Shown here: positions 1 to 64,000 of the stretch, piece after piece
How positions within the stretch are numbered: the first letter of the stretch is position 1
How the letters are laid out: the number at the start of each line of letters is the position of its first letter
NCBI GenBank assembly: GCA_001724265.1
Contig: MEDY01000011.1
Coordinates: forward strand, 124,001 to 188,000
Reading direction: 5' to 3'
Origin: Rhizaria sp. SCN 62-66
Lineage: Eukaryota
Length of the DNA stretch: 64,000 nucleotides
Translations under genes and position numbers: made by a program
The notes under the pieces: model-generated
Databases searched by the model: none
What the model was told of the DNA's origin: nothing
Seen by the model: the letters and a program-made list of their open reading frames with translations, nothing else

Positions 1-1336
1 TGTTCGCGTCCGCGGCACGCTTGTCAGCGAGCTCGAGCTGCTCGAGCTCCCACGCGTTGCCCACGGTCACGTTGACGGCCGGGGCGTCGCCGCATGTGAA
101 CTCGCAGAGCCGGCCGGCGTCCTCGATGGCGATCTTGACCACCTCAACGGGGTCCATCTCGAGTGCGATGATGCCGCTATAGCCCGCGATGGGGGAGTGC
201 AGCGCGAGGTGCTGCGCGATCAACACGCGGATGCCGATGCGCGAGAGATAGAAGCGGTCCAGGAACTGCGTAAGAAACGGACAGCCCTGGTCGCCGGCCG
301 TCGCGCGCACGGCCTCCTTGATCTGCAGCACGCCGCGCGCGAGCATGGGCACCACGTCGCGGTGGCGCTCGAAGATGTTCTCGAGCCGAGCGCGGAACGC
401 CTCCGCTTCGGCGACGTCCTGCGGTGGCGGGAACGATACGATCTCGCGCAAAGAGTCCTCGTACCACTGGCGCACGGTCATCACAGGCACGGTGTTCGAG
501 AGTCCGTACGGTAGAGCCTCAAGCTCGGAGATGCGTTTCGACAGACGCACGGGGAGCTCGGCGCAGAGGAACGCGGCGTTCTGCAACAGCCCGTCGAGAG
601 TGACGCGGGAACCCATCGAGACGATGTGGGACAGCGACATCGGCGTAACGTCGCCGCGCGCAAGCTCGCGGATCTGGGCCTGGAACACGTGGCGCGAGCC
701 CATGTACGCGGGCACGTCGTACAGGCGGTCACCGCCGGCCTGAGGCCCAGCAGTCGCGGACGGGGGCAGCACATCACCGTCGGCGCCCGTGGCAGCGGCA
801 GCAGCGGAAACGGGGCTACCTGTGCTTGTGCTGTGTGACGGCACAGGTGCGTGCGCGTGCGATGCTGCTCCTGCGCCTGTACCTGTGTTGCTGCCGTGGC
901 CGTGAGAGAGAGGCGAGCGGAGAGTCGAGGGATTGCCGAACGAGTCCGCCTCACCGCCTGCGACACTGTTGGCCACGCCGCCGAATGAGCCACCGCGGCT
1001 GCCGTAGTTGTGAGAAGTCATAAAACGCATGCTACCTAATAGTGTGGACACTGTGGAGCGGGATGTGGAGGTTCTGTTGCTCTTATGCGCCCTGTTGCTG
1101 ATGACCGGCTTCAAGAGAGTTTGAGGAGTGATGAAGCCGTTTGATGGCAGGATGATGGATTGATGCGTGGTACCACAAATGTTGTTGCGTTCTAAGGTTG
1201 TCATGCTCGCAGACAATGTCTTCAACGGCGTAGCTGACAAGGAGACTCGCGGGAACGCGGCTGTGACGAGTGAAGACGACATTGTGCAGAGAGTTCGCTG
1301 TGTTGCGAGTCCCAGACTACGGCACGCAGGAAACAT
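1..1336 (-). CDS. Mitochondrial pyruvate dehydrogenase kinase / branched-chain ketoacid dehydrogenase kinase family protein (3' end outside window)
   Basis: Absent from the ORF track because it has no stop in the window. Manual translation from ATG 1336 is open to the edge: presequence-like MFPACRSLGLATQRTLCTMSSSLVTAAFPRVSLS, a long low-complexity linker, then NAAFLCAELPVRLSKRISELEALPYGLS..VRQWYEDS..FERHRDVVPMLARG..FLDRFYLSRIGIRVLIAQHLAL, the PDK/BCKDK N-terminal domain signature. Alternative start at ATG 1282. Confidence 0.88.
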   Translation of the reverse strand, partial: MFPACRSLGLATQRTLCTMSSSLVTAAFPRVSLSATPLKTLSASMTTLERNNICGTTHQSIILPSNGFITPQTLLKPVISNRAHKSNRTSTSRSTVSTLLGSMRFMTSHNYGSRGGSFGGVANSVAGGEADSFGNPSTLRSPLSHGHGSNTGTGAGAASHAHAPVPSHSTSTGSPVSAAAAATGADGDVLPPSATAGPQAGGDRLYDVPAYMGSRHVFQAQIRELARGDVTPMSLSHIVSMGSRVTLDGLLQNAAFLCAELPVRLSKRISELEALPYGLSNTVPVMTVRQWYEDSLREIVSFPPPQDVAEAEAFRARLENIFERHRDVVPMLARGVLQIKEAVRATAGDQGCPFLTQFLDRFYLSRIGIRVLIAQHLALHSPIAGYSGIIALEMDPVEVVKIAIEDAGRLCEFTCGDAPAVNVTVGNAWELEQLELADKRAADAN

Positions 1337-2492
1337 ACCAAGCTTCTGTTTGCTGTGAAGGGCAAATAATGGTGCAAAGATAACGAGAAAATAGTATTGA
1401 ATAAGCAATTACGGCTCGTTATAAAGCTTAGAAATTGGGATTTTGTCGGGATGATTCGAGAGTTCGAGTGACAAGTCGGAACGTTACGAAGAAGCAAGTG
1501 GAAGGCATCCTTCGCACATCAAACTGAGGTGTAATCAGTTTTATGGACTTTAATTCATAGAAACTATTCAAAAAGATCATTGACAGACAACCTGACGAGC
1601 GGGGTGAAGCAGTATGATCAGACCGAAACAGTGCCTCAGCCCTCCTCTTCTTATCGGCCTCACCGGGAAACTTACGAAATAAGTGTGTATAATGAGTAAG
1701 ATAAGTGTTTCGTGACTGAATCTTTTCAGGCATAGCATATTAAACATTGGCTTTCACCGAGATGCAAGAAGCTTGACTTTATTGGGTGTTAAGGGCCTCA
1801 GATCGTCCAAGATACATGTTTTGATCCGTTTGTAGAGGAGGCAATGTATGAACAAAGGAAGGTGTATCTTCATGTAGTCCGAGAGCCAACAAGTCTGAAT
1901 GATATGGTCAAGCTTTAAACCAAACTTGAAAGAATAAAAGGCAAAAATATGCATCATCTGTTGCCAAACACCCCACGTTGCAGCTCGAAAGATGGCGGCG
2001 CCAGCGATCCGTTGGGGGGTCGGTAGTGACCGTGAGCAGAGCTGACAGAGGACTACTGTATGGCAGGTCGCGAACGAAGCGAACGGCCTCTTTTTTGTGG
2101 CCAACCGGAGCTTACTATTTCGTGCGAATTGTGGACTTTTAATCGCCAAATCGAAATGCCATTACCAGAACTGGTGCATATGCGGCATATGTTTCACATG
2201 TATTGTATGAACAACTCCGAGCCGATGCTCAACAAGGTACATTTCCCACCTCCTTTCTCCCTTGCTTGTCTCAGTTGCCCCTTTAGCTTCGCTCTTAAAC
2301 ATTGCTATAAGGCCCGTTAAACAGGTCAAAGTACAGTTTCGGTTTACCCCTTCGGTTTATAGAGGCTTCAATCTACTCCTGTACTCTTGGCTGCGCGCCT
2401 TTCTTTGTCTCAGAGCCACACAAGAGGGCATTAAAGTTGTTTTAGCTTCAGCTTACCAATCCAACTTGCATCACGCACATAAACGAGCTCTC

Positions 2493-5400
2493 ATGAGAGC
2501 CGGAAGCGGGCGCAACATGCGCCCTCACCTGCAATGGCTTGTCACCTGCGCCTTCGTCTGCTTTTTGCTTTTTTGCTCGAGTGCGCTCGCTGTAGACCAC
2601 ACTACAGTCTCGCTTGAGTTCTCGAGCTTGCCCACTCGCGACGCGATTAGCGCGACCGTCACGGCCTACCTCAATGTTCGCACGACAGTCACGACGCTCC
2701 CCACGAACGAGACTGACGGAGGGTTTTTCTCGATCATCTGTGATCATGAATCCATCACTTCGATTTCGTCCGTCAGCAGCAGTGGTACCACCGCTACTGT
2801 AACCCAGATCAATGGTCCTCTTGGAGTCGTCTCGGGGATTCAGTCCGGTGATCCTGCGTTGATGGGTGGGGTGCTCACGCTCGCTGTCGTGCTCCCTCTC
2901 TCGGTTGTAGCGCCCGTTTACCTCAACACTGCTGCCAGTCACAAGCTCCCTGCGAATCTCTGTTCGAGTTACTTCACCAACAAGGTCCGCGAGCGCTTCA
3001 CAGTCTCGTCACCTGCGACAACCTTCACGGCTCTACCGGACTGGACAACGGCACCCTTGGTAATGATGAGCTCGGGCATCACCGCCGCTAAGCCCATTGT
3101 ATACTCTGGATCTACAGGGAAGGCGCAGCTGAGTCTGTCGATTGCAATCCTGCACGCCTACCAAATCACGTCCATGAATATCGAGTTTATCTCCCCGTGC
3201 ACCGGCGGCTCCTTCGCGGCGGCGACTCTTGACTCGCAACTCTCGACTGTGACCGTGTCTTCTGGCACAGGCTCGGCAACCTCCGCGACCATCAATTTTA
3301 ACACCTATGACGCTCCTCTTAGCCCTTTCACAATCCTTGTCATTGACGGCGTACAACTGGATCCGTCAACTTCCGTAGCGTCCAACAACCTCAAGCAGTG
3401 CTTCAAATTGACCTTTTTTGGTTCAAGCTCTACGACGCTGATCCCTGCAACGACATTGCCTACGTCTGCTTTCTTGATCCCGAACACGGCGCCCGCGCAT
3501 CTGATGGTCACAACAGCACTGCCGCAGATGCTCGGCTCGACATACTGGGTCGACACATACGTTGCTGCGCCGGGCACACCCACAGTTAACTATGTCATCA
3601 CAGTTAACTCAGACCCGGTGACTTGCCCGCAGGCGTTGCAGACGTGGACATCGCCGAATCTACCTGTTGAAAAGTCCACACTGATGCTGAACCAGACTCT
3701 TATGCGCGATGTCAGTGACTTGACGTGTACCGTGACAGTCTCAAGCAGCGACAGCACGTGGATTCGCTCCTCGTTTGCGGCCGCACGCTTCCTCGTGCAA
3801 TGTACATCGGTGCCCACATCACTGTCATGGATTCGGTTGCGTGTGACGAACATTATGACCGAGACAGCGACACTGCCCGAGGGCTGTTGGACAGTCGAGA
3901 CTTCGGCCTCTCTCACTGCGCCCGCTACGTCTGTGCGCACGATGAATGCACCGTGGACTGTGCAGCCCTCTTCCGCGATCACCTTCGATGTTACTCGTCG
4001 CACCACTGACAGCAACGCGCTTCGCTTCACCTTAGGAGGGAGTGCTGGCAAAGACATCGACGTTCAGGTTCATCTGCTGACTCTGCCGCATTGTCCTGCA
4101 GCAGACCTGTTCAAATCGTATGCGAGTTCGACGTACATGTCTTCACTGAGGAATGTCGACTCCACTACAGCGCTCTTCTCCTCGTCGCCGTACCGCACCA
4201 TGCGCATTCTGTACACGTCCACGAATCCCTCACAAACGACTCGGTTTCAGGTTGCGTCTACCGCTCTGAACAACGACAACGTGGTTAAGATCCCCCCGGG
4301 GTGCTTGCAGTCCATGCTTATTGTGAACGGTGCATTACCACCCCTTGTGTTGCAGTCAACGGTAGACGTGTCGATGTCGCTTTCTTATAGCACCTATTCT
4401 CAAAAATCAATCAACCTTGATATCAAATCAATTGTGCTGCCCGCTCTATTTGCAAATCCTGCGGCAACCGTCTTTGGCAACCGCTTCGACCTGAATGACG
4501 TTACCTATCCGAGTACCACAAACGGCGGTGATCGCAAATATGAGGTTACATGGAACGCACACTGCCGTGCTTGGACGTTGAACACAGATGCTTCTGTCCA
4601 CAAGCTAGGCACAGCTGAAAACAACATTGGTAACTGTCCCGTGGCCAGTGTGACGGCGAACTTTCTTGACATGCGCTGTCAAGATAGTCCGACGAACTTC
4701 CGGCTACAGTCGGCGTCCTTTCAGTCAACTATGTACACCATCACGTATCCTCCTGCCGTTGATTGTTTTAGTCTCATCGCGCGTCGTGGTACAAATTCTA
4801 GCTATCAATATGCCTACACCATCTCCACCTCTAACTCTAGTCTTGTCCCCAATGTCGGTGTCTCTATCGCCGATTTCAGTGTGCGCTCATTGGTGGCAAC
4901 TTCTATCACACTCAGCTTGCAGATCGCCGTTGTAATCATGGCCGGCACCACCAGCGTCGTCGCCCTGGAAATCAAGAAGACTGGCGCTGCTTACTCCTGG
5001 TCAAACAGCGGCACGGGCAATGCAGCTCTCACGACCACGACTGTCGCGCATTGGGGCTCTGGCTCGAGCAGCTGTACTGGCAGCGTCAGCAGTGACAATT
5101 TTTTGCTGTCGTGCACACCACGCATTGTGAATAGTGTCATTACATCTCTGCCGGCTCCTTTGGGTATCGGTATCGATTCGCTTGTCGCTGACTTCAGCTC
5201 TCTTTCTTCAGGCTCGCTACCCAGCGCTGCCATCTCGGTTTCAGGCTCAAACAGCGTTTACACTGCGGCGGACATGCCGTTGCCTGACGTGTCTTCGCGC
5301 GGCATCGATCACGCGCTCGTCGCGATGCGCGCCCTCACCGACGACGACGGCTCCACAATCGTACGCGTTGTCGCTAAGTTCTTCATCTACCGCACTTCTG

Positions 5401-8400
5401 GCGGCGGCAACGCAGTGAAGTTTGCGTGGTCCATCACCCCGGGTTGCAACGGAGTCGTGCGCGTTGCGGCGTGGACCTCCTCTGACGTGACTACGACGTG
5501 CACTCTTGACAACATTTCGATCGACCGCGCCACGGCGACCATCTCGTGCCCGTACCCGTCGGCAGTCGCGCAGAGGTCGGTGCAGTTCCCGCTGCAACTG
5601 CACTACAAGCAGCTGCGCGTCGACGGCGCGTTGCCAACTACATGTGTGCGCGCGAAGATGATGGTTTACATTTCTGGTACTCTTTTGGAAACTACCAAAT
5701 CTGTGGATGCGATGGAGTCTGTTGTGTCATCAGACGTCGATGTTGTGCCACGGCGCCTTTACGTACAGACGGCGCCGCTGACGGCAACTGTTTTCAGTGT
5801 CGACACTGTGGCGGGCACGTTCACCAATATGTACTCGTATAGGTACACTCTGTCGTCATATCGCTCCGGCAATCAGTCGATCGCAAGCAGCTACTTTATC
5901 CGGCCCTGCAATGAGAATGATGTCACCGTCCTAGTGCCATCTGGCCCTGTCCAGTTCACCATCGGCGCCGCGGGCTCTACCGACAACGTTGACTCGTACA
6001 GCTGTCCATATGTAACCGGCCATGACCCGATCCCGGCGTCGATTCCAAACGGTGTTGTGATGCACACATGCACCTTAGAGACGATCCCCAACGCAAATCT
6101 CTTTGGACAGGTTCCACAACACTTCATTGAGATCGACGGCATGATTCTGAACAATAAGGCCGCCACGTCGGTGTGCCTCAACATCAATGACGGGTGGGAC
6201 GGAACCTCGAACCCCGCGAAGTCGGTGCTTCCCCTTACGTTTTCCCAGAAACAGAACGCAATGGAGTATGATCTCACCATTGCGGCCCGCGTCACGGTCA
6301 TGGGTGAAGACCTTTACCTCACAGATGCGCGATTTTTTTTCACTGTGGAGATGAGTGTGTATCTTTTGCAGGAGATTCCCTCGTCTGATGAAGTCTACTT
6401 CACCCTTGCACTCGCTGATCGCCCCGAGTGTAACGCCATCTCACTTGGTCGCGAGCAGTCGGCGATGCGGCCCTTCAGCTCCAAGTGGGGGAGCTCACTC
6501 ACCGATAGCTGCGTGGACATGGGCTACCTGCCCGACAATCGGCGTGCGATCCATTGCCCGCACCCTGGCGCGACAGTTGGACTCAACCACAAGGTGTACA
6601 CGCTGCGCATCCCGCTGCTGTATGAGGCCCCGTCTAACACCACAGAGGTGCCTCGTCAGTGTTTCGAGACGACGATGTCGGGTCACAAGCTGAAGTCTCT
6701 GAACCCGCGCGACAACGTGAAGTTCCCGTCGACGAGCGTTGATCAGCTCACGCCTGTTGAGGTGCTGATGCGTGTTAAGGAGAAGAATATCGATGACTCA
6801 TGGGATCGGAGTGACAACGCCAGCCCTTGGGTTGTTGCATCCACGCTAGACGTTGCGTTTTCTCTCCTCAATCAAGTCGGCCTTAGCACCAATCTTGCCT
6901 TTGAGATTGAATACAACTCTTCGAACGCAACTGTGTGTCCGCCAGATGCCCTTGAGTTCATGCCTACCGTCACGCTTGAGCCGCTTGACATGAGTGTTAC
7001 GTTGGCCACATACTACACGCACGGCGAGGGTTTCAACTGTACCGCAACCACGGCCACTGCGGCAAAGCTCTCAGTTGTCTGCGAAGCGCTTGATGATTTA
7101 GTGACAACACAAGGGTACATTCTGAAGATGACCAATGCGTTCCGTGTTCGTTACGGTGTTAGTGCCTTTGTGCCTTTCATTTCAGACTCGTGTCTCAAGG
7201 TCACCACACATCCCTACGCCAATCCCGCTCAGACTGGCCCGCTGCTTGAGTCGGTTCACATGTACGACTACCTCATTGCCAGTCATTCCCCACACGCTGA
7301 ACGCGTCTTCCATGTTTCGAAGAAGCTTGTCTCGGCGCTGCCTGATGGCGATCCTGCTGCTTTGTTTGAAACGCACACCTTCGAGCTCCAGGTCTACGCC
7401 TACACCAACGACTTTCTGACCCAAGCAAACACCGAATTTGACATCACTTTTAGCGACGCAGATGTCGCAACCAAGGGGTTCAGCACGCCCGAGCTTGCGC
7501 TCGCTGCCATCCCCACGGCGTATGCCACGACCTGGACCTGCACCCTGACTCAGTCCATGCCAGTCGGCTCGGGCAAACTCGAGTGCTCCGCACCGACGTT
7601 GCCGACCGTGGCGACGGATCTCTCGACACCGATGCGCGTGCGCTTCTCCGGTGCGCAGTCGCATTATGGTGCCATCTGGCCGCGGATGCCGAAGTCGGTT
7701 GTGTTGATCAACAACAACCAGTCCTCAAACCCTCTTGGTCATCTCACGACTGACTCTGAGCACAAGATCGACATTCACGTCACAACCTTCGGTGCCTCGG
7801 TAACCCACTCGTGGGACGGTGTTCACGTGACGTCTGGACTCAAGTGGACGATTTACTACCACTCGTCCTTCAGGATCTCATCATTCGACATGGAGACGAG
7901 CAAGAGCTGTGCGCTGCGCATGGCCCACGACACTGCACTGCCTGTGACCGCCCCCGGTAGTAACGTCATCTCTCCTGGTTCGATTGCTTCTGACCGCTGG
8001 CACTACAATTTCAGCATCCTCACGTTTCCCTCTCCGGATCCTCTTAATGAACTCAATTCAACAACGCCGACGCTACCCGTCACGCCTTTCTACGAGCTCA
8101 GCCTGTCGACTGCGGCCGAGGCCGAGTTCTCGGCGAGTGAGACTCGGTCCATCCCGAAATCGTGCTTCACCTTTAAGGTCAACTACTACGACACCGTTAC
8201 TTTTATCGCGTATTCGATGACGTGGGTCGGTAGCACTGATGATGTGGCGATGGGCGCAACGGCTTCGGGTAACATCTACAATGACATGTACGATGTCTCT
8301 GTCGACGTGCTTGACCATACAATGTCGTCAGCAACCACATTTAAGAGCGAGATCGATGTAATTGTTATTCCACGTCATGATTTGACTGGTATTAACACCT

Positions 8401-11400
8401 TCGACATCGAACTCACATCGTACTGCCTTAACTCGTTCCTCTTCTCCTCACCCACGCTTACTTCAGTGTACAACGCCTCGAGCACGGGCGAGGATCCGCT
8501 GGTCGAAGATTGGACGCTGGCAAGTTCCTCCGCAACCAAAGTCACACTTTCGTGCTCAAACCCCGTTTGCTTCACTGACGATAAGTACATGCGCTTCCGC
8601 CTCACGGGCCTCGTGTTCAACCTTGACACAAGCGGCGCGCAGCAGCTGGCCGCACTGCCGGGCCGTTGTCTGCAAGTGACGTCGACGTTCGAGGACGTTG
8701 TCTACTCGCGACCGTCAGTCGTTAAGCTGCCGCTACCAACTGCTGGCTCGCTGAGTCACTTTGTGCAATCGACGTCGTTGGCGCAGGACACCGCGATGCA
8801 GGGGCCTGTCGCGGCTGGCAACTATATTGCGATGACATTCACGCGTCTGTTTTTGCGTGCGAATGACAAGGTTCGTCTCACTCTCCCGACCAGCCTCTCG
8901 ATCGCGACGGGTGTGGCGCCCAGTGACTCATCTAACGCTGTCATCCTCTCTGTGTTTAGCTCTGACAACGCTGTGACACGCACATTATCCTGCCGCATTC
9001 CATGCAATCTTGTAGTTCCCACCCTGGTGTATGAATCGACGCAGCCCCTCGTGTGTACGCCCGCGAAGCCTTGTCATGTCTATATGCCGACTGGCACGTT
9101 CTCCACGGTTCCGCTCCCGATCCTCATCGACGCGTTCATCACGCTCTCGATCACGCCCTCAACGCCGTACACCTACTTACCGCGCTCGAATATTGTGCTG
9201 AGCTTTTCTGTGAATCGCCTTGATCGCTTGTCTCTTCCTGACCTTGGGATCACGAACATCGTCACCAGTGCCGAAACCACCGCAGATCCCTACGTTGATG
9301 GTTTCACGCTTGACTTTGATATGCCCGCTATGCCCCGTCTTAGTATGTTTAAGCGTTTTGCTCTGGTGATCACATTCAGCACATCTGTCTCCATCGTGAC
9401 CCCGTTTGATGTAGCGAAACTTGTTGGCTCCACACCTGTCGGCTCTGTGGGACTGTTAAGTGCGAACGGTCGCGAGCTGCGGCTGTCTGTCGCTTCGCCC
9501 ATCGTGGCCTCACACATGCGCATTGCAGGACTGATCTTTGGAGACGCGCTGTGCGTCAACACGCCCACTGTGTTCGAGAAGTCTGGTGTGTGTGCCGCCC
9601 CCAGCTTTACCGCCAAGATTGTCACTGAGCTCGACACGCTGGCCGCGGAACTGGCCACTGCTGGTGCCTCCCCTCCCGCTGCGCTGGTTGCTGAGCGGGA
9701 CCTCAGCCGTATTGTTACGGAAGGTGAAGTTGTTGCAGTCTCCAAGAGTCCGTTCACGTTCAATCCCGTGTTCACGCCTGAGTCGTTCTGGCATACGCGT
9801 GTAATCAACGAGACTGCCACAGCAACAGGCTACACCACTGTTGCCGAGTTCAACTCCCCCGTCGACTTCATGTTCGACACAACACCTGGTGGTCATTTTG
9901 TGCTCGAGATTTCCGCCGCGTCAGCCGCCACCATTGCCGGCTTCATCGTCACTGACGCTCAACTTGAGTTTATTGGTGCCGAGATGGGTCTTACTCTTGA
10001 CATGGTTGTTGACGGCGCCAACAACAGGCTTTGGAGCGTCGGCATCGCAGACCCATCCCCCTTTGCCTCTCAGCTCTCGGATGGTGCCTCGATTGGACTC
10101 ACCCTCACAATTGACTCGGCCACGCTGCGCCTAGCGCCCGTCACAGCAGTTCTTCGCATCGTCCCCGCCGCGAACGCTGTTGGCCGTCTGGAAGAGGCGT
10201 TCCTGAAGCTGCCGGCGTCCGACCGTCTCAGCGACGCTGCTGGCACGTCGACGTCGCTTGTCTTCCCCTGGACACGCAACACTGCCTCGTTGTCGTTGGC
10301 CATCTTTGCACCACCGTTCGCTCCTCTTCGCACTAACGCCGCGCTGACTGAGTTCAGGTTGACCTTTAGCTTCACTGGCGCGGAGGTCTCTTCGTGCAGT
10401 GCTGTTAAGAGTGTATATCTGGTGAACTCCGGCGTGGACAGTCCCAGCAACTACGCGACTGACGCTGTGGAGCTCACGTGCACCGCCACCGCGACGGAGA
10501 TCGTCTGCGCGCTTGTAGATGTTTCAAACATTGTTGCGCGTACTGACACGCTGCAGTTTGTGCTTAAATCATGCGTCAAAACGCCCATGAGCTCTGCAGT
10601 CACGTACTCTGGTAGCGTGGGTTTGTACGTCTCTCCCACCGCCTCCGGTGGCGCGTTCGACCTGTACGGACACAATCCTATCACGCAGACCCTGTTCGCG
10701 CTGCCTCGCGTGGCTCCTGCTGTGTATACTGACGCTGTGACCGCGAGCACGATCGTTATGAACGCGAACACAAACCTCTTTGGTGTCACGTTTGCATTTG
10801 TTGGCACGGCAGGTACAGCGCTTTGTCCCTACACTCTGCCTCGCAATGGTGCCATTCGCGTTATTGTGCCTCAGGAGGCGCGTACTAAGTACGTACTGGA
10901 CAAGCTGCCGTCGTTTCCCGCCCCGATGGTGACTGTGCGCGACCCTGATAACTTGGGCTACCTTATCACAAATGCGGGTGGTGTAGAGCTCTGCGACGCT
11001 GTCAGCACTACTACGTGGTTGTCGTACAATAACGGCTTCTTCCACCCACTTCTAAACTCGACGAACGCGTACAATATTGAGTTCGGCACTCTTACGGATG
11101 CGAATGTCTTTATCTCTGACGTGGCGTTCACTAATGTCGTTGTTAACTGGGTCGCACTGCCTCTTTTGGGTATGGTCACGATCTCCAACCTCAACATTGA
11201 CGCTGCGAGCTTCACGCAAACGGTCGGCGACAGCTCCGTGGTCGTGAATGTGAATCTATCTCCCCTTGCTGCGAGCGTCACGCTCACCCAGCTAGATGTC
11301 CGCATGACGTCTACAGACGGCAACTGCGTTTTTGACCCCGTTCTCGCGACGCGCACGCCCTCGACTCCCTTCACCAACGACCCGCTTGTCCCTGAGACAG

Positions 11401-14400
11401 TCGAGGTGATGATGAATTCCCTGTCGCCATCGACGATCTACCTCCGCGCACGCTCTAATAGCACGACACCCAAAACGCTGATGATTGCGCATACGATCCA
11501 TGGCTTGCTGTGCACACCTGGCACGCGTAGCTTTAAGTTTGCTCTTGTCGATGCGCTTTCGCATGTGCGCGTGAGCAATGAAATTGAGTCGTCGATCTTC
11601 ACGGTTGGTTCGCTGCCCGTAACGGAGCCTGATACCGACCCGGCTGATGCACCTCGCACAATGTGCCACGTCTTTGCGACGGCGGCGAGCCCACGTCCGA
11701 TATCGCTGCCGGCGGAGATGCGTCCTCTGAAGATCGTTGCCGGACAGCTGTACGACATCTACTGCACAGTCACATTACCCCGCACTTGGGTGCCTGGCCA
11801 GCTGCTGTACCTTCCTCTGGGTCGCGGATGGGAACAAGTTGAGGAACGCGAAATTGCTGTGCAAAACGCAAATAGCGTTTCTGCAGCGACAGCAAACAAC
11901 TTTACCTGGCAGACTGCGGAGAATGTACCGCCGGAGCGTCGTGTGGCTGTGTGGTATTACCGCGTGTTGGCTCCGCTGCTGGATGACATCGAAGACTATG
12001 ATTTTGGCACGTTCCATAGCACTGTAGCACTGCGCAACACAGAGGTCGCACCGGCGACTGACGTACCGGATCAGAACCTGGGATTCATCTTCTCTTGGCT
12101 CGATGTGCTGTCTGTCTCGACGAGTCCTGCGAGCAACATTCCCTACGGTATCGCATGTCTCTCTCTTGAAAACTATGCGCCACCGTACACTTTTACTGGC
12201 GGTTCTTACTACCTTCGTCTGATCGTGCCTATTGAGCTGCCAATCTATTCGCTCTACGCCCAGAGCTCTTCGGTTGACTCGCAGTTCAGCAAGTTCGCCA
12301 CGATCAAACGGCGGACAGGCACCACAGGTAATGCGAATATTGGTCTTACGCAGTCGAATTCGCGACTCACTTCAACCGCGTCTGAAACAGAGATCCGCTA
12401 CTTTATTTCTGACAGCATGAATTCTAAGAACACCTACGACATCAAATTGTGTCTGTTTGATATCCAGACCGCACGGGATCTGGCGACGATGCAGCGCCTT
12501 CTGACAACTGGAGACACACCGATGACGCTGACTATAGTTAATTACTATTTTGATTTTTGGACGTGGAGTTACGTTACAGATGTCAAGACAACCTACTCTA
12601 ATTTGCGCATCGCATCTGGTCTCTCGTCGACGATGGAGCAATCAGCGAACCCGCCCCAACTAACTGTGTTACCCCACCCGGAGTCGGGTGTGATCGGCTA
12701 CCACTTAGAGCCGCATGTTGAGACTCGTTCGCGCTCTGGTGCTGCAGTGTCGATCCGGTATGGCTTTACGGCCAGCTCTATCACATCATCGACGATTGTT
12801 CTCGCGTTCATGATTCCACAATACCTGTTGACATCAACACGTGCTACCTCGGTCAAGGTTACCAACTCTGACGGTGTCTTCACCGAGGACTACCCCAGTG
12901 AAGGCGTATCAGCCGACTGCTCCAGTAGTTTCAACAACATGGTCGCCACACTGCCGCGTCGCAGTCATGACGTCAATGTCACAGCCGAGGACGCGCGCGC
13001 AGCGTATCGGCTTAGTACGAGTCCCACATCGTGCTACAGGGTCACTGTCAGTAGCACTCTTGTCAACGCCATCAAGGAACGCTCTGGCACTATCGATGTT
13101 ACTTTGTTTGCACTCAGCCAAGAGGTGCTCTCAGCCCCGCCCCGCGAAGGTACGCTTTCCATTGTTGCATTGATGCCGAGCCCGAGCACCTTTGAAGGCA
13201 AGCCGCTCTATTCCACGACGTGGGCACTGTCGTACCCGATCCAACCGCTGCCTCACGACATCACCGCCGCCGTCACGGTTATGTCCGCAGGCTCATCGCC
13301 TGTGATTGACACCGTGCGCAACGTCGCTACCACGATTATCTACCGTCTGCACCAGAATGGCGCTGTGACGCAGTGCCCGCTGACCACAGGCGAGGACTCA
13401 GCGACGCTGCAAGGTACCTACACTGAGTCCGCTTGCTCGCCGGCAGTTGATCTTGCCAACTATTTGCGTCTCACAGTCGATGTCGCTGATGGTCGCAAAC
13501 ACGAGGGTGCGCGTGGTGCTATCACGCTGTCTCCGGACGAGATGTTGCTGCTGGTCAACTTCAATAACCGCGTTGTTGTCGCGATTCGCCGCGATCCTAT
13601 TTTCGGCACATTCATTCGCGACCGTGGTAGCACTGAATCTTACGACATCTCGCCGTACCTCGAGGCCGCTGACGAAACGTTTGACGCTGGTGGCTCGCGC
13701 GCTGCGAGTCACGCCGTCGCTCCGTTCATCCTCCACGACTATACGTCGTCTTACGGGCCTAACTTCTACGTTACTGTCGTTGTTGGACTCCGCATCGTGT
13801 CGTTCCGTATGACCTATGGTGCCGCGTCGCTGTGGGTGCTGACGGACAAGCCTGTTTTGTTTGCGCACTCTGGTGCGATCAGCGTGCCTCGTGCTCTACG
13901 CCAGGAGCAGCCGACTGTTCTGCAGGCACGCAACACGCAATCGTTTGTCCTGTGTCAGCGTGCACTCTGCATCATGTACCAGCGCAATTCAACCTACTCC
14001 GTGGTTGTCCGCGCAGAGTTCACGCTTTCAGATGCACTCACTTCTGTGCCGAAAGTAACTACCAATGATCTGAGTTCAGGCACCCGCCCCGGAACCATCT
14101 CCGTGGGTCGTGCCCTGCCATGGATTCTGACAAAGGACTACGACAACAATCTTTACGTGCCTGATGACGAGCTCTATTACGCCTACGTGCTGGGTAAGCA
14201 GCGTATCGCTATCTCGCGCATTACCGGTTTGCGCACATACGCGCCCGCGTCGAGCCGTCGCATTGCGTACGTTGATGTGGTTGCGCTGCTGGGCACGGAA
14301 ACCGAAGTTCTGGGTGTGGCGGGCGTGATCCCCACCGGAGATGGCTCTGCTGTCGTCGACGTCATGACCAAGGCCACTTCATGGAGTGAGAGCAATCGCG

Positions 14401-17400
14401 TCGGTGACTTACATCGTCTCTTCTTCACGTATGCAGACACAAAGTACTCGACTACCACCACGGATTTGCCTCTTGTGTCGATTGCTGAGCGTGCTCTGCT
14501 CGCCGACGTGCCTGTGCCGGAAACGCAGTACCAGTGGGACGTGCTGCGCCCCCGTGTGTCGATGGACGGCCGCATGTACACGACGATCCGTCCTTACGTG
14601 CCTGTGGCGACCCCGGCGTCGTCTTACAACGGCCCCGTGCTGCGCGTGTACGGTCTGCGGCTGGCGTACCTTAAGAGCGAGGACCTGCTTGCGGCCGATA
14701 TGTACATGCACAAGCCGAGCACCCGTAGTAACGCAATGAAGGTTACACTTCGCCACCCGCGCCGCTTTATGGTGAAAAACACCATGACGCAACACATCGC
14801 GATGGATTACGCCGTCTGGCACGACTTACCTAATAACTCAAACCGCCCTACTGCGACTTCGATTTGCGCCTCCCGAACCAACGATAAAACGTGGTCGATG
14901 GCATCTAACAACCAGACGTCCGACGCATCCATCGTGGTTATGGACAATAACGACTATCAACAGGCGCTTGTGTGCGAGCAGACTGTTGCTTCGACGTGTT
15001 TTGATGTGCGCAGCAAGTTCCACGCCTACCCTGTGGTCTCCGTCACCAGCAACACCAACAGCAGCCTTGTCTACTTTGAGCGTGCGCTAGAGCGCACTGT
15101 GCATATGGAGGCCGCACCATCATCTCTTGTAGCAATTGCGCTCCGCAACTGTGTGCCAATTTCTGGTGCCTCATGCGATATGTTGATTGTAGTGACTATG
15201 TCCTCGCCTACCGATGTTGCTGGCCTGAGCATTGCGCCGCGCTTTGTTAATTTTGATGCTTCCTCAGCTCTCTCGCTGACGTACACTACTGAGCTTGGTA
15301 ACACCGGAACCCTTGCATGCTCTGTTCCGAACAATTTGCGTCGTGATTGCACCTTTGGAACGCGTGGGGCTGGCGTTACATTGTGGATTCCATTTGGCAC
15401 GTATACCCTCACCAACAATGGCATGAGCACTGTTGTCAAAAACTCTCGCTCGTTGCCTTTTGCGCGCCTCAGCGGAGGTGTCCAAGCCATGCGTGCACTT
15501 GCCGCGACCACTGCAGCCACGGGCGACGTTACGGGTGTGCTCAGCGGGTACAAAGTCCTCGGCTCCACCGGCACCCTTTCCACCTCGCGCGCGCTTCGCT
15601 TTGCAGGTGTCACGTCTGACTGGCGCGAGGGTGCGATGTGTGCCACCGTATGGGGTGCCAACACCACGCGCTGCATGTCCGCAAGCTTCGGTGAAAACGG
15701 TGTGAGACTGCAGTCACCTGCCGAGCTTGTGCTGGACCTGCCCACACCGCCGGCCGATGTGCAGCGCGTGTTTCTGCCCTCTGGTGACACCTTTGGCTGG
15801 AGTCAGTCTCAGCATAAGCTCTACTTCTGGCGTTATTGCGAAGAATGCACGGCTGGCAGTCCATTTTTCAACCCGCTATCTAGCACAGAACGCGTTCGTT
15901 CATTGCTTAAGGTTCGTGAGATCACACAGCCTGCCCCCATGTTCCCTGAGGGCTCGCTTATCCAGCGCTTCCACGTGCTTGCGTCAACGCATCCCGCGCG
16001 CGGTGCCTTTGTGCTGGCCATCGATCAGTTTGGCCTCACATTGCCGCTTCGTGTGGACCCTCGAGGCAACGGCTTTTCGCTTCGTACGGGCAAGGCTGGC
16101 AGCACTAACTGGTCTCCTCTTGCCTCTGGTACAGGCATCTGGAATGCCTACACTACGCAGATTGGCGGTGGCTCGCTCGGCGCGCAGATCACTGCCATTG
16201 TCGACTGGACGGACCTGACTGTGATCAGTCCCACCGTATTGACGAGCATTCTTGTTGCTTTTGAGTCAGGTGCGCTTGTTCACTACTCTGCTCCTGTACT
16301 CGGTCGCACCACCTCTGCATCTGCTTCAGCTAATCCAACCGCAGCCGATCTCGCACTGCCTATCACGCAGCGCGTCGTGCGCAAGCCTACAGGAACTGGT
16401 GCTCTTCGCGCTATCGCTGTATCGATCGAGTGGGGTCTCTTCTTCACTGCAGGTGACACAGGTGCCATTTTTTATGGATTCTTCCCGCGCAACACCAGCG
16501 CGCTTGCGGCTAGCTTTGGCGACATCTCGCTCACACGCGTAACTGATCTGCGTCTGCCGTGCAGTGTGACCAGTCTCGCCCTGAACCCGCTCGGCACTGT
16601 GCTCGTTGCAGGCTGCTCCTCTGGCTACTTGTACTCGCTACGCGTTACGCTCGCATCCTCGCCGGCTACGCCCGCTGCGCCCGTCACTGTCGCGTTTGCA
16701 TTCATCCCGCGAGACCCGACTAAGAAGCGCCTTAGCACGGTGCCTACGTTCCTGCAGAGTTATAACACGCGCTGGAGCGACCTGACACTGGTCAACAGCT
16801 ACGACCAGGCGTTCTTTGACCGCACATACACGGACGCATTTGCCCTGCGCACGCAGTGGGACACCGTGCACGACGTAGCGTTCCACTTCTTTGGTTCGCA
16901 CCTTATGGTGCTTGGCTCCAACGCTGCTGTGAACTCCGCGAGTGCGGCCTGGTCAGTGGCGACGTATCATCTCTCACACCCAATCACGGGACTACAGTAC
17001 ACTGTAGCTGACAACTCGCTGAACCAGATCACGACGTGGTCTATTCAGGCCAATATGCCGCCCGTTGTCTACTCCGATGCGCCACTCTTCTGCCGCCTCG
17101 ATTTCCCGCCCACAACTACCTTCCCGTCTTTGACGCTCACCACGACATGGACCGGTGCCACTGTTACGGGTGCCACTGCCGTTGCCGCCCCGTCAACCCT
17201 GGAGCGTTCGCAGCTTCAGTTCAAGCTGGCATTGGGCTCCGACTCCTCAATGGGCGTTTTCAAGCTTACTATTGCTGGCGTGCAAAACCCGTCTCAGCTG
17301 TACGATAATCTCGACGATATGACATTCGTGTGCCGCATTGCAGACCCGCTGGACGCGACTGCGGTCACAAATCTGGACCGCTTTAACACCGGTTTCGAAG

Positions 17401-20400
17401 TGGCGCGTGTCAGCAACGGTATTCTCGCTGGCATGCTGTTGAGCGCGGAGCTGCAGCGTGTTGATGGCACAAGCGTCGAGTCACTGCCGCACTACACCGT
17501 TGGCCGCACTGTGGAATTGCAAGTTGTTTTGTCGACGACTGCGACGTCGGACCCTATCGTGATGAAGGTTGAGGCGCTCGACCACGACTCGAATGCGCAG
17601 AATAAGTGCGTTCTTTCGGCTACGGAATCTGAGTACACGTTCGCGACCTTTGGCTCTGCCACGGACATCGAGGTCACCATAGCCGTTGGGACCAGCACAA
17701 TTAATTTCTATATCCACTGTTTGACATCGACATCTGTTGCGGGAGCCGATGGTATTAAGCTGCGGCTCAGCTCCAATTCGGCCGTTGCGCATATCGCCGA
17801 CTTTATTACCGGTGTTTTCCACGTAATGCCGTCTGTCACGCCCTCGGTGCAGTACCGTGAAGCTTTCCCCAGCACTACAGTGCATGACAATCCTGACAGC
17901 TTTCCTTCATCCGCTGATGTCAACATCATCATCAGCTGGGACTCGCCCGTGTATGACAGCAACGTTCTTATTCGCATCCTCACGAACGCACTTGATCAGT
18001 GCACGTTCCGCGACACTCTCTATACTGCGCTTCCCGAGGCCTCGACTTTCGACATCCAGATTGGCACTAGCAACTCGTACGTAAACGCAACTTTGATGCG
18101 CTACGAAGGTGTCCTGATGAATTGCGTCCAGATTAACCCGTCCGTCATTATCACCACAACGCATACGCAGGGCCTCGTCAACCTCGTTGACGGTGGTAAC
18201 CAGCGTCCTCGCGTTGTGTATGGTTCGGCTTATCTTGAAGAAGTTGCCGGTTTCGACATTCCTATCAACGCTGTGCGCCCCTTCACTGTCAACATTCGCC
18301 CGCGTGCGCAGGTTACGTCTGACTTGACCGTCCAGCTGCTGCGTAATAGTATCGCCATGACCAACACACCCTGTCGCCTCCGCACCACTGCCGCTGGCTC
18401 TGAATCCGTCGAAATCACGGTGACAGTTCCTGTGAACCAAATGCAGGTGACGGCGTACATCATATGCACGCAGTCTTTCTTCCTCCGCGAGTCCATCGAT
18501 GTACGTCTGACGTACTCTGGTGCAAGCACTGGCTTCGAGATTGTTCCCACGAATAACGTGAAGGCATACAACCCGAACTCGGTCAGCAACTTCTACAAAC
18601 TTGATGGCACTCTGATGATTTTGGCGGGGAATGAGACGACGCACAGAACATCATCTGGCACCGCCCTTGAGATTGAAAGCATCTTCAGTTACCCTATCAG
18701 CCGTGCCACCATCATGGTTTTCTTAGCGCCCGTCGCTTCATCCTGTCGCTTCTCCAAGACCGCCATCAAGTATAGCTCGATGACCACCGAGTCAATTCCA
18801 GGCTTCGCGTTCATGTCTGACGGTGTGACTCCGGCAACGGGTATCTTCTACAACCTTGAGACTGGCGCTTTGAGTGACCGCGTATACGTGGCGTGCATGG
18901 GCACGGCTGGGCCGAATCCGCTGGAACGTCAGATTCTGTCTGGTGATAATATTAAGTGGACGCAGCTTCCTAGCATTACTATCCGTCATGAGCTGCTGGT
19001 GCGCACCACCGCTGTGGGCAACCGCAACAACTACTTGTACGGCGCGCTGCAGGCGCTTGTGATGCACCCGCTCGAGTTGGTAATTTCGCCGCCTTGGGAC
19101 GGTGCACAGCCTGTTAAGGTGCTCGTGACAGGTCCTCCGGAATGCACCTTTGTCGAGGGCACTGATTTTATCAATACGATCCCGACTGAAGTGGAACTGG
19201 GCACGGTCAACCTGCAGCCCGAGTTCCTCCGCTCGATCACTCCTGGCACCAGTTCGATTGCGCTGCGTCTGTACTGCCCACTGACGAGCGTCGGCGGTGC
19301 CGTCACCTTCAACATGGTCGTCCCTGATCCCAGTGATGGCGAAACGCCAAGTGAGCAAGCCCATCGCGAGGCGTACGTCGGCTTCACTTCGCTTACCTTT
19401 AACATCAACGGATTTTACGATCTGGTGTGGTTTCATGATACACCTGACGGCGTGTCGACGGTCGTGTCTAGTTCGACTGCGCCTACCGTGCCTATTCCGG
19501 CCGGACTCATCTACAACGATGCTGTTGTGCGCATTGAAGCCACGATGCGGCCGCTGCCCGTCGTGAACAATGATCTGAATGTTGAGATCTCGCTCGTGGA
19601 TGACGATGCTCATGCGTGCCAGCTCTCGTACAGCCCCATGCAGTCCAATATCTGGTTAGAGCAGGTCTTCACCAACACGCAGTCCGTTTTCAGTGTGTAT
19701 CTGTGGTGTGAGTCACCCACATCTCAACCTATTGCAGTCCGTTTTAGCATCAAGGGAACCACGCACGGCACGTCGTACCCGGCCTTTGATTCGACGCGTC
19801 TGCAGCCTCAGGGCTCTTTTAGCCTCAAGGATCTGCCTGATACGTTTGTGACTGCGTCCCCTGTTCGCGGCTCGATCATGCTGTCAATTCACCCTAACGT
19901 GCCGCAGCAGATCCGCATAGAGCGTTCTGACTCATCCGCTGATTGCCGCTTCACCTCGGCTGACAAGATCGCAGACACTGCGAGCTACACAGCAACAGCT
20001 GTGGTGACACAGTCACAGGCGCAATTCGACGATATCAGCACGCGCATGGGTCCGATTCACTTTGCTATCTACTGCCGCCGCACTCACGTCAAGGGTCCAA
20101 TGATCCGCCTTGTCTCACCTGTTGGTAGTTACGTCACTGAGACCTTTGGACCATACCAAGTGCAGGGTCGCATGTCTATCTCGTTTACGAACCCCACCAC
20201 GCTTGTGGCGCAAAACATCACCGACACTGATGCGCACCTTAACGAAGATGGCACGGAGATGCTTCCCGGCGACACCGTGACTGTGATGGAGGACCCGTAC
20301 TTCTTGCGCGCGCCTAAGACGGATCTGCGCAGCTTTGTGCTGCAGATGGCGCCCGCACTGTCGGCGCAGACCATTGTGCGTGTATCCCTGTCCACCATCC

Positions 20401-23400
20401 GCGGCTCGTGCGGTTTCGTTGCCACCGACTCAGGCTCCACCGGCAACGGTGGCGGCAACACAGATGTCACGGATCTGTCGTCGACGTTCCAGGTTCTCTT
20501 CTATCTTGGAGACTCTCGTGTGTCTTTCTCTGTGGCGTGCCGCGAGGCTACGACTGAATTCCCCTACCTCATCGCTGAGTCTATTGCCGGTGAGCGCTAC
20601 ATCACGTCGTTGACACGACCGCTGCGCGTTCGCGGATACCTCGAGTTCGCTGACCTGACCAACATGGTCTCGCCTGTCACGGCGTGGACTGTGAAGTCCT
20701 TCTCGATCCGCCCAGTGCCGCTGCCGACAGAGGAGACCGTGATCCAGGTCACTGACGGCAGCGTGGCTGGGTCCACTAACAACTGCGTGTTCCGCCTTTA
20801 TGGTGCAACGACAGAGTATGTGGCTTCACCATTCAACTTTACGTACACTTCGACGATGGCGACGCAAGAAATTGCTCTCTACTGCCGTCGGGTTGACCAG
20901 ACGCAGGCGACAGCATTCACGCTCACAGCTCTCAACGACATTTACTTGTCGACCACATCCTGGTCCGTGAACTTGCGCGGCTCTGTGTGGATTGAGGACG
21001 CTGTCGCCAACGATGTGTTCGTTGTCGCGCCACCCACGCCTAACCCGCTCGACACAATCCGCACAGCCAAGCCGCATCATTTGCGTCTGCGCTTCCGACC
21101 CGCAGTTACGAGTCCCACGGCCTTCTCCCTGCAGTCCTCGATCCCACGCTGCCTGGTCTCGCTGACGACCACTGCCACTGCAACCTCGATCACTTTCACG
21201 GTGCCTGTCAACACTGAGACTATGGACGCATATCTCGTGTGCTCTGAGACGCAGTCCACGATGCCTGGTGTTGCGCTTACTCTACGCCCGCAGAGTGGCG
21301 CCGTCTTCTACGTTGCCTACACTACTGCGACGGCGCCGGTATACAGCACCTTCGTGCTGACTCTTCCGTCTGGTGCCCCCATCACGTCGATCCACATTCG
21401 CGAGCCCAACCGCCTGAAGCTCATCTTCGAACCCACTGCGGGGTTGCCGCTGCTTACCCAGATCCGCGTCACGGTGCCCTCCACTGTCGAGGGCAGCTGC
21501 GTCATTGCCGCCGAGCTTGTGGGTACTGTGCCTGCGGCGCCCGCAACGGAGTGGACGTCGACACGTCTCTTCAGTGCTGCGGCGGGCAGTCGCGAGCTCT
21601 ATTTTTGGGTGCGCTGCGACGACTACACTCGTGACCGCGGATTTGACACGAACAAGCTCCCCGTGTTTACTGTCACCCGTGAGAGTGGTGAACTCTTCTG
21701 GCCTCTGACCACGGCGCCTTTCGAGACGTACTATATCACGTGCCCTGTGTTTAGCGATGTTTCCAACGGCCTCATCACGACGACTGCTGGTGAGTTCGGT
21801 CCGCGCGGCTATGGCAGTGTGTTGACGTACTCATGTGATACGGGCTACAACCTGAACACGACGCAGTCCAACGCCGCGGTCCCTGCCGACTGCTCTTCTG
21901 CCACGAACGCATTCGGCTTGTCAGAGTCGACATGCCAGCAGCAGGTGCGCTGCGCGTGGGACGGCTGGGCGGCGGAGCGTATGCCCGTGTGCTCTTTGCA
22001 CGTGTGCTCTGTGATTAAGGCCCCCACGTTCGGCTCGATCACACGCACACTTGGCTACAGTGCCGGCGAGTCCACCTTTGACGCCGGCGCTGCGTTTGCC
22101 TGCTCTGTCGGTTACTATGTCGAAGGCTCGAGTAATATTACGTGCACGCGCGGTGGCTGGAGCGCCTCCGTGCCACAGTGTCTCGGTGTGGTTTGTCCTA
22201 CTCTCGAGGCGCGTGAGGGTGTTGACGTTGAATCAGTGTCCTTCACCACAACGCCGCCGCGCTACACCTCCACTGCGACCTATGTCTGCCCCAGTGGCTA
22301 CCGCGCTGTGCTTAACAACACGCGCCGCTGCCTGGCGGACGGCACGTGGGACGGCGAGGTCGGTGTGTGCACCACCAGCACGTGCACGCCGCTGCTTTAC
22401 GACAATGCGCGCATGGTGCCAATGACTTATCGCAATCAGCAAGGAACTACGCTCCCGTCGCGCGACGTGTACGACGAGACGACGACAGCAACGTACGCTT
22501 GCAAGCCGGGCTACGAGTTCAATGTAAGTAGCAGCTCGCATACTACGACTCGTACATGCATTGAGAACACGTGGATGCCCATTTATGTGCCTGTGTGCAC
22601 GTATCGCACGTGTCCCACGCTCACTCGTTCTTATGGTACCATTACACAGGATCCTACTTCACTAGCAAATAAGTTCTCGGTGAACCTCACTATGACTTGC
22701 GCGTACGGCACGCTTCCGGACCCTACGAAGGCCACTGCGATCTGGTGCAACGAGACTGCGCAGTGGAACAACGAGCTCACAACGTGTGAGCCTAAGTTCT
22801 GTGGCGCTCCGACTTCGGGCTCGTTCATGACCGTGGATGTTGCTGACGGCGTGTCTAAGTTCGGCGTCAATTACAACTCGTCCACAGCCGTCTACCGTTG
22901 CTCTGACGGTTATGATATGACGTACGCCGGTTACAGCCCCAGCGACGGCACTGGTGTTGTGTCTTACCGCACGAGCTCGCTGCAACTGCGTGCTACACGC
23001 ATTTGCTTGCCCGACGGCTGGACTCCCTCCGGGACGCCGCAGTGCAGTCTTCACGTCTGTAGTGCGCTTACTTTGCCAAGCAACGTCAAGGACATTCTTT
23101 ACACATCACCCTCTGGCCTCAACACGACGAACTCTGCCACGAACGCTGTCCGTGTGTATCTCAGTACGGCGCTGTACCGCTGCGAGACTGGCTACGAACC
23201 GCGCGACATGCTCAACACGTCGATGCCGCACACTGCACTCCGCACTTGCCGCAACATTGATATTGGATGGGACCACACTGAGCCAGTGTGCACCCCGTAC
23301 GACTGTGGTCCGGCTGATGAGATCCCGCACATGGGCTCGATCACGTACAGCTACAATCCTGTGGTGACGCCGACGCCGACGAGCTACCGCTCCAATGCGA

Positions 23401-26400
23401 TCTACACCTGCGCCGAGGGCTTCGTGATGGAGTCTGGTGCGGCCAACGCCACGCGCGTGTGTAGTGGACCTGAGCTTGGGTGGTATCCCGCCGCTCCAGT
23501 CTGTGTCGACGTCGACGAGTGCGACCCCAACGGCGGGTATTTCTTCGATTGCGCTGCGGCGTACGGCTCAAGCTCGCGGTGCATCAACACGTTTGGCTCG
23601 TTCGTCTGCACGCCGTATGTGACAAGTTCGCCCGCGCTTGAGGCCGTTGTGACGGAACAGCAGTACACGTCGTACATGCTCAACCCCGAGCTGTACCCGC
23701 TGCCGGCCACCGTCGACGCGTCCACGCGCACGATTAACCCTTCCGACGCGTCTGGCAACCAGCCCATACAGTTCTCTGTCGTGCAGGGCCGCAACCTGGC
23801 TGCGCCCTACATTAACGCCGTTATGTTCTCTAATCCCAACGTCGACGTTTTCCCTGGATTGCTCGACTTTGACTGCCGCAACGTTGTCGTCAGTGAGCAC
23901 GACACGTACCCAGACAAGATGTTCAGAGTGCAGTGTCTGCTGACGCCGGGCCAGGGCATGGACCTGTATCTCCGTCTCCAATTTTGCTATGCTGAAAGTG
24001 TGGAGGCGAGCTCCTCCATCAACTGCGAGACCTGGAACTGGAACTGGGATGGTCGGAGCATTAGCTATCCTGACATGAGCGCCAACAGCAACTACAAGCT
24101 TCGTTACCCTGCGCCGTCGTTTGTTGCTTCATCGCTTTTCTCGGTCACGTACGACTCCGGTCGTACCGACGACTACGTTATGCCTAGTGTCATGGGTGAG
24201 CAGATTGGCTTCGACATCAATAATCTCTACTTTGAGCGGCCCGGATTGCTGTCGATGTACATGGGTGAGGCCACGACGACGGATGACTACCCATACGAAT
24301 GTGAGATCGATATCGAGAAATCACTCGACCTTTCTACGGTCAACCGCACTCTCGTGTGCCGCGTCCCGGACATGGTCAACAAGGCCAACTTGCGCTTCAA
24401 ATTTGGGCTCGCCGGTCACATTTCCTACTCCACGGATCAGCTCTCCTACCCGCAGATCCCGCGTGTCGACTCAGTCACTGGCTGTGCTGAGGCCATCAAC
24501 GATGCTGATGGTGGCGTTATCATCACCTCGGGCTGCTCTACTGAAGGTACAGACTACCTGCATGTCACGGGCAACGCGTTCATTGAGCCGTTGACAGCGT
24601 TCGTACACGGTCGCCGGTGCGTCGTCGAGCAATACATTGATTCGACCAACTTTTACTGCCGCGTCCCCGTTGGCACCGGCTCAAGCTTGACGTTTATCGT
24701 CAAGGCTTCGACGCAGACCGTGCAGGTCGACAACATGCTCAGCTATGGAGCACCTACCATTGACTCGGTCGAAGGTTGCACCATGCCTGCAGCGAACTCG
24801 CGGACTGTTCTGAACTGCGCCCGTCAGGGCGGCAACGTGCTCGTGCTCCGCGGTCGCAACTTCGGTTACGACGGCGCCACAGTCTCTATCGGCGGCATCT
24901 CGTGTCTGTACGTTGAGCATGACCGGAGCAACTCGATGAACGCGTCGCTGCCGCACCGCGTTGTACGCTGCCACGTGCCGCCTGGCACCGGGCTGGACCA
25001 GCAGATTGTTATTTCACAGCGCTACGGTGCTGCGTCGACACAGCCTTTCTTCTTGTCTTACGTGCAATGCACAGTAGGTACATATGAGCGCGGCTACTCC
25101 TGCCAGGCGTGCAACCAGGGTGAATACAACAATCGTACAGGCTCGCAGGCACAATGCATGCAGTGCCCATCCGGCACACATGCGCCTGCGTTCGGTGCGA
25201 CCGAGTGTCTTGAGTGCCCCGCAGGCACGTACTCACCTTTGGGCTCGGCCACGTGCTACAAGTGCCCGCGTGGCACCTTCTCGGGTGCCAGAGCTGACCG
25301 CTGCGCGCAGTGCGTGCCGGGCACGTACGCATCGCGCGAGGGTAGCACATCTTGCGACAAGTGCGGTGAGAACGCCGAACAGACGATCGACTACGCGTAC
25401 TGCCAATGCAAGGCAGGTTACTATCAGACGCTCGGTGGCGTGTGTGCGCTGTGTGCCAAGGGTGGTGACTGTACCAAGGGTGGAATGACGGTATATAACA
25501 TCCTCTCGCTTGCGTCTTACTCGCCATCTGCGATTCAGGACTCAGTCGTCAAGGCTGTGCGCGTCACCATCGACTTGCGCTTGCCTGCAGTCACTACCGC
25601 CGAACAGGCTGCTGTGCGCACGCTTGTCATCAAGGTTCTTTTTGATGACACTGATTTGCCGCAGGAGCGCGTCGTAATTGAGTCGATTACACCGCAGATT
25701 CTGGCGTCTGATGGGTACTATGGCGCACGTGTCGTGCTGCTTGTCATGCCGTCGTTCAGTCAGAACGGACTCGTCGCGCACGATACTACCACGACAACTG
25801 CTGTGTCGGAGCCTGCCTCTTTGAACGTGTCGTTGCCGTCATTCGCGGTGCTGTCGACGTCGGGCAGGTGGGTCGTCGGAGAATCTCCTGTGGCTGACGA
25901 GATTGCGTATCTGTTAGACATCATCATGGGTCTTTTCACGCGCCCAGATCAGTCTGAAGACCCGGCCAACAATGTCACACTCTCCGTGGCTGAGACTACT
26001 CTTGGTGACGCGTACGTCGCTGAGCCCACGCTCGATGAGGCCTTCGCGCGCCGCCCTGTGTCGTCGTTCCAGGAGTGCTTCCACGAAGCATGCATGTCTG
26101 GCAGCAGCTGCAGGGCGGGCCATGGAGGTAACCTTTGCACAGTCTGTGAGCCCGGCTATGGCCGCCAGTCGACCTTCACGTGCCGCCAATGCTTCAGCAC
26201 GCCTGTCCAGGCCTTATACCTTACTGCTTCGATCGTCGCTGCGATTCTTATCTGTGCCGTGCTGGCGTGGAAGCAGATCGTCGATGGCCGTAAGTCGACC
26301 AATGAGCTGCCTGCGCCTGCCGTGCCGCTGCTGTTCAAGATCGCCGTCTCTGGCATTCAGATCTTCGCAATTGCTGCGCGCTACGATGTCTATTGGCCTG

Positions 26401-29400
26401 GTATCCTACGTCCGTTCTTTGACGCCATGGACGTCATCGGCGGACTTGGTACCACGATCGCCACGCTCGACTGCTTCCTGCCCTACAATTCGTCGATCCG
26501 CCCATTCTGGGTCTCGTCCATCGCCATCATGATGCTGCCTCTGGTCGGTATCTTGCTTCCGCTCGCTGTGCTGCTGCCAAGCTATCTCTTGAACCGTCGC
26601 AACTACCACAACCAAGTCAAACTTGCACTGAAGGACCAGCGCAGACATTTGGTGATCATGGCCGAGGAGTACCTCGAGTACCTGCAGACCATGCGCCGCC
26701 GCCGCGCCGCCGAGTCTGCGCTGCAGACAGAAAACAACGTGGACAAGCCTGACAACAAGCTGGGCCACGTTAAGCCCATCTGGGACTCTGTGGACGAGTC
26801 CGGTGAGCTCGGTATTGCCGGTCACAACGAGTCGCAGCGTGCCGCGCTTAAGACCATCCGCGAGACGGCGACACTGTCGACGGGCCACCGCATCTTCGGC
26901 GATATCCGCATCCACGAGCGCGAAGACCGCCGCACGCGTATGCGAAGTGAGTCTGACGAAGAGGCCGAGCACGCACGCGCCGCGGCCGCTAAGGCTGACG
27001 GCAACATTCCCGCGACTGGTCCTCTCGCCCCGCCCGGCGTGCCTGGCTCTCCTGGAGAGCCCACGTCCGCTGGCACTGGCGCTGCGCCCAAGAGCCGGCT
27101 CGTGCGGCGCAAGCTTGTGCGGCGCGTCAAGGTCGCTCAGGCCAACAACAGCACGCACAGTGGTGAGGCTGCCTCGGGCCCGTCATCGGGCATGCCCTCG
27201 CCCAAGCCCTCGCCGCGCGCGGGTGACGTCGGCAACATCGAGCTTACAGCTCTGGGTGCTGCTCCTACTCCCGATGAGACTGCTGATGCACAGGTGACAC
27301 TCACACTGTTGCCGTCGGCGGTTAAGCCGATGGACGATGGACATGCCGAAGACGACGAAAGTAACCTGTTTGTACACGCTGATGAGCTCGACTCCGTGCC
27401 TGTGGCTGTGCTGCCGAACGCGCACGCGCACGCGTCCGCTGTGGCACGCTCGTCTGCGCCCAAGCTGCGTCAGAACGACCCGCTAGCCAAGTACCGCGCC
27501 ATGCAGGAGAAGCTCGAGCACGAGGCTGCTGCTACTGCTGCCGAGGCCGCGGCTCTGCGTGCCGGTCGCGCCACTGCTGTTGAGTCACCCTTTGAGTTGC
27601 CAACCGCTTCGGCCCCCGTCGCTGCGCCTGTTTCTGCGGCACGGCACGGCGGTGAACTAGACTTACACTTTGATAACGCCACCGCAGCTACTGCTGCGAA
27701 TGATGCGTTTGGTTTGGGTGACGAAGCAATTGTGGCCGAGGACGTTAAGGAGCTCATGTCTGGTGCGATTGCAGTCAATGCGGATGTCTTTAACGATGTC
27801 TACATCGATGAAGACGGCAACGAGTACGATTTGCGCGGCGAATACAACGTCCAGCACGAAGGCTTTAATGCCAATGAGGACTTTGACATGAGCTTCTTGC
27901 GCGAGGACAGCTACAATAACGCTGAGAACGTGCACCGGCAGCATGCCGCTCTAATGCTCGATGTGGCGCCTGTTGCCGCCGATGAGCACGCCACGCACGA
28001 ACAGTTTGTTGCCATGATGGCGCGCTACATGCCCTTCCGCAAGGATATCGACTCCGACGCCGCCGCCGCGGCTGCTACGGATAAGAGTGCCGACGGCACT
28101 GTCGCCGCTGGTGCTGTTGCACGCAGCCTGGTCAACGGTCTGGCTGTGGATGCTGTGGACGATGAGGACGCTGCGAACATCAGCTACCTCATGACTGCCG
28201 AGTTTGAGCTGCTGTACGAGTCCGAGCTCTACCGCGTGCGCGCGGTGCGCAAGGAGCGTGCGATTGCCCGCGTCCGCGCGCGCGCCAAGCGTGACTGGTA
28301 TATCAAGACCTATGGTGAGATTGCTGGTAAGAAGATGTTGCGCGAGATGGAGATCGCCGACGACGGCAAGCGCCCCACTGCGGCTGAGCTGCGCCACAAC
28401 GTCGATGTGACAGAGTCGCGGTACATGTTCGCGCCTGCAGAGCTTATCGGCTTCATCGTCACATCGATCACCGTTGTCATGTTCGTTATGCACCCCAACA
28501 TCGCCAAGCAGTTCTTTACCTTCGTGTCGTGCCACGAAATCGGCGGCACGGACTGGGCCGGCGCCAGCTACTTCCTGGGCGACATGACTGTGCCCTGCTG
28601 GGGCAGCGACCACACGACGTTCTTCCTCGCGCTCGGTCTGCCAATGGGCCTGATCTGGGTTTTCGGCCTGCCGATGTTCGCGTGCTGGTACCTGTACAGC
28701 AACCGCGGGCTGATTCAGATGCACCACTCCGGTGTGTCGTCGGTAATGCGCAAGCGCAAGCTTGCGTTTGAGTCTCGCATGGCCTTCCTGTACCGCGGCT
28801 ACCGCACCACGCGCTACTACTGGTTCCTGGCCGAGCTTTTCCGCAAGGTCGTGCTCGTGGCCATCCCCGTCTTCTTCCCCGGCGCGCTGCACACGCAGCT
28901 CATCCTCGCCGCGCTCGTCGTGTTCCTCTTCATCGCCGCCCAGGTCTCTGCGCGTCCCTTCGAGAACAAGATCACCGAGTTCGTCGAGTACTTCTCGCTT
29001 TTTAGCTCGTTCATGATCTTCTTCCTGGCCAACTTCCTCTTTATTGAGTCTGTTAAGCAAGTCGTCAAGGACACGATCAAGTGGGTCATTGTGCTCATCC
29101 TCATCTTCTTTATCGTCACTGTCGTTGTCGCATTCATCCTGTTGGCGCGCGAGGAGCTCGAGATGGGCCCATTGCGCCGCCGCATCTACGAGGCGCACGC
29201 GGCCGGTAACGACGTCCAAGTCGTCATCCGTCAGTGGCGTATCGCGCGGCTGCAGCGCCGCCGCGAGAAGTCCGGCGAGGCTGAGCTCAAGGAGCAGGCC
29301 AAGCAGGAGAAGCGCGCCCGCCGTTCCGGTGGTGGTGCAAGCGCTGCTGGTGGCTCCGATGCCAACGTGCGCAACGTTGTGCTGAACGAAGCGCGCGACA

Positions 29401-29780
29401 ACCGTACGCCGTTCGCGCTCATGTTCAACGAGGTCAACCAAGCGCAGGCGCTGTCCGCCAGTCTGGACGGGCCCATCGACGTTCAGGGCGGGCTCTCGGC
29501 CGAGAACGCTAAGGCGCTCGACCGCGCCACCGCCCTCGCGGCTTACACGCACACCGTTGCTAACATGATTAACAATGGTGTCGACGTTGGTAATGATGAC
29601 ATGACAAGCTACCTACAGTCCGCGCGTTCGATGGCGGGGCAGACGAAGGACTTGAACGTCGTATTTGACGCAGAGACGGACGCAGAGACCGCTGCTGAGG
29701 ACGCTGCGCGTCTCGGCCGCTCCGCGCGCTCCGCCGTCGTCTTCCACAACGTCATACTTGATGACGATGACCTGCAGTAA
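2493..29780 (+). CDS. Giant (~9,095 aa) single-exon cell-surface protein: signal peptide, very long modular ectodomain, ~9-TM C-terminal domain
   Basis: Uninterrupted ORF (track 2262..29780 starts at TTG). First in-frame ATGs 2493/2517 precede a signal peptide (LQWLVTCAFVCFLLFCSSALA-VD). Sushi, EGF-Ca, IPT and Cys-repeat modules are recognisable. The TM region carries FLYRGYRTTRYYWFLAELFRKVVLV and RPF motifs typical of protist GPCR-like/TRP-like multipass proteins. Stop TAA. Confidence 0.9.
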   Translation: MRAGSGRNMRPHLQWLVTCAFVCFLLFCSSALAVDHTTVSLEFSSLPTRDAISATVTAYLNVRTTVTTLPTNETDGGFFSIICDHESITSISSVSSSGTTATVTQINGPLGVVSGIQSGDPALMGGVLTLAVVLPLSVVAPVYLNTAASHKLPANLCSSYFTNKVRERFTVSSPATTFTALPDWTTAPLVMMSSGITAAKPIVYSGSTGKAQLSLSIAILHAYQITSMNIEFISPCTGGSFAAATLDSQLSTVTVSSGTGSATSATINFNTYDAPLSPFTILVIDGVQLDPSTSVASNNLKQCFKLTFFGSSSTTLIPATTLPTSAFLIPNTAPAHLMVTTALPQMLGSTYWVDTYVAAPGTPTVNYVITVNSDPVTCPQALQTWTSPNLPVEKSTLMLNQTLMRDVSDLTCTVTVSSSDSTWIRSSFAAARFLVQCTSVPTSLSWIRLRVTNIMTETATLPEGCWTVETSASLTAPATSVRTMNAPWTVQPSSAITFDVTRRTTDSNALRFTLGGSAGKDIDVQVHLLTLPHCPAADLFKSYASSTYMSSLRNVDSTTALFSSSPYRTMRILYTSTNPSQTTRFQVASTALNNDNVVKIPPGCLQSMLIVNGALPPLVLQSTVDVSMSLSYSTYSQKSINLDIKSIVLPALFANPAATVFGNRFDLNDVTYPSTTNGGDRKYEVTWNAHCRAWTLNTDASVHKLGTAENNIGNCPVASVTANFLDMRCQDSPTNFRLQSASFQSTMYTITYPPAVDCFSLIARRGTNSSYQYAYTISTSNSSLVPNVGVSIADFSVRSLVATSITLSLQIAVVIMAGTTSVVALEIKKTGAAYSWSNSGTGNAALTTTTVAHWGSGSSSCTGSVSSDNFLLSCTPRIVNSVITSLPAPLGIGIDSLVADFSSLSSGSLPSAAISVSGSNSVYTAADMPLPDVSSRGIDHALVAMRALTDDDGSTIVRVVAKFFIYRTSGGGNAVKFAWSITPGCNGVVRVAAWTSSDVTTTCTLDNISIDRATATISCPYPSAVAQRSVQFPLQLHYKQLRVDGALPTTCVRAKMMVYISGTLLETTKSVDAMESVVSSDVDVVPRRLYVQTAPLTATVFSVDTVAGTFTNMYSYRYTLSSYRSGNQSIASSYFIRPCNENDVTVLVPSGPVQFTIGAAGSTDNVDSYSCPYVTGHDPIPASIPNGVVMHTCTLETIPNANLFGQVPQHFIEIDGMILNNKAATSVCLNINDGWDGTSNPAKSVLPLTFSQKQNAMEYDLTIAARVTVMGEDLYLTDARFFFTVEMSVYLLQEIPSSDEVYFTLALADRPECNAISLGREQSAMRPFSSKWGSSLTDSCVDMGYLPDNRRAIHCPHPGATVGLNHKVYTLRIPLLYEAPSNTTEVPRQCFETTMSGHKLKSLNPRDNVKFPSTSVDQLTPVEVLMRVKEKNIDDSWDRSDNASPWVVASTLDVAFSLLNQVGLSTNLAFEIEYNSSNATVCPPDALEFMPTVTLEPLDMSVTLATYYTHGEGFNCTATTATAAKLSVVCEALDDLVTTQGYILKMTNAFRVRYGVSAFVPFISDSCLKVTTHPYANPAQTGPLLESVHMYDYLIASHSPHAERVFHVSKKLVSALPDGDPAALFETHTFELQVYAYTNDFLTQANTEFDITFSDADVATKGFSTPELALAAIPTAYATTWTCTLTQSMPVGSGKLECSAPTLPTVATDLSTPMRVRFSGAQSHYGAIWPRMPKSVVLINNNQSSNPLGHLTTDSEHKIDIHVTTFGASVTHSWDGVHVTSGLKWTIYYHSSFRISSFDMETSKSCALRMAHDTALPVTAPGSNVISPGSIASDRWHYNFSILTFPSPDPLNELNSTTPTLPVTPFYELSLSTAAEAEFSASETRSIPKSCFTFKVNYYDTVTFIAYSMTWVGSTDDVAMGATASGNIYNDMYDVSVDVLDHTMSSATTFKSEIDVIVIPRHDLTGINTFDIELTSYCLNSFLFSSPTLTSVYNASSTGEDPLVEDWTLASSSATKVTLSCSNPVCFTDDKYMRFRLTGLVFNLDTSGAQQLAALPGRCLQVTSTFEDVVYSRPSVVKLPLPTAGSLSHFVQSTSLAQDTAMQGPVAAGNYIAMTFTRLFLRANDKVRLTLPTSLSIATGVAPSDSSNAVILSVFSSDNAVTRTLSCRIPCNLVVPTLVYESTQPLVCTPAKPCHVYMPTGTFSTVPLPILIDAFITLSITPSTPYTYLPRSNIVLSFSVNRLDRLSLPDLGITNIVTSAETTADPYVDGFTLDFDMPAMPRLSMFKRFALVITFSTSVSIVTPFDVAKLVGSTPVGSVGLLSANGRELRLSVASPIVASHMRIAGLIFGDALCVNTPTVFEKSGVCAAPSFTAKIVTELDTLAAELATAGASPPAALVAERDLSRIVTEGEVVAVSKSPFTFNPVFTPESFWHTRVINETATATGYTTVAEFNSPVDFMFDTTPGGHFVLEISAASAATIAGFIVTDAQLEFIGAEMGLTLDMVVDGANNRLWSVGIADPSPFASQLSDGASIGLTLTIDSATLRLAPVTAVLRIVPAANAVGRLEEAFLKLPASDRLSDAAGTSTSLVFPWTRNTASLSLAIFAPPFAPLRTNAALTEFRLTFSFTGAEVSSCSAVKSVYLVNSGVDSPSNYATDAVELTCTATATEIVCALVDVSNIVARTDTLQFVLKSCVKTPMSSAVTYSGSVGLYVSPTASGGAFDLYGHNPITQTLFALPRVAPAVYTDAVTASTIVMNANTNLFGVTFAFVGTAGTALCPYTLPRNGAIRVIVPQEARTKYVLDKLPSFPAPMVTVRDPDNLGYLITNAGGVELCDAVSTTTWLSYNNGFFHPLLNSTNAYNIEFGTLTDANVFISDVAFTNVVVNWVALPLLGMVTISNLNIDAASFTQTVGDSSVVVNVNLSPLAASVTLTQLDVRMTSTDGNCVFDPVLATRTPSTPFTNDPLVPETVEVMMNSLSPSTIYLRARSNSTTPKTLMIAHTIHGLLCTPGTRSFKFALVDALSHVRVSNEIESSIFTVGSLPVTEPDTDPADAPRTMCHVFATAASPRPISLPAEMRPLKIVAGQLYDIYCTVTLPRTWVPGQLLYLPLGRGWEQVEEREIAVQNANSVSAATANNFTWQTAENVPPERRVAVWYYRVLAPLLDDIEDYDFGTFHSTVALRNTEVAPATDVPDQNLGFIFSWLDVLSVSTSPASNIPYGIACLSLENYAPPYTFTGGSYYLRLIVPIELPIYSLYAQSSSVDSQFSKFATIKRRTGTTGNANIGLTQSNSRLTSTASETEIRYFISDSMNSKNTYDIKLCLFDIQTARDLATMQRLLTTGDTPMTLTIVNYYFDFWTWSYVTDVKTTYSNLRIASGLSSTMEQSANPPQLTVLPHPESGVIGYHLEPHVETRSRSGAAVSIRYGFTASSITSSTIVLAFMIPQYLLTSTRATSVKVTNSDGVFTEDYPSEGVSADCSSSFNNMVATLPRRSHDVNVTAEDARAAYRLSTSPTSCYRVTVSSTLVNAIKERSGTIDVTLFALSQEVLSAPPREGTLSIVALMPSPSTFEGKPLYSTTWALSYPIQPLPHDITAAVTVMSAGSSPVIDTVRNVATTIIYRLHQNGAVTQCPLTTGEDSATLQGTYTESACSPAVDLANYLRLTVDVADGRKHEGARGAITLSPDEMLLLVNFNNRVVVAIRRDPIFGTFIRDRGSTESYDISPYLEAADETFDAGGSRAASHAVAPFILHDYTSSYGPNFYVTVVVGLRIVSFRMTYGAASLWVLTDKPVLFAHSGAISVPRALRQEQPTVLQARNTQSFVLCQRALCIMYQRNSTYSVVVRAEFTLSDALTSVPKVTTNDLSSGTRPGTISVGRALPWILTKDYDNNLYVPDDELYYAYVLGKQRIAISRITGLRTYAPASSRRIAYVDVVALLGTETEVLGVAGVIPTGDGSAVVDVMTKATSWSESNRVGDLHRLFFTYADTKYSTTTTDLPLVSIAERALLADVPVPETQYQWDVLRPRVSMDGRMYTTIRPYVPVATPASSYNGPVLRVYGLRLAYLKSEDLLAADMYMHKPSTRSNAMKVTLRHPRRFMVKNTMTQHIAMDYAVWHDLPNNSNRPTATSICASRTNDKTWSMASNNQTSDASIVVMDNNDYQQALVCEQTVASTCFDVRSKFHAYPVVSVTSNTNSSLVYFERALERTVHMEAAPSSLVAIALRNCVPISGASCDMLIVVTMSSPTDVAGLSIAPRFVNFDASSALSLTYTTELGNTGTLACSVPNNLRRDCTFGTRGAGVTLWIPFGTYTLTNNGMSTVVKNSRSLPFARLSGGVQAMRALAATTAATGDVTGVLSGYKVLGSTGTLSTSRALRFAGVTSDWREGAMCATVWGANTTRCMSASFGENGVRLQSPAELVLDLPTPPADVQRVFLPSGDTFGWSQSQHKLYFWRYCEECTAGSPFFNPLSSTERVRSLLKVREITQPAPMFPEGSLIQRFHVLASTHPARGAFVLAIDQFGLTLPLRVDPRGNGFSLRTGKAGSTNWSPLASGTGIWNAYTTQIGGGSLGAQITAIVDWTDLTVISPTVLTSILVAFESGALVHYSAPVLGRTTSASASANPTAADLALPITQRVVRKPTGTGALRAIAVSIEWGLFFTAGDTGAIFYGFFPRNTSALAASFGDISLTRVTDLRLPCSVTSLALNPLGTVLVAGCSSGYLYSLRVTLASSPATPAAPVTVAFAFIPRDPTKKRLSTVPTFLQSYNTRWSDLTLVNSYDQAFFDRTYTDAFALRTQWDTVHDVAFHFFGSHLMVLGSNAAVNSASAAWSVATYHLSHPITGLQYTVADNSLNQITTWSIQANMPPVVYSDAPLFCRLDFPPTTTFPSLTLTTTWTGATVTGATAVAAPSTLERSQLQFKLALGSDSSMGVFKLTIAGVQNPSQLYDNLDDMTFVCRIADPLDATAVTNLDRFNTGFEVARVSNGILAGMLLSAELQRVDGTSVESLPHYTVGRTVELQVVLSTTATSDPIVMKVEALDHDSNAQNKCVLSATESEYTFATFGSATDIEVTIAVGTSTINFYIHCLTSTSVAGADGIKLRLSSNSAVAHIADFITGVFHVMPSVTPSVQYREAFPSTTVHDNPDSFPSSADVNIIISWDSPVYDSNVLIRILTNALDQCTFRDTLYTALPEASTFDIQIGTSNSYVNATLMRYEGVLMNCVQINPSVIITTTHTQGLVNLVDGGNQRPRVVYGSAYLEEVAGFDIPINAVRPFTVNIRPRAQVTSDLTVQLLRNSIAMTNTPCRLRTTAAGSESVEITVTVPVNQMQVTAYIICTQSFFLRESIDVRLTYSGASTGFEIVPTNNVKAYNPNSVSNFYKLDGTLMILAGNETTHRTSSGTALEIESIFSYPISRATIMVFLAPVASSCRFSKTAIKYSSMTTESIPGFAFMSDGVTPATGIFYNLETGALSDRVYVACMGTAGPNPLERQILSGDNIKWTQLPSITIRHELLVRTTAVGNRNNYLYGALQALVMHPLELVISPPWDGAQPVKVLVTGPPECTFVEGTDFINTIPTEVELGTVNLQPEFLRSITPGTSSIALRLYCPLTSVGGAVTFNMVVPDPSDGETPSEQAHREAYVGFTSLTFNINGFYDLVWFHDTPDGVSTVVSSSTAPTVPIPAGLIYNDAVVRIEATMRPLPVVNNDLNVEISLVDDDAHACQLSYSPMQSNIWLEQVFTNTQSVFSVYLWCESPTSQPIAVRFSIKGTTHGTSYPAFDSTRLQPQGSFSLKDLPDTFVTASPVRGSIMLSIHPNVPQQIRIERSDSSADCRFTSADKIADTASYTATAVVTQSQAQFDDISTRMGPIHFAIYCRRTHVKGPMIRLVSPVGSYVTETFGPYQVQGRMSISFTNPTTLVAQNITDTDAHLNEDGTEMLPGDTVTVMEDPYFLRAPKTDLRSFVLQMAPALSAQTIVRVSLSTIRGSCGFVATDSGSTGNGGGNTDVTDLSSTFQVLFYLGDSRVSFSVACREATTEFPYLIAESIAGERYITSLTRPLRVRGYLEFADLTNMVSPVTAWTVKSFSIRPVPLPTEETVIQVTDGSVAGSTNNCVFRLYGATTEYVASPFNFTYTSTMATQEIALYCRRVDQTQATAFTLTALNDIYLSTTSWSVNLRGSVWIEDAVANDVFVVAPPTPNPLDTIRTAKPHHLRLRFRPAVTSPTAFSLQSSIPRCLVSLTTTATATSITFTVPVNTETMDAYLVCSETQSTMPGVALTLRPQSGAVFYVAYTTATAPVYSTFVLTLPSGAPITSIHIREPNRLKLIFEPTAGLPLLTQIRVTVPSTVEGSCVIAAELVGTVPAAPATEWTSTRLFSAAAGSRELYFWVRCDDYTRDRGFDTNKLPVFTVTRESGELFWPLTTAPFETYYITCPVFSDVSNGLITTTAGEFGPRGYGSVLTYSCDTGYNLNTTQSNAAVPADCSSATNAFGLSESTCQQQVRCAWDGWAAERMPVCSLHVCSVIKAPTFGSITRTLGYSAGESTFDAGAAFACSVGYYVEGSSNITCTRGGWSASVPQCLGVVCPTLEAREGVDVESVSFTTTPPRYTSTATYVCPSGYRAVLNNTRRCLADGTWDGEVGVCTTSTCTPLLYDNARMVPMTYRNQQGTTLPSRDVYDETTTATYACKPGYEFNVSSSSHTTTRTCIENTWMPIYVPVCTYRTCPTLTRSYGTITQDPTSLANKFSVNLTMTCAYGTLPDPTKATAIWCNETAQWNNELTTCEPKFCGAPTSGSFMTVDVADGVSKFGVNYNSSTAVYRCSDGYDMTYAGYSPSDGTGVVSYRTSSLQLRATRICLPDGWTPSGTPQCSLHVCSALTLPSNVKDILYTSPSGLNTTNSATNAVRVYLSTALYRCETGYEPRDMLNTSMPHTALRTCRNIDIGWDHTEPVCTPYDCGPADEIPHMGSITYSYNPVVTPTPTSYRSNAIYTCAEGFVMESGAANATRVCSGPELGWYPAAPVCVDVDECDPNGGYFFDCAAAYGSSSRCINTFGSFVCTPYVTSSPALEAVVTEQQYTSYMLNPELYPLPATVDASTRTINPSDASGNQPIQFSVVQGRNLAAPYINAVMFSNPNVDVFPGLLDFDCRNVVVSEHDTYPDKMFRVQCLLTPGQGMDLYLRLQFCYAESVEASSSINCETWNWNWDGRSISYPDMSANSNYKLRYPAPSFVASSLFSVTYDSGRTDDYVMPSVMGEQIGFDINNLYFERPGLLSMYMGEATTTDDYPYECEIDIEKSLDLSTVNRTLVCRVPDMVNKANLRFKFGLAGHISYSTDQLSYPQIPRVDSVTGCAEAINDADGGVIITSGCSTEGTDYLHVTGNAFIEPLTAFVHGRRCVVEQYIDSTNFYCRVPVGTGSSLTFIVKASTQTVQVDNMLSYGAPTIDSVEGCTMPAANSRTVLNCARQGGNVLVLRGRNFGYDGATVSIGGISCLYVEHDRSNSMNASLPHRVVRCHVPPGTGLDQQIVISQRYGAASTQPFFLSYVQCTVGTYERGYSCQACNQGEYNNRTGSQAQCMQCPSGTHAPAFGATECLECPAGTYSPLGSATCYKCPRGTFSGARADRCAQCVPGTYASREGSTSCDKCGENAEQTIDYAYCQCKAGYYQTLGGVCALCAKGGDCTKGGMTVYNILSLASYSPSAIQDSVVKAVRVTIDLRLPAVTTAEQAAVRTLVIKVLFDDTDLPQERVVIESITPQILASDGYYGARVVLLVMPSFSQNGLVAHDTTTTTAVSEPASLNVSLPSFAVLSTSGRWVVGESPVADEIAYLLDIIMGLFTRPDQSEDPANNVTLSVAETTLGDAYVAEPTLDEAFARRPVSSFQECFHEACMSGSSCRAGHGGNLCTVCEPGYGRQSTFTCRQCFSTPVQALYLTASIVAAILICAVLAWKQIVDGRKSTNELPAPAVPLLFKIAVSGIQIFAIAARYDVYWPGILRPFFDAMDVIGGLGTTIATLDCFLPYNSSIRPFWVSSIAIMMLPLVGILLPLAVLLPSYLLNRRNYHNQVKLALKDQRRHLVIMAEEYLEYLQTMRRRRAAESALQTENNVDKPDNKLGHVKPIWDSVDESGELGIAGHNESQRAALKTIRETATLSTGHRIFGDIRIHEREDRRTRMRSESDEEAEHARAAAAKADGNIPATGPLAPPGVPGSPGEPTSAGTGAAPKSRLVRRKLVRRVKVAQANNSTHSGEAASGPSSGMPSPKPSPRAGDVGNIELTALGAAPTPDETADAQVTLTLLPSAVKPMDDGHAEDDESNLFVHADELDSVPVAVLPNAHAHASAVARSSAPKLRQNDPLAKYRAMQEKLEHEAAATAAEAAALRAGRATAVESPFELPTASAPVAAPVSAARHGGELDLHFDNATAATAANDAFGLGDEAIVAEDVKELMSGAIAVNADVFNDVYIDEDGNEYDLRGEYNVQHEGFNANEDFDMSFLREDSYNNAENVHRQHAALMLDVAPVAADEHATHEQFVAMMARYMPFRKDIDSDAAAAAATDKSADGTVAAGAVARSLVNGLAVDAVDDEDAANISYLMTAEFELLYESELYRVRAVRKERAIARVRARAKRDWYIKTYGEIAGKKMLREMEIADDGKRPTAAELRHNVDVTESRYMFAPAELIGFIVTSITVVMFVMHPNIAKQFFTFVSCHEIGGTDWAGASYFLGDMTVPCWGSDHTTFFLALGLPMGLIWVFGLPMFACWYLYSNRGLIQMHHSGVSSVMRKRKLAFESRMAFLYRGYRTTRYYWFLAELFRKVVLVAIPVFFPGALHTQLILAALVVFLFIAAQVSARPFENKITEFVEYFSLFSSFMIFFLANFLFIESVKQVVKDTIKWVIVLILIFFIVTVVVAFILLAREELEMGPLRRRIYEAHAAGNDVQVVIRQWRIARLQRRREKSGEAELKEQAKQEKRARRSGGGASAAGGSDANVRNVVLNEARDNRTPFALMFNEVNQAQALSASLDGPIDVQGGLSAENAKALDRATALAAYTHTVANMINNGVDVGNDDMTSYLQSARSMAGQTKDLNVVFDAETDAETAAEDAARLGRSARSAVVFHNVILDDDDLQ
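2600..8700 (+). repeat. About 13 diverged ~140-175 aa protein repeats in the giant protein N-terminus
   Basis: Recurring end motif resembling [LIV]PxxC[FLWV]: LPANLC(~2946), LKQCF(~3390), LPEGCW(~3873), IPPGCL(~4290), PAVDCF(~4750), LPSAAI(~5217), LPTTCV(~5631), TSVCL(~6165), VPRQCF(~6648), ISDSCL(~7179), MPKSVV(~7686), IPKSCF(~8151), LPGRCL(~8655). Spacing is roughly 410-530 nt. Confidence 0.6.
13500..16980 (+). other. Probable beta-propeller (WD40/YVTN-like) regions in the giant protein ectodomain
   Basis: Blade-like motifs: GAITLSPDEMLLLVNF, LRAIAVSIEWGLFFTAGDTGAIFYG, VTSLALNPLGTVLVAGCSSGYLYSL, VHDVAFHFFGSHLMVLG. Confidence 0.5.
17430..21740 (+). repeat. 11 tandem ~115-155 aa beta-sandwich-like repeats, each with two Cys
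   Basis: Each unit has C-x-[FLVI] followed by hydrophobic-x-C: NKCVL/FYIHC, DQCTF/LMNC, TPCRL/AYIIC, SSCRF/VYVAC, PECTF/LRLYC, HACQL/VYLWC, ADCRF/FAIYC, GSCGF/FSVAC, NNCVF/IALYC, PRCLV/AYLVC, GSCVI/FWVRC. Confidence 0.7.
21741..23504 (+). repeat. Eight tandem Sushi/CCP domains
   Basis: Eight copies of C...[YF]xCxxG[YF]...C...W....PxC (e.g. TATYVCPSGY..RRCLADGTWDGEVGVC; NAIYTCAEGF..RVCSGPELGWYPAAPVC). The fifth is more degenerate. Confidence 0.88.
23505..23612 (+). other. Calcium-binding EGF-like domain
   Basis: VDVDEC...C...RCINTFGSFVC matches the DxDEC and CxNxxGS[FY]xC consensus; it lacks the last Cys pair. Confidence 0.8.
23700..25062 (+). other. IPT/TIG-like domains (two clear at ~24459-25061, two degenerate upstream)
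   Basis: PRVDSVTGC..EGTDYLHVTGNAF..VHGRRC..YCRVPVGTG and PTIDSVEGC..GGNVLVLRGRNFG..VSIGGISC..RCHVPPGTG. Confidence 0.75.
25068..25484 (+). repeat. GCC2/GCC3 (ephrin-receptor-like/TNFR-like) Cys repeats
   Basis: Repeated CxxCPxGT[YFH] units: CMQCPSGTH, CLECPAGTY, CYKCPRGTF, CAQCVPGTY. Confidence 0.85.
26205..29147 (+). other. About 9-helix transmembrane domain split by a ~610-aa hydrophilic loop (~26595-28435)
   Basis: Three hydrophobic segments before the loop and six after it (ELIGFIVTSITVVMFVM; FFLALGLPMGLIWVFGLP; YYWFLAELFRKVVLVAIPVFF; QLILAALVVFLFIAA; YFSLFSSFMIFFLANFLF; WVIVLILIFFIVTVVVAFILL). Confidence 0.8.
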
Positions 29781-31183
29781 AGACGCCGCAACAGTCAGTA
29801 CCTGAGCTCTGAACTCTCTTTTTACTGTGCTGAAGGCTGGACTCTCGCGCTTCGCCACGTTGTCTTTCCTCTTGTCACGTCGTTACCAATATCTTTCAAT
29901 CTAATGGGTCAATTTTACTGTTAGCGTTATATCTTAGTAGCTTATGTAAACCTTTATTGCCTTTATTTTTTGTATAATTGTTCATTTGTGTGTCTTATTG
30001 CTCTCTCGATGTCAACAAGCCAACGTTCTCCTTGATCCTCTGTGGTTTGAGATTCCATGTTGTCGTCGATAAGTATGTCTTTAGTCGTCCTAATTGTGTA
30101 ATAATCATTACATTATCACTACACCGTCCGACGCTGATGTGTGTGCGCGTATGTGTGCTTGCTTATGAGTGAATGTGCAGTGAGTGCCTACTTGGCCCTC
30201 TGTATCATTCACCCCGGCAGCTCCCCTTTGTGCCTCTTCTCAGAATGCCTTAATCGTTTTATGCACGTGTTCTTCCTTCTATCTTTCATGCAGTGGCCCG
30301 TGCCGCCGCATGCCCCTGTGATGCCCTTCTCCCAATCCCCGCCCTCCCTGCTTTTTGTTTGTATGGCGCGCGCGGCTGGAAGTCAGCCTGAAATACCATC
30401 TCTTGCTGAAACGTCGCTGTATGTGAGGGTTATGTGTGTGCCGTGTGTCCGCAGTAGTGATGATCTTCACTGTTCTCTGGCACTCCACAACTCTCATAAC
30501 CGTTATTCCTTATCAAATATTTTTCTTGCACTTGCGATTGTTCGTTTTGTCGCTTGTTCTTTGTATTAATACTAAGGCATCTTATGCTCTGTGAACTTGT
30601 TCTGTGTCTCTTGCCAGCTTTGTCTTGATGGGTTTCTTTTTTTCATAGATACGCTTGGGTGTAGTAGCTTACTCTGTTTTACTTTATCGTCTTCTTAATG
30701 GTTTTGACACAATATTGAGGTCTGTATCACTGATTGTTTCAGTGAAGATGTCTCCTTCTTTTAACTGCAACTCAAGAAATTAATGTCCTTTAATGATAAT
30801 TACAAATTGTTGTAAGCTTATGCAGTATAAAGGAGTGAAAGCTATCTCAGATCATCACGATTGTCATACGTTTGCGTGCATCCGCGCGCTCGGACTCTCA
30901 ATTTAACAGCCATTATTAGTTTTTTGTTTTACAAATACATGTCGAAAAATTATTTTCTAGCTCCTTGCACTCATATCCTGAAATTGTCGCCACCATTGAT
31001 ATATCGATCACCAAAGTTGTATTCGTCCGCTTCAGTCTCAAAATATACTCGATGCAACATGAGATGTAAATCGTGGAACCTGGCCGCAAAGCGCAGCCAA
31101 TTTACTTATACGAAAAGGTACTACTGTAAGATCTTAAGCTTATTGGGGGTTCGCCTCATGAGAACGCAACTCGCACGTCAAGC

Positions 31184-33105
31184 TCAGAACTTCATGTGCT
31201 TCTTCTCGCCCATGGGCGCGCCGCCGGAGCGCGAGAAGCCGCCGTAGACGTTCTCCTTGCGCTTGACGGCCGTGCCGAACTTAAGCAGCTCCTCGGGCAC
31301 CTGCTGCCCAGCCTCGCGCAGGATGTGCTGCAGCGAGCCGGCGAGGTGCTTGTTGTCGCGGCCGTTGAAGAAGGTCCACGCGGAGCCCGTCTTGCCGGCG
31401 CGGCCTGTGCGGCCGATGCGGTGCACGTAGTCCTCGATGACGAGCGGGAAAGTGTAGTTGACGACGTGCTCAACGTTAGGGATGTCAAGGCCGCGCGCCG
31501 CGACGTCGGTGGCGACCAGGATGCTCACCTTGCCCGACTTGAACGACGCCAGCGCGTTGGTGCGCTGGTCCTGGCTGTAGTCGGAGCTCAGGCCGGCGAC
31601 CTTGTAGCCCTGCGAGGCGATCTCGCGCTCGATCTCGGGCACCTCCTTCTTGTACAGCACAAAGACAATGATCTTGACGTCGGAGCCGTTGGCGATCTTC
31701 TTGAGCAGCTCGCGCAGACGGCCCTTCTTAGCGTGAAAGTCGTCGATCACCTCGACGGTCTGCGTGATGCGCGCGTTCGCCATGAGGCGGTCCGTCTGCA
31801 CCATCATCTTTCCGTCCTCGCCCTCCACCATCGCCGGCTCGCGGCCGATGATGATGTGCACGTGGTCGTCGCGGATGAGCTCGCTGCCCAGCTTCTGCAC
31901 GCTCTCGGGCCACGTGGCCGAGAAGAGCAGCGTCTGGCGCGCCTCCTTGGGCCCGATGGCGGCCGAGATGGCGCGCACGTCGGGCTCAAAGCCCATGTCC
32001 AGCAGGCGGTCCGCCTCGTCCAGCACGAAGTACGTCACCTTGCTGACGTCGATCGTCTGCTCGTTGATCATGGCGAGCAGACGGCCCGGGGTGGCGACGA
32101 CGACGTCGACACCCGCGCGCAGCGACGCCTTCTGCGAGCCCTTGTCGACGCCGCCGTAGACGCACACGGAGCGGCACGCAGTGTGCGCGCGGCACTCGTC
32201 GATCACCGCCTGCGTCTGCATCGCAAGCTCGCGCGTGGGGGCGAGCACCAGCACCGAGGGGGTCGAGTGCGCGCGCTTGGCGCCGGGGGCCGCGGCGGGC
32301 ACAGAGGTGCGCAGGTGCATCAGGGCGGGCAGCATGAAGCCGAAAGTTTTACCGGAGCTGTGAGACAGAGACGGAAAAAGAGAAGATCACGTAAGAACAC
32401 GAAGAAGAGACAGGTTGTGAGGAGAACGTCCGCGTGTACAAGATATTGCGTGAGGAACGAAAGCGAACACGCATATACGTGAATACAGGCGCAATACAGG
32501 ACAGAAGCAGTGAATAAGCGTGATTAAATGTGATAACAGTGTGTAACGTACCCAGTCTCGGCAATGCCGATGACGTCCTTGCCCATGAAGAGCGCAGGCC
32601 AAGCCTGGGCCTGGATCGGCGTGGGGGAAGTGAACTTGCCCCAGCACTTGCTCACGTCGGCGGGCAGGTTGAGCTGGGAGAACTTGGTGAAGGGCAGAAT
32701 CTTCTCGGAAGCAGAGCCGACGACGGTGATCGAGTGCTTAGTGCGGAACTCGGTGGCCTCGACCTTGGAGACGGGCTCCTTGAGGTACTCGAAGACAACT
32801 GCGGGGGACGACGCGGAGTCCGCCTTGTCCTTCTTGTCCTTCTTCTCCTTCTTGTCCTTCTTGTCCTTCTTGTCAGCCTTCTCAGACTTCTCGGACGCCT
32901 CAGAGGCAGCAGGGGACGGTAGGATAACGTCCTCCTCCTCAGCCTCGGCAGCAGCGGCCTCGGCGGCCTTGCGCGCACGCTTCGCCTCCTTCTTGGCCGC
33001 CTTCCGCTGCGCACGGGCCTCCTCGGACTCGACCTCGTCCTCGGAAACCTCGTCCGCGGGAGGCTGCTTAGAAGTCAATTTGACCTTATCAGTAATTGAA
33101 GGCAT
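31184..33105 (-). CDS. DBP3: DEAD-box RNA helicase Dbp3-like (ribosome biogenesis), 575 aa; exons 33105-32552 and 32357-31184
   Basis: Splicing the GTACGT..CAG intron 32551-32358 restores motif I, AETGSGKT. Q motif PTPIQAQAWP, PTRELA, DEAD, SAT and HRIGRTGR are present, with a KKD/KKE-rich N-terminus and a Dbp3-like tail PEELLKFGTAVKRKE. Stop TGA. Confidence 0.9.
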
Positions 33106-34363
33106 CGGAAATAGTGATACTTTCGCCGTTGACGGAAGATTCACAGACCTGGAAATCAACTCCTCACAGGCCCCACTCGGGTCCCCCCAGGCCTGCCAGC
33201 AGCTGCAGCCGGATGACCGTGAGCTGGCGAGGCTGCGGGACCGAAAATAAAAATTAATTACCCAAGCTGAGGAAATAGAAATCTTCTTCCCGCGACTCTG
33301 CAGCGCATTGAAAGGTCAACATGAATTTGTTATGCTTTTTCACTTTGGTTGAATATTTATATTTTTCAATCTTAGAGCCGTCTCTCGACGTTTTGTGGTG
33401 CATATCTCGATTGGAAGCTTGCATGGGCCGCCCCTGCAGTCAGAGCACTCGCTTCCCTCCGCAAACCCTCCCTGCAGCGGGCCACACGATGATAGCTGCT
33501 AATTGAAGCCTTGATTACACATTATCTTACTTACAGCTAGTGTGTCCGCAGCGTCCGAGGCTTACTGTATGCATTCTTGCGCGTCTTGGTACTTTGAATG
33601 GGACTGACCCCCCTGTGTGGCACCACAACCGGACGACAAGGCTCGTATCACGTCAACGCACGTGCACTGTGCTTTGTTTTAGCACGCCTGCGCCGTCAAC
33701 TCTGCGTCACTCTCTCTAATTTGTGTCTTTGACATGCATATTGTCTCGATATCTTATATTTGATATCTCTCCGCCCCTCATGCGCTCGCCCTGTCTGCAA
33801 CTAATATCTCGCCCCGTCCCTCGCTTCCTCTGCTGCAGCGCGCTCTCCGTGTTGGTCGTGAGTGCGCACACCAGCAAACCACGACGTCCTTGCTCTCCCA
33901 GTCCGCTTTGCTGGCGCTTGCGTCGCCCTTGCTGACTCCGACCGCTCTCCCCACCACCACCAACTCTTACTCTCTCTCTCTCTGCGCTTCGGCTAAGCAG
34001 CTGCAGCAGCAGTACTCGGCAGCAGCCGCCTGCTTCTCCTTCCCGCCGTTGCCGTCGCGTTCCCGCGCGCTCTCCCCTCTAGGTCTTGCGCCCGCCGTGC
34101 TGTGCTCCGAGTCGCTCGCCGCCACAACAACAGCCACCGCCGCTGCGACAGTCGCTCCAGTAACTGACGCATTGGTCGACTGCGCCTCCGCGCTCGCGCT
34201 CACTCTCTTCAGTCCCAATAGCCCTGTTGCTGCTGCTGCTCTGACGACAACTCACAGTCACAGTATCGCGAACTTCGCTGGTTCAACTGCGTGCGACTGC
34301 CCCGACTGCGACCCCGAGTCTGACCCCCGTCTCGACTCACTCGACTCACGCTCACACTCGCCC

Positions 34364-34411
34364 GCACACGCACACGCACACGCACACGCACACGCACACG
34401 CACACGCACAC
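34364..34411 (+). repeat. (GCACAC)8 microsatellite upstream of the Myb ATG
   Basis: Perfect hexamer repeat; it reads (AH)8 in the Myb frame. Confidence 0.9.
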
Positions 34412-34447
34412 AGCGGCGCTCTCAAGGCTAGCCTCCCTCTCAGCCTG

Positions 34448-37400
34448 ATGTCCGCCGAACCTTACACGGGCCGCAGCAGCCGCTACGCCGCCGCCGCCGC
34501 CGCCGCCGCGGCTGCCGCGGGCAGCTCCAGCGGCCGCTCGACCAGCCCCTCGGGCTCCGCGCTTCCCGCCGCGGGCGGCGCCGCGGGCGTCGGCGGCAGC
34601 AGCGTGGCGACTGGCGGCGATGACGATGACGACGACTACGACGACGCCAAGAAGAAGGCGCGCAAGGCCTACACGGTGACCAAGCCGCGCGAGGTGTGGA
34701 CCAAGGATGAGCACGCGCGCTTCGTCCACGCGCTGGGCGTCTACGAGCGCGACTGGAAGCGCATCGAGGAGTACATCGGCACCAAGACGGTGATCCAGAT
34801 CCGTTCCCACGCGCAAAAGTACTTCCTCAAGCTGCAGAAGGAGGGCAAGACGGACGTGATCCCGGCGCCACGCCCGAAGCGCTACGCGTCCATCACGCGC
34901 GGCGGCAGCGCGGGCGGCGGCTACGGCGACGGCGACGGGGACGGGGACGGCGACTCGCTGCCCGGCGGCGGTCACGGTCACGGCCACGGCGCGCACGGCG
35001 GCGTTGAGGGCTCGGACGGCGACGAAAGCGACCGGCTCTCGGTCGCCAGCTCCGTCGCCACGGCCGCCGCCTCGGTCACCGGCACCGGCCGGCCCAAGCG
35101 CGTGCGCCGCGCCGGCCCCGTCGGCCCGCGGCTTACAAGCGCGGCCGCGGCACTGCTGTCGGCCAGCCCTTCGCACCCGAACCACCCGAACTCAGGCAAC
35201 AGCAACGCGGGCGGCGGTGGCCGCGGCGCCAACTCTAGCGCCAATGCTACCAACGGCGGCGGCGCGGACGGGCTGAGCTACTCGCCTTCGGCGCTGGATC
35301 ACCACGGACACCACGGACACGGACACGGACACCCCGCACACGGCCAGTTCTACCACCACCACCCCGCCGGGTCCGGGCTCGCAATGGCCCTCGCCGCGGC
35401 CGGCGGGCCCGGGGCCGCGGGCCCGCAGTCGCAGCTGCAGTCCGCAGCCGCGGTCGCCGCGGGCACCGGCGGCGCGGGCGCGGGCACCGGCGGCGGGCTC
35501 ATCCCGCCCCATCACTACCACGCGCACGCGCACGCCCACGGTCACCGGTACCCGGGCTCGTCCGCTGCGTCCGAGGCCGGCGGCGGGTACCTGCCTGTGG
35601 GCTACGCCTCGCTGTCCCGCACCGCCAGCCCGGCCGCCAGTGGCGCCGTCGCGGGCCCCCACGGCCACGGCCACGGCCACGGGCACCCGCAGGGGCACAG
35701 CAGCAGCGCGAGCGTCGCCAGCGGCGTCGGCGTCGGTGTCGGTGTCGGTGTGGGGCCCGGGAGCTTTTTTCGCCCTATGTCCTCGGCCGCCTCGGTCGCC
35801 AGCCTCAACGACGGTGCCGGCGCGCGCGGGGGCCCCGGCTCGGTGGCGGGCGCCGCGCCCTCCGCGCACACGGGCCTCGGTGTGACGCCCGCGGCGGGCG
35901 GCCTGGCCCGCTTCGGCTCCCCGCCCTCGCCCACCGGCTCCGTGCACTCGGCGCGCTCCTACACGCCCGCGGCCGCCGCCGCTGCCGCCGCCGCCGCCGC
36001 TGCCGCGGGCGCGGGCGTCGGCGCCGGCGCCCTTCTCTCACTCGGCTGCCGGCGGTCCTCGACCACCGCGCACGGCCACGGCCACCACCACGTGGGCGGC
36101 TCGGGCGCCAGCATCGCCGGCTCCGTCGCCGCGGGCCCCGCGTCCGTGGCCGGCGGCGTCGGGCCCGTCGGCGGCGGCATGGGCAGCGGCGGCAGCGTGA
36201 CCTCGCTGCAGCACCACCACCGGCCGCGCGCGTATCCCATCGCGGGCTCAGTGGCCTCCTTCTCCGCCGTCAACGGCGTCGTCCCCGTCGGCCCAGGCGC
36301 CGCGGCCGGTGGCGGCGGCTTCACTGGGGTCATCCACCCGCCCGTGCCCTCGCTGCCCGTGGGCGTCGCGGGCGCCGGCGCGCTCCCGCTGTCGGCCGCC
36401 GCCGCCGCCGCCGCCGTCGCGGGCGGGGGCGGCGCGGGCGCGGGCGCGGGTGGCGTGAGCCACAGCATCTTCGCGGTGCCGCCGCTGCTCACGCGCACAG
36501 CCTCGACCAGCTCGGTCCGCTCCCACATCAGCCACGGCACCGCGCTGTCGGCGCTCGCGGGCATGCCCATCGGCCGCGGCGGGCTCCGCGGCGCGCTCGA
36601 CGCCTCCACCGCCCACGCCCTCGCCCACGGTCACGGCCACGGTCACGGTGTGGTTGGCCTGCTCGCGGTCACCCCCACGCCGACCGCCGCCGCCCCGGTT
36701 GGCGCCGCAGTGGCCGGCGCGCCCCGGTCCGACTCGACCTCCGCCGCCGTCGCCGCCGCGCTCACCCCCGCCGCCCCCGCTGCTGTCGCGCCCGTCGCAG
36801 CGGCCGCCGACGCTGTTTCCACCGCTGTGGTCACCGCGGGCGCCGTGCCCGTCGCGATCACACTCTCCGCGCCTCCGACCGCGGGCCACATGGCGTCGCT
36901 GGTTGAAACGGCCTCGTCGCTGCCGCCGCTGCCCTCCGCCGCCTCCGCGCTGCTGCCCGGCGCCGTCTCTGGCGCCGTGCCCGTGCCCGTGCCCGTGCCC
37001 GTGGCGGCGCTGCCGCTGGCGTTGCCTCTGCCCGTCGATGCCACCGTCGTCGCCGGCACTGCGGGCCCCGTCGCCGCCCTCGCCAGCGCCAGCACCAGCA
37101 CCGCCGGCGCTGGCGCTGCGGGATTCGAGTTCCTGGCCTCGTGCGGCACGGGCATCGCGGGCGAGTACCAGTACCCTCCCAACGCTGCAGTCACCGCCGC
37201 TAACAACGCCAACGCCGCGATGTTCGACGGCCCGTCCCCGCCCGCCGCGGCCGCCGCCCCCGCCGCTGGCGCCGCCGACGCCGGGTCCCCCGCCGAGTCG
37301 CCGTCGCCGGCCAATGTCATCGCCCACTCCGCGAGCGCCGGCGCCAACGCCGGGGAGGCAATGGTGGACGCCGAGACCGGCGCCGCCGCGACGTCCAACG

Positions 37401-39556
37401 CCGCCAACACCAACAGCAGCTCGTCTGCCACCGCTGCCGCCGCCGCGCCTGCTGCCACTGGCGCCAACGCCGGCTCTAGCTCGAGCTCTGCCGCTGGCGC
37501 CGGTGCCGGCGCGGGTGCTGGTGAGGAGGACGAGGACGAGGAGCAGCGCCGCCGCCGCCTGGCCGCCGCCGCCGCGCTGCATCGCCACGACGAGCCCGCC
37601 GGCACGCTCCCCGCTGCCGTCGCCGCCGCTGACAGCGACGCCCCTGTCGCCGGCGCGGCTGGCGATGCGGCAGCCAACGCGCTCGTCCCCGCCACCGACT
37701 CCGCCGCTGTCCAGCAGCCGCAGCAGCAGCAGCATGCCCCGGCGCAACCCCCGCGGGGTGAGGAAAGCGCTGCGCTGGAGCTGCGACACCACTCGACTGC
37801 GCTGGCGCACCTGGCGCGGCTGCCGTCGCTGCTGGCCTCGATCCGCGGCGCACCGTTGGCGTCGGACCCTGACGGGCGTTGTGCCGCTGTGCCCAACGCC
37901 TTCGTGTACCCGTCGGCCTCGCAGACGCTGCCGACCTTCGCCCGCGCCCGCGGCCCCGTGGCTCACGACGTGCGGCCGCTGCCCTTCTCTTCGGCGCAGC
38001 TCGCGCGCGCCACGCTGCGCCGCGTGTACCTCGCGCGCGAAGAGTCGAGCGACCCGCGCCACATGGCAGAGCTCGCCGACGCCGCCGCCGCCGAGTCCGA
38101 GGCCACCGCGCTGCTCCTGCAGGCGCGCGCCGAGCACGAGGCGCGCGCCGCCGCCGCCGCCGCCGCACAAGACGCGCTGGCGGGCGCCGTGGAGCGCGCG
38201 CACGCGGCGGGGCGCGATCCCGACACAGACCCCGAGGCCGTGGCCGCGGCCGACGCCGTGACGGCGACTGCGACGGCGCTCGACGCCGCGGCCAACGAGC
38301 TCGCCGTGGTGTACGCGCGCACCGAGGCCGCGGCCAACGCAGTCGCGGCGCTGCCGCCCGTGGTGTCGAAGCCGCTGCTGGGCACGCGCCCGCTGGCGAC
38401 GGCCGCTATGGGCACCGGCGGCAACGGCGGCGGCGCGGGTGCCACCACGTTGCTGCGCGCCGCGCCGCCGCTGGTCGGCACGGGGTACCTGGGCAGCTTC
38501 ACGTGGCACCGGCTCGGCCACGAGCAGCGGCTGAGAGCGATGGCAGACCCGTCGCTGGTTCTCGCGCGCGGCAAGGTCGCCGAGGCCGTCAAGGCCGGCG
38601 CAGAGGTCCGCGCCTCGGCCGCAACGGACCCCGCGCGCGCGGCCGCCGCGCTCGCCGCGGTGGGGCCCAGCGACGACCCGGGCGCCGCGCTGGCGGCCGC
38701 GGCGGCCGCGGATCCGGCCGCCTTCACGGGCGGCGTCACGGACCTGGGCGCGCGCGGCGTGGCGGAGCTGCTGAGCTCGATCTTCGACCCCTCGGCGGGG
38801 CTCACGCCGCTGGACCGCACGCGCGCGCTCGACGCGCTGTCGCCCGCGGAGAAGCGCCTCGCGGCCGTGCTGCTCAAGAACATGGCCGTCAACCTCACCG
38901 GCGTCGACGCGCTGCAGCAGCTCCAGCAGCAGCAGCAGAGCGAGTACGAGCAGCAGCAGTTTCTGCTCCAGCAGCAGCAGCAACAGCAGCAGCATGAGCA
39001 GATGATGATGCTGGAGCAGCAACAGCAGCAGCACGAGCACGACTTTGCCGCCGCTGCTGGCGCGGGCCAGAATGTGGAAGACCACCTCGATCAGCAGCAC
39101 CATCTCATGTTCCAACAGCAGCAGCAGCAGCAGCAGCTTCAGCACCACGAGGACGACGTTGCCGCCGCTCTCATGGATGAGTCGCACCTCCAGCAACAGC
39201 AACATCAACAGCAGCAACAGATGCAGCTCGCTGGCGCTGACGCTGAGACTGACCCCGCGGCCGCGCTGTTTGGCGACGACGCCCTCGCGCACACACACGC
39301 CCAGCAGCAGCAGGCTCATGACGCCACCGCACAGATGACTGCAGGCGACATGAACATGGCTCTGGGCCTGGGCTTGGGCCCCCTCGACGGGCTGGGCGGC
39401 GCCGGTGTGGGCGAGGCCAGCGCGGCCGACGCCTTCTTCGCCGCCGACCCGCAGGTCGTGCTCGACGCGGCCACTGCGCCCGACGCCAACGCTAACACCG
39501 CTGATGCGACTGCGGCTCCCGGTGGCGACAACCTCGACGGGCACATGTTTGGTTAA
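34448..39556 (+). CDS. SHAQKYF-class single-Myb transcription factor, REVEILLE/CCA1-like, with LCL-like C-terminal motif (~1,702 aa from first ATG)
   Basis: [63 protein letters not shown] (~34650-34880) and [28 protein letters not shown] (~38760-38900). The rest is largely Ala/Gly/His/Gln low complexity. The start is uncertain because the frame is open, without ATG, from 33764. Stop TAA. Confidence 0.85.
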
Positions 39557-41730
39557 GGACCTCTGGCTGAGTGCCATTTTGTGCATCTCAATGGGAGGTG
39601 TGCGGAGTCGCATTTGTATCATAATACGCTCGGTGTGAGCGCGTGTGGCTGTGCGGGTGCTGAAAGATCATGGTTCGTCTAGTCAGTAACCCCACAACTG
39701 TGATGCAGCACCGTTACACATCTAGTGTGTTTGTTTTAATTATTATCGTAACTAATACCTTAGTCCAGCGCGCATTCACGTGCATACCGACAAACGGCCA
39801 ATTTAGCAAAAACAAATGCTCTACTTTGTCTCGTTTTTGTCACCTCCTTCGATAGGTGTGCAGCCGGTGCGATATTCCCACAGGCATCACCCCATCTCTG
39901 GGCATAACTAATCGTTTCTTGTCTGTTCGTTTTTGTTTGTCTCTATGGAGAGAGGCTTGTGACGCCTCAACACGAATATATCACTTCCTTCATACACAAT
40001 CAACTTCATTTACATCTGTCATGTCTTACTTGCGCAATAGATATGTTTGAGCACAAAGCGCATTCGCACAAACGCCAAATATGGATAATTCTCGAAGAGT
40101 TTGTGTATTTTTATCACGCGGCCCACATTCACCACAGTGTTTCACGCACGCACATCCGCTGCGCACACACGTTGTGTGTATGCAGTGCGCAGTGCTGAAT
40201 CGGTGTTAGATATAAGAAATCGTAGGGACAAATAACCCGCAGGTTATAATAGCTAAACGTGTACTTTTTTGGATTTTTGTGTGAATCACGAGCGTCCTGC
40301 TACAGGAACAGCAGAAATGGCGGGACTCTCGTATTTGTCAATATGCAAATTGATGAAAACAGAAGGTGGTGTAAACACATGAGTTGAGAGGAGACAGCCA
40401 TCGCAACAGGTGCGGATGTCCAGGGTGACTACAGTGACAAGTGATGTTGAGCGAACGAGCGCAAAGGTGGCAATGCGGCAGCGAGCAAGTGTAATGTAAT
40501 GCAGTGCACCACACGAGCGAGCAGTGGCAGTGGGTAGTAAACAAACAAAGAGAGCTGAATCAATCACTGTACAGAGTAAGCGCGCAGAAGAGCAGTGCTC
40601 TGATCCTGCAAACTGTTAATAGACAATAAAAGAAACGAATCAAGAGGAAACAGACAAATATGAACAAATGAAGCAATCAAACGGGAGCGATAGTGCAAAA
40701 CGAAAGGACGGTGATAAACACTAGCGCGCGTGTGACGACGTACTATCACCTCAGTTAAGACACTTATACATCACAGCTGATTGGACGACGTGGAACCGTA
40801 GAACCGCAGTCGGTGAACGTGGACGGCATTCTAAAATGAGACAGAGTAAGCGGCAATAAAGACGACGACGATCACATGCATGTAAGGTGCTAGCGACAAG
40901 CTGTAAAGCTCAGGCGCGACGAGTGTTACAAACATTGTGGCGTACAAACGTAAACTTGTCCAAATAACGTGGACAAGGGACAGAAATAAACATCAGCATA
41001 GGTTTTACATTTACATAAACATGAAGAAACAGCACAACACACGTTACATAAAAAAAGATAACTTGTTCGCGTTGAACGGGACATTCATGCGTCGACGAAG
41101 TCACTGTCACTCAAGCCAGTGCACATGTGCATTGTTGCAGCAGCAAACAGTGTTGTAAGCGTGTGTGTGTGTGTGTCATAACAAAGGAGTGCAGTTTGTC
41201 GCGCGTCTAGACGCAAGCAACAAACAGCGTACATCTTATGACCTAAACATACACTACTCGCCTACACTGCGTACCGGACAAAGATCATTGCGCTGGCTAG
41301 CCAGTAAACATTGGTGGAAGTACAAACAGCAAGCTGCAAGCTGCAAACAGCAAGCAACAAGCCGACATAAAAGAAGAAATCCAGAGAAACCACGACTTCA
41401 CATGGTCAAACGCATGAATAAATATGACTGACTAGGTGGTAGGTTGACATTTAGCATGTACGCTTAGCGGCTGACAATGCAACGACATAGCTTGCACCGC
41501 AGCAAAGCAAAGTGCGTACTCAGAGGAGGAGCATGCAGGGCTGTGGCTGCGTTGTAATGACGTGCAATGTGACTGACAAACTATTAATGCACTTATCCAA
41601 GAAAAAAATGTTTGTAAACAGAATAAAAATATAACACAAGTCAAAATTAACCTAACAAACGATAAATTACATTAATGACTCACAACTCAGTAAGCACAAA
41701 TGCACCAACAGTAGTGCTGATATCACGTGT

Positions 41731-44700
41731 TCATCGGGGCTGCTGGTCCTTGAGGCGCGCAATGCGGGACGCAACCCAGGGGTGCGCCACCACTTCCTCA
41801 ATAAACGCGCGCTTTGCGGGGTCAGCGCGCATCATCTTAGTCATGAGATCGATGGCCGACTCAGACGCGTTGATCGAAGGGAACTGCGCCTTGTACGCCT
41901 TGATGAGGTACCGCGGGCCGTGCTTTGCTAGGCTCGCGTAGTGAACGTTGCTGCTGGACGCAAAGCCCAGGTACGGCGGCACCTTAGTCAGCATTGTGAA
42001 AAGAATCACGCCGAGTGAGTAGACGTCAGCCAGACGGCCGTCAAAGCCGTACTTGCGCCTGTAGTGCGGCGCGCACAGCCCGAGCTTGTACGCTCCACGG
42101 CAGCACTTGGAGCACACATCGCCGCGCTCCACGCACTGCGCGCAGTCGCAAACTTGTGCTGCTGCGCGCTCTTCACGCGTCAGTGCCTCATCGCGCTTTT
42201 TGGCAGCCTGCGTGACGTGGTACTGCGCGATGATCTCGGGCGCCATGTAGTCCTTGGTACCGTAGATCCCCGCCACGGGCTCCACAGACCCGGGCCCACG
42301 GCCATCAACAATGGCGCCAGGTGGCAAGTTCAGCGGGAACCTGTCGCGGTGCAACTCCGCCGCCGTAATGTCGCCGGCGCGGTCGCGGCCGTGTGCTGAG
42401 TAGTCGCTCCACGAGCTCTCCAGCTCTGCGCTGGGAACGCGCGCCTGCAGCACGTGCATGACACCGTAGTCGCTCACGCACGCGCGCGTGCGGTCACGCG
42501 AGAGCAAGATGTTGGCGGGCTTTAAGTCCAGGTGACACACGCGCTTTACGTGGTGCATGTAGTACACCGAAAGCGCAACTTGGGCAAAGAGCATTGCGAC
42601 ATGGTCTTCCGGCAGCATTTGCAGGTTTTTCACATCGCGGTTCTCGTTCAAGAAGTGGTACACGTCGCGGCCGGCCATAAACTCGCTCACAATCCAGTGG
42701 TTCTCGGGGTCTTCAGCGGGGCCGTGGAGCTCCTCGATAATAGTCGGAGTGTAGCAGTAACCAGACAGCGCGCGGTAAAAGTGCGCCTCCTCGGCCGGCG
42801 AGTCGCCAGACTTGGGCTTGTCCACGGCGCCCTTCTCGCTCTTCTTGACAGCAACCTGCTGCTCAAAGCACAGATAACCAACGGCGATCACGCCCTCGCG
42901 CGACAAACGCCACACAGACGCGGCGCGAGGCTCCGCCAGCGCGAGCGTGCGTGGGCAGTCGTCGAGGTCGGGCACGCGCGCAGCCAGTGTGAACGTCGCG
43001 CCGCCGTCGTCAGAGTACTCGAGGACAGCGCCGGCAAGACCAGCAGAGCGCCACAGCGCGTGTGCGCCAATAGTGACATGCGTGACAGGCGCAATCTCAG
43101 ACTCGGCAAAAACGAACTCAGCAATTGCGGGCGCGCGGCGCTGCTGCTGTTGCTGCAGGAGCAACTGCTGCTGGGCGCCCATCTGCTGCATCTGCTGCAA
43201 CTGCGCGCTCTGCTGCGCGCCGCCGCCGCCGCCGCCAGTCATCAGCGCCGCCGACAGCACGGGCGACACGACGAGCCCGCGCGTGAGATCCGACGCGTCC
43301 GCGAGCCACGCCAGGCGGGCGCCGGATGTCGCGTTAACGGTAAGCCGCGTGCAGCGCAGCGCAGCGGGTGCAAGGCGGCGCGTGGCGCGGAACACGGCGC
43401 CGAGGTTGGTGCGGTGCACTTCGTCGTGCAGCGTGTAGGCGCCGCAGCGCGACCACGGCGCGCCCCCCGTTACGGGGTCGATCAGCGAGTGCGTCTCCAG
43501 AGGCGTGGGGCCCTTCGCTGCAGCCACTGCAGTCGCCGTCGCCGTAGTAAGCGAGACCATGGCAGGCGGCGCGGCGCCGGCAGACGGAGACAACATCGGC
43601 TGCTGCGGTGCAAGTGCAAACGCAGCAGCGGGGACTGCGGCGGCCTCGGTTGTGACAGCGGCGGCAGACGAAGAAGACGAGGACGAAGAGGCAACAGAGA
43701 GCATTGTCTGCTCGGTGCTTTCGCCATCATTGTGCATAGAGCGCATCTCGTCGTCTTCGTCGCACGCGCAGTCGTCGCCGACAGTCACCGCAGCCGCAGT
43801 CGTCGCGGTGCCGTCAGCGCTCGAGGCGTATTGTGACTGCGACTGCAAGTGCGTCGGCGACGGACCCGTGGCGGCCGTCACTGCGGCTGCTGAGGCAAGC
43901 GCGGTGGCCACGTTTGCAGTCTGGTGACTGAGCACTGAGCTAGCAACACCGATGTGTTGCGAGCTGCAGTTACTGCCGCTTCCGCTGCGGCCGGTGCTTG
44001 AGGCCACGCTGCCGCAGTAGGCGCCGTAAGCACTGCCCGTAAACGGGGCGTTCTGTCCGTTTTGGATCTGTGCACCTGCAACCGTTGAAGCGTCGTCGAT
44101 CATTGCCACACCTGCCACGGCACCAGCAACAACGGCGGTAGAACTGTGATCGTGGCCGTGGTCCGGCATTGAGTCCGCGCGCGCGTGGCGGCCTGAGCGC
44201 CGGCGCAGGTCGTAGCCGTACAGCGCAGGCGTCTGCGCGCCGGCAGCGCCTCCGCCGTTAGCCGCTGTGGGGACAGCGGGCTGGCGCATGCGCGTCATAA
44301 TGGGCGACGAAGGCTGCGACACGCACTGCTGCACAGCGCCGTTAACGGCAACGCCGTTGTTCTTGCTCGAGGGGGCAGTTGCAGCGGGCGCGAGATTGCG
44401 GCGGCGCAGCTGTGGGCTTGATGTAATGCCACCCGTGGAGCCGCCTTGCGCGTCGAAGTCGTAGGACTCGTATTTGCCGGCGTGGACGCCGCCGTCAAAG
44501 TCGCTCGCGCGCCGCGGGCGCTGCTGCATTTGCAACTGCTGCAGCTGCTGCTGCTGCTGTTGATGAACAAACGCGTTCTGTCGACGCAGCGGCTGGCGAC
44601 GGCGCTGCTGCATGGGCGTCTGGGCCTCGGCTTCAGCTTCATCGCCGTCGACGCCGCAGTCGGTGGTGTTATCGTAGTCAGCGTCCTCGTCGTAGTGGTT

Positions 44701-46796
44701 TACGCCGTCGCTGCGCACGGTCTCTGCAACGCCCGCATTAACACCGTCGTGAACGCCGCCGTCGTCGTCGACGCCGCACTCGCTCTCGCCCTCCTCCTCC
44801 TCCTTGACCGTCGCTGGCGCCGGAGTTGCGGTGAAGAACGTCTGCTGCTGTTGCTGCGGCTGGCCAGTCTGCTGGTGATATTGGAAGTGGCCGTGGGCGC
44901 CGACGTGCGGAGAAACCGGCGGCCTGTAAGTTTGGGTTCCGTTGGCGCCGCTGTTGTTGCCGTTTGCGGCGCTGATAGCAGAGGCCGCATTGATGTTGAC
45001 GCCGAATGAGCCGACGGGCACCGAGGCCATCATCAGCATCTGCTGTTGTTGCATACCCGAGCCGTAGTGACTATAGGGCACAAACGCCGGACCGTCACCC
45101 ATCGCGGTCGCCATGGCGCTCGCAGTGTTGGCGTTTATGTTGGCACCCCCAGCGGTGCCTCCGCTCACGCCGCTAGTGTCACTGGGAAAGAGCTGCTTGC
45201 GGTACACACCGCCCTGGGCTTGGGCTCCGTTGCCGTTGCCGCCGCTGTTGTTGCCGGAACCGGAGCCGGCGCGCAGGATAGACTGCGGCGACACGATGGA
45301 GCTCGCGGGCGACGCGACTGCAACTCCGTGCTGCTGATGGGCGTAATGACCGTGCGCCGCGGTGTTGTTAACGGCAGCGCTGCCGTTGTGGTCAAAGCCG
45401 TAGTGGCCTTGGACAACAGCGCCAGCGCTGTGACCGTGGCTGTGGCCATGCGCGGCGGTGTAGCCCAGCACGGGCGAGGGCGACGAGTAGAACCCGTGGC
45501 CTGACGCCGACACGGCGCCAGAAACACTGCCCGAGGCAGCGCCGGAGACGGACGCGGACGCGGATGCCGAGGCTGACGCAGCAGAGGCGGCAAAATGGCC
45601 AATCCCGGGGGACGGGGAGGCAGAGGTAGAGGCAGAGAAGCTGCCGGGCGCGGGTGCTGTCGTCGCCGGCGAGACGGAAACCGAGACAGAGCCGGGGCCG
45701 GGACTGTGCATAGCCTGGCCGGCTCCGTTCTTGCTGGGTGAGACCGAAGTGAGGTGAGCGGAGCTGGTGTGGAGATTTGCGGTCGCCGAAACCGTGTTAG
45801 CGTTTGCGCCCCAGAAGCTCTGCTTGGCAAAGAGGCAGTACTCGAGACGGCGCTCCAACTCGGACGCGTCGGGGCCAGAAAGCTGAACAAATGCAGAACA
45901 ATATAAACAGAGGTGAGAATTTAAATAGTTTGCTGCAATATGTAGGCATGAAATGAAAATAACTCTAAATTAAGTTATTTTAACTAGACGTGTTTGTAAG
46001 CAACAGAGAAACTTTCGATTAACTTGAAGCGCGACTTCAAGTCGACTTGAAGCGAGGAGGGGGAGAATACTGAATCGAATGAAACGCACCTGTGAGCGGT
46101 CGGGGCTTGTCAGAAGAGACTGGCAGTAGCGAATAGAAGCGTCAAGCCACTCGGCAACCATGGCCCACGACACGGTCGCGGGGGAAGTCTTGCGCAGCAC
46201 AGCGATGTGGCTCCGGATTCTGTCGGACACGTGCAGTCCAGGAAGGGCAAGCGTAAAATTCAAGTAGTTTTTGTGAGTTAAAGCTGAAGTTAAGTCAAAA
46301 TTTAAAGCTAAAAACAGGTATTTCATTCTTAAAAAACGTACTCGAGATAGAGCTCCTGCGCAGTGGGTGTGGTGTGGCTCTGCGCAATATGTGTTTGCGC
46401 GGCGGCCGAGGTCTGAGTCTGGCCCTGAGTCTGCAGCTGCACCGCTGCAGCGCCGTCGTACGCTCCGCGCGGAAACCTGCGGACGCGTTGCATCTCACGC
46501 GGAGAGTCGTCCGTCATGGCTGATGCGTCTTGAAGCGCGTCACTTCCGGCGGTTCCCGCGACGTTGGTCGACGGGTGGTGAGGGGACGGTGAGAGTTGTT
46601 GCTGCTGTTGCTGATGCATCTGCTGAAGGTAGAGATGCGGCGAAGGCACAGATGTCTGCGCGGCGGGCTTACTCTGCGCGGGCGGGGTGCCACTTGTAGA
46701 AGCAGGCTGCGCGGGCATAAAGGTGTCGTGAGAGTGCTGCAGGATGGCGCGGCCAGCGGAGCTGAAGGCCGAGCGGCCGTGGAGGTTCGCAGACAT
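41731..46796 (-). CDS. CAMK-like Ser/Thr protein kinase with long disordered N-terminus, ~1,578 aa; exons 46796-46342, 46219-46090, 45882-41731
   Basis: Introns 46341-46220 (GTACGT..CAG) and 46089-45883 (GTGCGT..CAG) join three ORFs in phase. Kinase motifs: VAVKK, HLDLKPANILL, DYG, GTKDYMAPE, ADVYSLGVILF, DPAKR..HPW. Stop TGA. Confidence 0.85.
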
Positions 46797-47813
46797 GATA
46801 GGGAAGGGTCGAGGCTCTCTCGGAAACACTTAAAGTAACGCGTAATCCAGAAATTAAAACAACCCAAAGCTGCTATAAAACATAAGAATTTCAGAAGTAA
46901 AGAAATAAATGCGACATAAACGAAATAAACGCGGGTAATTGAGATGATTTGAAGCAAGTTGGCGGATCACATCAACGGCTGACTGGATGCAGAAACATCA
47001 CTTATAAAGTCGCATAAACGTCACTTTAAGAAAATAATAAAAAGAAAATCCAATAATTTGTTACACATTATTTTCGAACTTTAACTTATCATCTGATAAC
47101 CACCGTTATAAATACGAAGACAGAGCAGGACAAAGTGATGCTTTGTTGCGTCTTGAGCCGCCCTCCATATCGGTTCGGCAGTCGTGGTGGCTCTACTTTT
47201 TGTTGTGGTCGGTTCCGCCTTGGCACGAGATCGCAAGGAGATCTGCAATGTAGACCGCGCGTCTGTGCGAGAAAACGCCTCGATATAGTAAAGATAAACT
47301 TAAAGAAATCGCGAATGCCGCGTCTAAAGAGAAATTGCTGAAATAAACTACGTAATTTGTGTATGGAGGACGCAGGAATCCCGCGTTTTAAGATAGACCT
47401 TGGCTGGGAGGGGGCAAACGGCCATACACCTGGCCAGGTGTGCGCAGTGTCACGGAGCGAAAGTACCGCATGACACGCGCTTCAAAAGAAAAATAATGAA
47501 AGAGTATATCCAAAACGGATCGGCGCAAAACACCCAAGGCTCCAAGTGCTCGCGACAGTGATGCATGCGACTTGAAGCGTACGGTGTGTAGCCGCGGCCG
47601 CCGCCAAGATCAGTCTCTTCAAGTTGGGGGCGCAATGCGCGGCCTCAAACGGAGGCATCGCGCGGGCGCTAAACGACGCACAAAACGTCAGGAAAAGAAA
47701 AAGGGATAATTTTGAGTCGCAAGCATCAGTTGAGTGCAATAGTCATCAAGGTCGCAATGCGACTCACAGTCCTTGGCGACACCTGCATGAGATGTGTTTT
47801 AAGTCAAGTCGCC

Positions 47814-49613
47814 TTAGTCCTTCTTGCCCTCGCGCGCCTCATCCTTCTCGCGCATGCGCTGCTTGGAGCGCTCGAGCCTGATACCTTCCTTGCCGCGGAT
47901 GTCCTCGAGGTCCAGACCGAGCAGGCGCTCCGTGGCGGCCTCGTTGAGCACGTGGCCGTCGGCGGGGAGGAAGTAAAGCTTCGGGCACAGCGAGTTGACC
48001 AAGCGCTGGAACGGCGTCGTGGCCTGATGGTACGCAAAATTGGCCGCCTCCGCAAGCGGGAGGTCGCCGCTGAAGCGCTCCGTGTCAAAGGAGAAGAACC
48101 CAACCTTCTTCTTGGGCTGCTTGGGCTTCTCCTCGCTGTGGGCCTCCTCGCCAGTCAACTCGGCCTTGCGCGCGTCGAGACTGAGCTCGGCGTCGCGCCG
48201 CTTCTGCTCCGCGGCCTGCATCGCCGCCTTGGCCTCGGCGATGCGCGTGTGCAGCGAGCGCGGCGGGCGCTTGACTTCCTCGCCCTTCTCCTCAGCTTCG
48301 CTGATCAGCTTGTCGACGTGCTCCTTGATGTCCTCGCGCATGTACGGCGCGTAGGGCGGGATCAGCAGGCACTGCGCGCCGGTCATCCAGCGCACAATGC
48401 GCAGACGCAGGTCGGGCACCATGTCCAGAGTGAGCACCGACGCCACGGGGATGCGTGCAGTACGGGGCGGGTTCGAGACCGTGGCGCGGATCGGCGACGA
48501 GAGCGGAAAGCCGCGCGGGAGCAGAGTCAGGACCTACAAATGAATACATAAGACCGCAAACAGAATGAAAGATCATCAATATGAGCGAGATAAATAGATG
48601 CGTGATCGAACAGAAAGTTTAAAGAGAAGGAATTTCAAAACACTGAAAAGAAGAGCCCAACTGAAACGCTCTGTTTAAGTGGGACGTACAAGATCCTTAG
48701 TGCGCGGGCAAAGCTGGACGCGCGAGACGACGTCGGAGGAAAACGCGGGCGCAAACTGCATGACAATGAGGCCCAGCCAAGCAGTGGTGGAGAACCAAAA
48801 CTCAGGCGCGAAGACGTACGACGACAGCGACGACGCCAGGCAGTACGCACCGAAGACGCGGTTCAGCTTGCCGCGCATGACGAGCAACTGCGTGCCGATG
48901 TCGTACCGCACCGCGGGCTCGGCGGCGAAAATGTCCAGCAGCTCCGGCACCGCAGACGCCGCCGCGTCGGGCTCCTCTGCGTTCTCAACGGCACCGCTGA
49001 CAGCTTCGGCGGCGGCCGCGCTCTCGGCCGCAGAGACCGGCACGGCGGGGGAGTCGTGCGCGTGGCCGGGGGCGCCGGCGGCGCCGGCAGCGGCGACGTG
49101 CTGGTGCTGGTAGTGGGCGGCGGCGGCGGCGGCGGCAGCGGCAGCGGCGGCTGCAGCCGCAGCGGCGGGGTCGGTGGCGGGGTGGTCATGCGCGATGGGC
49201 GCAACAGGAGCAGCGGCGGCGGCGCCGTGAGCAACGTTGTGCGCGTTAACGTGGGCCGCAGCAGCAGCATGATCAGCGTGATCCTTGTCCTTGTGATGAT
49301 CGTTGTTGTTGTGCGAGTGCGGGTGCGAGGTCGAGAAGACGCGGAGGGGCGCGGCGGCCTGCAGCGCGCCAGCGAGGGCGGGCTGGGCAGCAAGAGTGGC
49401 GCGGACGGAGGCGTTCAGGTTGCGCTGCTGCTGCAGCTGCTGCAGAGCGTTGGCGCTGATCCGAAAAGTCTTGGCACCAGAGGTACTGGTGCTGAAGAGA
49501 GTGACGGGAACGGATACTTTGGCAGCAGAGCCTGCGGCGCTGGTGGCACCAGAATGCAGCGCACGCGTCAGCTTAGTGGCTGCGGCGGTCGAAGAGACAC
49601 AGCGACGAAGCAT
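47814..49613 (-). CDS. Mitochondrial membrane protein, possibly TMEM70/TMEM186/TMEM223-like, 547 aa; exons 49613-48690 and 48533-47814
   Basis: Presequence-like MLRRCVSSTAAATKLTRALHS. A phase-0 intron 48689-48534 (GTACGT..TAG) joins two ORFs. Two short hydrophobic segments are followed by VSRVQLCPRTKDLVLTL..RIPVASV and LYFLPADGHVLNEAATERLLG. The family call is by eye; the gene model is firmer than the name. Stop TAA. Confidence 0.55.
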
Positions 49614-49864
49614 GGGTCTATGGGGTATCAAGGGGGGAAGAGATTAGACAAGGAGAGAGTGGGAATCGGGCATACAGTCATTCAAGAAGCAGATGCTTCT
49701 ATCAAGCAGTGCTATCAAGAGGGCTAGCGAATGATAAAGAACAGCTACAGGATCAGGCTACACAAGCCATATAAACGAGCTCAGGTGCAATTCTAGCAAA
49801 GTGTTAGCATGCGTTTTGACGACAGGATTTCTGAGATAACGTCTCTTGAAAAACTTGTGGTTGG

Positions 49865-49894
49865 GCCACGTGGCGGTCGTAGTAGCCCGCCAAA
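49865..49894. promoter_or_regulatory. Palindromic G-box GCCACGTGGC (49865-49874) and E2F-like site TTTGGCGG (minus strand, 49887-49894) in the divergent promoter upstream of MCM4
   Basis: Both motifs are read directly from the sequence. MCM genes are established E2F targets in plants and animals. Short motifs may occur by chance. Confidence 0.35.
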
Positions 49895-50219
49895 CGAAAA
49901 CGCTTGGACCGAAAAATCTATCTCGGGCAACCTTCGGCCAACCATCGCAGTCCGGTTTCACATTTGTGTGGGTCGTAAATTCGTCATTTCTTAAAATAAT
50001 CTCACAGACCTGACATCTCACTCAATTTTTTATATGAAAATTGCAAAATCATTTGACTAACCAAGCGAGATTGCCTCCATATCCCTTTGACAGTTTCCTC
50101 TCGTCTCCAGCACCACCGCCCCTTGCTGCTTCGACTTTGCCCCCTTCTTCGCGCCCCCGCGTTCACTTCTCGGGCTTTTTAGCGCTTATTGCCCTGCGCC
50201 TTAACGCTTTTTGTCCGCG

Positions 50220-53204
50220 ATGTCTGACCGCTCGTACAATACGCCCTCGTCGCCGGGCTCCAGCACCGGCCCGCGCACCCCGGCCAACAACGCAAACGCC
50301 GCTGACGCCCCCGCCGCCGGTGCTGCCGGCCGCGCACGCTCGCTCCACTACACCCCGCACTCGTCCCAGACGGATTTCAGCGAGCCCAACTCTTCCTCTG
50401 CGCCGCGCACGCCCTCCGTCGGCTCCTTGGGCCCCCAGAGCGCCGCCCACAGCCATGGCTCGCAGTCGCCCTACACCAGCGCCGGCGCCGGCTCCTCCGC
50501 CGGCGGCAGCGCCGGCCATGAGCGCCCCATCGGCCTGCGCCGCCGCGAGCTCGGCATTGGCGCCTACTACGCGTCTCCACGCTCCTTCCGCAGCACGCCC
50601 AGCGCGGCCAACGCCAGCGCCAGCAGCGCGCGCGGGCCCGTCACCCCCGGCTCCGCCCGCGGCAGGAACAACAACGCCAACAACAACAACAATAGCAGCG
50701 ACGCGTCGTCCTCGGCGCGTGACCGCGGCAGCAGCGGCAGCGACGGCCACGGCGGCGGCGGCGGCGGCAGCAGCGGCGGCCGCGGCGGCGACGACGACAA
50801 CGAGGAGGAGCCTCCGTCCTCGCAGGGCCCCGGCAGCACGGGCGGCGCGGCGTCCTCCGCGGCGCACCAGCAGCGCATGGCGTCGGACGAGAAGACCTGG
50901 GGCGCGCCCTTCGCGCTGGCCGAGTGTTACGCGCGCTGCCACGCCTTCCTCGTTGGTTACATCGACGAGGCCTCGGCCGCGGGCACCGAGTCCTCGCTGG
51001 CGTCCGCCGCCGCCGCCGCCGTGCCGGGCCAGGCGTGCCCGGCGCTGTACGTCAAGGTGCTGGACGAAGGCGAGGACTGGGACCTCAAGTTTGTCAACTT
51101 TGACTCGGCGCACCTGCACCAGTTCGACCCCGTGTTGTACCAGTGGCTCGTCCACTACCCGCACTACGTCGTCGAGATGCTCGATCTCGCTATCAACGAA
51201 ATCCGCGACGCGCGCCACCCCGCGGCCGCCGCGGTCGGGCGCGCGCGCGTCAACATGCGTCCTTACGGGCTGATCACACCGACCGCGATGCGCCAGATTG
51301 ACCCCTCGGCCATCGACACGCTCGTCAGCATCAAGGGCATGGTCGTGCGCACTGGCTCCGTGCTGCCCGAGCTCTCCATCGCGTGCTTCAAGTGCTGCGC
51401 GTGCAACGCCGAGACGCAGAGCAACGTGGAGCACGGCGAAGTCAAGGAGCCCGCGCGCTGCGTCGTGTGCCAGCGCGCACGCTCGATGCAGCTCATGCAC
51501 AACCTCAACACCTTCACCGACAAGCAGCTCATCAAGATCCAGGAGACGCCCGACGAAGTCCCCGACGGCGAAACGCCCCACACCTTCACCGTATTCGCGT
51601 ACGAGGACCTGGTTGACGCCGTCAAGCCCGGCGACCGCATCGAGATCACGGGCGTGTACCGCGCGCAGCCCGTGCGCGTGAACCCCAAGCGCCGCGCTCA
51701 GCGCTCCGTGTTACGTGCCTACCTCGACACGGTCCACTTTAAGAAGCTCGCCGCGCACGGCGCCGCGCCCGGCGTCACGGCCGAGTCGGCCGAGCAGGCC
51801 GCAGCGATGGCGCTCGCGCTGTCCAACAGCAACGGCGACAGCGCGGGCGCGGGCGCGGGCGGCGGCGGCGCGGGCCGCGGCGGCGACGGCGGGCAGACTC
51901 TCCAGGCCGTGCGCGAGCGCCTGGAGGCCGAGGTGCGCGCGCTGGCTACGGACCGCAACGTCTACAATCGGCTCGTCAAGTCGCTCGCGCCGTCCATCTA
52001 CCGCATGGACGATGTCAAGAAGGGTCTGCTGTGCCTGCTCTTCGGCGGCTCCAACGCCGGCGTCGGCGCCGGACAAGGCCGGTTCCGCGGCGAGCTCAAC
52101 GTGCTCATGTGCGGCGACCCCGGCACGTCAAAGTCGCAGCTGCTGCAGTACGTACACAAGCTCGCGCCGCGCGGCATCTACACCTCTGGCAAGGGCTCCT
52201 CCGCGGTCGGTCTGACTGCGTACATCGCGCGCGACCCGGCGTCGCGTGAGCTGGTGCTCGAGTCGGGTGCGCTCGTGCTCTCGGATCGCGGCGTGTGCTG
52301 CATCGACGAGTTCGACAAGATGAACGAGTCGACGCGCTCCACGCTTCACGAAGTCATGGAGCAGCAGACGGTCTCGATCGCCAAGGCGGGCATCGTATGC
52401 ACGCTTAACGCGCGCACGTCGATCCTCGCCTCGGCGAACCCGAAGCAGAGTCGGTACAACCCGCGTCTATCTGTCGTCGAGAACATCGAGCTGGGCCCGA
52501 CGCTGCTGTCGCGCTTTGACCTCATCTACCTCATCCTTGACCAGCCCAACGCGGCCTCGGACCTGCACCTGGCGCGCCACCTCATCGGGATGTACTACGC
52601 GGACCGCGACGCGCCCGCCCGCGCCGCCGATGTGATCCCCACGCAGACGCTCGCGCATTACATCTCGTACGCGCGTCGCCACGTGCACCCGGAGCTGGAC
52701 AACGACGCCGCGACGGCGCTGGTCGACGCCTACGTGGAGCTGCGCGAAAAGGGCAACACGGGGAACCGGCGCATCGTGACGGCGACGCCCCGCCAGCTCG
52801 AGTCGCTGATCCGGCTCTCCGAGGCGCTGGCGCGCATGCGTCTGTCGCCCGTGGTGACGCGCTGGGAGGTCGACGAGGCGAAGCGGCTAATGCAGGTCGC
52901 CACGCAGGCCACGGCGACCGACGCCGCGACGGGCCGCATCGACATGTCTATCCTCACCACCGGCGTGTCTTCCAGCGACCGTGAGACGGCCCAGGCGCGC
53001 ATCGCAGAGGTCATCGAGCACTGCCGCACGCACCTCATGGCCACGCAGGCGCGCAAGATGACCATCGCACGCTTTCGCGCGCTGTGCATGGAGGCCGTGG
53101 GGCTCTCGTCCGCCGTCGCCAACCTGCTCGTGGAGCAGATCACGTTCGAGCGCGTCGCCGTCAAGGAAGGACAGATGCTCAACTTCAGCAACCTCCAGTT
53201 TTAA
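50220..53204 (+). CDS. MCM4: DNA replication licensing factor MCM4, 994 aa, intronless
   Basis: S/T-P-rich N-terminus, zinc finger (FKCCAC..CVVC), QETPDEVPDGETPH, Walker A GDPGTSKSQLL, YTSGKGSSAVGLTAY, LESGALVLSD, IDEFDKM, arginine finger LLSRFDL, TPRQLESLIRLSEA. Stop TAA. Confidence 0.95.
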   Translation: MSDRSYNTPSSPGSSTGPRTPANNANAADAPAAGAAGRARSLHYTPHSSQTDFSEPNSSSAPRTPSVGSLGPQSAAHSHGSQSPYTSAGAGSSAGGSAGHERPIGLRRRELGIGAYYASPRSFRSTPSAANASASSARGPVTPGSARGRNNNANNNNNSSDASSSARDRGSSGSDGHGGGGGGSSGGRGGDDDNEEEPPSSQGPGSTGGAASSAAHQQRMASDEKTWGAPFALAECYARCHAFLVGYIDEASAAGTESSLASAAAAAVPGQACPALYVKVLDEGEDWDLKFVNFDSAHLHQFDPVLYQWLVHYPHYVVEMLDLAINEIRDARHPAAAAVGRARVNMRPYGLITPTAMRQIDPSAIDTLVSIKGMVVRTGSVLPELSIACFKCCACNAETQSNVEHGEVKEPARCVVCQRARSMQLMHNLNTFTDKQLIKIQETPDEVPDGETPHTFTVFAYEDLVDAVKPGDRIEITGVYRAQPVRVNPKRRAQRSVLRAYLDTVHFKKLAAHGAAPGVTAESAEQAAAMALALSNSNGDSAGAGAGGGGAGRGGDGGQTLQAVRERLEAEVRALATDRNVYNRLVKSLAPSIYRMDDVKKGLLCLLFGGSNAGVGAGQGRFRGELNVLMCGDPGTSKSQLLQYVHKLAPRGIYTSGKGSSAVGLTAYIARDPASRELVLESGALVLSDRGVCCIDEFDKMNESTRSTLHEVMEQQTVSIAKAGIVCTLNARTSILASANPKQSRYNPRLSVVENIELGPTLLSRFDLIYLILDQPNAASDLHLARHLIGMYYADRDAPARAADVIPTQTLAHYISYARRHVHPELDNDAATALVDAYVELREKGNTGNRRIVTATPRQLESLIRLSEALARMRLSPVVTRWEVDEAKRLMQVATQATATDAATGRIDMSILTTGVSSSDRETAQARIAEVIEHCRTHLMATQARKMTIARFRALCMEAVGLSSAVANLLVEQITFERVAVKEGQMLNFSNLQF

Positions 53205-53711
53205 GCGAGCGAGGGTTCATTTGTGTTTGTGTGCTTCAAAGTGTTATTGTTTGTGTATTTCGCTCTGCTTGGTTATGTTTGTTTTGCTTGTTAGGTTTGT
53301 TGTCCCATTTCTATTTCGAACGCTTTTCCTCATATGGGTGGCGTCGGATCTTTCTGATACAGATTTATCTATAATTTGAGTATCTATCCCTCACTACTCT
53401 GAAAATTTACGTTGATATATTGAAACTTCAAGTCACGTGATATGAAAACGTTCGTGAGTCGTGCTGCCACGTTTGCAGACTACTCGATCAGGCACCGTCT
53501 TGGTCTTGGAGAGAGAGAGCAAGGAAACGACTGAGAAAGAAACCCCTCAGATATCTACGAGATGACCGTAGAGCTGAGTGTGGGTTAGTGTATGATGAAA
53601 TTTATATGAATTTAATACTTTCCTAAAATAGTTGCTCTGAAAAACGTTTTCTTACTGCTTTACTGTCATCCCCTCACATTCCCGCCTGCCCTACTTTACA
53701 GACCGCGACTG

Positions 53712-55229
53712 ATGGACTCCGCTGCCGCTGTTGCCGCCGGTGGTGCTCGCACGCGCGAGCCCAAGAACTCCGTGCATGTGGACAACAACTGGAAGCAGCG
53801 CATTGAGGCTGAGGAGCAGACTGAGACCCACTGGAAGAGTACGTCCTTCGTCCCAACCATCAGAGAAGAGTTTGAGAGTTGCTTTGACATGCTCGCTGTG
53901 ATCGTGAATGGTTGCTCTCTGCATTAAACATGTGTTGTGTTGTTATCATGTGTCTTTATTTGCTTTTTATAGTCCTATCACCTCGTGTGACTACATCAAG
54001 ACGCTCCTCTCGAGCTTCTCACCACTGCTGACACTTATCGCTTCATCATCGCTTCATCTCCATTCTTACTCTGACAATCTGCCCGTCGATCTATTCTTCT
54101 TTGTTCCTCCTCTCGTTTGCCCTGTGCAGAGAACTGGGGCTATCTTGACTCCAAGGCCAACAGCGACGATCCTGCGACCCAGACTACGCGCGCTCTCAAG
54201 GTACGCCGCAGAACCGAAACAACAGCTGTTTCACTTGCTTGCTACAAAGCAACAACGATGACAACTGCACCAGCACACTTTCATTGATCTATCACTCCAA
54301 TATTTTGCTGTTTTGCTCTTAGTGACATTACTGTTTATTTTGTTTGTTTCTCACGCTCTTTCTTCTCTGTTCTCTGTCCGTTCTTCTCTGCATTTTGCTG
54401 CTCGCCACACTCCCTACTCGCCTCCGCGCTCTCCACTCTTGACTCCCGTACAGCACTACTCGCACGCCCAGCTGGCCGAGGAGGCCGCACGCCTGGCCCC
54501 GACCTACGCCTTTGCCTCAACGACCAAGGCGGACCGCTACGACGCCCGCTCCATCGACATGCCCAAGTCCCACGCCGCCACCGCGGCCGCCTCGGGGACC
54601 AGCCGCGGCGCGATGTGGTACGACGACAACGAGGGACACCGCTCGTACGTACTCAAAACTCCACGCAATCAACCTATTCAACGCTGCTGACATATCAGCG
54701 ATGATGTAGAAACCTGACATTTTTCAGCAGGACAAATGTCGAAATACGTCTTGTTACAACTGTTTTCTTCGCTCGTATTTGCATTTGCGCTCTTGTGCTT
54801 ACATTTATTTCTTCCCCCCAACTTCTCTTGCTTTCTTATTTGTATTGCAGCCACATCCGCCTGAACCAGCTCCACAACCCCAACAGCGCCGCTGCGACCT
54901 CCGCGTCGGCATCGGCGTCTGCGCAGGTGCAGCCGCTGTCGAGCACGCGCCAGTGGGACCGCTACTGGGCCTCCGACTCGGCCGCCGTGACGGCAAGCCC
55001 GCACTCTGCCGTGCGCGTGGGCGCGCTCGACACCGCACTGGCGACTTCGATGCAGCCGCGCATCCTGCAGGCCGTGGGCGCGAACCTCGTCACGCCTGGG
55101 GTGGACCCGCAGCGCAAGTACAGCTACCCTCTCACGGCCAGCCAGGAGGTCGGCTGGGCGTGGGGCGGCCGCCGCTCGCTCGAGCTCTTTGGCGTCAGCG
55201 GGCACGGCAAGAAGAACATGAAGTGGTGA
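53712..55229 (+). CDS. Ciliary microtubule-inner-protein-like (C20orf85/CIMIP1- and FAM183-like motifs), 255 aa; exons 53712-53838, 54130-54200, 54454-54644, 54851-55229
   Basis: Three phase-compatible GT-AG introns give NSVHVDNNWKQRIEAEEQTETHWKKNWGYL (cf. C20orf85 W-K-x-R..E..W-x-x-NWGFL) and C-terminal PQRKYSYPLTASQEVGW. Stop TGA. Confidence 0.65.
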
Positions 55230-55939
55230 ATGTTGTGTCAGCAAACGTAAAGCCGGCTATGGACCAGAAATGCAGTGGCTTGAGATTATCGCTTTGTTCT
55301 TTAGTGACTGTGAATTTACTGTGAACTGAGAGAGCACACGCGTACAAGGCTTAGTAAAGCTAAAGTCCTCAGAATGTCGCTTATGAGGGGCCATTGGGAA
55401 CAGAAGAGCAGCGATCTAACAGAACTTGCTATAAATGTTTTGACGACAAAAAGAATACATCCGTCATTAAACTAAAACAATGTAGAACAAATATTTGTTT
55501 GTCACTTTTGTTTACAAGATATACTTTTCTGATATGTGTGTTCATATTGTCATCGCAAACGTTATTGTTACACTTGTTACACTTGTTACAGTATTAGGTA
55601 GTGTATTATGTAGAATTGGTTGTGATATGAATTAGCAAGTCAAGCAGCAGACACAAATAGCAACGTGTGTAAACATCATCTGTACACACTCTCAACGCAC
55701 ACTGATGAAGTCCCGAGTTGCATTCGTTGCCCGCTTCTAATCAGCTCTAACACTGTCGAGAACTGCAGTGTGTGTGATTGTGTGTACGGTCAATCTGCGG
55801 GCAATGGCGCAGCTACTAAAAGCCGCGCGCACCGCCAGCTCTTGCCCACAGTTGTATTGCGTTTCATGTGATCTCGCTCTTGCTCTTGTTGTTTTGCACG
55901 TGAGCTGGTTCTGTCAAATGCAGTGCGGTGTGGGGGCTC

Positions 55940-56435
55940 TTACGCGGAGCCGCCAGAAGAGGCGGCGGCGGCGGCGGCGGCGGTGGCGCGCTTCTCGCTC
56001 TCCTCCTCGATGCCGGCCTGCGTCATGAGGTCGCCGATGGACTTCTCCAGGGCGTCGATGCGCGAGCCCATGTCGTCGACTGCGCAGACAGCAGACAGAT
56101 GCGAAACGGAGTGCAGCGAGAACGTTGGTGAGTCCACGCGAATGTGAAGATAGAAAAGACGTCAGCGTTGGAGACAAGGGTCGAATACAAGGGAAAAATG
56201 CGTAAGAACGTAATGAACAAGAATGTCGACGTAAGATACAGTGATCAAGATGAGATACAAGGGCGGTTTGAAAGACGATAGTGAGTCGAAGGCATGTGAG
56301 GTAGGGAAGACAAGGGGACGTACTGCGGCCGATGATGTTGTCAGACATGGTCTGGAAGCGACCCTGCATGTCGTTCAGAAGACCCTGAACAACGACAGTA
56401 AGGTCCTGCTGAGCCTGGCCATCCTCGAGAGACAT
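55940..56435 (-). CDS. HSBP1: Heat shock factor-binding protein 1, 83 aa; exons 56435-56324 and 56079-55940
   Basis: The spliced product [50 protein letters not shown] is the HSBP1 coiled-coil signature. Intron GTACGT..CAG. Stop TAA. Confidence 0.95.
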
Positions 56436-56953
56436 TGTGAAAGCTGGGAACTGCGGTAGCGCGAACGGGAAGAGTTTCGAGAGAAGAAAGATGAATGATC
56501 GTCAGTTAACGTTGTTCCAGGCAGACACAAGGGAAACTAAAAAGAAAAAATAATGATCTCATATGATTAATTCTATTTTCATTCGTCTAGCTGAGTATTT
56601 GCGACTGTGTGTGGCGAACCAATCGCTCAAAATTGAAACGCTCTCCGAGCCGTTGGAGCCCGGTCAGTCAGTCCAACGACTCTGAGCACGCGACAACGTG
56701 TTAAAGTCACGATATCTCGCGAGGTTCTGGTCATTAATCATACATTTCTGCTCATATGTTGATTCAATTTTAGTTTAGTTTAATTTAATCAAATTTTGCA
56801 GCTATAAAAGATAGCCCCACAAAGGAATCATAAGTTGTACGAAAGAATGAGTGACTGCAGTCACTCCGAAATGCGTATGTATCATCACTTAATGCTATGT
56901 AAATCGCGTATAAACGCTATGTAGACAATAAATATGGTGAAATAATGAAGAAC

Positions 56954-57191
56954 TCACTTCCTTGGAATCCTGTTCGCGGCCGCCGCGCTTGCCCTCGCCT
57001 TGGCCGCAGCAGCAGCCTGAGCCTGGGCCTGAGCTTTTGCTCGCGCCTGCGCCTCCGCCTGCGCCTGGGCCTCGGCCTGAGCGCGCGCCTTGGCCAGCAC
57101 GGCCGCCGGTGGCAGTCCCGTGATGGTCGACGCGCTCGCTGGCACAGCCGCAGCCGCCACAGCGCCAGCGGGCCCTTGCTGCAGCCGTTGT

Positions 57192-57229
<38 letters not shown>

Positions 57230-58529
57230 TTGCTCGGTAGCGCGGCGTTGCGCGGCGAGCAGCGCGGCAGCGCGCGCCGAGGCGGCTTGAATTTGCTCGG
57301 CCTCCTTGCGCGCCCGCAGCACGGGGTCCTCGAAGGCGCGCGGCGGCGGCGGCGTGACGCCGGCGGGCAACACGCCCGGGGTGCGCTGGCGCTTGGCGGC
57401 CGCCTTGACGTCGGCGAGACCCTTGCGGTAGAGCTGCATCTTGACGCTGCGGAGTATTATAACATCATATTATAACAGTGTTGCATCAGTCGAGTCGCGA
57501 TAAAAGACGCGTAACAGAAAGTACGAAGAAGTGGCATCAAGGATGAGAGAACGTTATCAAAAGTTTACATCACGACATTTCACAAAATTTAGCTTGAACG
57601 ATCATTATAACATCTCAAATGAATGTAACATGTTTTAAAAAAACAGCGATAGTATCAATAAAAACATCTACGTTTTGCACAAAGCAATTCTCAGACGTAC
57701 CTGTACAGCGGGTCATCGGTCCGCGGCCGCACCCACCCAGGGATCACGTCTGCCGGCTTCACGCCCTGCTCCTTGCTCAGCAGAATGCGCTCGTGCATCT
57801 CCAGCTTCCGCGCGCCCGCGGGTCCGCCGCCCCCGTCGCGCTGCGAGCCCGCTTTGCTATCTTTGTTGTTATTGCTCAAGTGCAGCGACGCGAAGTGCCC
57901 GTGCTCGCCGCCCGGCGCGCCGCACGCCTCGGTCGGCGGAACATAGAGCCGCGCCGCGTAGGCGTCCTGTCGCCGCAGCGCCGCGTCCACCTCCGCCGCC
58001 GAGGGGCCCGCGGCCGCGCGCGCGCGGGCGCTGGCGTGGAAGGCCTCCTCTGCGGCCGCGGCGGCAGCAGCGGCGGCGGCGGCCTTAGATGCGGCGGCCG
58101 CGGCGGCCGCGGCGGCCGCGGCGGCGGCCGCGGCGGCGGCCTCGGCGTTCTTGCGCGCACTGATGAGGTCGTCCGCGGAGGGGGCCGCGCTGTGGACGGG
58201 CGGAGCGGCGGACTTAGCACCAGCCGCCGCAGATATCGCAGTTGGCGGAACAGGCTTTGCTTTGGCTGCTGCAGTTACAGTCGTGGTTGCAGACGCCGCA
58301 TTCTTGGGCTTGGAGATAAGCTCGTCAATTGTGCAGTCACCATCATTGTCAGCACTACCGCCAGTCTTACTCTTGCTTACACTCTTACTTGCGCGAGCCT
58401 TTGCAGCAGTGGCAGCATCGGCGGCCTTTTGTTGTTCTTTGACGGCATTGTGCGATTTCATACGTTGCGCGTGCGTCATAAATCCGCCCTGAGGGGGCGC
58501 AGAGTCAGCCGCGCTGCTCCTCACACTAC

Positions 58530-58573
<44 letters not shown>

Positions 58574-61140
58574 TTTTTGTTGCCAACATGCGCGAGAGAC
58601 GGCGGGAGCCCGCTCGTAAGCAGACTCATACCGCGGCTGAGGTCGCCGGGGGCAGCGGCCTTGGCCTTGTCCGCGGAGTAAAACACGGGGGGCGACGCTG
58701 TTTGCGAGGCTGCGCTAGCCACGGACGACACGGATGCGCTGTTGCCACTCGAGGAGAGCGTGACTCCAGCGTCAGAACGCGCAGCATCAGAGACTCTGCT
58801 GTAGCTGTCACTGGAGCTTGAGTCAGAGTTCGAGCTGGAGCTGGAGTCAGAATCAGAATCAGAGCTAGAGCTAGAGCTAGAGCTGGAATCGGAGCTCGAG
58901 CTAGAGTCAAAAAGCTCTGCGGAAACCTTCTCAGCCTTCACCCTAGCCAGCGTCTTGGCCGCCAGCAACACTTCCTTAGCCTGAGCCTTGGCAGTCTTCT
59001 TGACCACCGCCGCGGTCGCTGTGGCAGTCTCAGTCGCAATACGCGCACCTGCGTCAGCGTCAGCGTCAGTGCCAGTGGGCTGCGCACGGTCAACCTGCTG
59101 CTGTTGTTGCTCTTCAGAGTTGCTGCACTGCTCGCGCGCCCTCTTGCCTCGAACTGAACTCGTTCTTGCAGCAACGATTGCAGTCGTCGTCGAAGCAGTG
59201 GCAGCATCAGCAGTATCTGGCAACCCACTCGCACCCGCACCCGCATCAGCACAACTCTCAATCGTCGCAAGCTCGCTGCCTTCACTTCTCTGGCCCGAAG
59301 TCGCGTTCTTCGCGCCCACGGTCAAGCTCACGCTCGCAGTTGCGTCGGCGCTTTTGTTAGCGGGAGCCGAAAACGGCGACGCAGCGTGCAGCTTCGCGCC
59401 CGCAATAAACCCCGCGGTGGTGACGGGCCGCGCCGCCAGCACGCCGGTGCTGAAGAGCCGCGCCACGGCGGCCGGCATCGCCGCGGGCCGCACGATCGCG
59501 GTCGCCACTGATGCCGCGGCCGCGCTGTCGAAGGCTGCGCCAGCGTCCGCGCCCGCGTCAGACTTGGACGCCGCTGCAGTTGAGGTCGTCGCTGCAGTGG
59601 CGGTGGTCGCTGAGGGCGAGGGATCTGGAGGTGCGGCTTGAGAGCCTGAGCCAGAGCCTGAGCCAGCGGCAGGTTGAGGGGCAGCGTTCGTGCCGGTAAT
59701 GTCAGTGCTGTTGTTGATTGAGTCAGTTGTCGACAGCGTCGGCAAGGGTAGCTCCGGCAACAAGGAATCATCAGCATGCTGCTACTGCTCTTGCTGCTGT
59801 TGCTGCCGCTGCTGTCGTAGCAGCTCTTCTTGCTGCTGTTGGTCTTGATACTGCACCTGCCGCTGCTGTTGTTGCCACTTGCGCGCCGCTGCCTGCCAGT
59901 CGCGGCCCCCCGCGCCGTACGGCCCGTGGGCAGCGGGGTGACTGTGAGCAGCGGAGTGACCTTGAGCTGCAGAGCGGCCGTTCCCGTAGAACCCCGATGA
60001 AAGCACAGCAGAATTGTAACCGTGATAAGTAGTGCTGTCGGAGCGTTGGCTGCCCGTGTAAGGGCCCGTGTAAGTGCTCGTGTAAGTGCTATTGTACCCA
60101 GTGTTACTGCCGTTGCCCTCGTAGCTCGAGCTCTGCGGAGCATTGTGCTAGGGAGCGTTGTGAGGAGAATAACTGTGGCCGTGACGGTGGCCGTGACCGT
60201 GGTTGTACGAAGATCCGTGGAGTTCGTGGTGTCCGATGTTATCGCGGTGTCCGTCGTTACCGCGGCTGCCGCGGCTGTCGTGGTCGTACCCGTGGCCGCC
60301 GCTGTAGTAGCCGCGGGCAACATCGGCGTGGGCGTGGGCGTGAGCGTGATTATGACCGCCGCGACCGTCGTCGTAGTGGCTGTGGACAGTGCCGTAGCCG
60401 TGTAGTCGCCGATTGTGATCGTGATCATGAGTGGGGACATGAGAGGATGCATATTGACGTTGTTGTTGCTGTTCGCCGTAATAGCCACGAGCATGCCCAG
60501 GCGCGTCATACTGATGAGAAGGAGGGCGCCCATGGCTGCCATAGTGAGAAGCTGGGGGGCGTCGATCATCGATTGCGTAGTGACCGACAGGCTGCGATGG
60601 CGGGGGCCGCACTGCAGCTCCATAGTGAGCTGACGAGGGTCCCGTCTCACTCTAAGAGTTAGCGGGCGGGGTTGGCTCTGCGTCCTTGTAGGGAGCATAA
60701 GAATCCTGTTCATAGCCGTCATACTGGCCCGGTGGAGCCTGTTGCGCACTGGCATAGTGAGCGGACGCTTCGTTTCCATAGTGAACAGACGGAGGGTTAC
60801 CGTCGTACTAGTCGCTGTAGCCGCCGCGATACTGGCCGCGCTCACGGTCACGGTCGTCGCCGTAATAGCCATCCCCACCCATGCTGGCAGCGTTTCCCTG
60901 GTACGAGTTATGATAGCCATACACGTGTCCGTGGCTGCGACCGTAATCATGCTAAGCGCGGCCGTAGTCCTGGCCATGGCTGGGGGCTGGGCCAGGCGCG
61001 CGGTGATATGAGTCACTATAACCAGGATCCTGCGCGCCAGTCGCGTGCGGCGGGATAGCAGGTCCGTGTTGAGGCGCTGGACCGGCCGCGGGAGCTGGCC
61101 CGCCCCACTACGTCTGCGGTGGTGATGGGCCGCGGTTCAT
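56954..61140 (-). CDS. Uncharacterised low-complexity protein, 1,310 codons if six in-frame TAG are read as sense; exons 61140-57701 and 57446-56954
   Basis: ATG 61140 lies next to an AT-rich promoter. Track ORFs 60148..60612, 59782..60006 and 57691..59763 are one frame broken only by TAG. Intron 57700-57447 (GTACGT..CAG) joins ORF 56954..57439 in phase. Composition: Tyr/Gly/His-rich N-terminus, polyQ, polyS, polyA. Stop TGA. Confidence 0.7.
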
Positions 61141-61586
61141 CTTGCGACTGTGCGGCACAAACACGAAGTTGAAGAGTAATAAATAAATTCACATAAAATT
61201 AATGTAAGATATTTTTTCAAAATGATGCCAAATTCTGATTTGACGAAGCATAGCTGACGCATGAGATGCAAATTAAAACCGGTATTGAGGCGGGCCCCGG
61301 TTCGCGAAAAATCTCCAAACCAATTTCGAGGGAGGCTGGAAGCGGGTGATTTGGTCCCAACCCGCGTTGGAAGAGGGTGTGTGTGACCGTCAGGTTATTC
61401 TCTGAGTGGATTTCGGATACGTCTGTAGTCCGAATTAGGTGATTTTCATTAAGAGAGCGGTTGCATCAGCCTTTCTCTTGTTGAACCTCTACCTCCTTTG
61501 AGGCAGTGCTCCTCTGTCTTTCGGAGCCCCCTTCTTCCGCCCTCGCGTCCGCAGCCCCCTGAAGGCTCACAGACTCGTGGTCGCGC

Positions 61587-64000
61587 ATGAAGTCGCTCCC
61601 TGTCGCGCCCTGCGCTGCCGCGCGCGCCCCGCGCCCCGCAGACGCGTCGGCCGCCACCCCGAGCGCCTCGTGTGTCGCGTCAGCGCTCGTGAGCGCCGCT
61701 GCACAGCAGCAGCCGTTGCCGAGCCGGCACCGCTCCCCGCGCGCGCTCGCCGCGCTCTTTCTGGCCGCACTCCTTGCCTGCTGCTGCCACGCTGCCATTG
61801 CCGCCACTTCGGGTACGTTCCACTTGCTCTCGCGCTCTCTCTATCGCTCTGAGAGAGAGTCTGCTCTTCGGTCCCTCTCTCCTTCTCTCTTTATGTCTCG
61901 CTCCAACCCTCGCTTGTCTCGACTTCTTACCTCTTCTTTGCTTGTGTCCTCATCTCATTTCTCTATTTTATTTGTGTTTTGTTTTTTTTTGCGCCTCGAC
62001 TGTGTTATATTCACAGCGCCGACGGTGACGGCCATCTCTGAGCTCCGCCGCCTTCGCCTGGGCACCCTCTCCCCCACCGCCCTGCGCTCCCGCGCGCGCT
62101 CCAACACTTACGGCTCCCGCCGCGGCCCCCGCGCGGGCGAGGACGAGGACGACGCCGAGTGCGCCGACGCTGCCGAGACCGCCCGCGCCGTCGCCGCGGC
62201 CGCCGCGAACGAGCCTGCGTGGCGCTCGACCCCGATGTACACCACCGACTCACCTACCTACACGGCCGAGGCCGGCGCGGCCGCCGCGGCCGCGAGCGGC
62301 AAGGACACGGGCAAGGGGTTTGCCAGCGCGCTGCAGTGGTCGACGGTTGACTCGCTGCACGTGACGCTGAAGTTTGCGCACGCCGACGTCCGCCTCGGTG
62401 CCATCTCTAACGCTGTCACCAACAGTACTGGCTCTGGCTCTAGCTCGAGTGCGAGTGCTGTGATTCTGCCGCCGCCGTCGCTGGCGGGCGCGCTCACCCT
62501 CCTGTGCCCGCGCGACGCTCTGCCTCCTCACTATGACAGCTACGGCAACAGCAGTGACGATAGCCGTGGTACCGATGACGATAATAAGGAGGACGGTGAG
62601 GGTTTGGTGCGTGTGGCGAGCCTGCAGGACGGATTCGACTCGCGCTACAGCCCGTACCCGCACCTGCCGCGCCGCGGTGGCCGCCACGGTGGCCGCCACG
62701 GCGGCCGCCACGGTGGCCGCAGCCATCGTCGTGACAATGGTCACAATCACGATAACGCCGTCCACGGTGGCCGTCACGGTTACGGCCAGTCTGACGCCAA
62801 TGTTGACATCAAAGACAGCGGCAGCGACGACAAGTCCCCGCTGCGCGCGCGCATGTTTGTGGCGGGCGCGCGCGGCGACCGGCTACGCGGCGTCAGCGCG
62901 GGCGCGTTCGCGCTGTTCCCGCGCAAAAATCAGGCCGCCACGGGTTCCAGCATCACTCACCGCGACGACGATGACGATGAGGACGACGAGGATGAGGACG
63001 AGGACGATAATGATGAGCAGCAGCAGCAGCAGCAGGTGGCTGATGACGACGGCGACAGCAGCACCATGTCTCTCACGATCACCGTGCCCGTCCGCATCAC
63101 TCGTCTGCGCCCGCGCGTCCCCTCTGCAAGTGACCGTGAGCGCGGCTCGCCGCCCGAGATGGAGACCGAGACGGTGGTGCTGCTGCGCGAGGAGTGGCTG
63201 CCCCACTGCCGCATCGCCTACGCCCCTCTCGCCACGCAGTCTAGCGGCGGCGCTAATGATGGCGATGCTGTTCACGAGGCTCCTGAGGTTGATGGCCATG
63301 TCAGCAGCCCCACCGGCGCGCCCCAGCTCCGCTCCGCTGCCCACGGTCACCCCGCTGCCCACGGTCACTCTGACCGCAGTGGCCCCTGGTTCGGCGTCGG
63401 TGGCCGTCTCGTGCTGCTCGACGCCCCCAGTGTCAGTGTCAGTGCGACTGCGCAGTCGGTGGCGCCTTTCTCGCTCCCCATCCAGCCCCGCGCCTCCACA
63501 CCCCTGCTCACAGTCACCTCGGCCTCTAACAGCACCGCCGCCAACTCTGCTGGCAGGAGTGGTTCCTCAGCGACCGTGGCCGCGCGCGACGATGCGGCCG
63601 TGACCGTAAGCGAGCTGCCCGTGGTGGAGCGCGCCGTAGTGCGCTTGCGCCCCCACCGCTGCGCCCGCGCCCGCGCCTTCGCGCGCACGCTCAACCTCCT
63701 CACCGGCAACGGCAACGGCAATGGCAACGGGGATAGTGAGGGCGAGTCCGGGCTGTTTGAGGGTAGCGCGAGTACGGGCGGTGTGGTGATCGGCGCGGGC
63801 GCCCCGCTCAAGGGCCAGGCGCACTCGCCGGACACGGTGGCGCTGCTCGAGGCCGAGGTCAAGGTCGGCGGGATCGTGGGCAAGATGATCGACCCCGTCA
63901 CGGGCGGTATCACCAAGCCCATCATGGACCTGGGCAACGCGCTCATGATGGACTCGTTCACAGACCACTTCAACAAGAAGATGCAGAACTCGATCGCGAG
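61587..64000 (+). CDS. Uncharacterised secreted or membrane-anchored protein (3' end outside window); exons 61587-61812 and 62017->64000
   Basis: Missed by the ORF track. ATG 61587, hydrophobic segment ALAALFLAALLACCCHAAIAA, intron 61813-62016 (GTACGT..CAG), then an open frame to the edge with GGRH repeats, an acidic tract, polyQ and a helical-looking end (ALLEAEVKVGGIVGKMIDPVTGGITKPIMDLG). Confidence 0.75.
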   Translation, partial: MKSLPVAPCAAARAPRPADASAATPSASCVASALVSAAAQQQPLPSRHRSPRALAALFLAALLACCCHAAIAATSGTFHLLSRSLYRSERESALRSLSPSLFMSRSNPRLSRLLTSSLLVSSSHFSILFVFCFFLRLDCVIFTAPTVTAISELRRLRLGTLSPTALRSRARSNTYGSRRGPRAGEDEDDAECADAAETARAVAAAAANEPAWRSTPMYTTDSPTYTAEAGAAAAAASGKDTGKGFASALQWSTVDSLHVTLKFAHADVRLGAISNAVTNSTGSGSSSSASAVILPPPSLAGALTLLCPRDALPPHYDSYGNSSDDSRGTDDDNKEDGEGLVRVASLQDGFDSRYSPYPHLPRRGGRHGGRHGGRHGGRSHRRDNGHNHDNAVHGGRHGYGQSDANVDIKDSGSDDKSPLRARMFVAGARGDRLRGVSAGAFALFPRKNQAATGSSITHRDDDDDEDDEDEDEDDNDEQQQQQQVADDDGDSSTMSLTITVPVRITRLRPRVPSASDRERGSPPEMETETVVLLREEWLPHCRIAYAPLATQSSGGANDGDAVHEAPEVDGHVSSPTGAPQLRSAAHGHPAAHGHSDRSGPWFGVGGRLVLLDAPSVSVSATAQSVAPFSLPIQPRASTPLLTVTSASNSTAANSAGRSGSSATVAARDDAAVTVSELPVVERAVVRLRPHRCARARAFARTLNLLTGNGNGNGNGDSEGESGLFEGSASTGGVVIGAGAPLKGQAHSPDTVALLEAEVKVGGIVGKMIDPVTGGITKPIMDLGNALMMDSFTDHFNKKMQNSIA

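Follow-up and report, generated by a model that had tools for sequence, protein, structure and literature searches.

Canonical TRP and polycystin-2 subunits consist of six helices with a pore loop. Polycystin-1 and adhesion GPCRs are marked by PKD, REJ, GAIN/GPS, PLAT or 7TM domains, and SVEP1 and plexins, which are secreted or single-pass, by VWA, pentraxin, HYR or Sema domains. In fungi, Flc/Pkd2 proteins carry an N-terminal TRP_N/ML domain and Flc proteins contain the family PF06011 (both from the available part of PMC9600462); S. pombe Pkd2 passes calcium upon membrane stretch, according to the accessible portion of PMC9727806. The layout of bodonin and DGF-1 is described, and both are read as adhesins, in excerpts of PMC4728078 and 10.64898/2026.07.27.741050.

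Among nuclear genetic codes, UAG alone is reassigned in the rhizarian exLh (Leu), Iotanema (Gln), phyllopharyngean ciliates (Leu, Gln) and Scotinosphaera (Ser). The ciliate PL0344 reads UAG as Glu and UAA as Lys, and Blastocrithidia and peritrichs read UAR as Glu.

The window analysed here, 64,000 nucleotides of contig MEDY01000011.1 of Rhizaria sp. SCN 62-66, contains a 27-kb gene for a giant protein. The host, a wastewater protist, groups with Paulinella (Cercozoa), and its divergent SSU gene hints at a possible sainouroid identity.

A 27-kb open frame and its paralogues

The gene at 2493..29780 (forward strand) is one open frame, from an ATG at 2493 to a TAA at 29778-29780, which encodes 9,095 aa with no internal stop of any kind and no in-frame TAG; its GC3 runs between 0.59 and 0.82. 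The frame is colinear over nearly its full length with the homologues C19, C663 and C408 and most of the predicted protein P0002. Independent DNA contigs reproduce positions 10500-30400, for example over 7,684 bases without a single difference, and a polyA run reaches 28 of the interval's 30 bins without a joint, though only through short contigs of low depth. Runs X7-X11 contribute small shares only and are no evidence on habitat or expression, and bins left uncovered in X5 and X7 carry no weight. The frame is genuine and uninterrupted, and it encodes a cell-surface protein. That it represents two or more genes, a heavily spliced gene or an assembly chimera is extremely improbable: no single read or contig covers the whole gene, RNA cover is patchy and the paralogue C89 carries one true intron, yet 9,095 codons without a stop, whole-length colinearity with the homologues, identical sequence in independent contigs and a single signal peptide all argue against it.

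The initial annotation had called the gene a single exon among neighbours that mostly have introns. The first part agrees with the unbroken frame and four colinear homologues, the joint-free polyA cover extending over 28 of 30 bins of 10500-30400 only; the second holds for a DEAD-box gene with a clear GT..AG intron, but MCM4 matches as one block.

Table 1. Features along the giant gene, in window coordinates
Feature	Position	Strand	Evidence
Signal-peptide-like N-terminus, hydrophobic aa 13-35	2493..2597	+	hydropathy 2.46; paralogue N-termini similar
13 diverged ~155-aa type-1 repeats, conserved Cys, no Pfam family	2583..8708	+	
Ser/Thr-rich region, ~1,490 aa	8709..13172	+	
Conserved Cys-poor region A	13173..14792	+	25% invariant across 5 homologues
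Conserved Cys-poor region B, possible beta-propeller	15693..16982	+	27% invariant; WD40 E 0.076 only
11 ~125-aa type-2 repeats, Cys pair each, no Pfam family	17463..21734	+	
8 Sushi/CCP repeats	21735..23507	+	PF00084 E 1e-32; Cys pattern
EGF-like, calcium-binding type	23508..23612	+	PF07645 E 0.005, below cut-off
IPT/TIG domains	23613..25067	+	PF01833 E 7e-11
Cys-rich GCC2/GCC3 (Ephrin_rec_like) repeats	25068..25472	+	PF07699 E 3e-9
Cys-free juxtamembrane segment, ~200 aa	25473..26072	+	
DUF7630-like Cys-rich cap	26082..26192	+	PF24633 E 8e-4, below cut-off; distant homologues too
Membrane helices 1-3	26199..26594	+	hydropathy; homologue model
Cytoplasmic loop, ~600 aa, charged, nearly Cys-free	26595..28424	+	
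Membrane helices 4-9, PF06011-like	28425..29165	+	25.3 bits; alignment A1; homologue model
Cytoplasmic tail, ~200 aa	29166..29777	+	no Pfam match

Most of the domain string proposed earlier is recovered (Table 1). The predicted signal peptide corresponds to the hydrophobic stretch at aa 13-35, the two repeat types to 13 units at aa 31-2072 and 11 units at aa 4991-6414. Eight Sushi repeats follow from the Cys pattern (six stretches by Pfam), the calcium-binding EGF domain gives a weak PF07645 match below the cut-off, Pfam finds two TIG stretches with space for four where two to four IPT domains had been listed, and the GCC2/3 repeats match PF07699 above the cut-off. Two elements are not confirmed. 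The propellers reduce to the WD40 match in aa 4401-4830, with no Pfam match in aa 3561-4100 and no propeller periodicity by hhalign at 30% probability, and the SEA-like domain falls in a stretch (25473-26009) without a Pfam match at E<=10. A second Met at aa 9 makes an alternative start possible.

Pfam assigns no family to the first 6,400 residues. In leave-one-out HMM tests, six of the 13 type-1 units score above all 100 shuffles, ten are equalled by at most three, and three are without support; for type 2, nine of 11 units exceed all 100 shuffles and two are equalled by one. The two profiles are unrelated by hhalign (0.2%), and type-2 repeats occur in every subfamily of the giant paralogues. 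Searches of the atlas returned weak leads only for both types, with scores <0.9 (for type 2, LapA in 14% and Big_2 in 13% of members). The Ser/Thr-rich region gave no Pfam match, and no unit of either repeat type scored >=8 bits there; region A showed neither a Pfam match nor internal periodicity. Overall, the ectodomain contains 17-28% Ser/Thr and many N-glycosylation sequons. A single-sequence fold of aa 4990-6169 was discarded (pLDDT 32).

The initial annotation, which overlooked the gene's family membership, did not recognise the architecture. It is not a one-off: the gene is one of about 22 paralogues in the genome, and colinear homologues also exist in a related species. Family proteins reach 7,000-11,000 aa, and eight of the 22 copies have frame breaks. 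Close paralogues share 94-98% identity in the membrane core but only 34-36% at the tip; the cap and helices 1-3 are 95-98% identical. We note that the predicted protein P0001 is copy C19 begun after its TAG; gene callers truncate these family genes at TAG.

The membrane module and its putative role

The approximately nine membrane segments of the initial annotation are borne out by nine hydrophobic segments past aa 7900 and by nine long helices in a folded model, which is that of the distant homologue P0062 and not of the giant protein itself. The 600-aa loop between helices 3 and 4 had been overlooked; it is almost missing in most distant homologues, and a loop of 500-900 aa is retained in this protist's lineage. 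Within the helices, alignment A1 shows invariant or near-invariant polar residues (His-Pro-Asn, Glu-x-x-Arg-Lys, His-x-Gln). The giant protein scores 25.3 bits against PF06011, whose curated cut-off is 28.5; 17 of 21 paralogue segments match the family in the membrane half, and 5 of 15 re-scanned pass the cut-off. The match is confined to the second half of the Pfam model.

As the initial annotation had supposed, a similar membrane module occurs in large protist families: its homologues form 8,456 clusters, and helices 1-3 are also found in 104 of 164 fetched matches. The ectodomains of 16 scanned proteins vary (TIG, CUB, beta-helix, RCC1, laminin G), and among the 64 rows of alignment A2 two carry a cNMP-binding domain and two an SH3 domain. 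With the P0062 model, Foldseek gave no clear match (best E 0.04) and VIA-align none at Z>=8 among 48,161 chains (best Z 7.2); these fold searches yield no clear match to solved structures, which is not proof of a new fold. A PDB sequence search with alignment A1 returned no matches. CatSper2, found with alignment A2 (E 3e-4), was rejected as a match that looks compositional. A comparison of A1 with A2 was discounted as circular, since A2 includes A1 members. The nine-helix module is widespread and poorly known, distantly like the PF06011 of fungal Flc/Pkd2, and has no solved fold.

Our tentative reading is that the giant protein may join a long tether to a calcium-entry module gated by contact or stretch. 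It would serve a phagotrophic cercozoan flagellate as a surface sensor built from a single chain. The glycosylated ectodomain of ~7,900 aa would form a chain of beta-sandwich-like units up to ~150-230 nm long, with a variable tip whose targets may be prey, substrate or other cells. Through the conserved Sushi-EGF-IPT-GCC stalk, contact or pulling would be relayed to the nine helices. Their module would admit calcium in the manner of fungal Flc/Pkd2 proteins, and the large loop and tail may link the protein to cytoplasmic partners. It would act like a polycystin-1-type tethered sensor, yet would not be one.

We favour calcium entry because PF06011 recurs across the paralogue segments (17 of 21), because Pkd2 passes calcium upon stretch and polar residues lie within the helices, and because the module sits behind many adhesion-type ectodomains while identity falls from core to tip. 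The cNMP-binding and SH3 domains (2 + 2 of 64 A2 rows) favour a signalling role. The same reading is weakened because the giant protein scores below the PF06011 cut-off with half of the model matched and TRP_N/ML absent, because the folded model is of P0062, close relatives are without assigned function and expression evidence is thin, and because bodonin and DGF-1, of the same layout, are read as adhesins in the excerpts of their sources. The initial annotation had suggested an adhesion, prey-sensing or mechanosensing receptor or channel; this fits the anatomy, and the module leans towards PF06011, but at a score below the cut-off (25.3 vs 28.5).

Ranking close behind, though itself somewhat doubtful, is a plain adhesin or surface coat, in which the nine helices would serve to anchor or sort the protein and the family would supply a varied set of sticky tips for capturing prey or attaching. 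The 22 copies with very divergent tips, the Ser/Thr- and sequon-rich ectodomain and a layout as in bodonin and DGF-1 (PMC4728078, in the part available) are consistent with it, but an anchor has no need of nine helices with invariant buried polar residues, nor of a 500-900-aa loop, which is kept in the lineage. A ligand-specific receptor that passes a conformational signal to loop and tail by GPCR-like logic, without ion flux, appears improbable. The large intracellular loop and tail, the signalling domains of some distant homologues and the divergent tips of paralogues would suit such a receptor; however, the Pfam scan found no GAIN, 7TM or enzyme domain, and PF06011 is the sole repeated family link. 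Uncharacterised proteins in their thousands share the module, for which no structure has been solved, and a 95%-conserved core with variable tips offers a good handle on contact and prey sensing in free-living protists.

TAG in the host genome

TAG is very probably read as sense in this genome. In-frame TAG occurs in six of the eight copies longer than 8,800 codons, and family frames hold 41 per 153,113 codons, about 2-3 per 10,000. By a coding model trained partly on TAG-containing family frames, coding sequence continues past TAG in 16 of 19 cases and ends at TAA or TGA in 57 of 61 (TAA 29/31, TGA 28/30, TAG 2/19). One of the two TAG "ends" lies within a paralogue alignment and the other after a donor motif, leaving no confident TAG end. 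The sole eRF1 gene found has an in-frame TAG and no gap; the chance of its presence at the observed rate is about 0.1. Among 117 kinase-domain matches, five have an exonic TAG and none a lone exonic TAA or TGA, two mixed matches being left out. A second assembly (L194) repeats three TAGs of copy C212, without C212's frameshift. No exonic TAG was found in dynein (exons of four genes), kinesin and proteasome genes, one proteasome TAG being left out, and many TAGs inside HMM matches are intron 3' ends. In a related species, 20,010 codons contain 0 internal TAG, and one copy seems to end at TAG.

Were TAG still a stop, the in-frame TAGs would have to be nonsense mutations in decaying copies or sequencing errors, or splicing or RNA editing would have to remove them. 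The rarity of TAG (41/153,113 codons of family frames; 0 in the exons of four dynein genes), the 8/22 copies broken in frame, the intron 3' ends and the partly TAG-containing training set would fit this, but the gap-free TAG in eRF1, the kinase counts, the lack of confident gene ends at TAG, the recurrence of the C212 TAGs and the presence of a CUA tRNA make it very unlikely. The family's apparent breaks at TAG are very probably not real breaks, because the genome would decode TAG by a CUA tRNA derived from tRNA-Glu and keep TAA and TGA as stops.

Sequence evidence suggests that TAG most likely specifies glutamate. The one CUA-anticodon tRNA is closest to tRNA-Glu within the genome (47/73 identical; tRNA-Gln 29-33/73), and no UUA tRNA was evident among six pattern matches (one a tRNA-Lys, five judged by eye). 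The eRF1 TAG aligns with human Glu107, the two well-conserved family columns with TAG are both Glu (36/38, 5/5), and the Pfam score sum over six genes is 1.5 bits higher with Glu than with Gln. Decoding as Gln, alone or alongside Glu, is less probable. In its favour, the nearest-paralogue residue at 19 TAG sites is Gln in 7, Glu in 5 and another in 7, and plain likelihood prefers Gln (-44, vs -53 for Glu). In a ubiquitin-like copy TAG also stands where paralogues have Gln, the identity of the CUA tRNA to tRNA-Glu is modest, and CUA tRNAs are frequently charged with Gln. Against Gln stand the conserved Glu columns (Gln columns are variable), Glu107, the Pfam sums and the distance from tRNA-Gln; since a TAG that arises in one step comes most often from CAG, Gln may be inflated among nearest relatives. 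The Leu reading known from exLh was rejected (Pfam sum 12.8 bits lower), as was an origin of the CUA tRNA from tRNA-Gln, for which the DNA search gave only five CTG copies.

On balance, we lean towards a nuclear code with UAG as Glu (possibly Glu/Gln ambiguous) and termination at UAA and UGA; for Rhizaria, this would be a second case of UAG reassignment, independent of the first. Such a code is absent from the cases in the available parts of PMC5304391, PMC11687900 and PMC10553269, and we found no report of it. The reassignment looks young because TAG stands at 2-3 per 10,000 codons, there is one CUA tRNA gene, and a related species lacks internal TAG. The eRF1 TAG may act as a feedback control, in which a surplus of release factor would truncate its own synthesis so that UAG stays readable. 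Few codes are described in which UAG and UAA differ in meaning, and a genome with very rare TAG, set beside a relative that seems to keep the standard code, could capture the early "ambiguous intermediate" phase of a change from stop to sense, a matter of wider interest in code evolution.

Comparison with described codes and proteins

Similarly to the UAG-alone codes, this genome combines in-frame UAG with a UAA stop, a CUA tRNA and altered eRF1 motifs; unlike them, TAG is very rare. PL0344 also has a Glu-derived CUA tRNA. The eRF1 changes of exLh differ from those here (Thr32Ser, Gly57Ser and Thr58Lys in human numbering), where Leu69 is kept.

For the protein, the SVEP1 and plexin comparison of the initial annotation is right as to shared mobile domains (Sushi, EGF, GCC or IPT) and extends to nothing beyond them: the giant protein is multi-pass and has no Pfam match to VWA, pentraxin, HYR or Sema. 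It resembles polycystin-1 in placing a giant ectodomain on a multi-pass module, but the module is another one, and PKD, REJ, GAIN/GPS, PLAT and 7TM have no Pfam match at E<=1 (whole protein) or E<=10. In contrast to canonical TRP and polycystin-2 subunits, it has nine hydrophobic segments, and the homologue model nine long helices.

Going by the usual size of DGF-1, the giant protein is about three times longer than bodonin (Bodo saltans) and DGF-1 (Trypanosoma cruzi). Compared by description, as far as the excerpts of the sources reach, the likeness is one of layout: multiple copies, a large Ser/Thr-rich ectodomain, 7-9 helices and a cytoplasmic part. The Pfam scans gave no match to beta-helix ribs or DGF-1 domains in the giant protein.

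Set beside fungal Flc/Pkd2 proteins, the giant protein has a distant likeness to PF06011 in helices 4-9, at a score below the cut-off, and likewise an extracellular N-terminus and a cytoplasmic tail. It differs in its ~7,900-aa ectodomain, 600-aa loop and 22 copies, and the Pfam scan found no TRP_N (PF14558)/ML domain throughout the protein. Protist proteins that combine Ephrin_rec_like, DUF7630 and nine helices have a homologous module, with the same GCC/DUF7630 cap as the giant protein, and the homologue P0059 of this group also has TIG. In other members the ectodomain contains CUB, beta-helix, RCC1 or laminin G domains, and the loop is mostly small or absent, whereas the giant family is set apart by two unannotated repeat types and lengths of 7,000-11,000 aa.

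An intact giant gene and its host

The initial annotation had claimed a very long gene without apparent introns, and we find that the gene is genuine. Its single frame of 9,095 aa runs from ATG to TAA with no internal TAA, TGA or TAG, its codon bias is coding-like over the whole length (GC3 0.59-0.82), and independent DNA matches it. Public runs from other studies closely match positions 10500-30400 with no supported frameshift, and one 7,684-base public contig is identical to the gene (0 differences). The runs in which the gene is best represented are metagenomes labelled bioreactor, wastewater or activated-sludge. A polyA run places short, low-depth contigs in 28 of 30 bins of 10500-30400, with no joint, and its possible DNA content makes this weak evidence. 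Long single exons are common in the host genome, and kinase domains also sit within open frames as long as 3,000-7,100 codons (contigs C53, C81, C536, C32 and C42).

We read the host as a long-branch filosan cercozoan. In a quick one-gene tree of 42 of the available rows, the neighbouring MCM4 falls inside a 20-row clade (SH-aLRT 96) whose sole named member is Paulinella chromatophora, with Plasmodiophora and a foraminiferan outside. About 11 dynein heavy-chain loci suggest that the host is flagellated. Its 18S rRNA (SSU) gene is very divergent and spans 4.4 kb with several large insertions; judged by eye, these resemble group I introns, and one may contain a homing-endonuclease frame.

Coordinates of the features discussed (bare positions refer to the window; G000 is the host's own assembly, L-numbers are loci)
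Feature	Position	Strand	Remark
BCDHK/PDK-type kinase	2-1408	-	neighbour
Giant surface-protein gene	2493-29780	+
Membrane core of the giant gene	28425-29165
DEAD-box helicase	31187-33200	-	neighbour, one intron
Myb-domain protein	33890-39556	+	neighbour, 1,900 aa
Protein kinase	41731-45858	-	neighbour
MCM4	50211-53204	+	neighbour
HSBP1	55914-56435	-	neighbour
SSU rRNA gene (L018)	G000:C706:4459-8903
Kinase domain in long frame	G000:C53:73526-74485
tRNA gene, CUA anticodon	G000:C84:76008-76080 = L100:1489-1561	- (in L100)	pattern search and tRNA scan
eRF1	L055:1117-1827	-	sole eRF1 gene found
Ubiquitin-like frame	L021:1-2085	+	695 codons

Protein anatomy and the paralogue family

The anatomy first proposed for the protein is largely right, and its counts of 13 type-1 and 11 type-2 repeats hold up. 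The type-1 units (~155 aa) were anchored by eye on their Cys motif and, when left out and scored against 100 shuffles, 6 of 13 exceeded all shuffles, 4 were equalled by 1-3 shuffles and 3 were unsupported. The type-2 units (~125 aa, with a Cys pair) exceeded all shuffles in 9 of 11 cases. The two regions described as propeller-like are indeed conserved (25-27% invariant versus 9% in type 1), but a propeller itself was not demonstrated. Pfam detects Sushi in 6 stretches (the Cys pattern gives 8), TIG in 2 stretches, and Ephrin_rec_like, and weakly EGF_CA, DUF7630 and PF06011, while residues 1-6400 gave nothing useful against Pfam even at E up to 10. Beyond aa 7900 lie nine hydrophobic segments: three, then a 600-aa charged loop, then six.

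The host's own genome (34.9 Mb, 714 contigs) holds at least 22 matches to aa 7801-8033 among 24 candidates. Reading TAG as sense leaves 10 of the 22 copies unbroken, at lengths from 6,900 to about 11,000 codons; another 8 contain frame breaks, and the remaining 4 are at or close to the end of a contig or of the fetched piece. The breaks are mostly 10-35-base deletions, and short frameshifting deletions occur in the copies on C408, C212, C558, C146, C691 and C295; a genuine GT..AG intron interrupts the C89 copy. In L194, which comes from a second assembly, is 99.6% identical and stays open over 2,726 codons, the C212 break is lacking. At least this break is therefore an assembly error, and the assembly may hold local errors.

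Three paralogues (C19, C663 and C408) are colinear with the window protein end to end (51-59%), and the complete set of 13 type-1 units occurs only in this subfamily and in P0002, a homologue colinear over most of its length. In other subfamilies the common part begins only at about aa 5700 or 6400, after N-termini of their own; type-2 units are present in all. One subfamily (C68, C295 and C141; L011-L017, L062-L064) has a distinct N-terminus with a ~720-aa unit in three copies. Close paralogues share 94-98% protein identity in the membrane core and 34-36% at the tip. Fourfold-site differences of 21-28% in helices 4-9, against 57-67% in the repeats, suggest recent gene conversion of the core among the window gene and its three paralogues.

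TAG as a probable sense codon

The probable recoding of TAG came to light through the paralogues of the window gene. In the frames inspected first, TAG accounted for each of the six single in-frame stops, and each of the five gene ends was TAA. Six of the eight family copies above 8,800 codons contain TAG; family frames hold 41 TAG in 153,113 codons, 36 within paralogue alignments, which cross most of these sites ungapped. A scan of every own-genome locus and of the window, with a coding model whose training set came in part from family frames, found that coding sequence ends at 29 of 31 TAA and 28 of 30 TGA, whereas of 19 TAG it ends at 2, continues through 16 and is unclear at 1. Seven of the 16 are not in family copies. 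The 117 kinase hits include 8 with a lone TAG (by eye, 5 exonic and 3 intron ends), 1 with a lone TAA (intron) and none with a lone TGA.

The eRF1 gene itself contains an in-frame TAG, aligned ungapped opposite human Glu107 in four alignments to near-identical human constructs; we take this Glu to be conserved beyond human. Self-regulation is possible. The stop-recognition region (GTS and TASNIKS motifs) carries Thr32Ser, Phe56Tyr, Gly57Ser and Thr58Lys. Two in-frame TAG also occur in L021, a frame with an internal duplication and a ubiquitin-like domain, whose C-terminal part looks like an intramolecular chaperone or coiled coil. The ubiquitin genes L019, L020, L023 and L158 each encode a divergent monomer, extended by two residues at the N-terminus and by a short stretch at the C-terminus; a search for polyubiquitin junctions in frame found none.

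Of 48 pattern hits, 30 were scanned together and yielded one tRNA with a CUA anticodon; two scanned later gave no tRNA call, and the others were Ile/Leu tRNA copies or judged by eye. The four stems of the CUA tRNA are pairable by inspection, although folding by minimum energy does not give a cloverleaf (z -1.5). Compared with own-genome tRNAs other than tRNA-Glu(TTC), it is nearest to tRNA-Glu(CTC) (47/73 identical), with at most 40/73 for other normal-length tRNAs and 29-33/73 for tRNA-Gln. Its contig also carries kinase and kinesin genes.

Evidence on the amino acid points two ways. The columns hit by TAG that have at least 5 homologues and 80% agreement are all Glu (36/38; 5/5), leaving out an intron-end site and counting one column in a frameshifted copy, and Pfam scores slightly prefer Glu; both count for Glu. 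Against it, nearest paralogues at 19 TAG sites show Gln 7 times and Glu 5 (one intron-end site and one site in an overlap out of frame were dropped), and plain likelihood favours Gln. Leu is ruled out by Pfam scores. A related species (~55% protein identity; L179-L183, L187-L193) has no internal TAG in 20,010 codons, with ~4-5 expected, and one family copy there apparently ends at TAG, near a contig end. In the portions available of four sources (PMC5304391, PMC11687900, PMC10553269, PMC12153298), UAG-only reassignments are to Leu, Gln or Ser, and UAG=Glu appears only with UAA=Lys or UAA=Glu. Within the literature covered on UAG in a rhizarian, Cercozoa or glutamate context (main texts without supplementary code tables, and few subscription papers), no code appeared in which UAG is Glu and both UAA and UGA remain stops.

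A widespread membrane cassette and its possible function

A profile search with helices 4-9 reached 8,456 clusters at E<=0.001; word-based searches returned close relatives only. Helices 1-3 are also present in 104 of 164 fetched proteins having helices 4-9, and outside the window lineage the loop is mostly small or absent. Sixteen long homologues carry Ephrin_rec_like (12/16) and/or DUF7630 (7/16) with varied ectodomains. From these shared sequence features, the C-terminal cassette is of a known, widespread, uncharacterised kind, and the window gene is a giant variant of it with a lineage-specific N-terminus. The literature on PF06011, GCC2/GCC3 and bodonin, as far as its accessible text goes (subscription papers fell mostly outside), does not describe the giant surface-protein family.

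The AlphaFold model of P0062, a loop-less homologue, built from a 64-row membrane-module alignment that includes window segments, shows nine long helices (pLDDT 84), with no clear fold match among solved structures. P0150 and three other rows are distant homologues with cNMP-binding or SH3 domains. The sole recurring family link is PF06011, the Pfam family of fungal Flc/Pkd2 (17/21 paralogue segments, 27/64 alignment rows); 5 of 15 re-scanned paralogue segments pass its cut-off, and the window protein falls below it.

We tentatively favour, from this likeness to PF06011 proteins, a tethered sensor in which contact or stretch would lead to calcium entry, every functional step of which we infer. 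An adhesin of the bodonin or DGF-1 sort (PMC4728078, 10.64898/2026.07.27.741050) is possible and nearly as likely. A non-conducting receptor is less likely than the adhesin, and doubtful. For the calcium-entry sensor the comparison is with PF06011 proteins, of which S. pombe Pkd2 is reported to pass calcium on stretch in vesicles (PMC9727806).

What the first reader, a model, noticed from the sequence alone, without database searches (positions are those of the whole stretch)
59782..61140. Six in-frame TAG codons, several in clear glutamine contexts: candidate UAG=Gln nuclear genetic code
Seen: reading the minus strand from ATG 61140, the first 460 codons contain TAG at 61110-61108, 60954-60952, 60810-60808, 60654-60652, 60150-60148 and 59784-59782, and no TAA or TGA. 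The frame then continues as the 690-aa ORF and splices to the last exon. Several contexts favour Gln: a polyQ run (CAG CAA GAG CAG TAG CAG CAT), a direct peptide repeat HNAP*-HNAPQ, D*YDG versus GQYDG/HQYDA elsewhere, and GQDYGRA*HDYGRS. The other two (PPQT*WGG, ANS*SET) are uninformative. By hand count the stretch has about 26 CAG and 15 CAA, yet no TAA. Established: codes where UAG alone is sense while UAA stays stop are rare in nuclear genomes (UAG=Gln in the fornicate Iotanema, UAG=Leu in a sainouroid rhizarian, some phyllopharyngean ciliates). Inference: this organism decodes UAG as Gln, fully or partly.
Basis: partly seen in the sequence, partly recalled or inferred. Interest (0 to 1): 0.92.

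Follow-up and report, generated by a model that had tools for sequence, protein, structure and literature searches.

The report
Six in-frame TAGs in one gene
An uncultured wastewater protist has one otherwise intact gene whose first third is broken only by six TAG stop codons, which hints that it can read TAG as an amino acid, but TAG is absent from all its other genes here, so the case stays open.

Summary
On the minus strand from ATG 61140 there are six in-frame TAGs, at codons 11, 63, 111, 163, 331 and 453. There is no TAA, TGA or frameshift up to the splice donor at 57701/57700. Independent metagenome contigs carry all six TAGs. PolyA-RNA contigs carry two of them, unspliced and unedited.

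This frame is the constrained one. The TAG-only pattern is not a by-product of any other frame (P about 0.002). Neutral decay gives it in only 2-3% of simulations.

A freely used UAG=Gln code is contradicted. About 15,500 other codons in the window, including 412 CAG and a 9,189-codon ORF, hold no TAG (Fisher 5e-10). The same gene has none after codon 453. None of 9 gene ends is TAG (5 TAA, 4 TGA), which is weak evidence.

There is no tRNA in the window, no whole genome is held, and the protein is an orphan, so no comparative test was possible.

My best reading (0.45) is that this probable cercozoan can decode UAG as sense, at a cost or ambiguously, so UAG survives only in a dispensable N-terminal low-complexity extension. 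The main rival (0.25) is a dead N-terminal extension. A MAG-wide codon tally, a tRNA(CUA) search and the eRF1 sequence would decide.

The parts
61138..61140 (-). Candidate start ATG of the gene. It lies directly downstream of an AT-rich divergent promoter region shared with the + strand ORF 61563-63998.
   Evidence: The upstream in-frame stop is at 61188 under TAG=Q.
59782..61140 (-). The 5' part of exon 1: 453 codons of Tyr/His/Gly/Asp/Gln-rich low-complexity sequence carrying all six in-frame TAGs. There is no TAA, TGA or frameshift.
   Evidence: TAY triplets are in phase 0 in 40 of 44 cases, across all bins.
61108..61110 (-). TAG 1 (codon 11), context PPQT*WGG
   Evidence: X3 and X4 contigs are identical here.
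60952..60954 (-). TAG 2 (codon 63), context YGRA*HDYG
   Evidence: X3 and X4 contigs are identical here.
60808..60810 (-). TAG 3 (codon 111), context YSD*YDG
   Evidence: X3 and X4 contigs are identical here.
60652..60654 (-). TAG 4 (codon 163), context ANS*SET
   Evidence: Covered by an X3 DNA contig and by the X7 polyA-RNA contig 60442-60668, both with 0 differences.
60148..60150 (-). TAG 5 (codon 331), context HNAP*HNAPQ
   Evidence: X3 and X4 contigs are identical here.
59782..59784 (-). TAG 6 (codon 453), inside a polyQ run, QQQQQEQ*QH
   Evidence: Covered by X3 and X5 contigs and by the X7 polyA-RNA contig 59665-59828, all with 0 differences.
57701..59781 (-). The 3' part of exon 1: Ala/Ser/Thr-rich, with a clear frame-0 coding signal and 0 TAG. 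The first in-frame ATG after the last TAG is at 59478.
   Evidence: Codon-usage score is 0.20-0.33 in frame 0 and negative in the other frames.
57447..57700 (-). Intron of 254 nt, AT-rich, GTACGT...CAG
   Evidence: Read from the sequence. The donor has the same style as the intron of the neighbouring small gene at about 56.1-56.3 kb.
56954..57446 (-). Last exon (164 codons, with a polyQ run), ending in TGA at 56956-56954
59328..61136 (-). The +1 frame, open for 602 codons under the standard code. It is a by-product of the frame-0 codon make-up, not a rival gene.
   Evidence: Shuffling frame-0 codons predicts 1.9 stops in this frame and 1 is observed (P 0.40).

Best explanation
The stretch is the N-terminal low-complexity extension of a real, transcribed, orphan protein gene of an uncultured eukaryote, probably a cercozoan rhizarian from wastewater reactors. 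Its reading frame is still protected against TAA, TGA and frameshifts but not against TAG. The most likely reason is that this organism has a UAG-decoding agent, most simply a tRNA with anticodon CUA, with Gln the best guess for the residue. Ribosomes would then pass UAG as a sense codon. That decoding appears costly or ambiguous, not a completed, freely used reassignment. UAG would then have been purged from ordinary ORFs and from gene ends. It would survive only where loss of some full-length product is nearly neutral. Here that would be an N-terminal extension that may be dispensable, because a shorter product could start at ATG 59478. What is shown: the TAGs are real; frame 0 is the constrained frame; TAG is the only interruption; TAG is absent from the other genes and from all gene ends in the window. 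What is inferred: translation through UAG, the identity of the residue, the tRNA, and the cost model.
For: 1. Six of six TAGs are confirmed in contigs of an independent study (X3), and more in X4 and X5.
2. Frame 0 is intact. 40 of 44 TAY triplets are in phase 0, across all bins, so there is no frameshift in 1,359 nt. TAA+TGA are 0 in frame 0 against 17 in frame 2.
3. The pattern is not a by-product of another frame. Shuffling frame-1 codons predicts 3.4 TAA, 6.5 TAG and 2.0 TGA in frame 0, against 0, 6 and 0 observed; P(TAA+TGA=0) is 0.002. TAG therefore sits at its unselected expectation while TAA and TGA are missing. The other partition gives P 0.001, and the plus-strand frames have negative coding scores.
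4. Neutral decay is unlikely. In simulations, P(no TAA/TGA by the time six TAGs exist) is 0.017-0.033 over 9 parameter sets. It needs a mean of 247-461 substitutions in 1,359 nt, yet no frameshift is seen.
5. There is no CpG-deamination signature. CpG observed/expected is 1.07, and T-ending codons are not enriched before G.
6. Gene ends are 5 TAA, 4 TGA and 0 TAG in 9 gene models. P is 0.075-0.23 if TAG normally ends 15-25% of genes.
7. PolyA-metatranscriptome contigs are colinear with the DNA over 59435-59828 and 60442-60668, so TAG 4 and TAG 6 are present unspliced and unedited.
8. The frame-0 coding signal runs straight on from the last TAG for 101 codons before the next ATG.
9. The MCM4 tree places the organism with Paulinella, next to other Rhizaria. 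A UAG-only reassignment is already known in that group (Panek 2017, PMC5304391, passages read).
Against: The TAGs are extremely clumped. There are 6 in 453 codons here and 0 in about 15,512 other codons (Fisher 5e-10). Against CAG the contrast is 6 TAG with 25 CAG here and 0 TAG with 412 CAG elsewhere (7e-8). Against the 9,189-codon ORF alone, which has similar GC3, it is 4e-6.

Within the same mRNA there are 0 TAG and 28 CAG after codon 453. My arithmetic gives P 0.016 that all six fall among the first 31 of 59 CAG-type sites. That is exactly what a dead N-terminal extension predicts.

In the known UAG-sense lineages, in-frame UAG is spread over conserved genes: 384 in 71 genes in the rhizarian exLh and 204 in 126 genes in Iotanema. 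No conserved gene here has one.

No tRNA(CUA), eRF1, peptide or ribosome evidence is available. There are no homologues of the protein with which to test conservation across the TAG sites. The RNA evidence covers only 2 of 6 sites, at depth 2.4-4, in assembled contigs of an RNA library that could hold some DNA. The codon-usage score of the 5' part is weak, 0.04 in frame 0 against 0.11 in frame 1.
Confidence: 0.45

Rival explanations
1. This is a dead N-terminal extension under the standard code. A nonsense mutation cut off a dispensable low-complexity N-terminus. The working protein now starts at ATG 59478 or from a downstream transcription start. The upstream 1.4-1.7 kb is decaying, and the TAG-only, frameshift-free state is a coincidence.
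For: All six TAGs lie upstream of the first later in-frame ATG at 59478, and there are none in the 859 codons after codon 453. No other gene in the window has a TAG. The region has the lowest GC3 of the regions tabulated (0.62). It also has the highest TAT and CAA shares: 19 TAT against 23 TAC, and 15 CAA against 25 CAG. This fits relaxed selection. Three of six contexts look like former CAG.
Against: Simulated neutral decay gives no TAA or TGA by the sixth TAG in only 1.7-3.3% of runs. It needs about 250-460 substitutions, which should bring frameshifting indels, and none is seen. There is no deamination signature that would make TAG specifically. 0 of 9 gene ends are TAG. The region is still present in polyA-RNA contigs.
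Confidence: 0.25
2. The frame or gene model is wrong. Either the real product is read in the +1 frame (open 61136-59328), perhaps after the 10-codon frame-0 ORF acts as an upstream ORF, or cryptic GC-rich introns remove the TAGs.
For: Frame +1 has no stop for 602 codons under the standard code. Its codon-usage score in the 5' part is as good as frame 0's (0.11 against 0.04). A GTAGTG at TAG 1 and AG sites after TAG 6 could in principle bound one long intron (my reading).
Against: Frame +1 being open is expected from the frame-0 codon make-up (1.9 stops expected, 1 seen; P 0.40). Frame 0 lacking TAA and TGA is not expected from frame +1 (P 0.002). Frame +1 runs 150 codons into sequence that clearly codes in frame 0, where its own score is -0.25 to -0.55. 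The introns identified by eye in this window are AT-rich, about 230-254 nt long, and begin GTACGT, and the 5' part holds no AT-rich island. RNA contigs cross TAG 4, TAG 6 and the only in-frame acceptor I could find (about 59706) without a joint.
Confidence: 0.07
3. This is gene-specific recoding or editing without a change of the organism's code. Examples would be A-to-I editing of UAG to UGG (Trp) in some life stage, or a dedicated insertion system acting on this mRNA only, in the way multi-UGA selenoprotein P genes work.
For: It explains both TAG specificity and the clumping in one gene. Trp or Tyr would suit a Tyr/His/Gly-rich sequence. Restorative editing of premature UAG is known in filamentous fungi; this is recalled and not taken from a call.
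Against: Two of two TAGs covered by polyA-RNA contigs are unedited. No shared downstream RNA structure exists: the z-scores of the six 110-nt folds are 0.21, -2.58, 0.55, -1.16, 0.29 and -0.54. No Rfam family is found in the window. The organism is not a fungus by the MCM4 tree. This reading does not explain 0 of 9 TAG terminators.
Confidence: 0.08
4. This is ordinary leaky termination in a standard-code organism. Near-cognate tRNA-Gln or tRNA-Tyr occasionally reads UAG, helped by Gln-rich context, giving a trickle of full-length protein.
For: TAG 6 sits in a Q*Q context within a polyQ run. In yeast, Q*Q context and Q-rich mRNAs raise readthrough, with Gln inserted (Leslie et al. 2026 preprint, PMC13192750, abstract and passages).
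Against: That work reports 2-8% full-length product per premature stop. Six stops in series would leave at most about 3e-7 by my arithmetic, too little to keep TAA, TGA and frameshifts out. Only 1 of 6 TAGs has a Q*Q context. In that study UGA was the leakiest stop, yet TGA is absent here.
Confidence: 0.05
5. This is a completed, freely used UAG=Gln nuclear code like that of Iotanema, the 'fully' version of the reader's inference.
For: The six TAGs, three of them in Gln-like contexts, and 0 of 9 TAG terminators.
Against: There are 0 TAG against 412 CAG and 93 CAA in about 15,500 other codons, including a 9,189-codon ORF with similar codon bias. Scaling the local ratio of 6 per 31 to that ORF's 193 CAG predicts about 37 TAGs (my arithmetic; Fisher 4e-6). 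Iotanema has 204 in-frame UAG in 126 genes.
Confidence: 0.03

Closest known systems
UAG=Gln nuclear code of the fornicate Iotanema spirale (Panek et al. 2017, PMC5304391; passages read)
   Same: Only UAG is read as sense, while UAA and UGA stay as terminators (UAA 104, UGA 15, UAG 0 there; 5, 4 and 0 here). Gln is the likely residue. A tRNA-Gln(CUA) derived from tRNA-Gln(CUG) is the predicted agent.
   Different: In Iotanema, in-frame UAG is spread over conserved genes (204 in 126 genes) and aligns with conserved Gln. Here all six lie in one low-complexity N-terminus, and 0 lie in about 15,500 other codons. No eRF1 or tRNA data exist for this organism.
UAG=Leu code of the sainouroid rhizarian exLh (same paper)
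   Same: It belongs to the same supergroup, and probably the same phylum, as this organism by the MCM4 tree. The reassignment is UAG-only, with UAA (56) and UGA (15) as the only terminators.
   Different: There are 384 in-frame UAG in 71 genes, at conserved Leu positions. Leu does not fit the composition here (5 Leu codons in 453), and conserved genes here hold no UAG.
Ambiguous stop/sense codes (Condylostoma, karyorelict ciliates; bioRxiv 10.1101/2022.04.12.488043, title and abstract start seen in the listing)
   Same: A codon can be both stop and sense. This would allow UAG decoding without a clean reassignment.
   Different: From recall, not from a call: in those organisms in-frame stops are abundant in most genes and all three stops are affected. 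Here one gene and one codon are affected.
Multi-UGA selenoprotein P genes (recalled, no call)
   Same: Many copies of a single stop codon sit in one ORF while other genes have none. This is the only well-known pattern with this degree of clumping.
   Different: That recoding needs a SECIS element and Sec machinery, and it uses UGA. No shared RNA element is found here, the codon is UAG, and the sites lie in low-complexity sequence.
Gln-context near-cognate readthrough in yeast (Leslie et al. 2026 preprint, PMC13192750)
   Same: A UAG in a Q-rich mRNA is read as Gln by tRNA-Gln. TAG 6 has the Q*Q context.
   Different: The yield is 2-8% per stop, so six in series is negligible. Five of the six TAGs lack the context.

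Membership tests
Nuclear UAG-to-sense code variants (Iotanema / exLh type) | In-frame UAG in many genes, aligned with one conserved amino acid in conserved proteins | tested here: not met
   There are 0 TAG in MCM4, the kinase, the DEAD-box helicase, the BCKD-kinase domain gene, the Myb gene, the 9,189-codon ORF and ORF 61563-63998, about 15,500 codons in all. TAGs occur only in one orphan low-complexity region.
Nuclear UAG-to-sense code variants (Iotanema / exLh type) | UAG is never a genuine terminator; UAA and UGA are | tested here: met
   0 of 9 gene ends are TAG (5 TAA, 4 TGA). The evidence is weak: P is 0.075-0.23 under a 15-25% TAG share. Several gene ends were modelled by eye.
Nuclear UAG-to-sense code variants (Iotanema / exLh type) | A tRNA with anticodon CUA | not testable with these tools
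   There is no tRNA in the 64 kb (ARAGORN, Rfam) and no genome is held.
Nuclear UAG-to-sense code variants (Iotanema / exLh type) | eRF1 N-domain changes that weaken UAG recognition | not testable with these tools
   eRF1 is not in the window and no genome is held.
Nuclear UAG-to-sense code variants (Iotanema / exLh type) | The in-frame UAGs are present in mature mRNA | tested here: inconclusive
   2 of 6 TAGs are covered by polyA-metatranscriptome contigs with 0 differences and no joint. The other 4 are not covered by listed pieces. Depth is low and DNA carry-over is not excluded.
Decaying pseudogene or dead coding sequence | A mixture of stop types and frameshifting indels, with loss of frame | tested here: not met
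   Only TAG occurs (6, against 0 TAA and 0 TGA), and phase is kept in 40 of 44 TAY triplets across all bins. Simulation gives P 0.017-0.033 for the stop types alone.
Decaying pseudogene or dead coding sequence | Stops confined to the part that is no longer needed | tested here: met
   All six TAGs lie upstream of the next in-frame ATG at 59478, and there are 0 in the following 859 codons.
Programmed stop-codon readthrough or recoding elements | A shared stimulatory context or RNA structure 3' of the stop | tested here: not met
   The base after TAG is T, C, T, A, C, C. Fold z-scores are 0.21, -2.58, 0.55, -1.16, 0.29 and -0.54, so only 1 of 6 stands out. There is no Rfam hit.

The most novel reading that the evidence does not exclude
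This is a free-living wastewater cercozoan caught at an early or ambiguous stage of stop-codon reassignment. A UAG-decoding tRNA already exists, and UAG has vanished as a terminator and from constrained ORFs. It is re-entering the proteome first through a dispensable, fast-evolving low-complexity N-terminus. That would be a living example of the intermediate state that models of code change postulate. It might also be a candidate host type for the TAG=Gln giant viruses noted elsewhere in this scan; those are unchecked AI notes.
Probability: 0.33. Interest if true: 0.85.

Novelty: new variant of a known kind. Interest (0 to 1): 0.6.

Why it matters
UAG-only reassignments in nuclear genomes are very rare, and all documented ones are finished: UAG is spread through the proteome. 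How a stop codon first becomes readable without wrecking termination is argued from theory (codon capture against an ambiguous intermediate). An organism in which UAG is tolerated in one weakly constrained ORF, is absent from all others and is unused as a terminator would make that question testable. The material already exists: repeated wastewater metagenomes and polyA metatranscriptomes. If instead the region is a dead N-terminus, the finding is ordinary. It would then serve as a caution that TAG-only interrupted frames can arise in low-complexity, Gln/Tyr-rich sequence.

Tried and rejected
- **Assembly or sequencing error:** rejected. 6 of 6 TAGs are identical in contigs of another study.
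- **By-product of another frame or strand:** rejected by codon shuffles. TAG-only frames of 270-414 codons do occur in this window, but only antisense to the giant ORF. The in-register plus frame here has 6 stops and a negative score.
- **Methylation or deamination making TAG specifically:** not supported. CpG observed/expected is 1.07, there is no T3|G excess, and CAA and TTG are not raised.
- **Shared recoding RNA element:** none.
- **Homologues of the protein:** none. The word-index search of the 1,149-aa read-through found nothing. phmmer against 1.84 billion representatives gave 0 hits at E<=0.001, not even to itself, probably because of the composition filter. Pfam found nothing. The Atlas gave no usable hit.
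- **Synteny route to an orthologue:** the MCM4-anchored scan of JGI metagenomes gave 80 loci, the best being L001 at 63%. None holds a relative of the target or its neighbours. The GTDB scan gave only archaeal and bacterial MAG contigs at 30-46% identity, with no close relative.
- **In-frame stops in MCM4 of the fetched loci:** they are either introns or ciliate-type TAA/TAG codes in unrelated organisms. L001 genes show no TAG ends, but that is only 4 ORFs.
- **Whole genome:** none is held.
- **Earlier notes of the scan:** none on this genome or on look-alike sequence.
- **Parts of the stretch without cover in X7, X5 or X4:** no conclusion was drawn.
- **Literature:** searches for a code change in activated-sludge eukaryotes found nothing relevant (listing only). 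Supplementary tables of Panek 2017 were not seen.
Full report
**The observation**

Reading the minus strand from ATG 61140 gives six in-frame TAGs, at codons 11, 63, 111, 163, 331 and 453. Their coordinates are 61110-61108, 60954-60952, 60810-60808, 60654-60652, 60150-60148 and 59784-59782. There is no TAA or TGA for 1,149 codons. The first 453 codons hold 25 CAG, 15 CAA, 23 TAC, 19 TAT and 3 TGG.

The frame continues through an Ala/Ser/Thr-rich part to a donor AG|GTACGT at 57701/57700. It rejoins in frame at 57446 after a 254-nt AT-rich intron and ends with TGA at 56956-56954. With UAG read as sense the product would be 1,310 aa.

HNAP*HNAPQ, D*YDG beside GQYDG and HQYDA, and the polyQ context favour a former or present Gln. 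In GQDYGRA*HDYGRS the repeat register puts '*' opposite Gly, so I count 3 of 6 informative contexts.

**Are the TAGs real?**

No whole genome is held. The stretch is found in reactor, wastewater and activated-sludge metagenomes of several studies from 2015 to 2025. I laid four runs from three other studies.

- X3 contigs cover all 6 TAGs with 0 differences.
- X4 covers 4 of 6.
- X5 covers 1 of 6.
- Only two differences were listed in the 4,501 bases laid (59047 in X5 and 60393 in X4), and neither is at a TAG.
- Contigs of a polyA metatranscriptome (X7) match 59435-59684, 59665-59828 and 60442-60668 with 0 differences and no joint. TAG 6 and TAG 4 are therefore present, unspliced and unedited, in what is on record as RNA.
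- That RNA depth is only 2.4-4, and DNA carry-over cannot be excluded.

**Which frame is the constrained one?**

The +1 frame is also open, for 602 codons, and codon-usage scores do not separate the two frames in the 5' part. Codon shuffles do separate them.

- With the frame-0 codons shuffled, frame +1 is expected to hold 1.9 stops and holds 1 (P 0.40).
- With the frame-+1 codons shuffled, frame 0 is expected to hold 3.4 TAA, 6.5 TAG and 2.0 TGA. It holds 0, 6 and 0, and P(TAA+TGA=0) is 0.002.
- The remaining partition gives P 0.001, and all plus-strand frames score negative.
- TAY triplets are in phase 0 in 40 of 44 cases, across all bins, so there is no frameshift anywhere in the 1,359 nt.

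Frame 0 also runs straight on into the clearly coding 3' part (score 0.20-0.33 against negative values for the other frames). It starts with an ATG next to the AT-rich divergent promoter. Its His/Gly/Tyr motifs resemble low-complexity parts of the kinase and of ORF 61563-63998.

So frame 0 is, or very recently was, a protected coding frame. TAG occurs in it at about its unselected expectation, while TAA and TGA are missing.

**Is it simple decay?**

I replaced the six TAGs by CAG in a working copy and let it mutate neutrally. I used 9 parameter sets, with kappa of 2-8 and GC-to-AT bias of 1-4, and 300 runs each. By the time six TAGs existed, no TAA or TGA was present in only 1.7-3.3% of runs. 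The mean was 5.6-6.6 other stops, and a mean of 247-461 substitutions had accumulated. That much change should bring frameshifting indels, and none is seen.

A mutational process specific for CAG-to-TAG was not supported. CpG observed/expected is 1.07 against 1.11-1.33 in the other coding regions. T-ending codons are not enriched before G. CAA and TTG are not raised.

**Is UAG a normal codon of this organism?**

No. The other coding sequences have 0 TAG in about 15,512 codons, against 412 CAG and 93 CAA. They are:

- the 9,189-codon single-exon ORF 2211-29780, with Sushi, ephrin-receptor-like and TRP hits;
- the Myb gene, the kinase and MCM4;
- ORF 61563-63998;
- the BCKD-kinase domain gene;
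- this gene's own 3' part.

The DEAD-box helicase exons also hold no in-frame TAG.

The ORF borders do not move when TAG is read as Gln. Fisher tests give 5e-10 per codon and 7e-8 against CAG. Against the giant ORF alone, which has GC3 of 0.67 against 0.62 here, the value is 4e-6.

Inside the gene, the 859 codons after codon 453 have 28 CAG, 21 CAA and 0 TAG. By my arithmetic, the chance that all six TAGs fall among the first 31 of 59 CAG-type sites is 0.016. In the documented UAG-sense lineages, in-frame UAG is frequent in conserved genes: 384 in 71 genes in exLh and 204 in 126 genes in Iotanema (Panek 2017, passages). A finished, freely used UAG=Gln code is therefore contradicted by this window.

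**Terminators**

Nine gene models end inside the window.

- TAA ends the giant ORF, the Myb gene, the gene ending at 47814, MCM4, and a small two-exon gene at about 55.9-56.4 kb. I take that small gene for HSBP1 by eye, not from a call.
- TGA ends the DEAD-box helicase, the kinase, a small multi-exon gene ending at 55229, and the target gene.
- TAG ends none.

This points the right way for a code change but is weak: P is 0.075-0.23 for a TAG share of 15-25%. There is no tRNA and no Rfam family in the window.

**Who is it?**

The MCM4 of the window is 100% identical to a protein from ENA assemblies. It is 75% and 69% identical to two unnamed environmental proteins, and only about 50-55% identical to the named ones listed (one at 40%).

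I built a quick maximum-likelihood tree of 37 of the 120 listed hits, taking most of the named ones plus a set of unnamed ones, mostly from the top of the list. The other 83 were left out and the careful search did not finish. The tree puts the window's MCM4 in a clade (SH-aLRT 98) with a Paulinella chromatophora transcript. An unnamed environmental protein (P0020) branches just outside it, and the next group out is Plasmodiophora plus the foraminifer Rosalina (the accessions were identified). This is a single-gene placement and suggests a cercozoan rhizarian.

**Other mechanisms**

- **Near-cognate readthrough.** In Q-rich yeast mRNAs it gives 2-8% full-length product per stop (Leslie 2026 preprint, passages). 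Six stops in series would leave almost nothing, and only TAG 6 has the Q*Q context.
- **Recoding RNA element.** The six 110-nt stretches after the TAGs share no structure. Their z-scores are 0.21, -2.58, 0.55, -1.16, 0.29 and -0.54.
- **Editing to UGG.** It is not seen at the two covered sites.

**No comparative test was possible**

The protein is an orphan. No hit came from the word-index search, from phmmer against 1.84 billion representatives, from Pfam or from the Atlas. MCM4-anchored loci from metagenomes and from GTDB held no syntenic relative.

**Weighing the readings**

Two readings survive.

1. The organism can decode UAG, but at a cost. UAG is then purged from ordinary ORFs and from gene ends, and persists only in an N-terminal extension whose loss is nearly neutral. 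This explains the TAG-only pattern, the intact frame, the missing TAG terminators and, given a short isoform from ATG 59478, the clumping. It needs an unseen tRNA, and a state never documented before.
2. The N-terminus is dead and decaying under the standard code. This explains the clumping perfectly. It needs a 2-3% coincidence in stop types and a second coincidence of no frameshift after heavy divergence.

I put reading 1 at 0.45 and reading 2 at 0.25. The remainder goes to gene-model errors, gene-specific recoding or editing, leaky termination and the full reassignment.

Two unchecked notes from this scan describe soil giant viruses that read TAG as Gln and have unknown hosts. They are a lead, not support.

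**Verdict**

The finding deserves a genome-wide follow-up, which these tools could not provide.

Noticed in passing
window 2211-29780 (+): A single uninterrupted ORF of 9,189 codons ending in TAA. Its second half has Sushi repeats, an ephrin-receptor-like repeat and a TRP-channel-like stretch. Its first 4,600 aa have no Pfam family. It looks like a giant surface or adhesion-type protein encoded without introns.
   Followed up: partly
window 50205-53204 (+) and proteins P0002, P0005, P0006: The MCM4 gene places the organism in an environmental clade that includes a Paulinella transcript, with Plasmodiophora and Rosalina as the nearest named outgroup. The closest relatives, at 69-75% identity, are unnamed metagenome proteins. 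This appears to be an unsequenced cercozoan-like lineage recurring in wastewater reactors from 2015 to 2025.
   Followed up: partly
window minus-strand frames antisense to the giant ORF, e.g. 21077-22111, 23099-24103, 27470-28714: These frames of 334-414 codons have 7-8 TAGs and no TAA or TGA. TAG-only interrupted frames therefore arise here as antisense by-products of coding sequence, which is a trap for code-change calls from one strand alone.
   Followed up: yes
window 41731-45969 (-), 61563-63998 (+), 59782-61140 (-): Three unrelated genes share His/Gly/Tyr-rich low-complexity motifs such as AAHGHS, AAHGHP and AAHSHPAAHG. This looks like a proteome-wide habit of this organism.
   Followed up: no
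loci L064, L065, L067, L073, L075: The MCM4 homologues in these metagenome contigs hold many in-frame TAA and TAG codons opposite residues of the query. This looks like ciliate-type codes in unrelated organisms.
   Followed up: no
loci L031, L032, L033: Three TAGs fall in alignment gaps of an MCM4 homologue from gut metagenome contigs. They are most simply three short introns.
   Followed up: no
window 53600-55229 (+): A small multi-exon gene ending in TGA at 55229, with a C-terminal ...TASQEVGWAWGG...GHGKKNMKW. No family was assigned. By eye and from recall it resembles small ciliary proteins.
   Followed up: no
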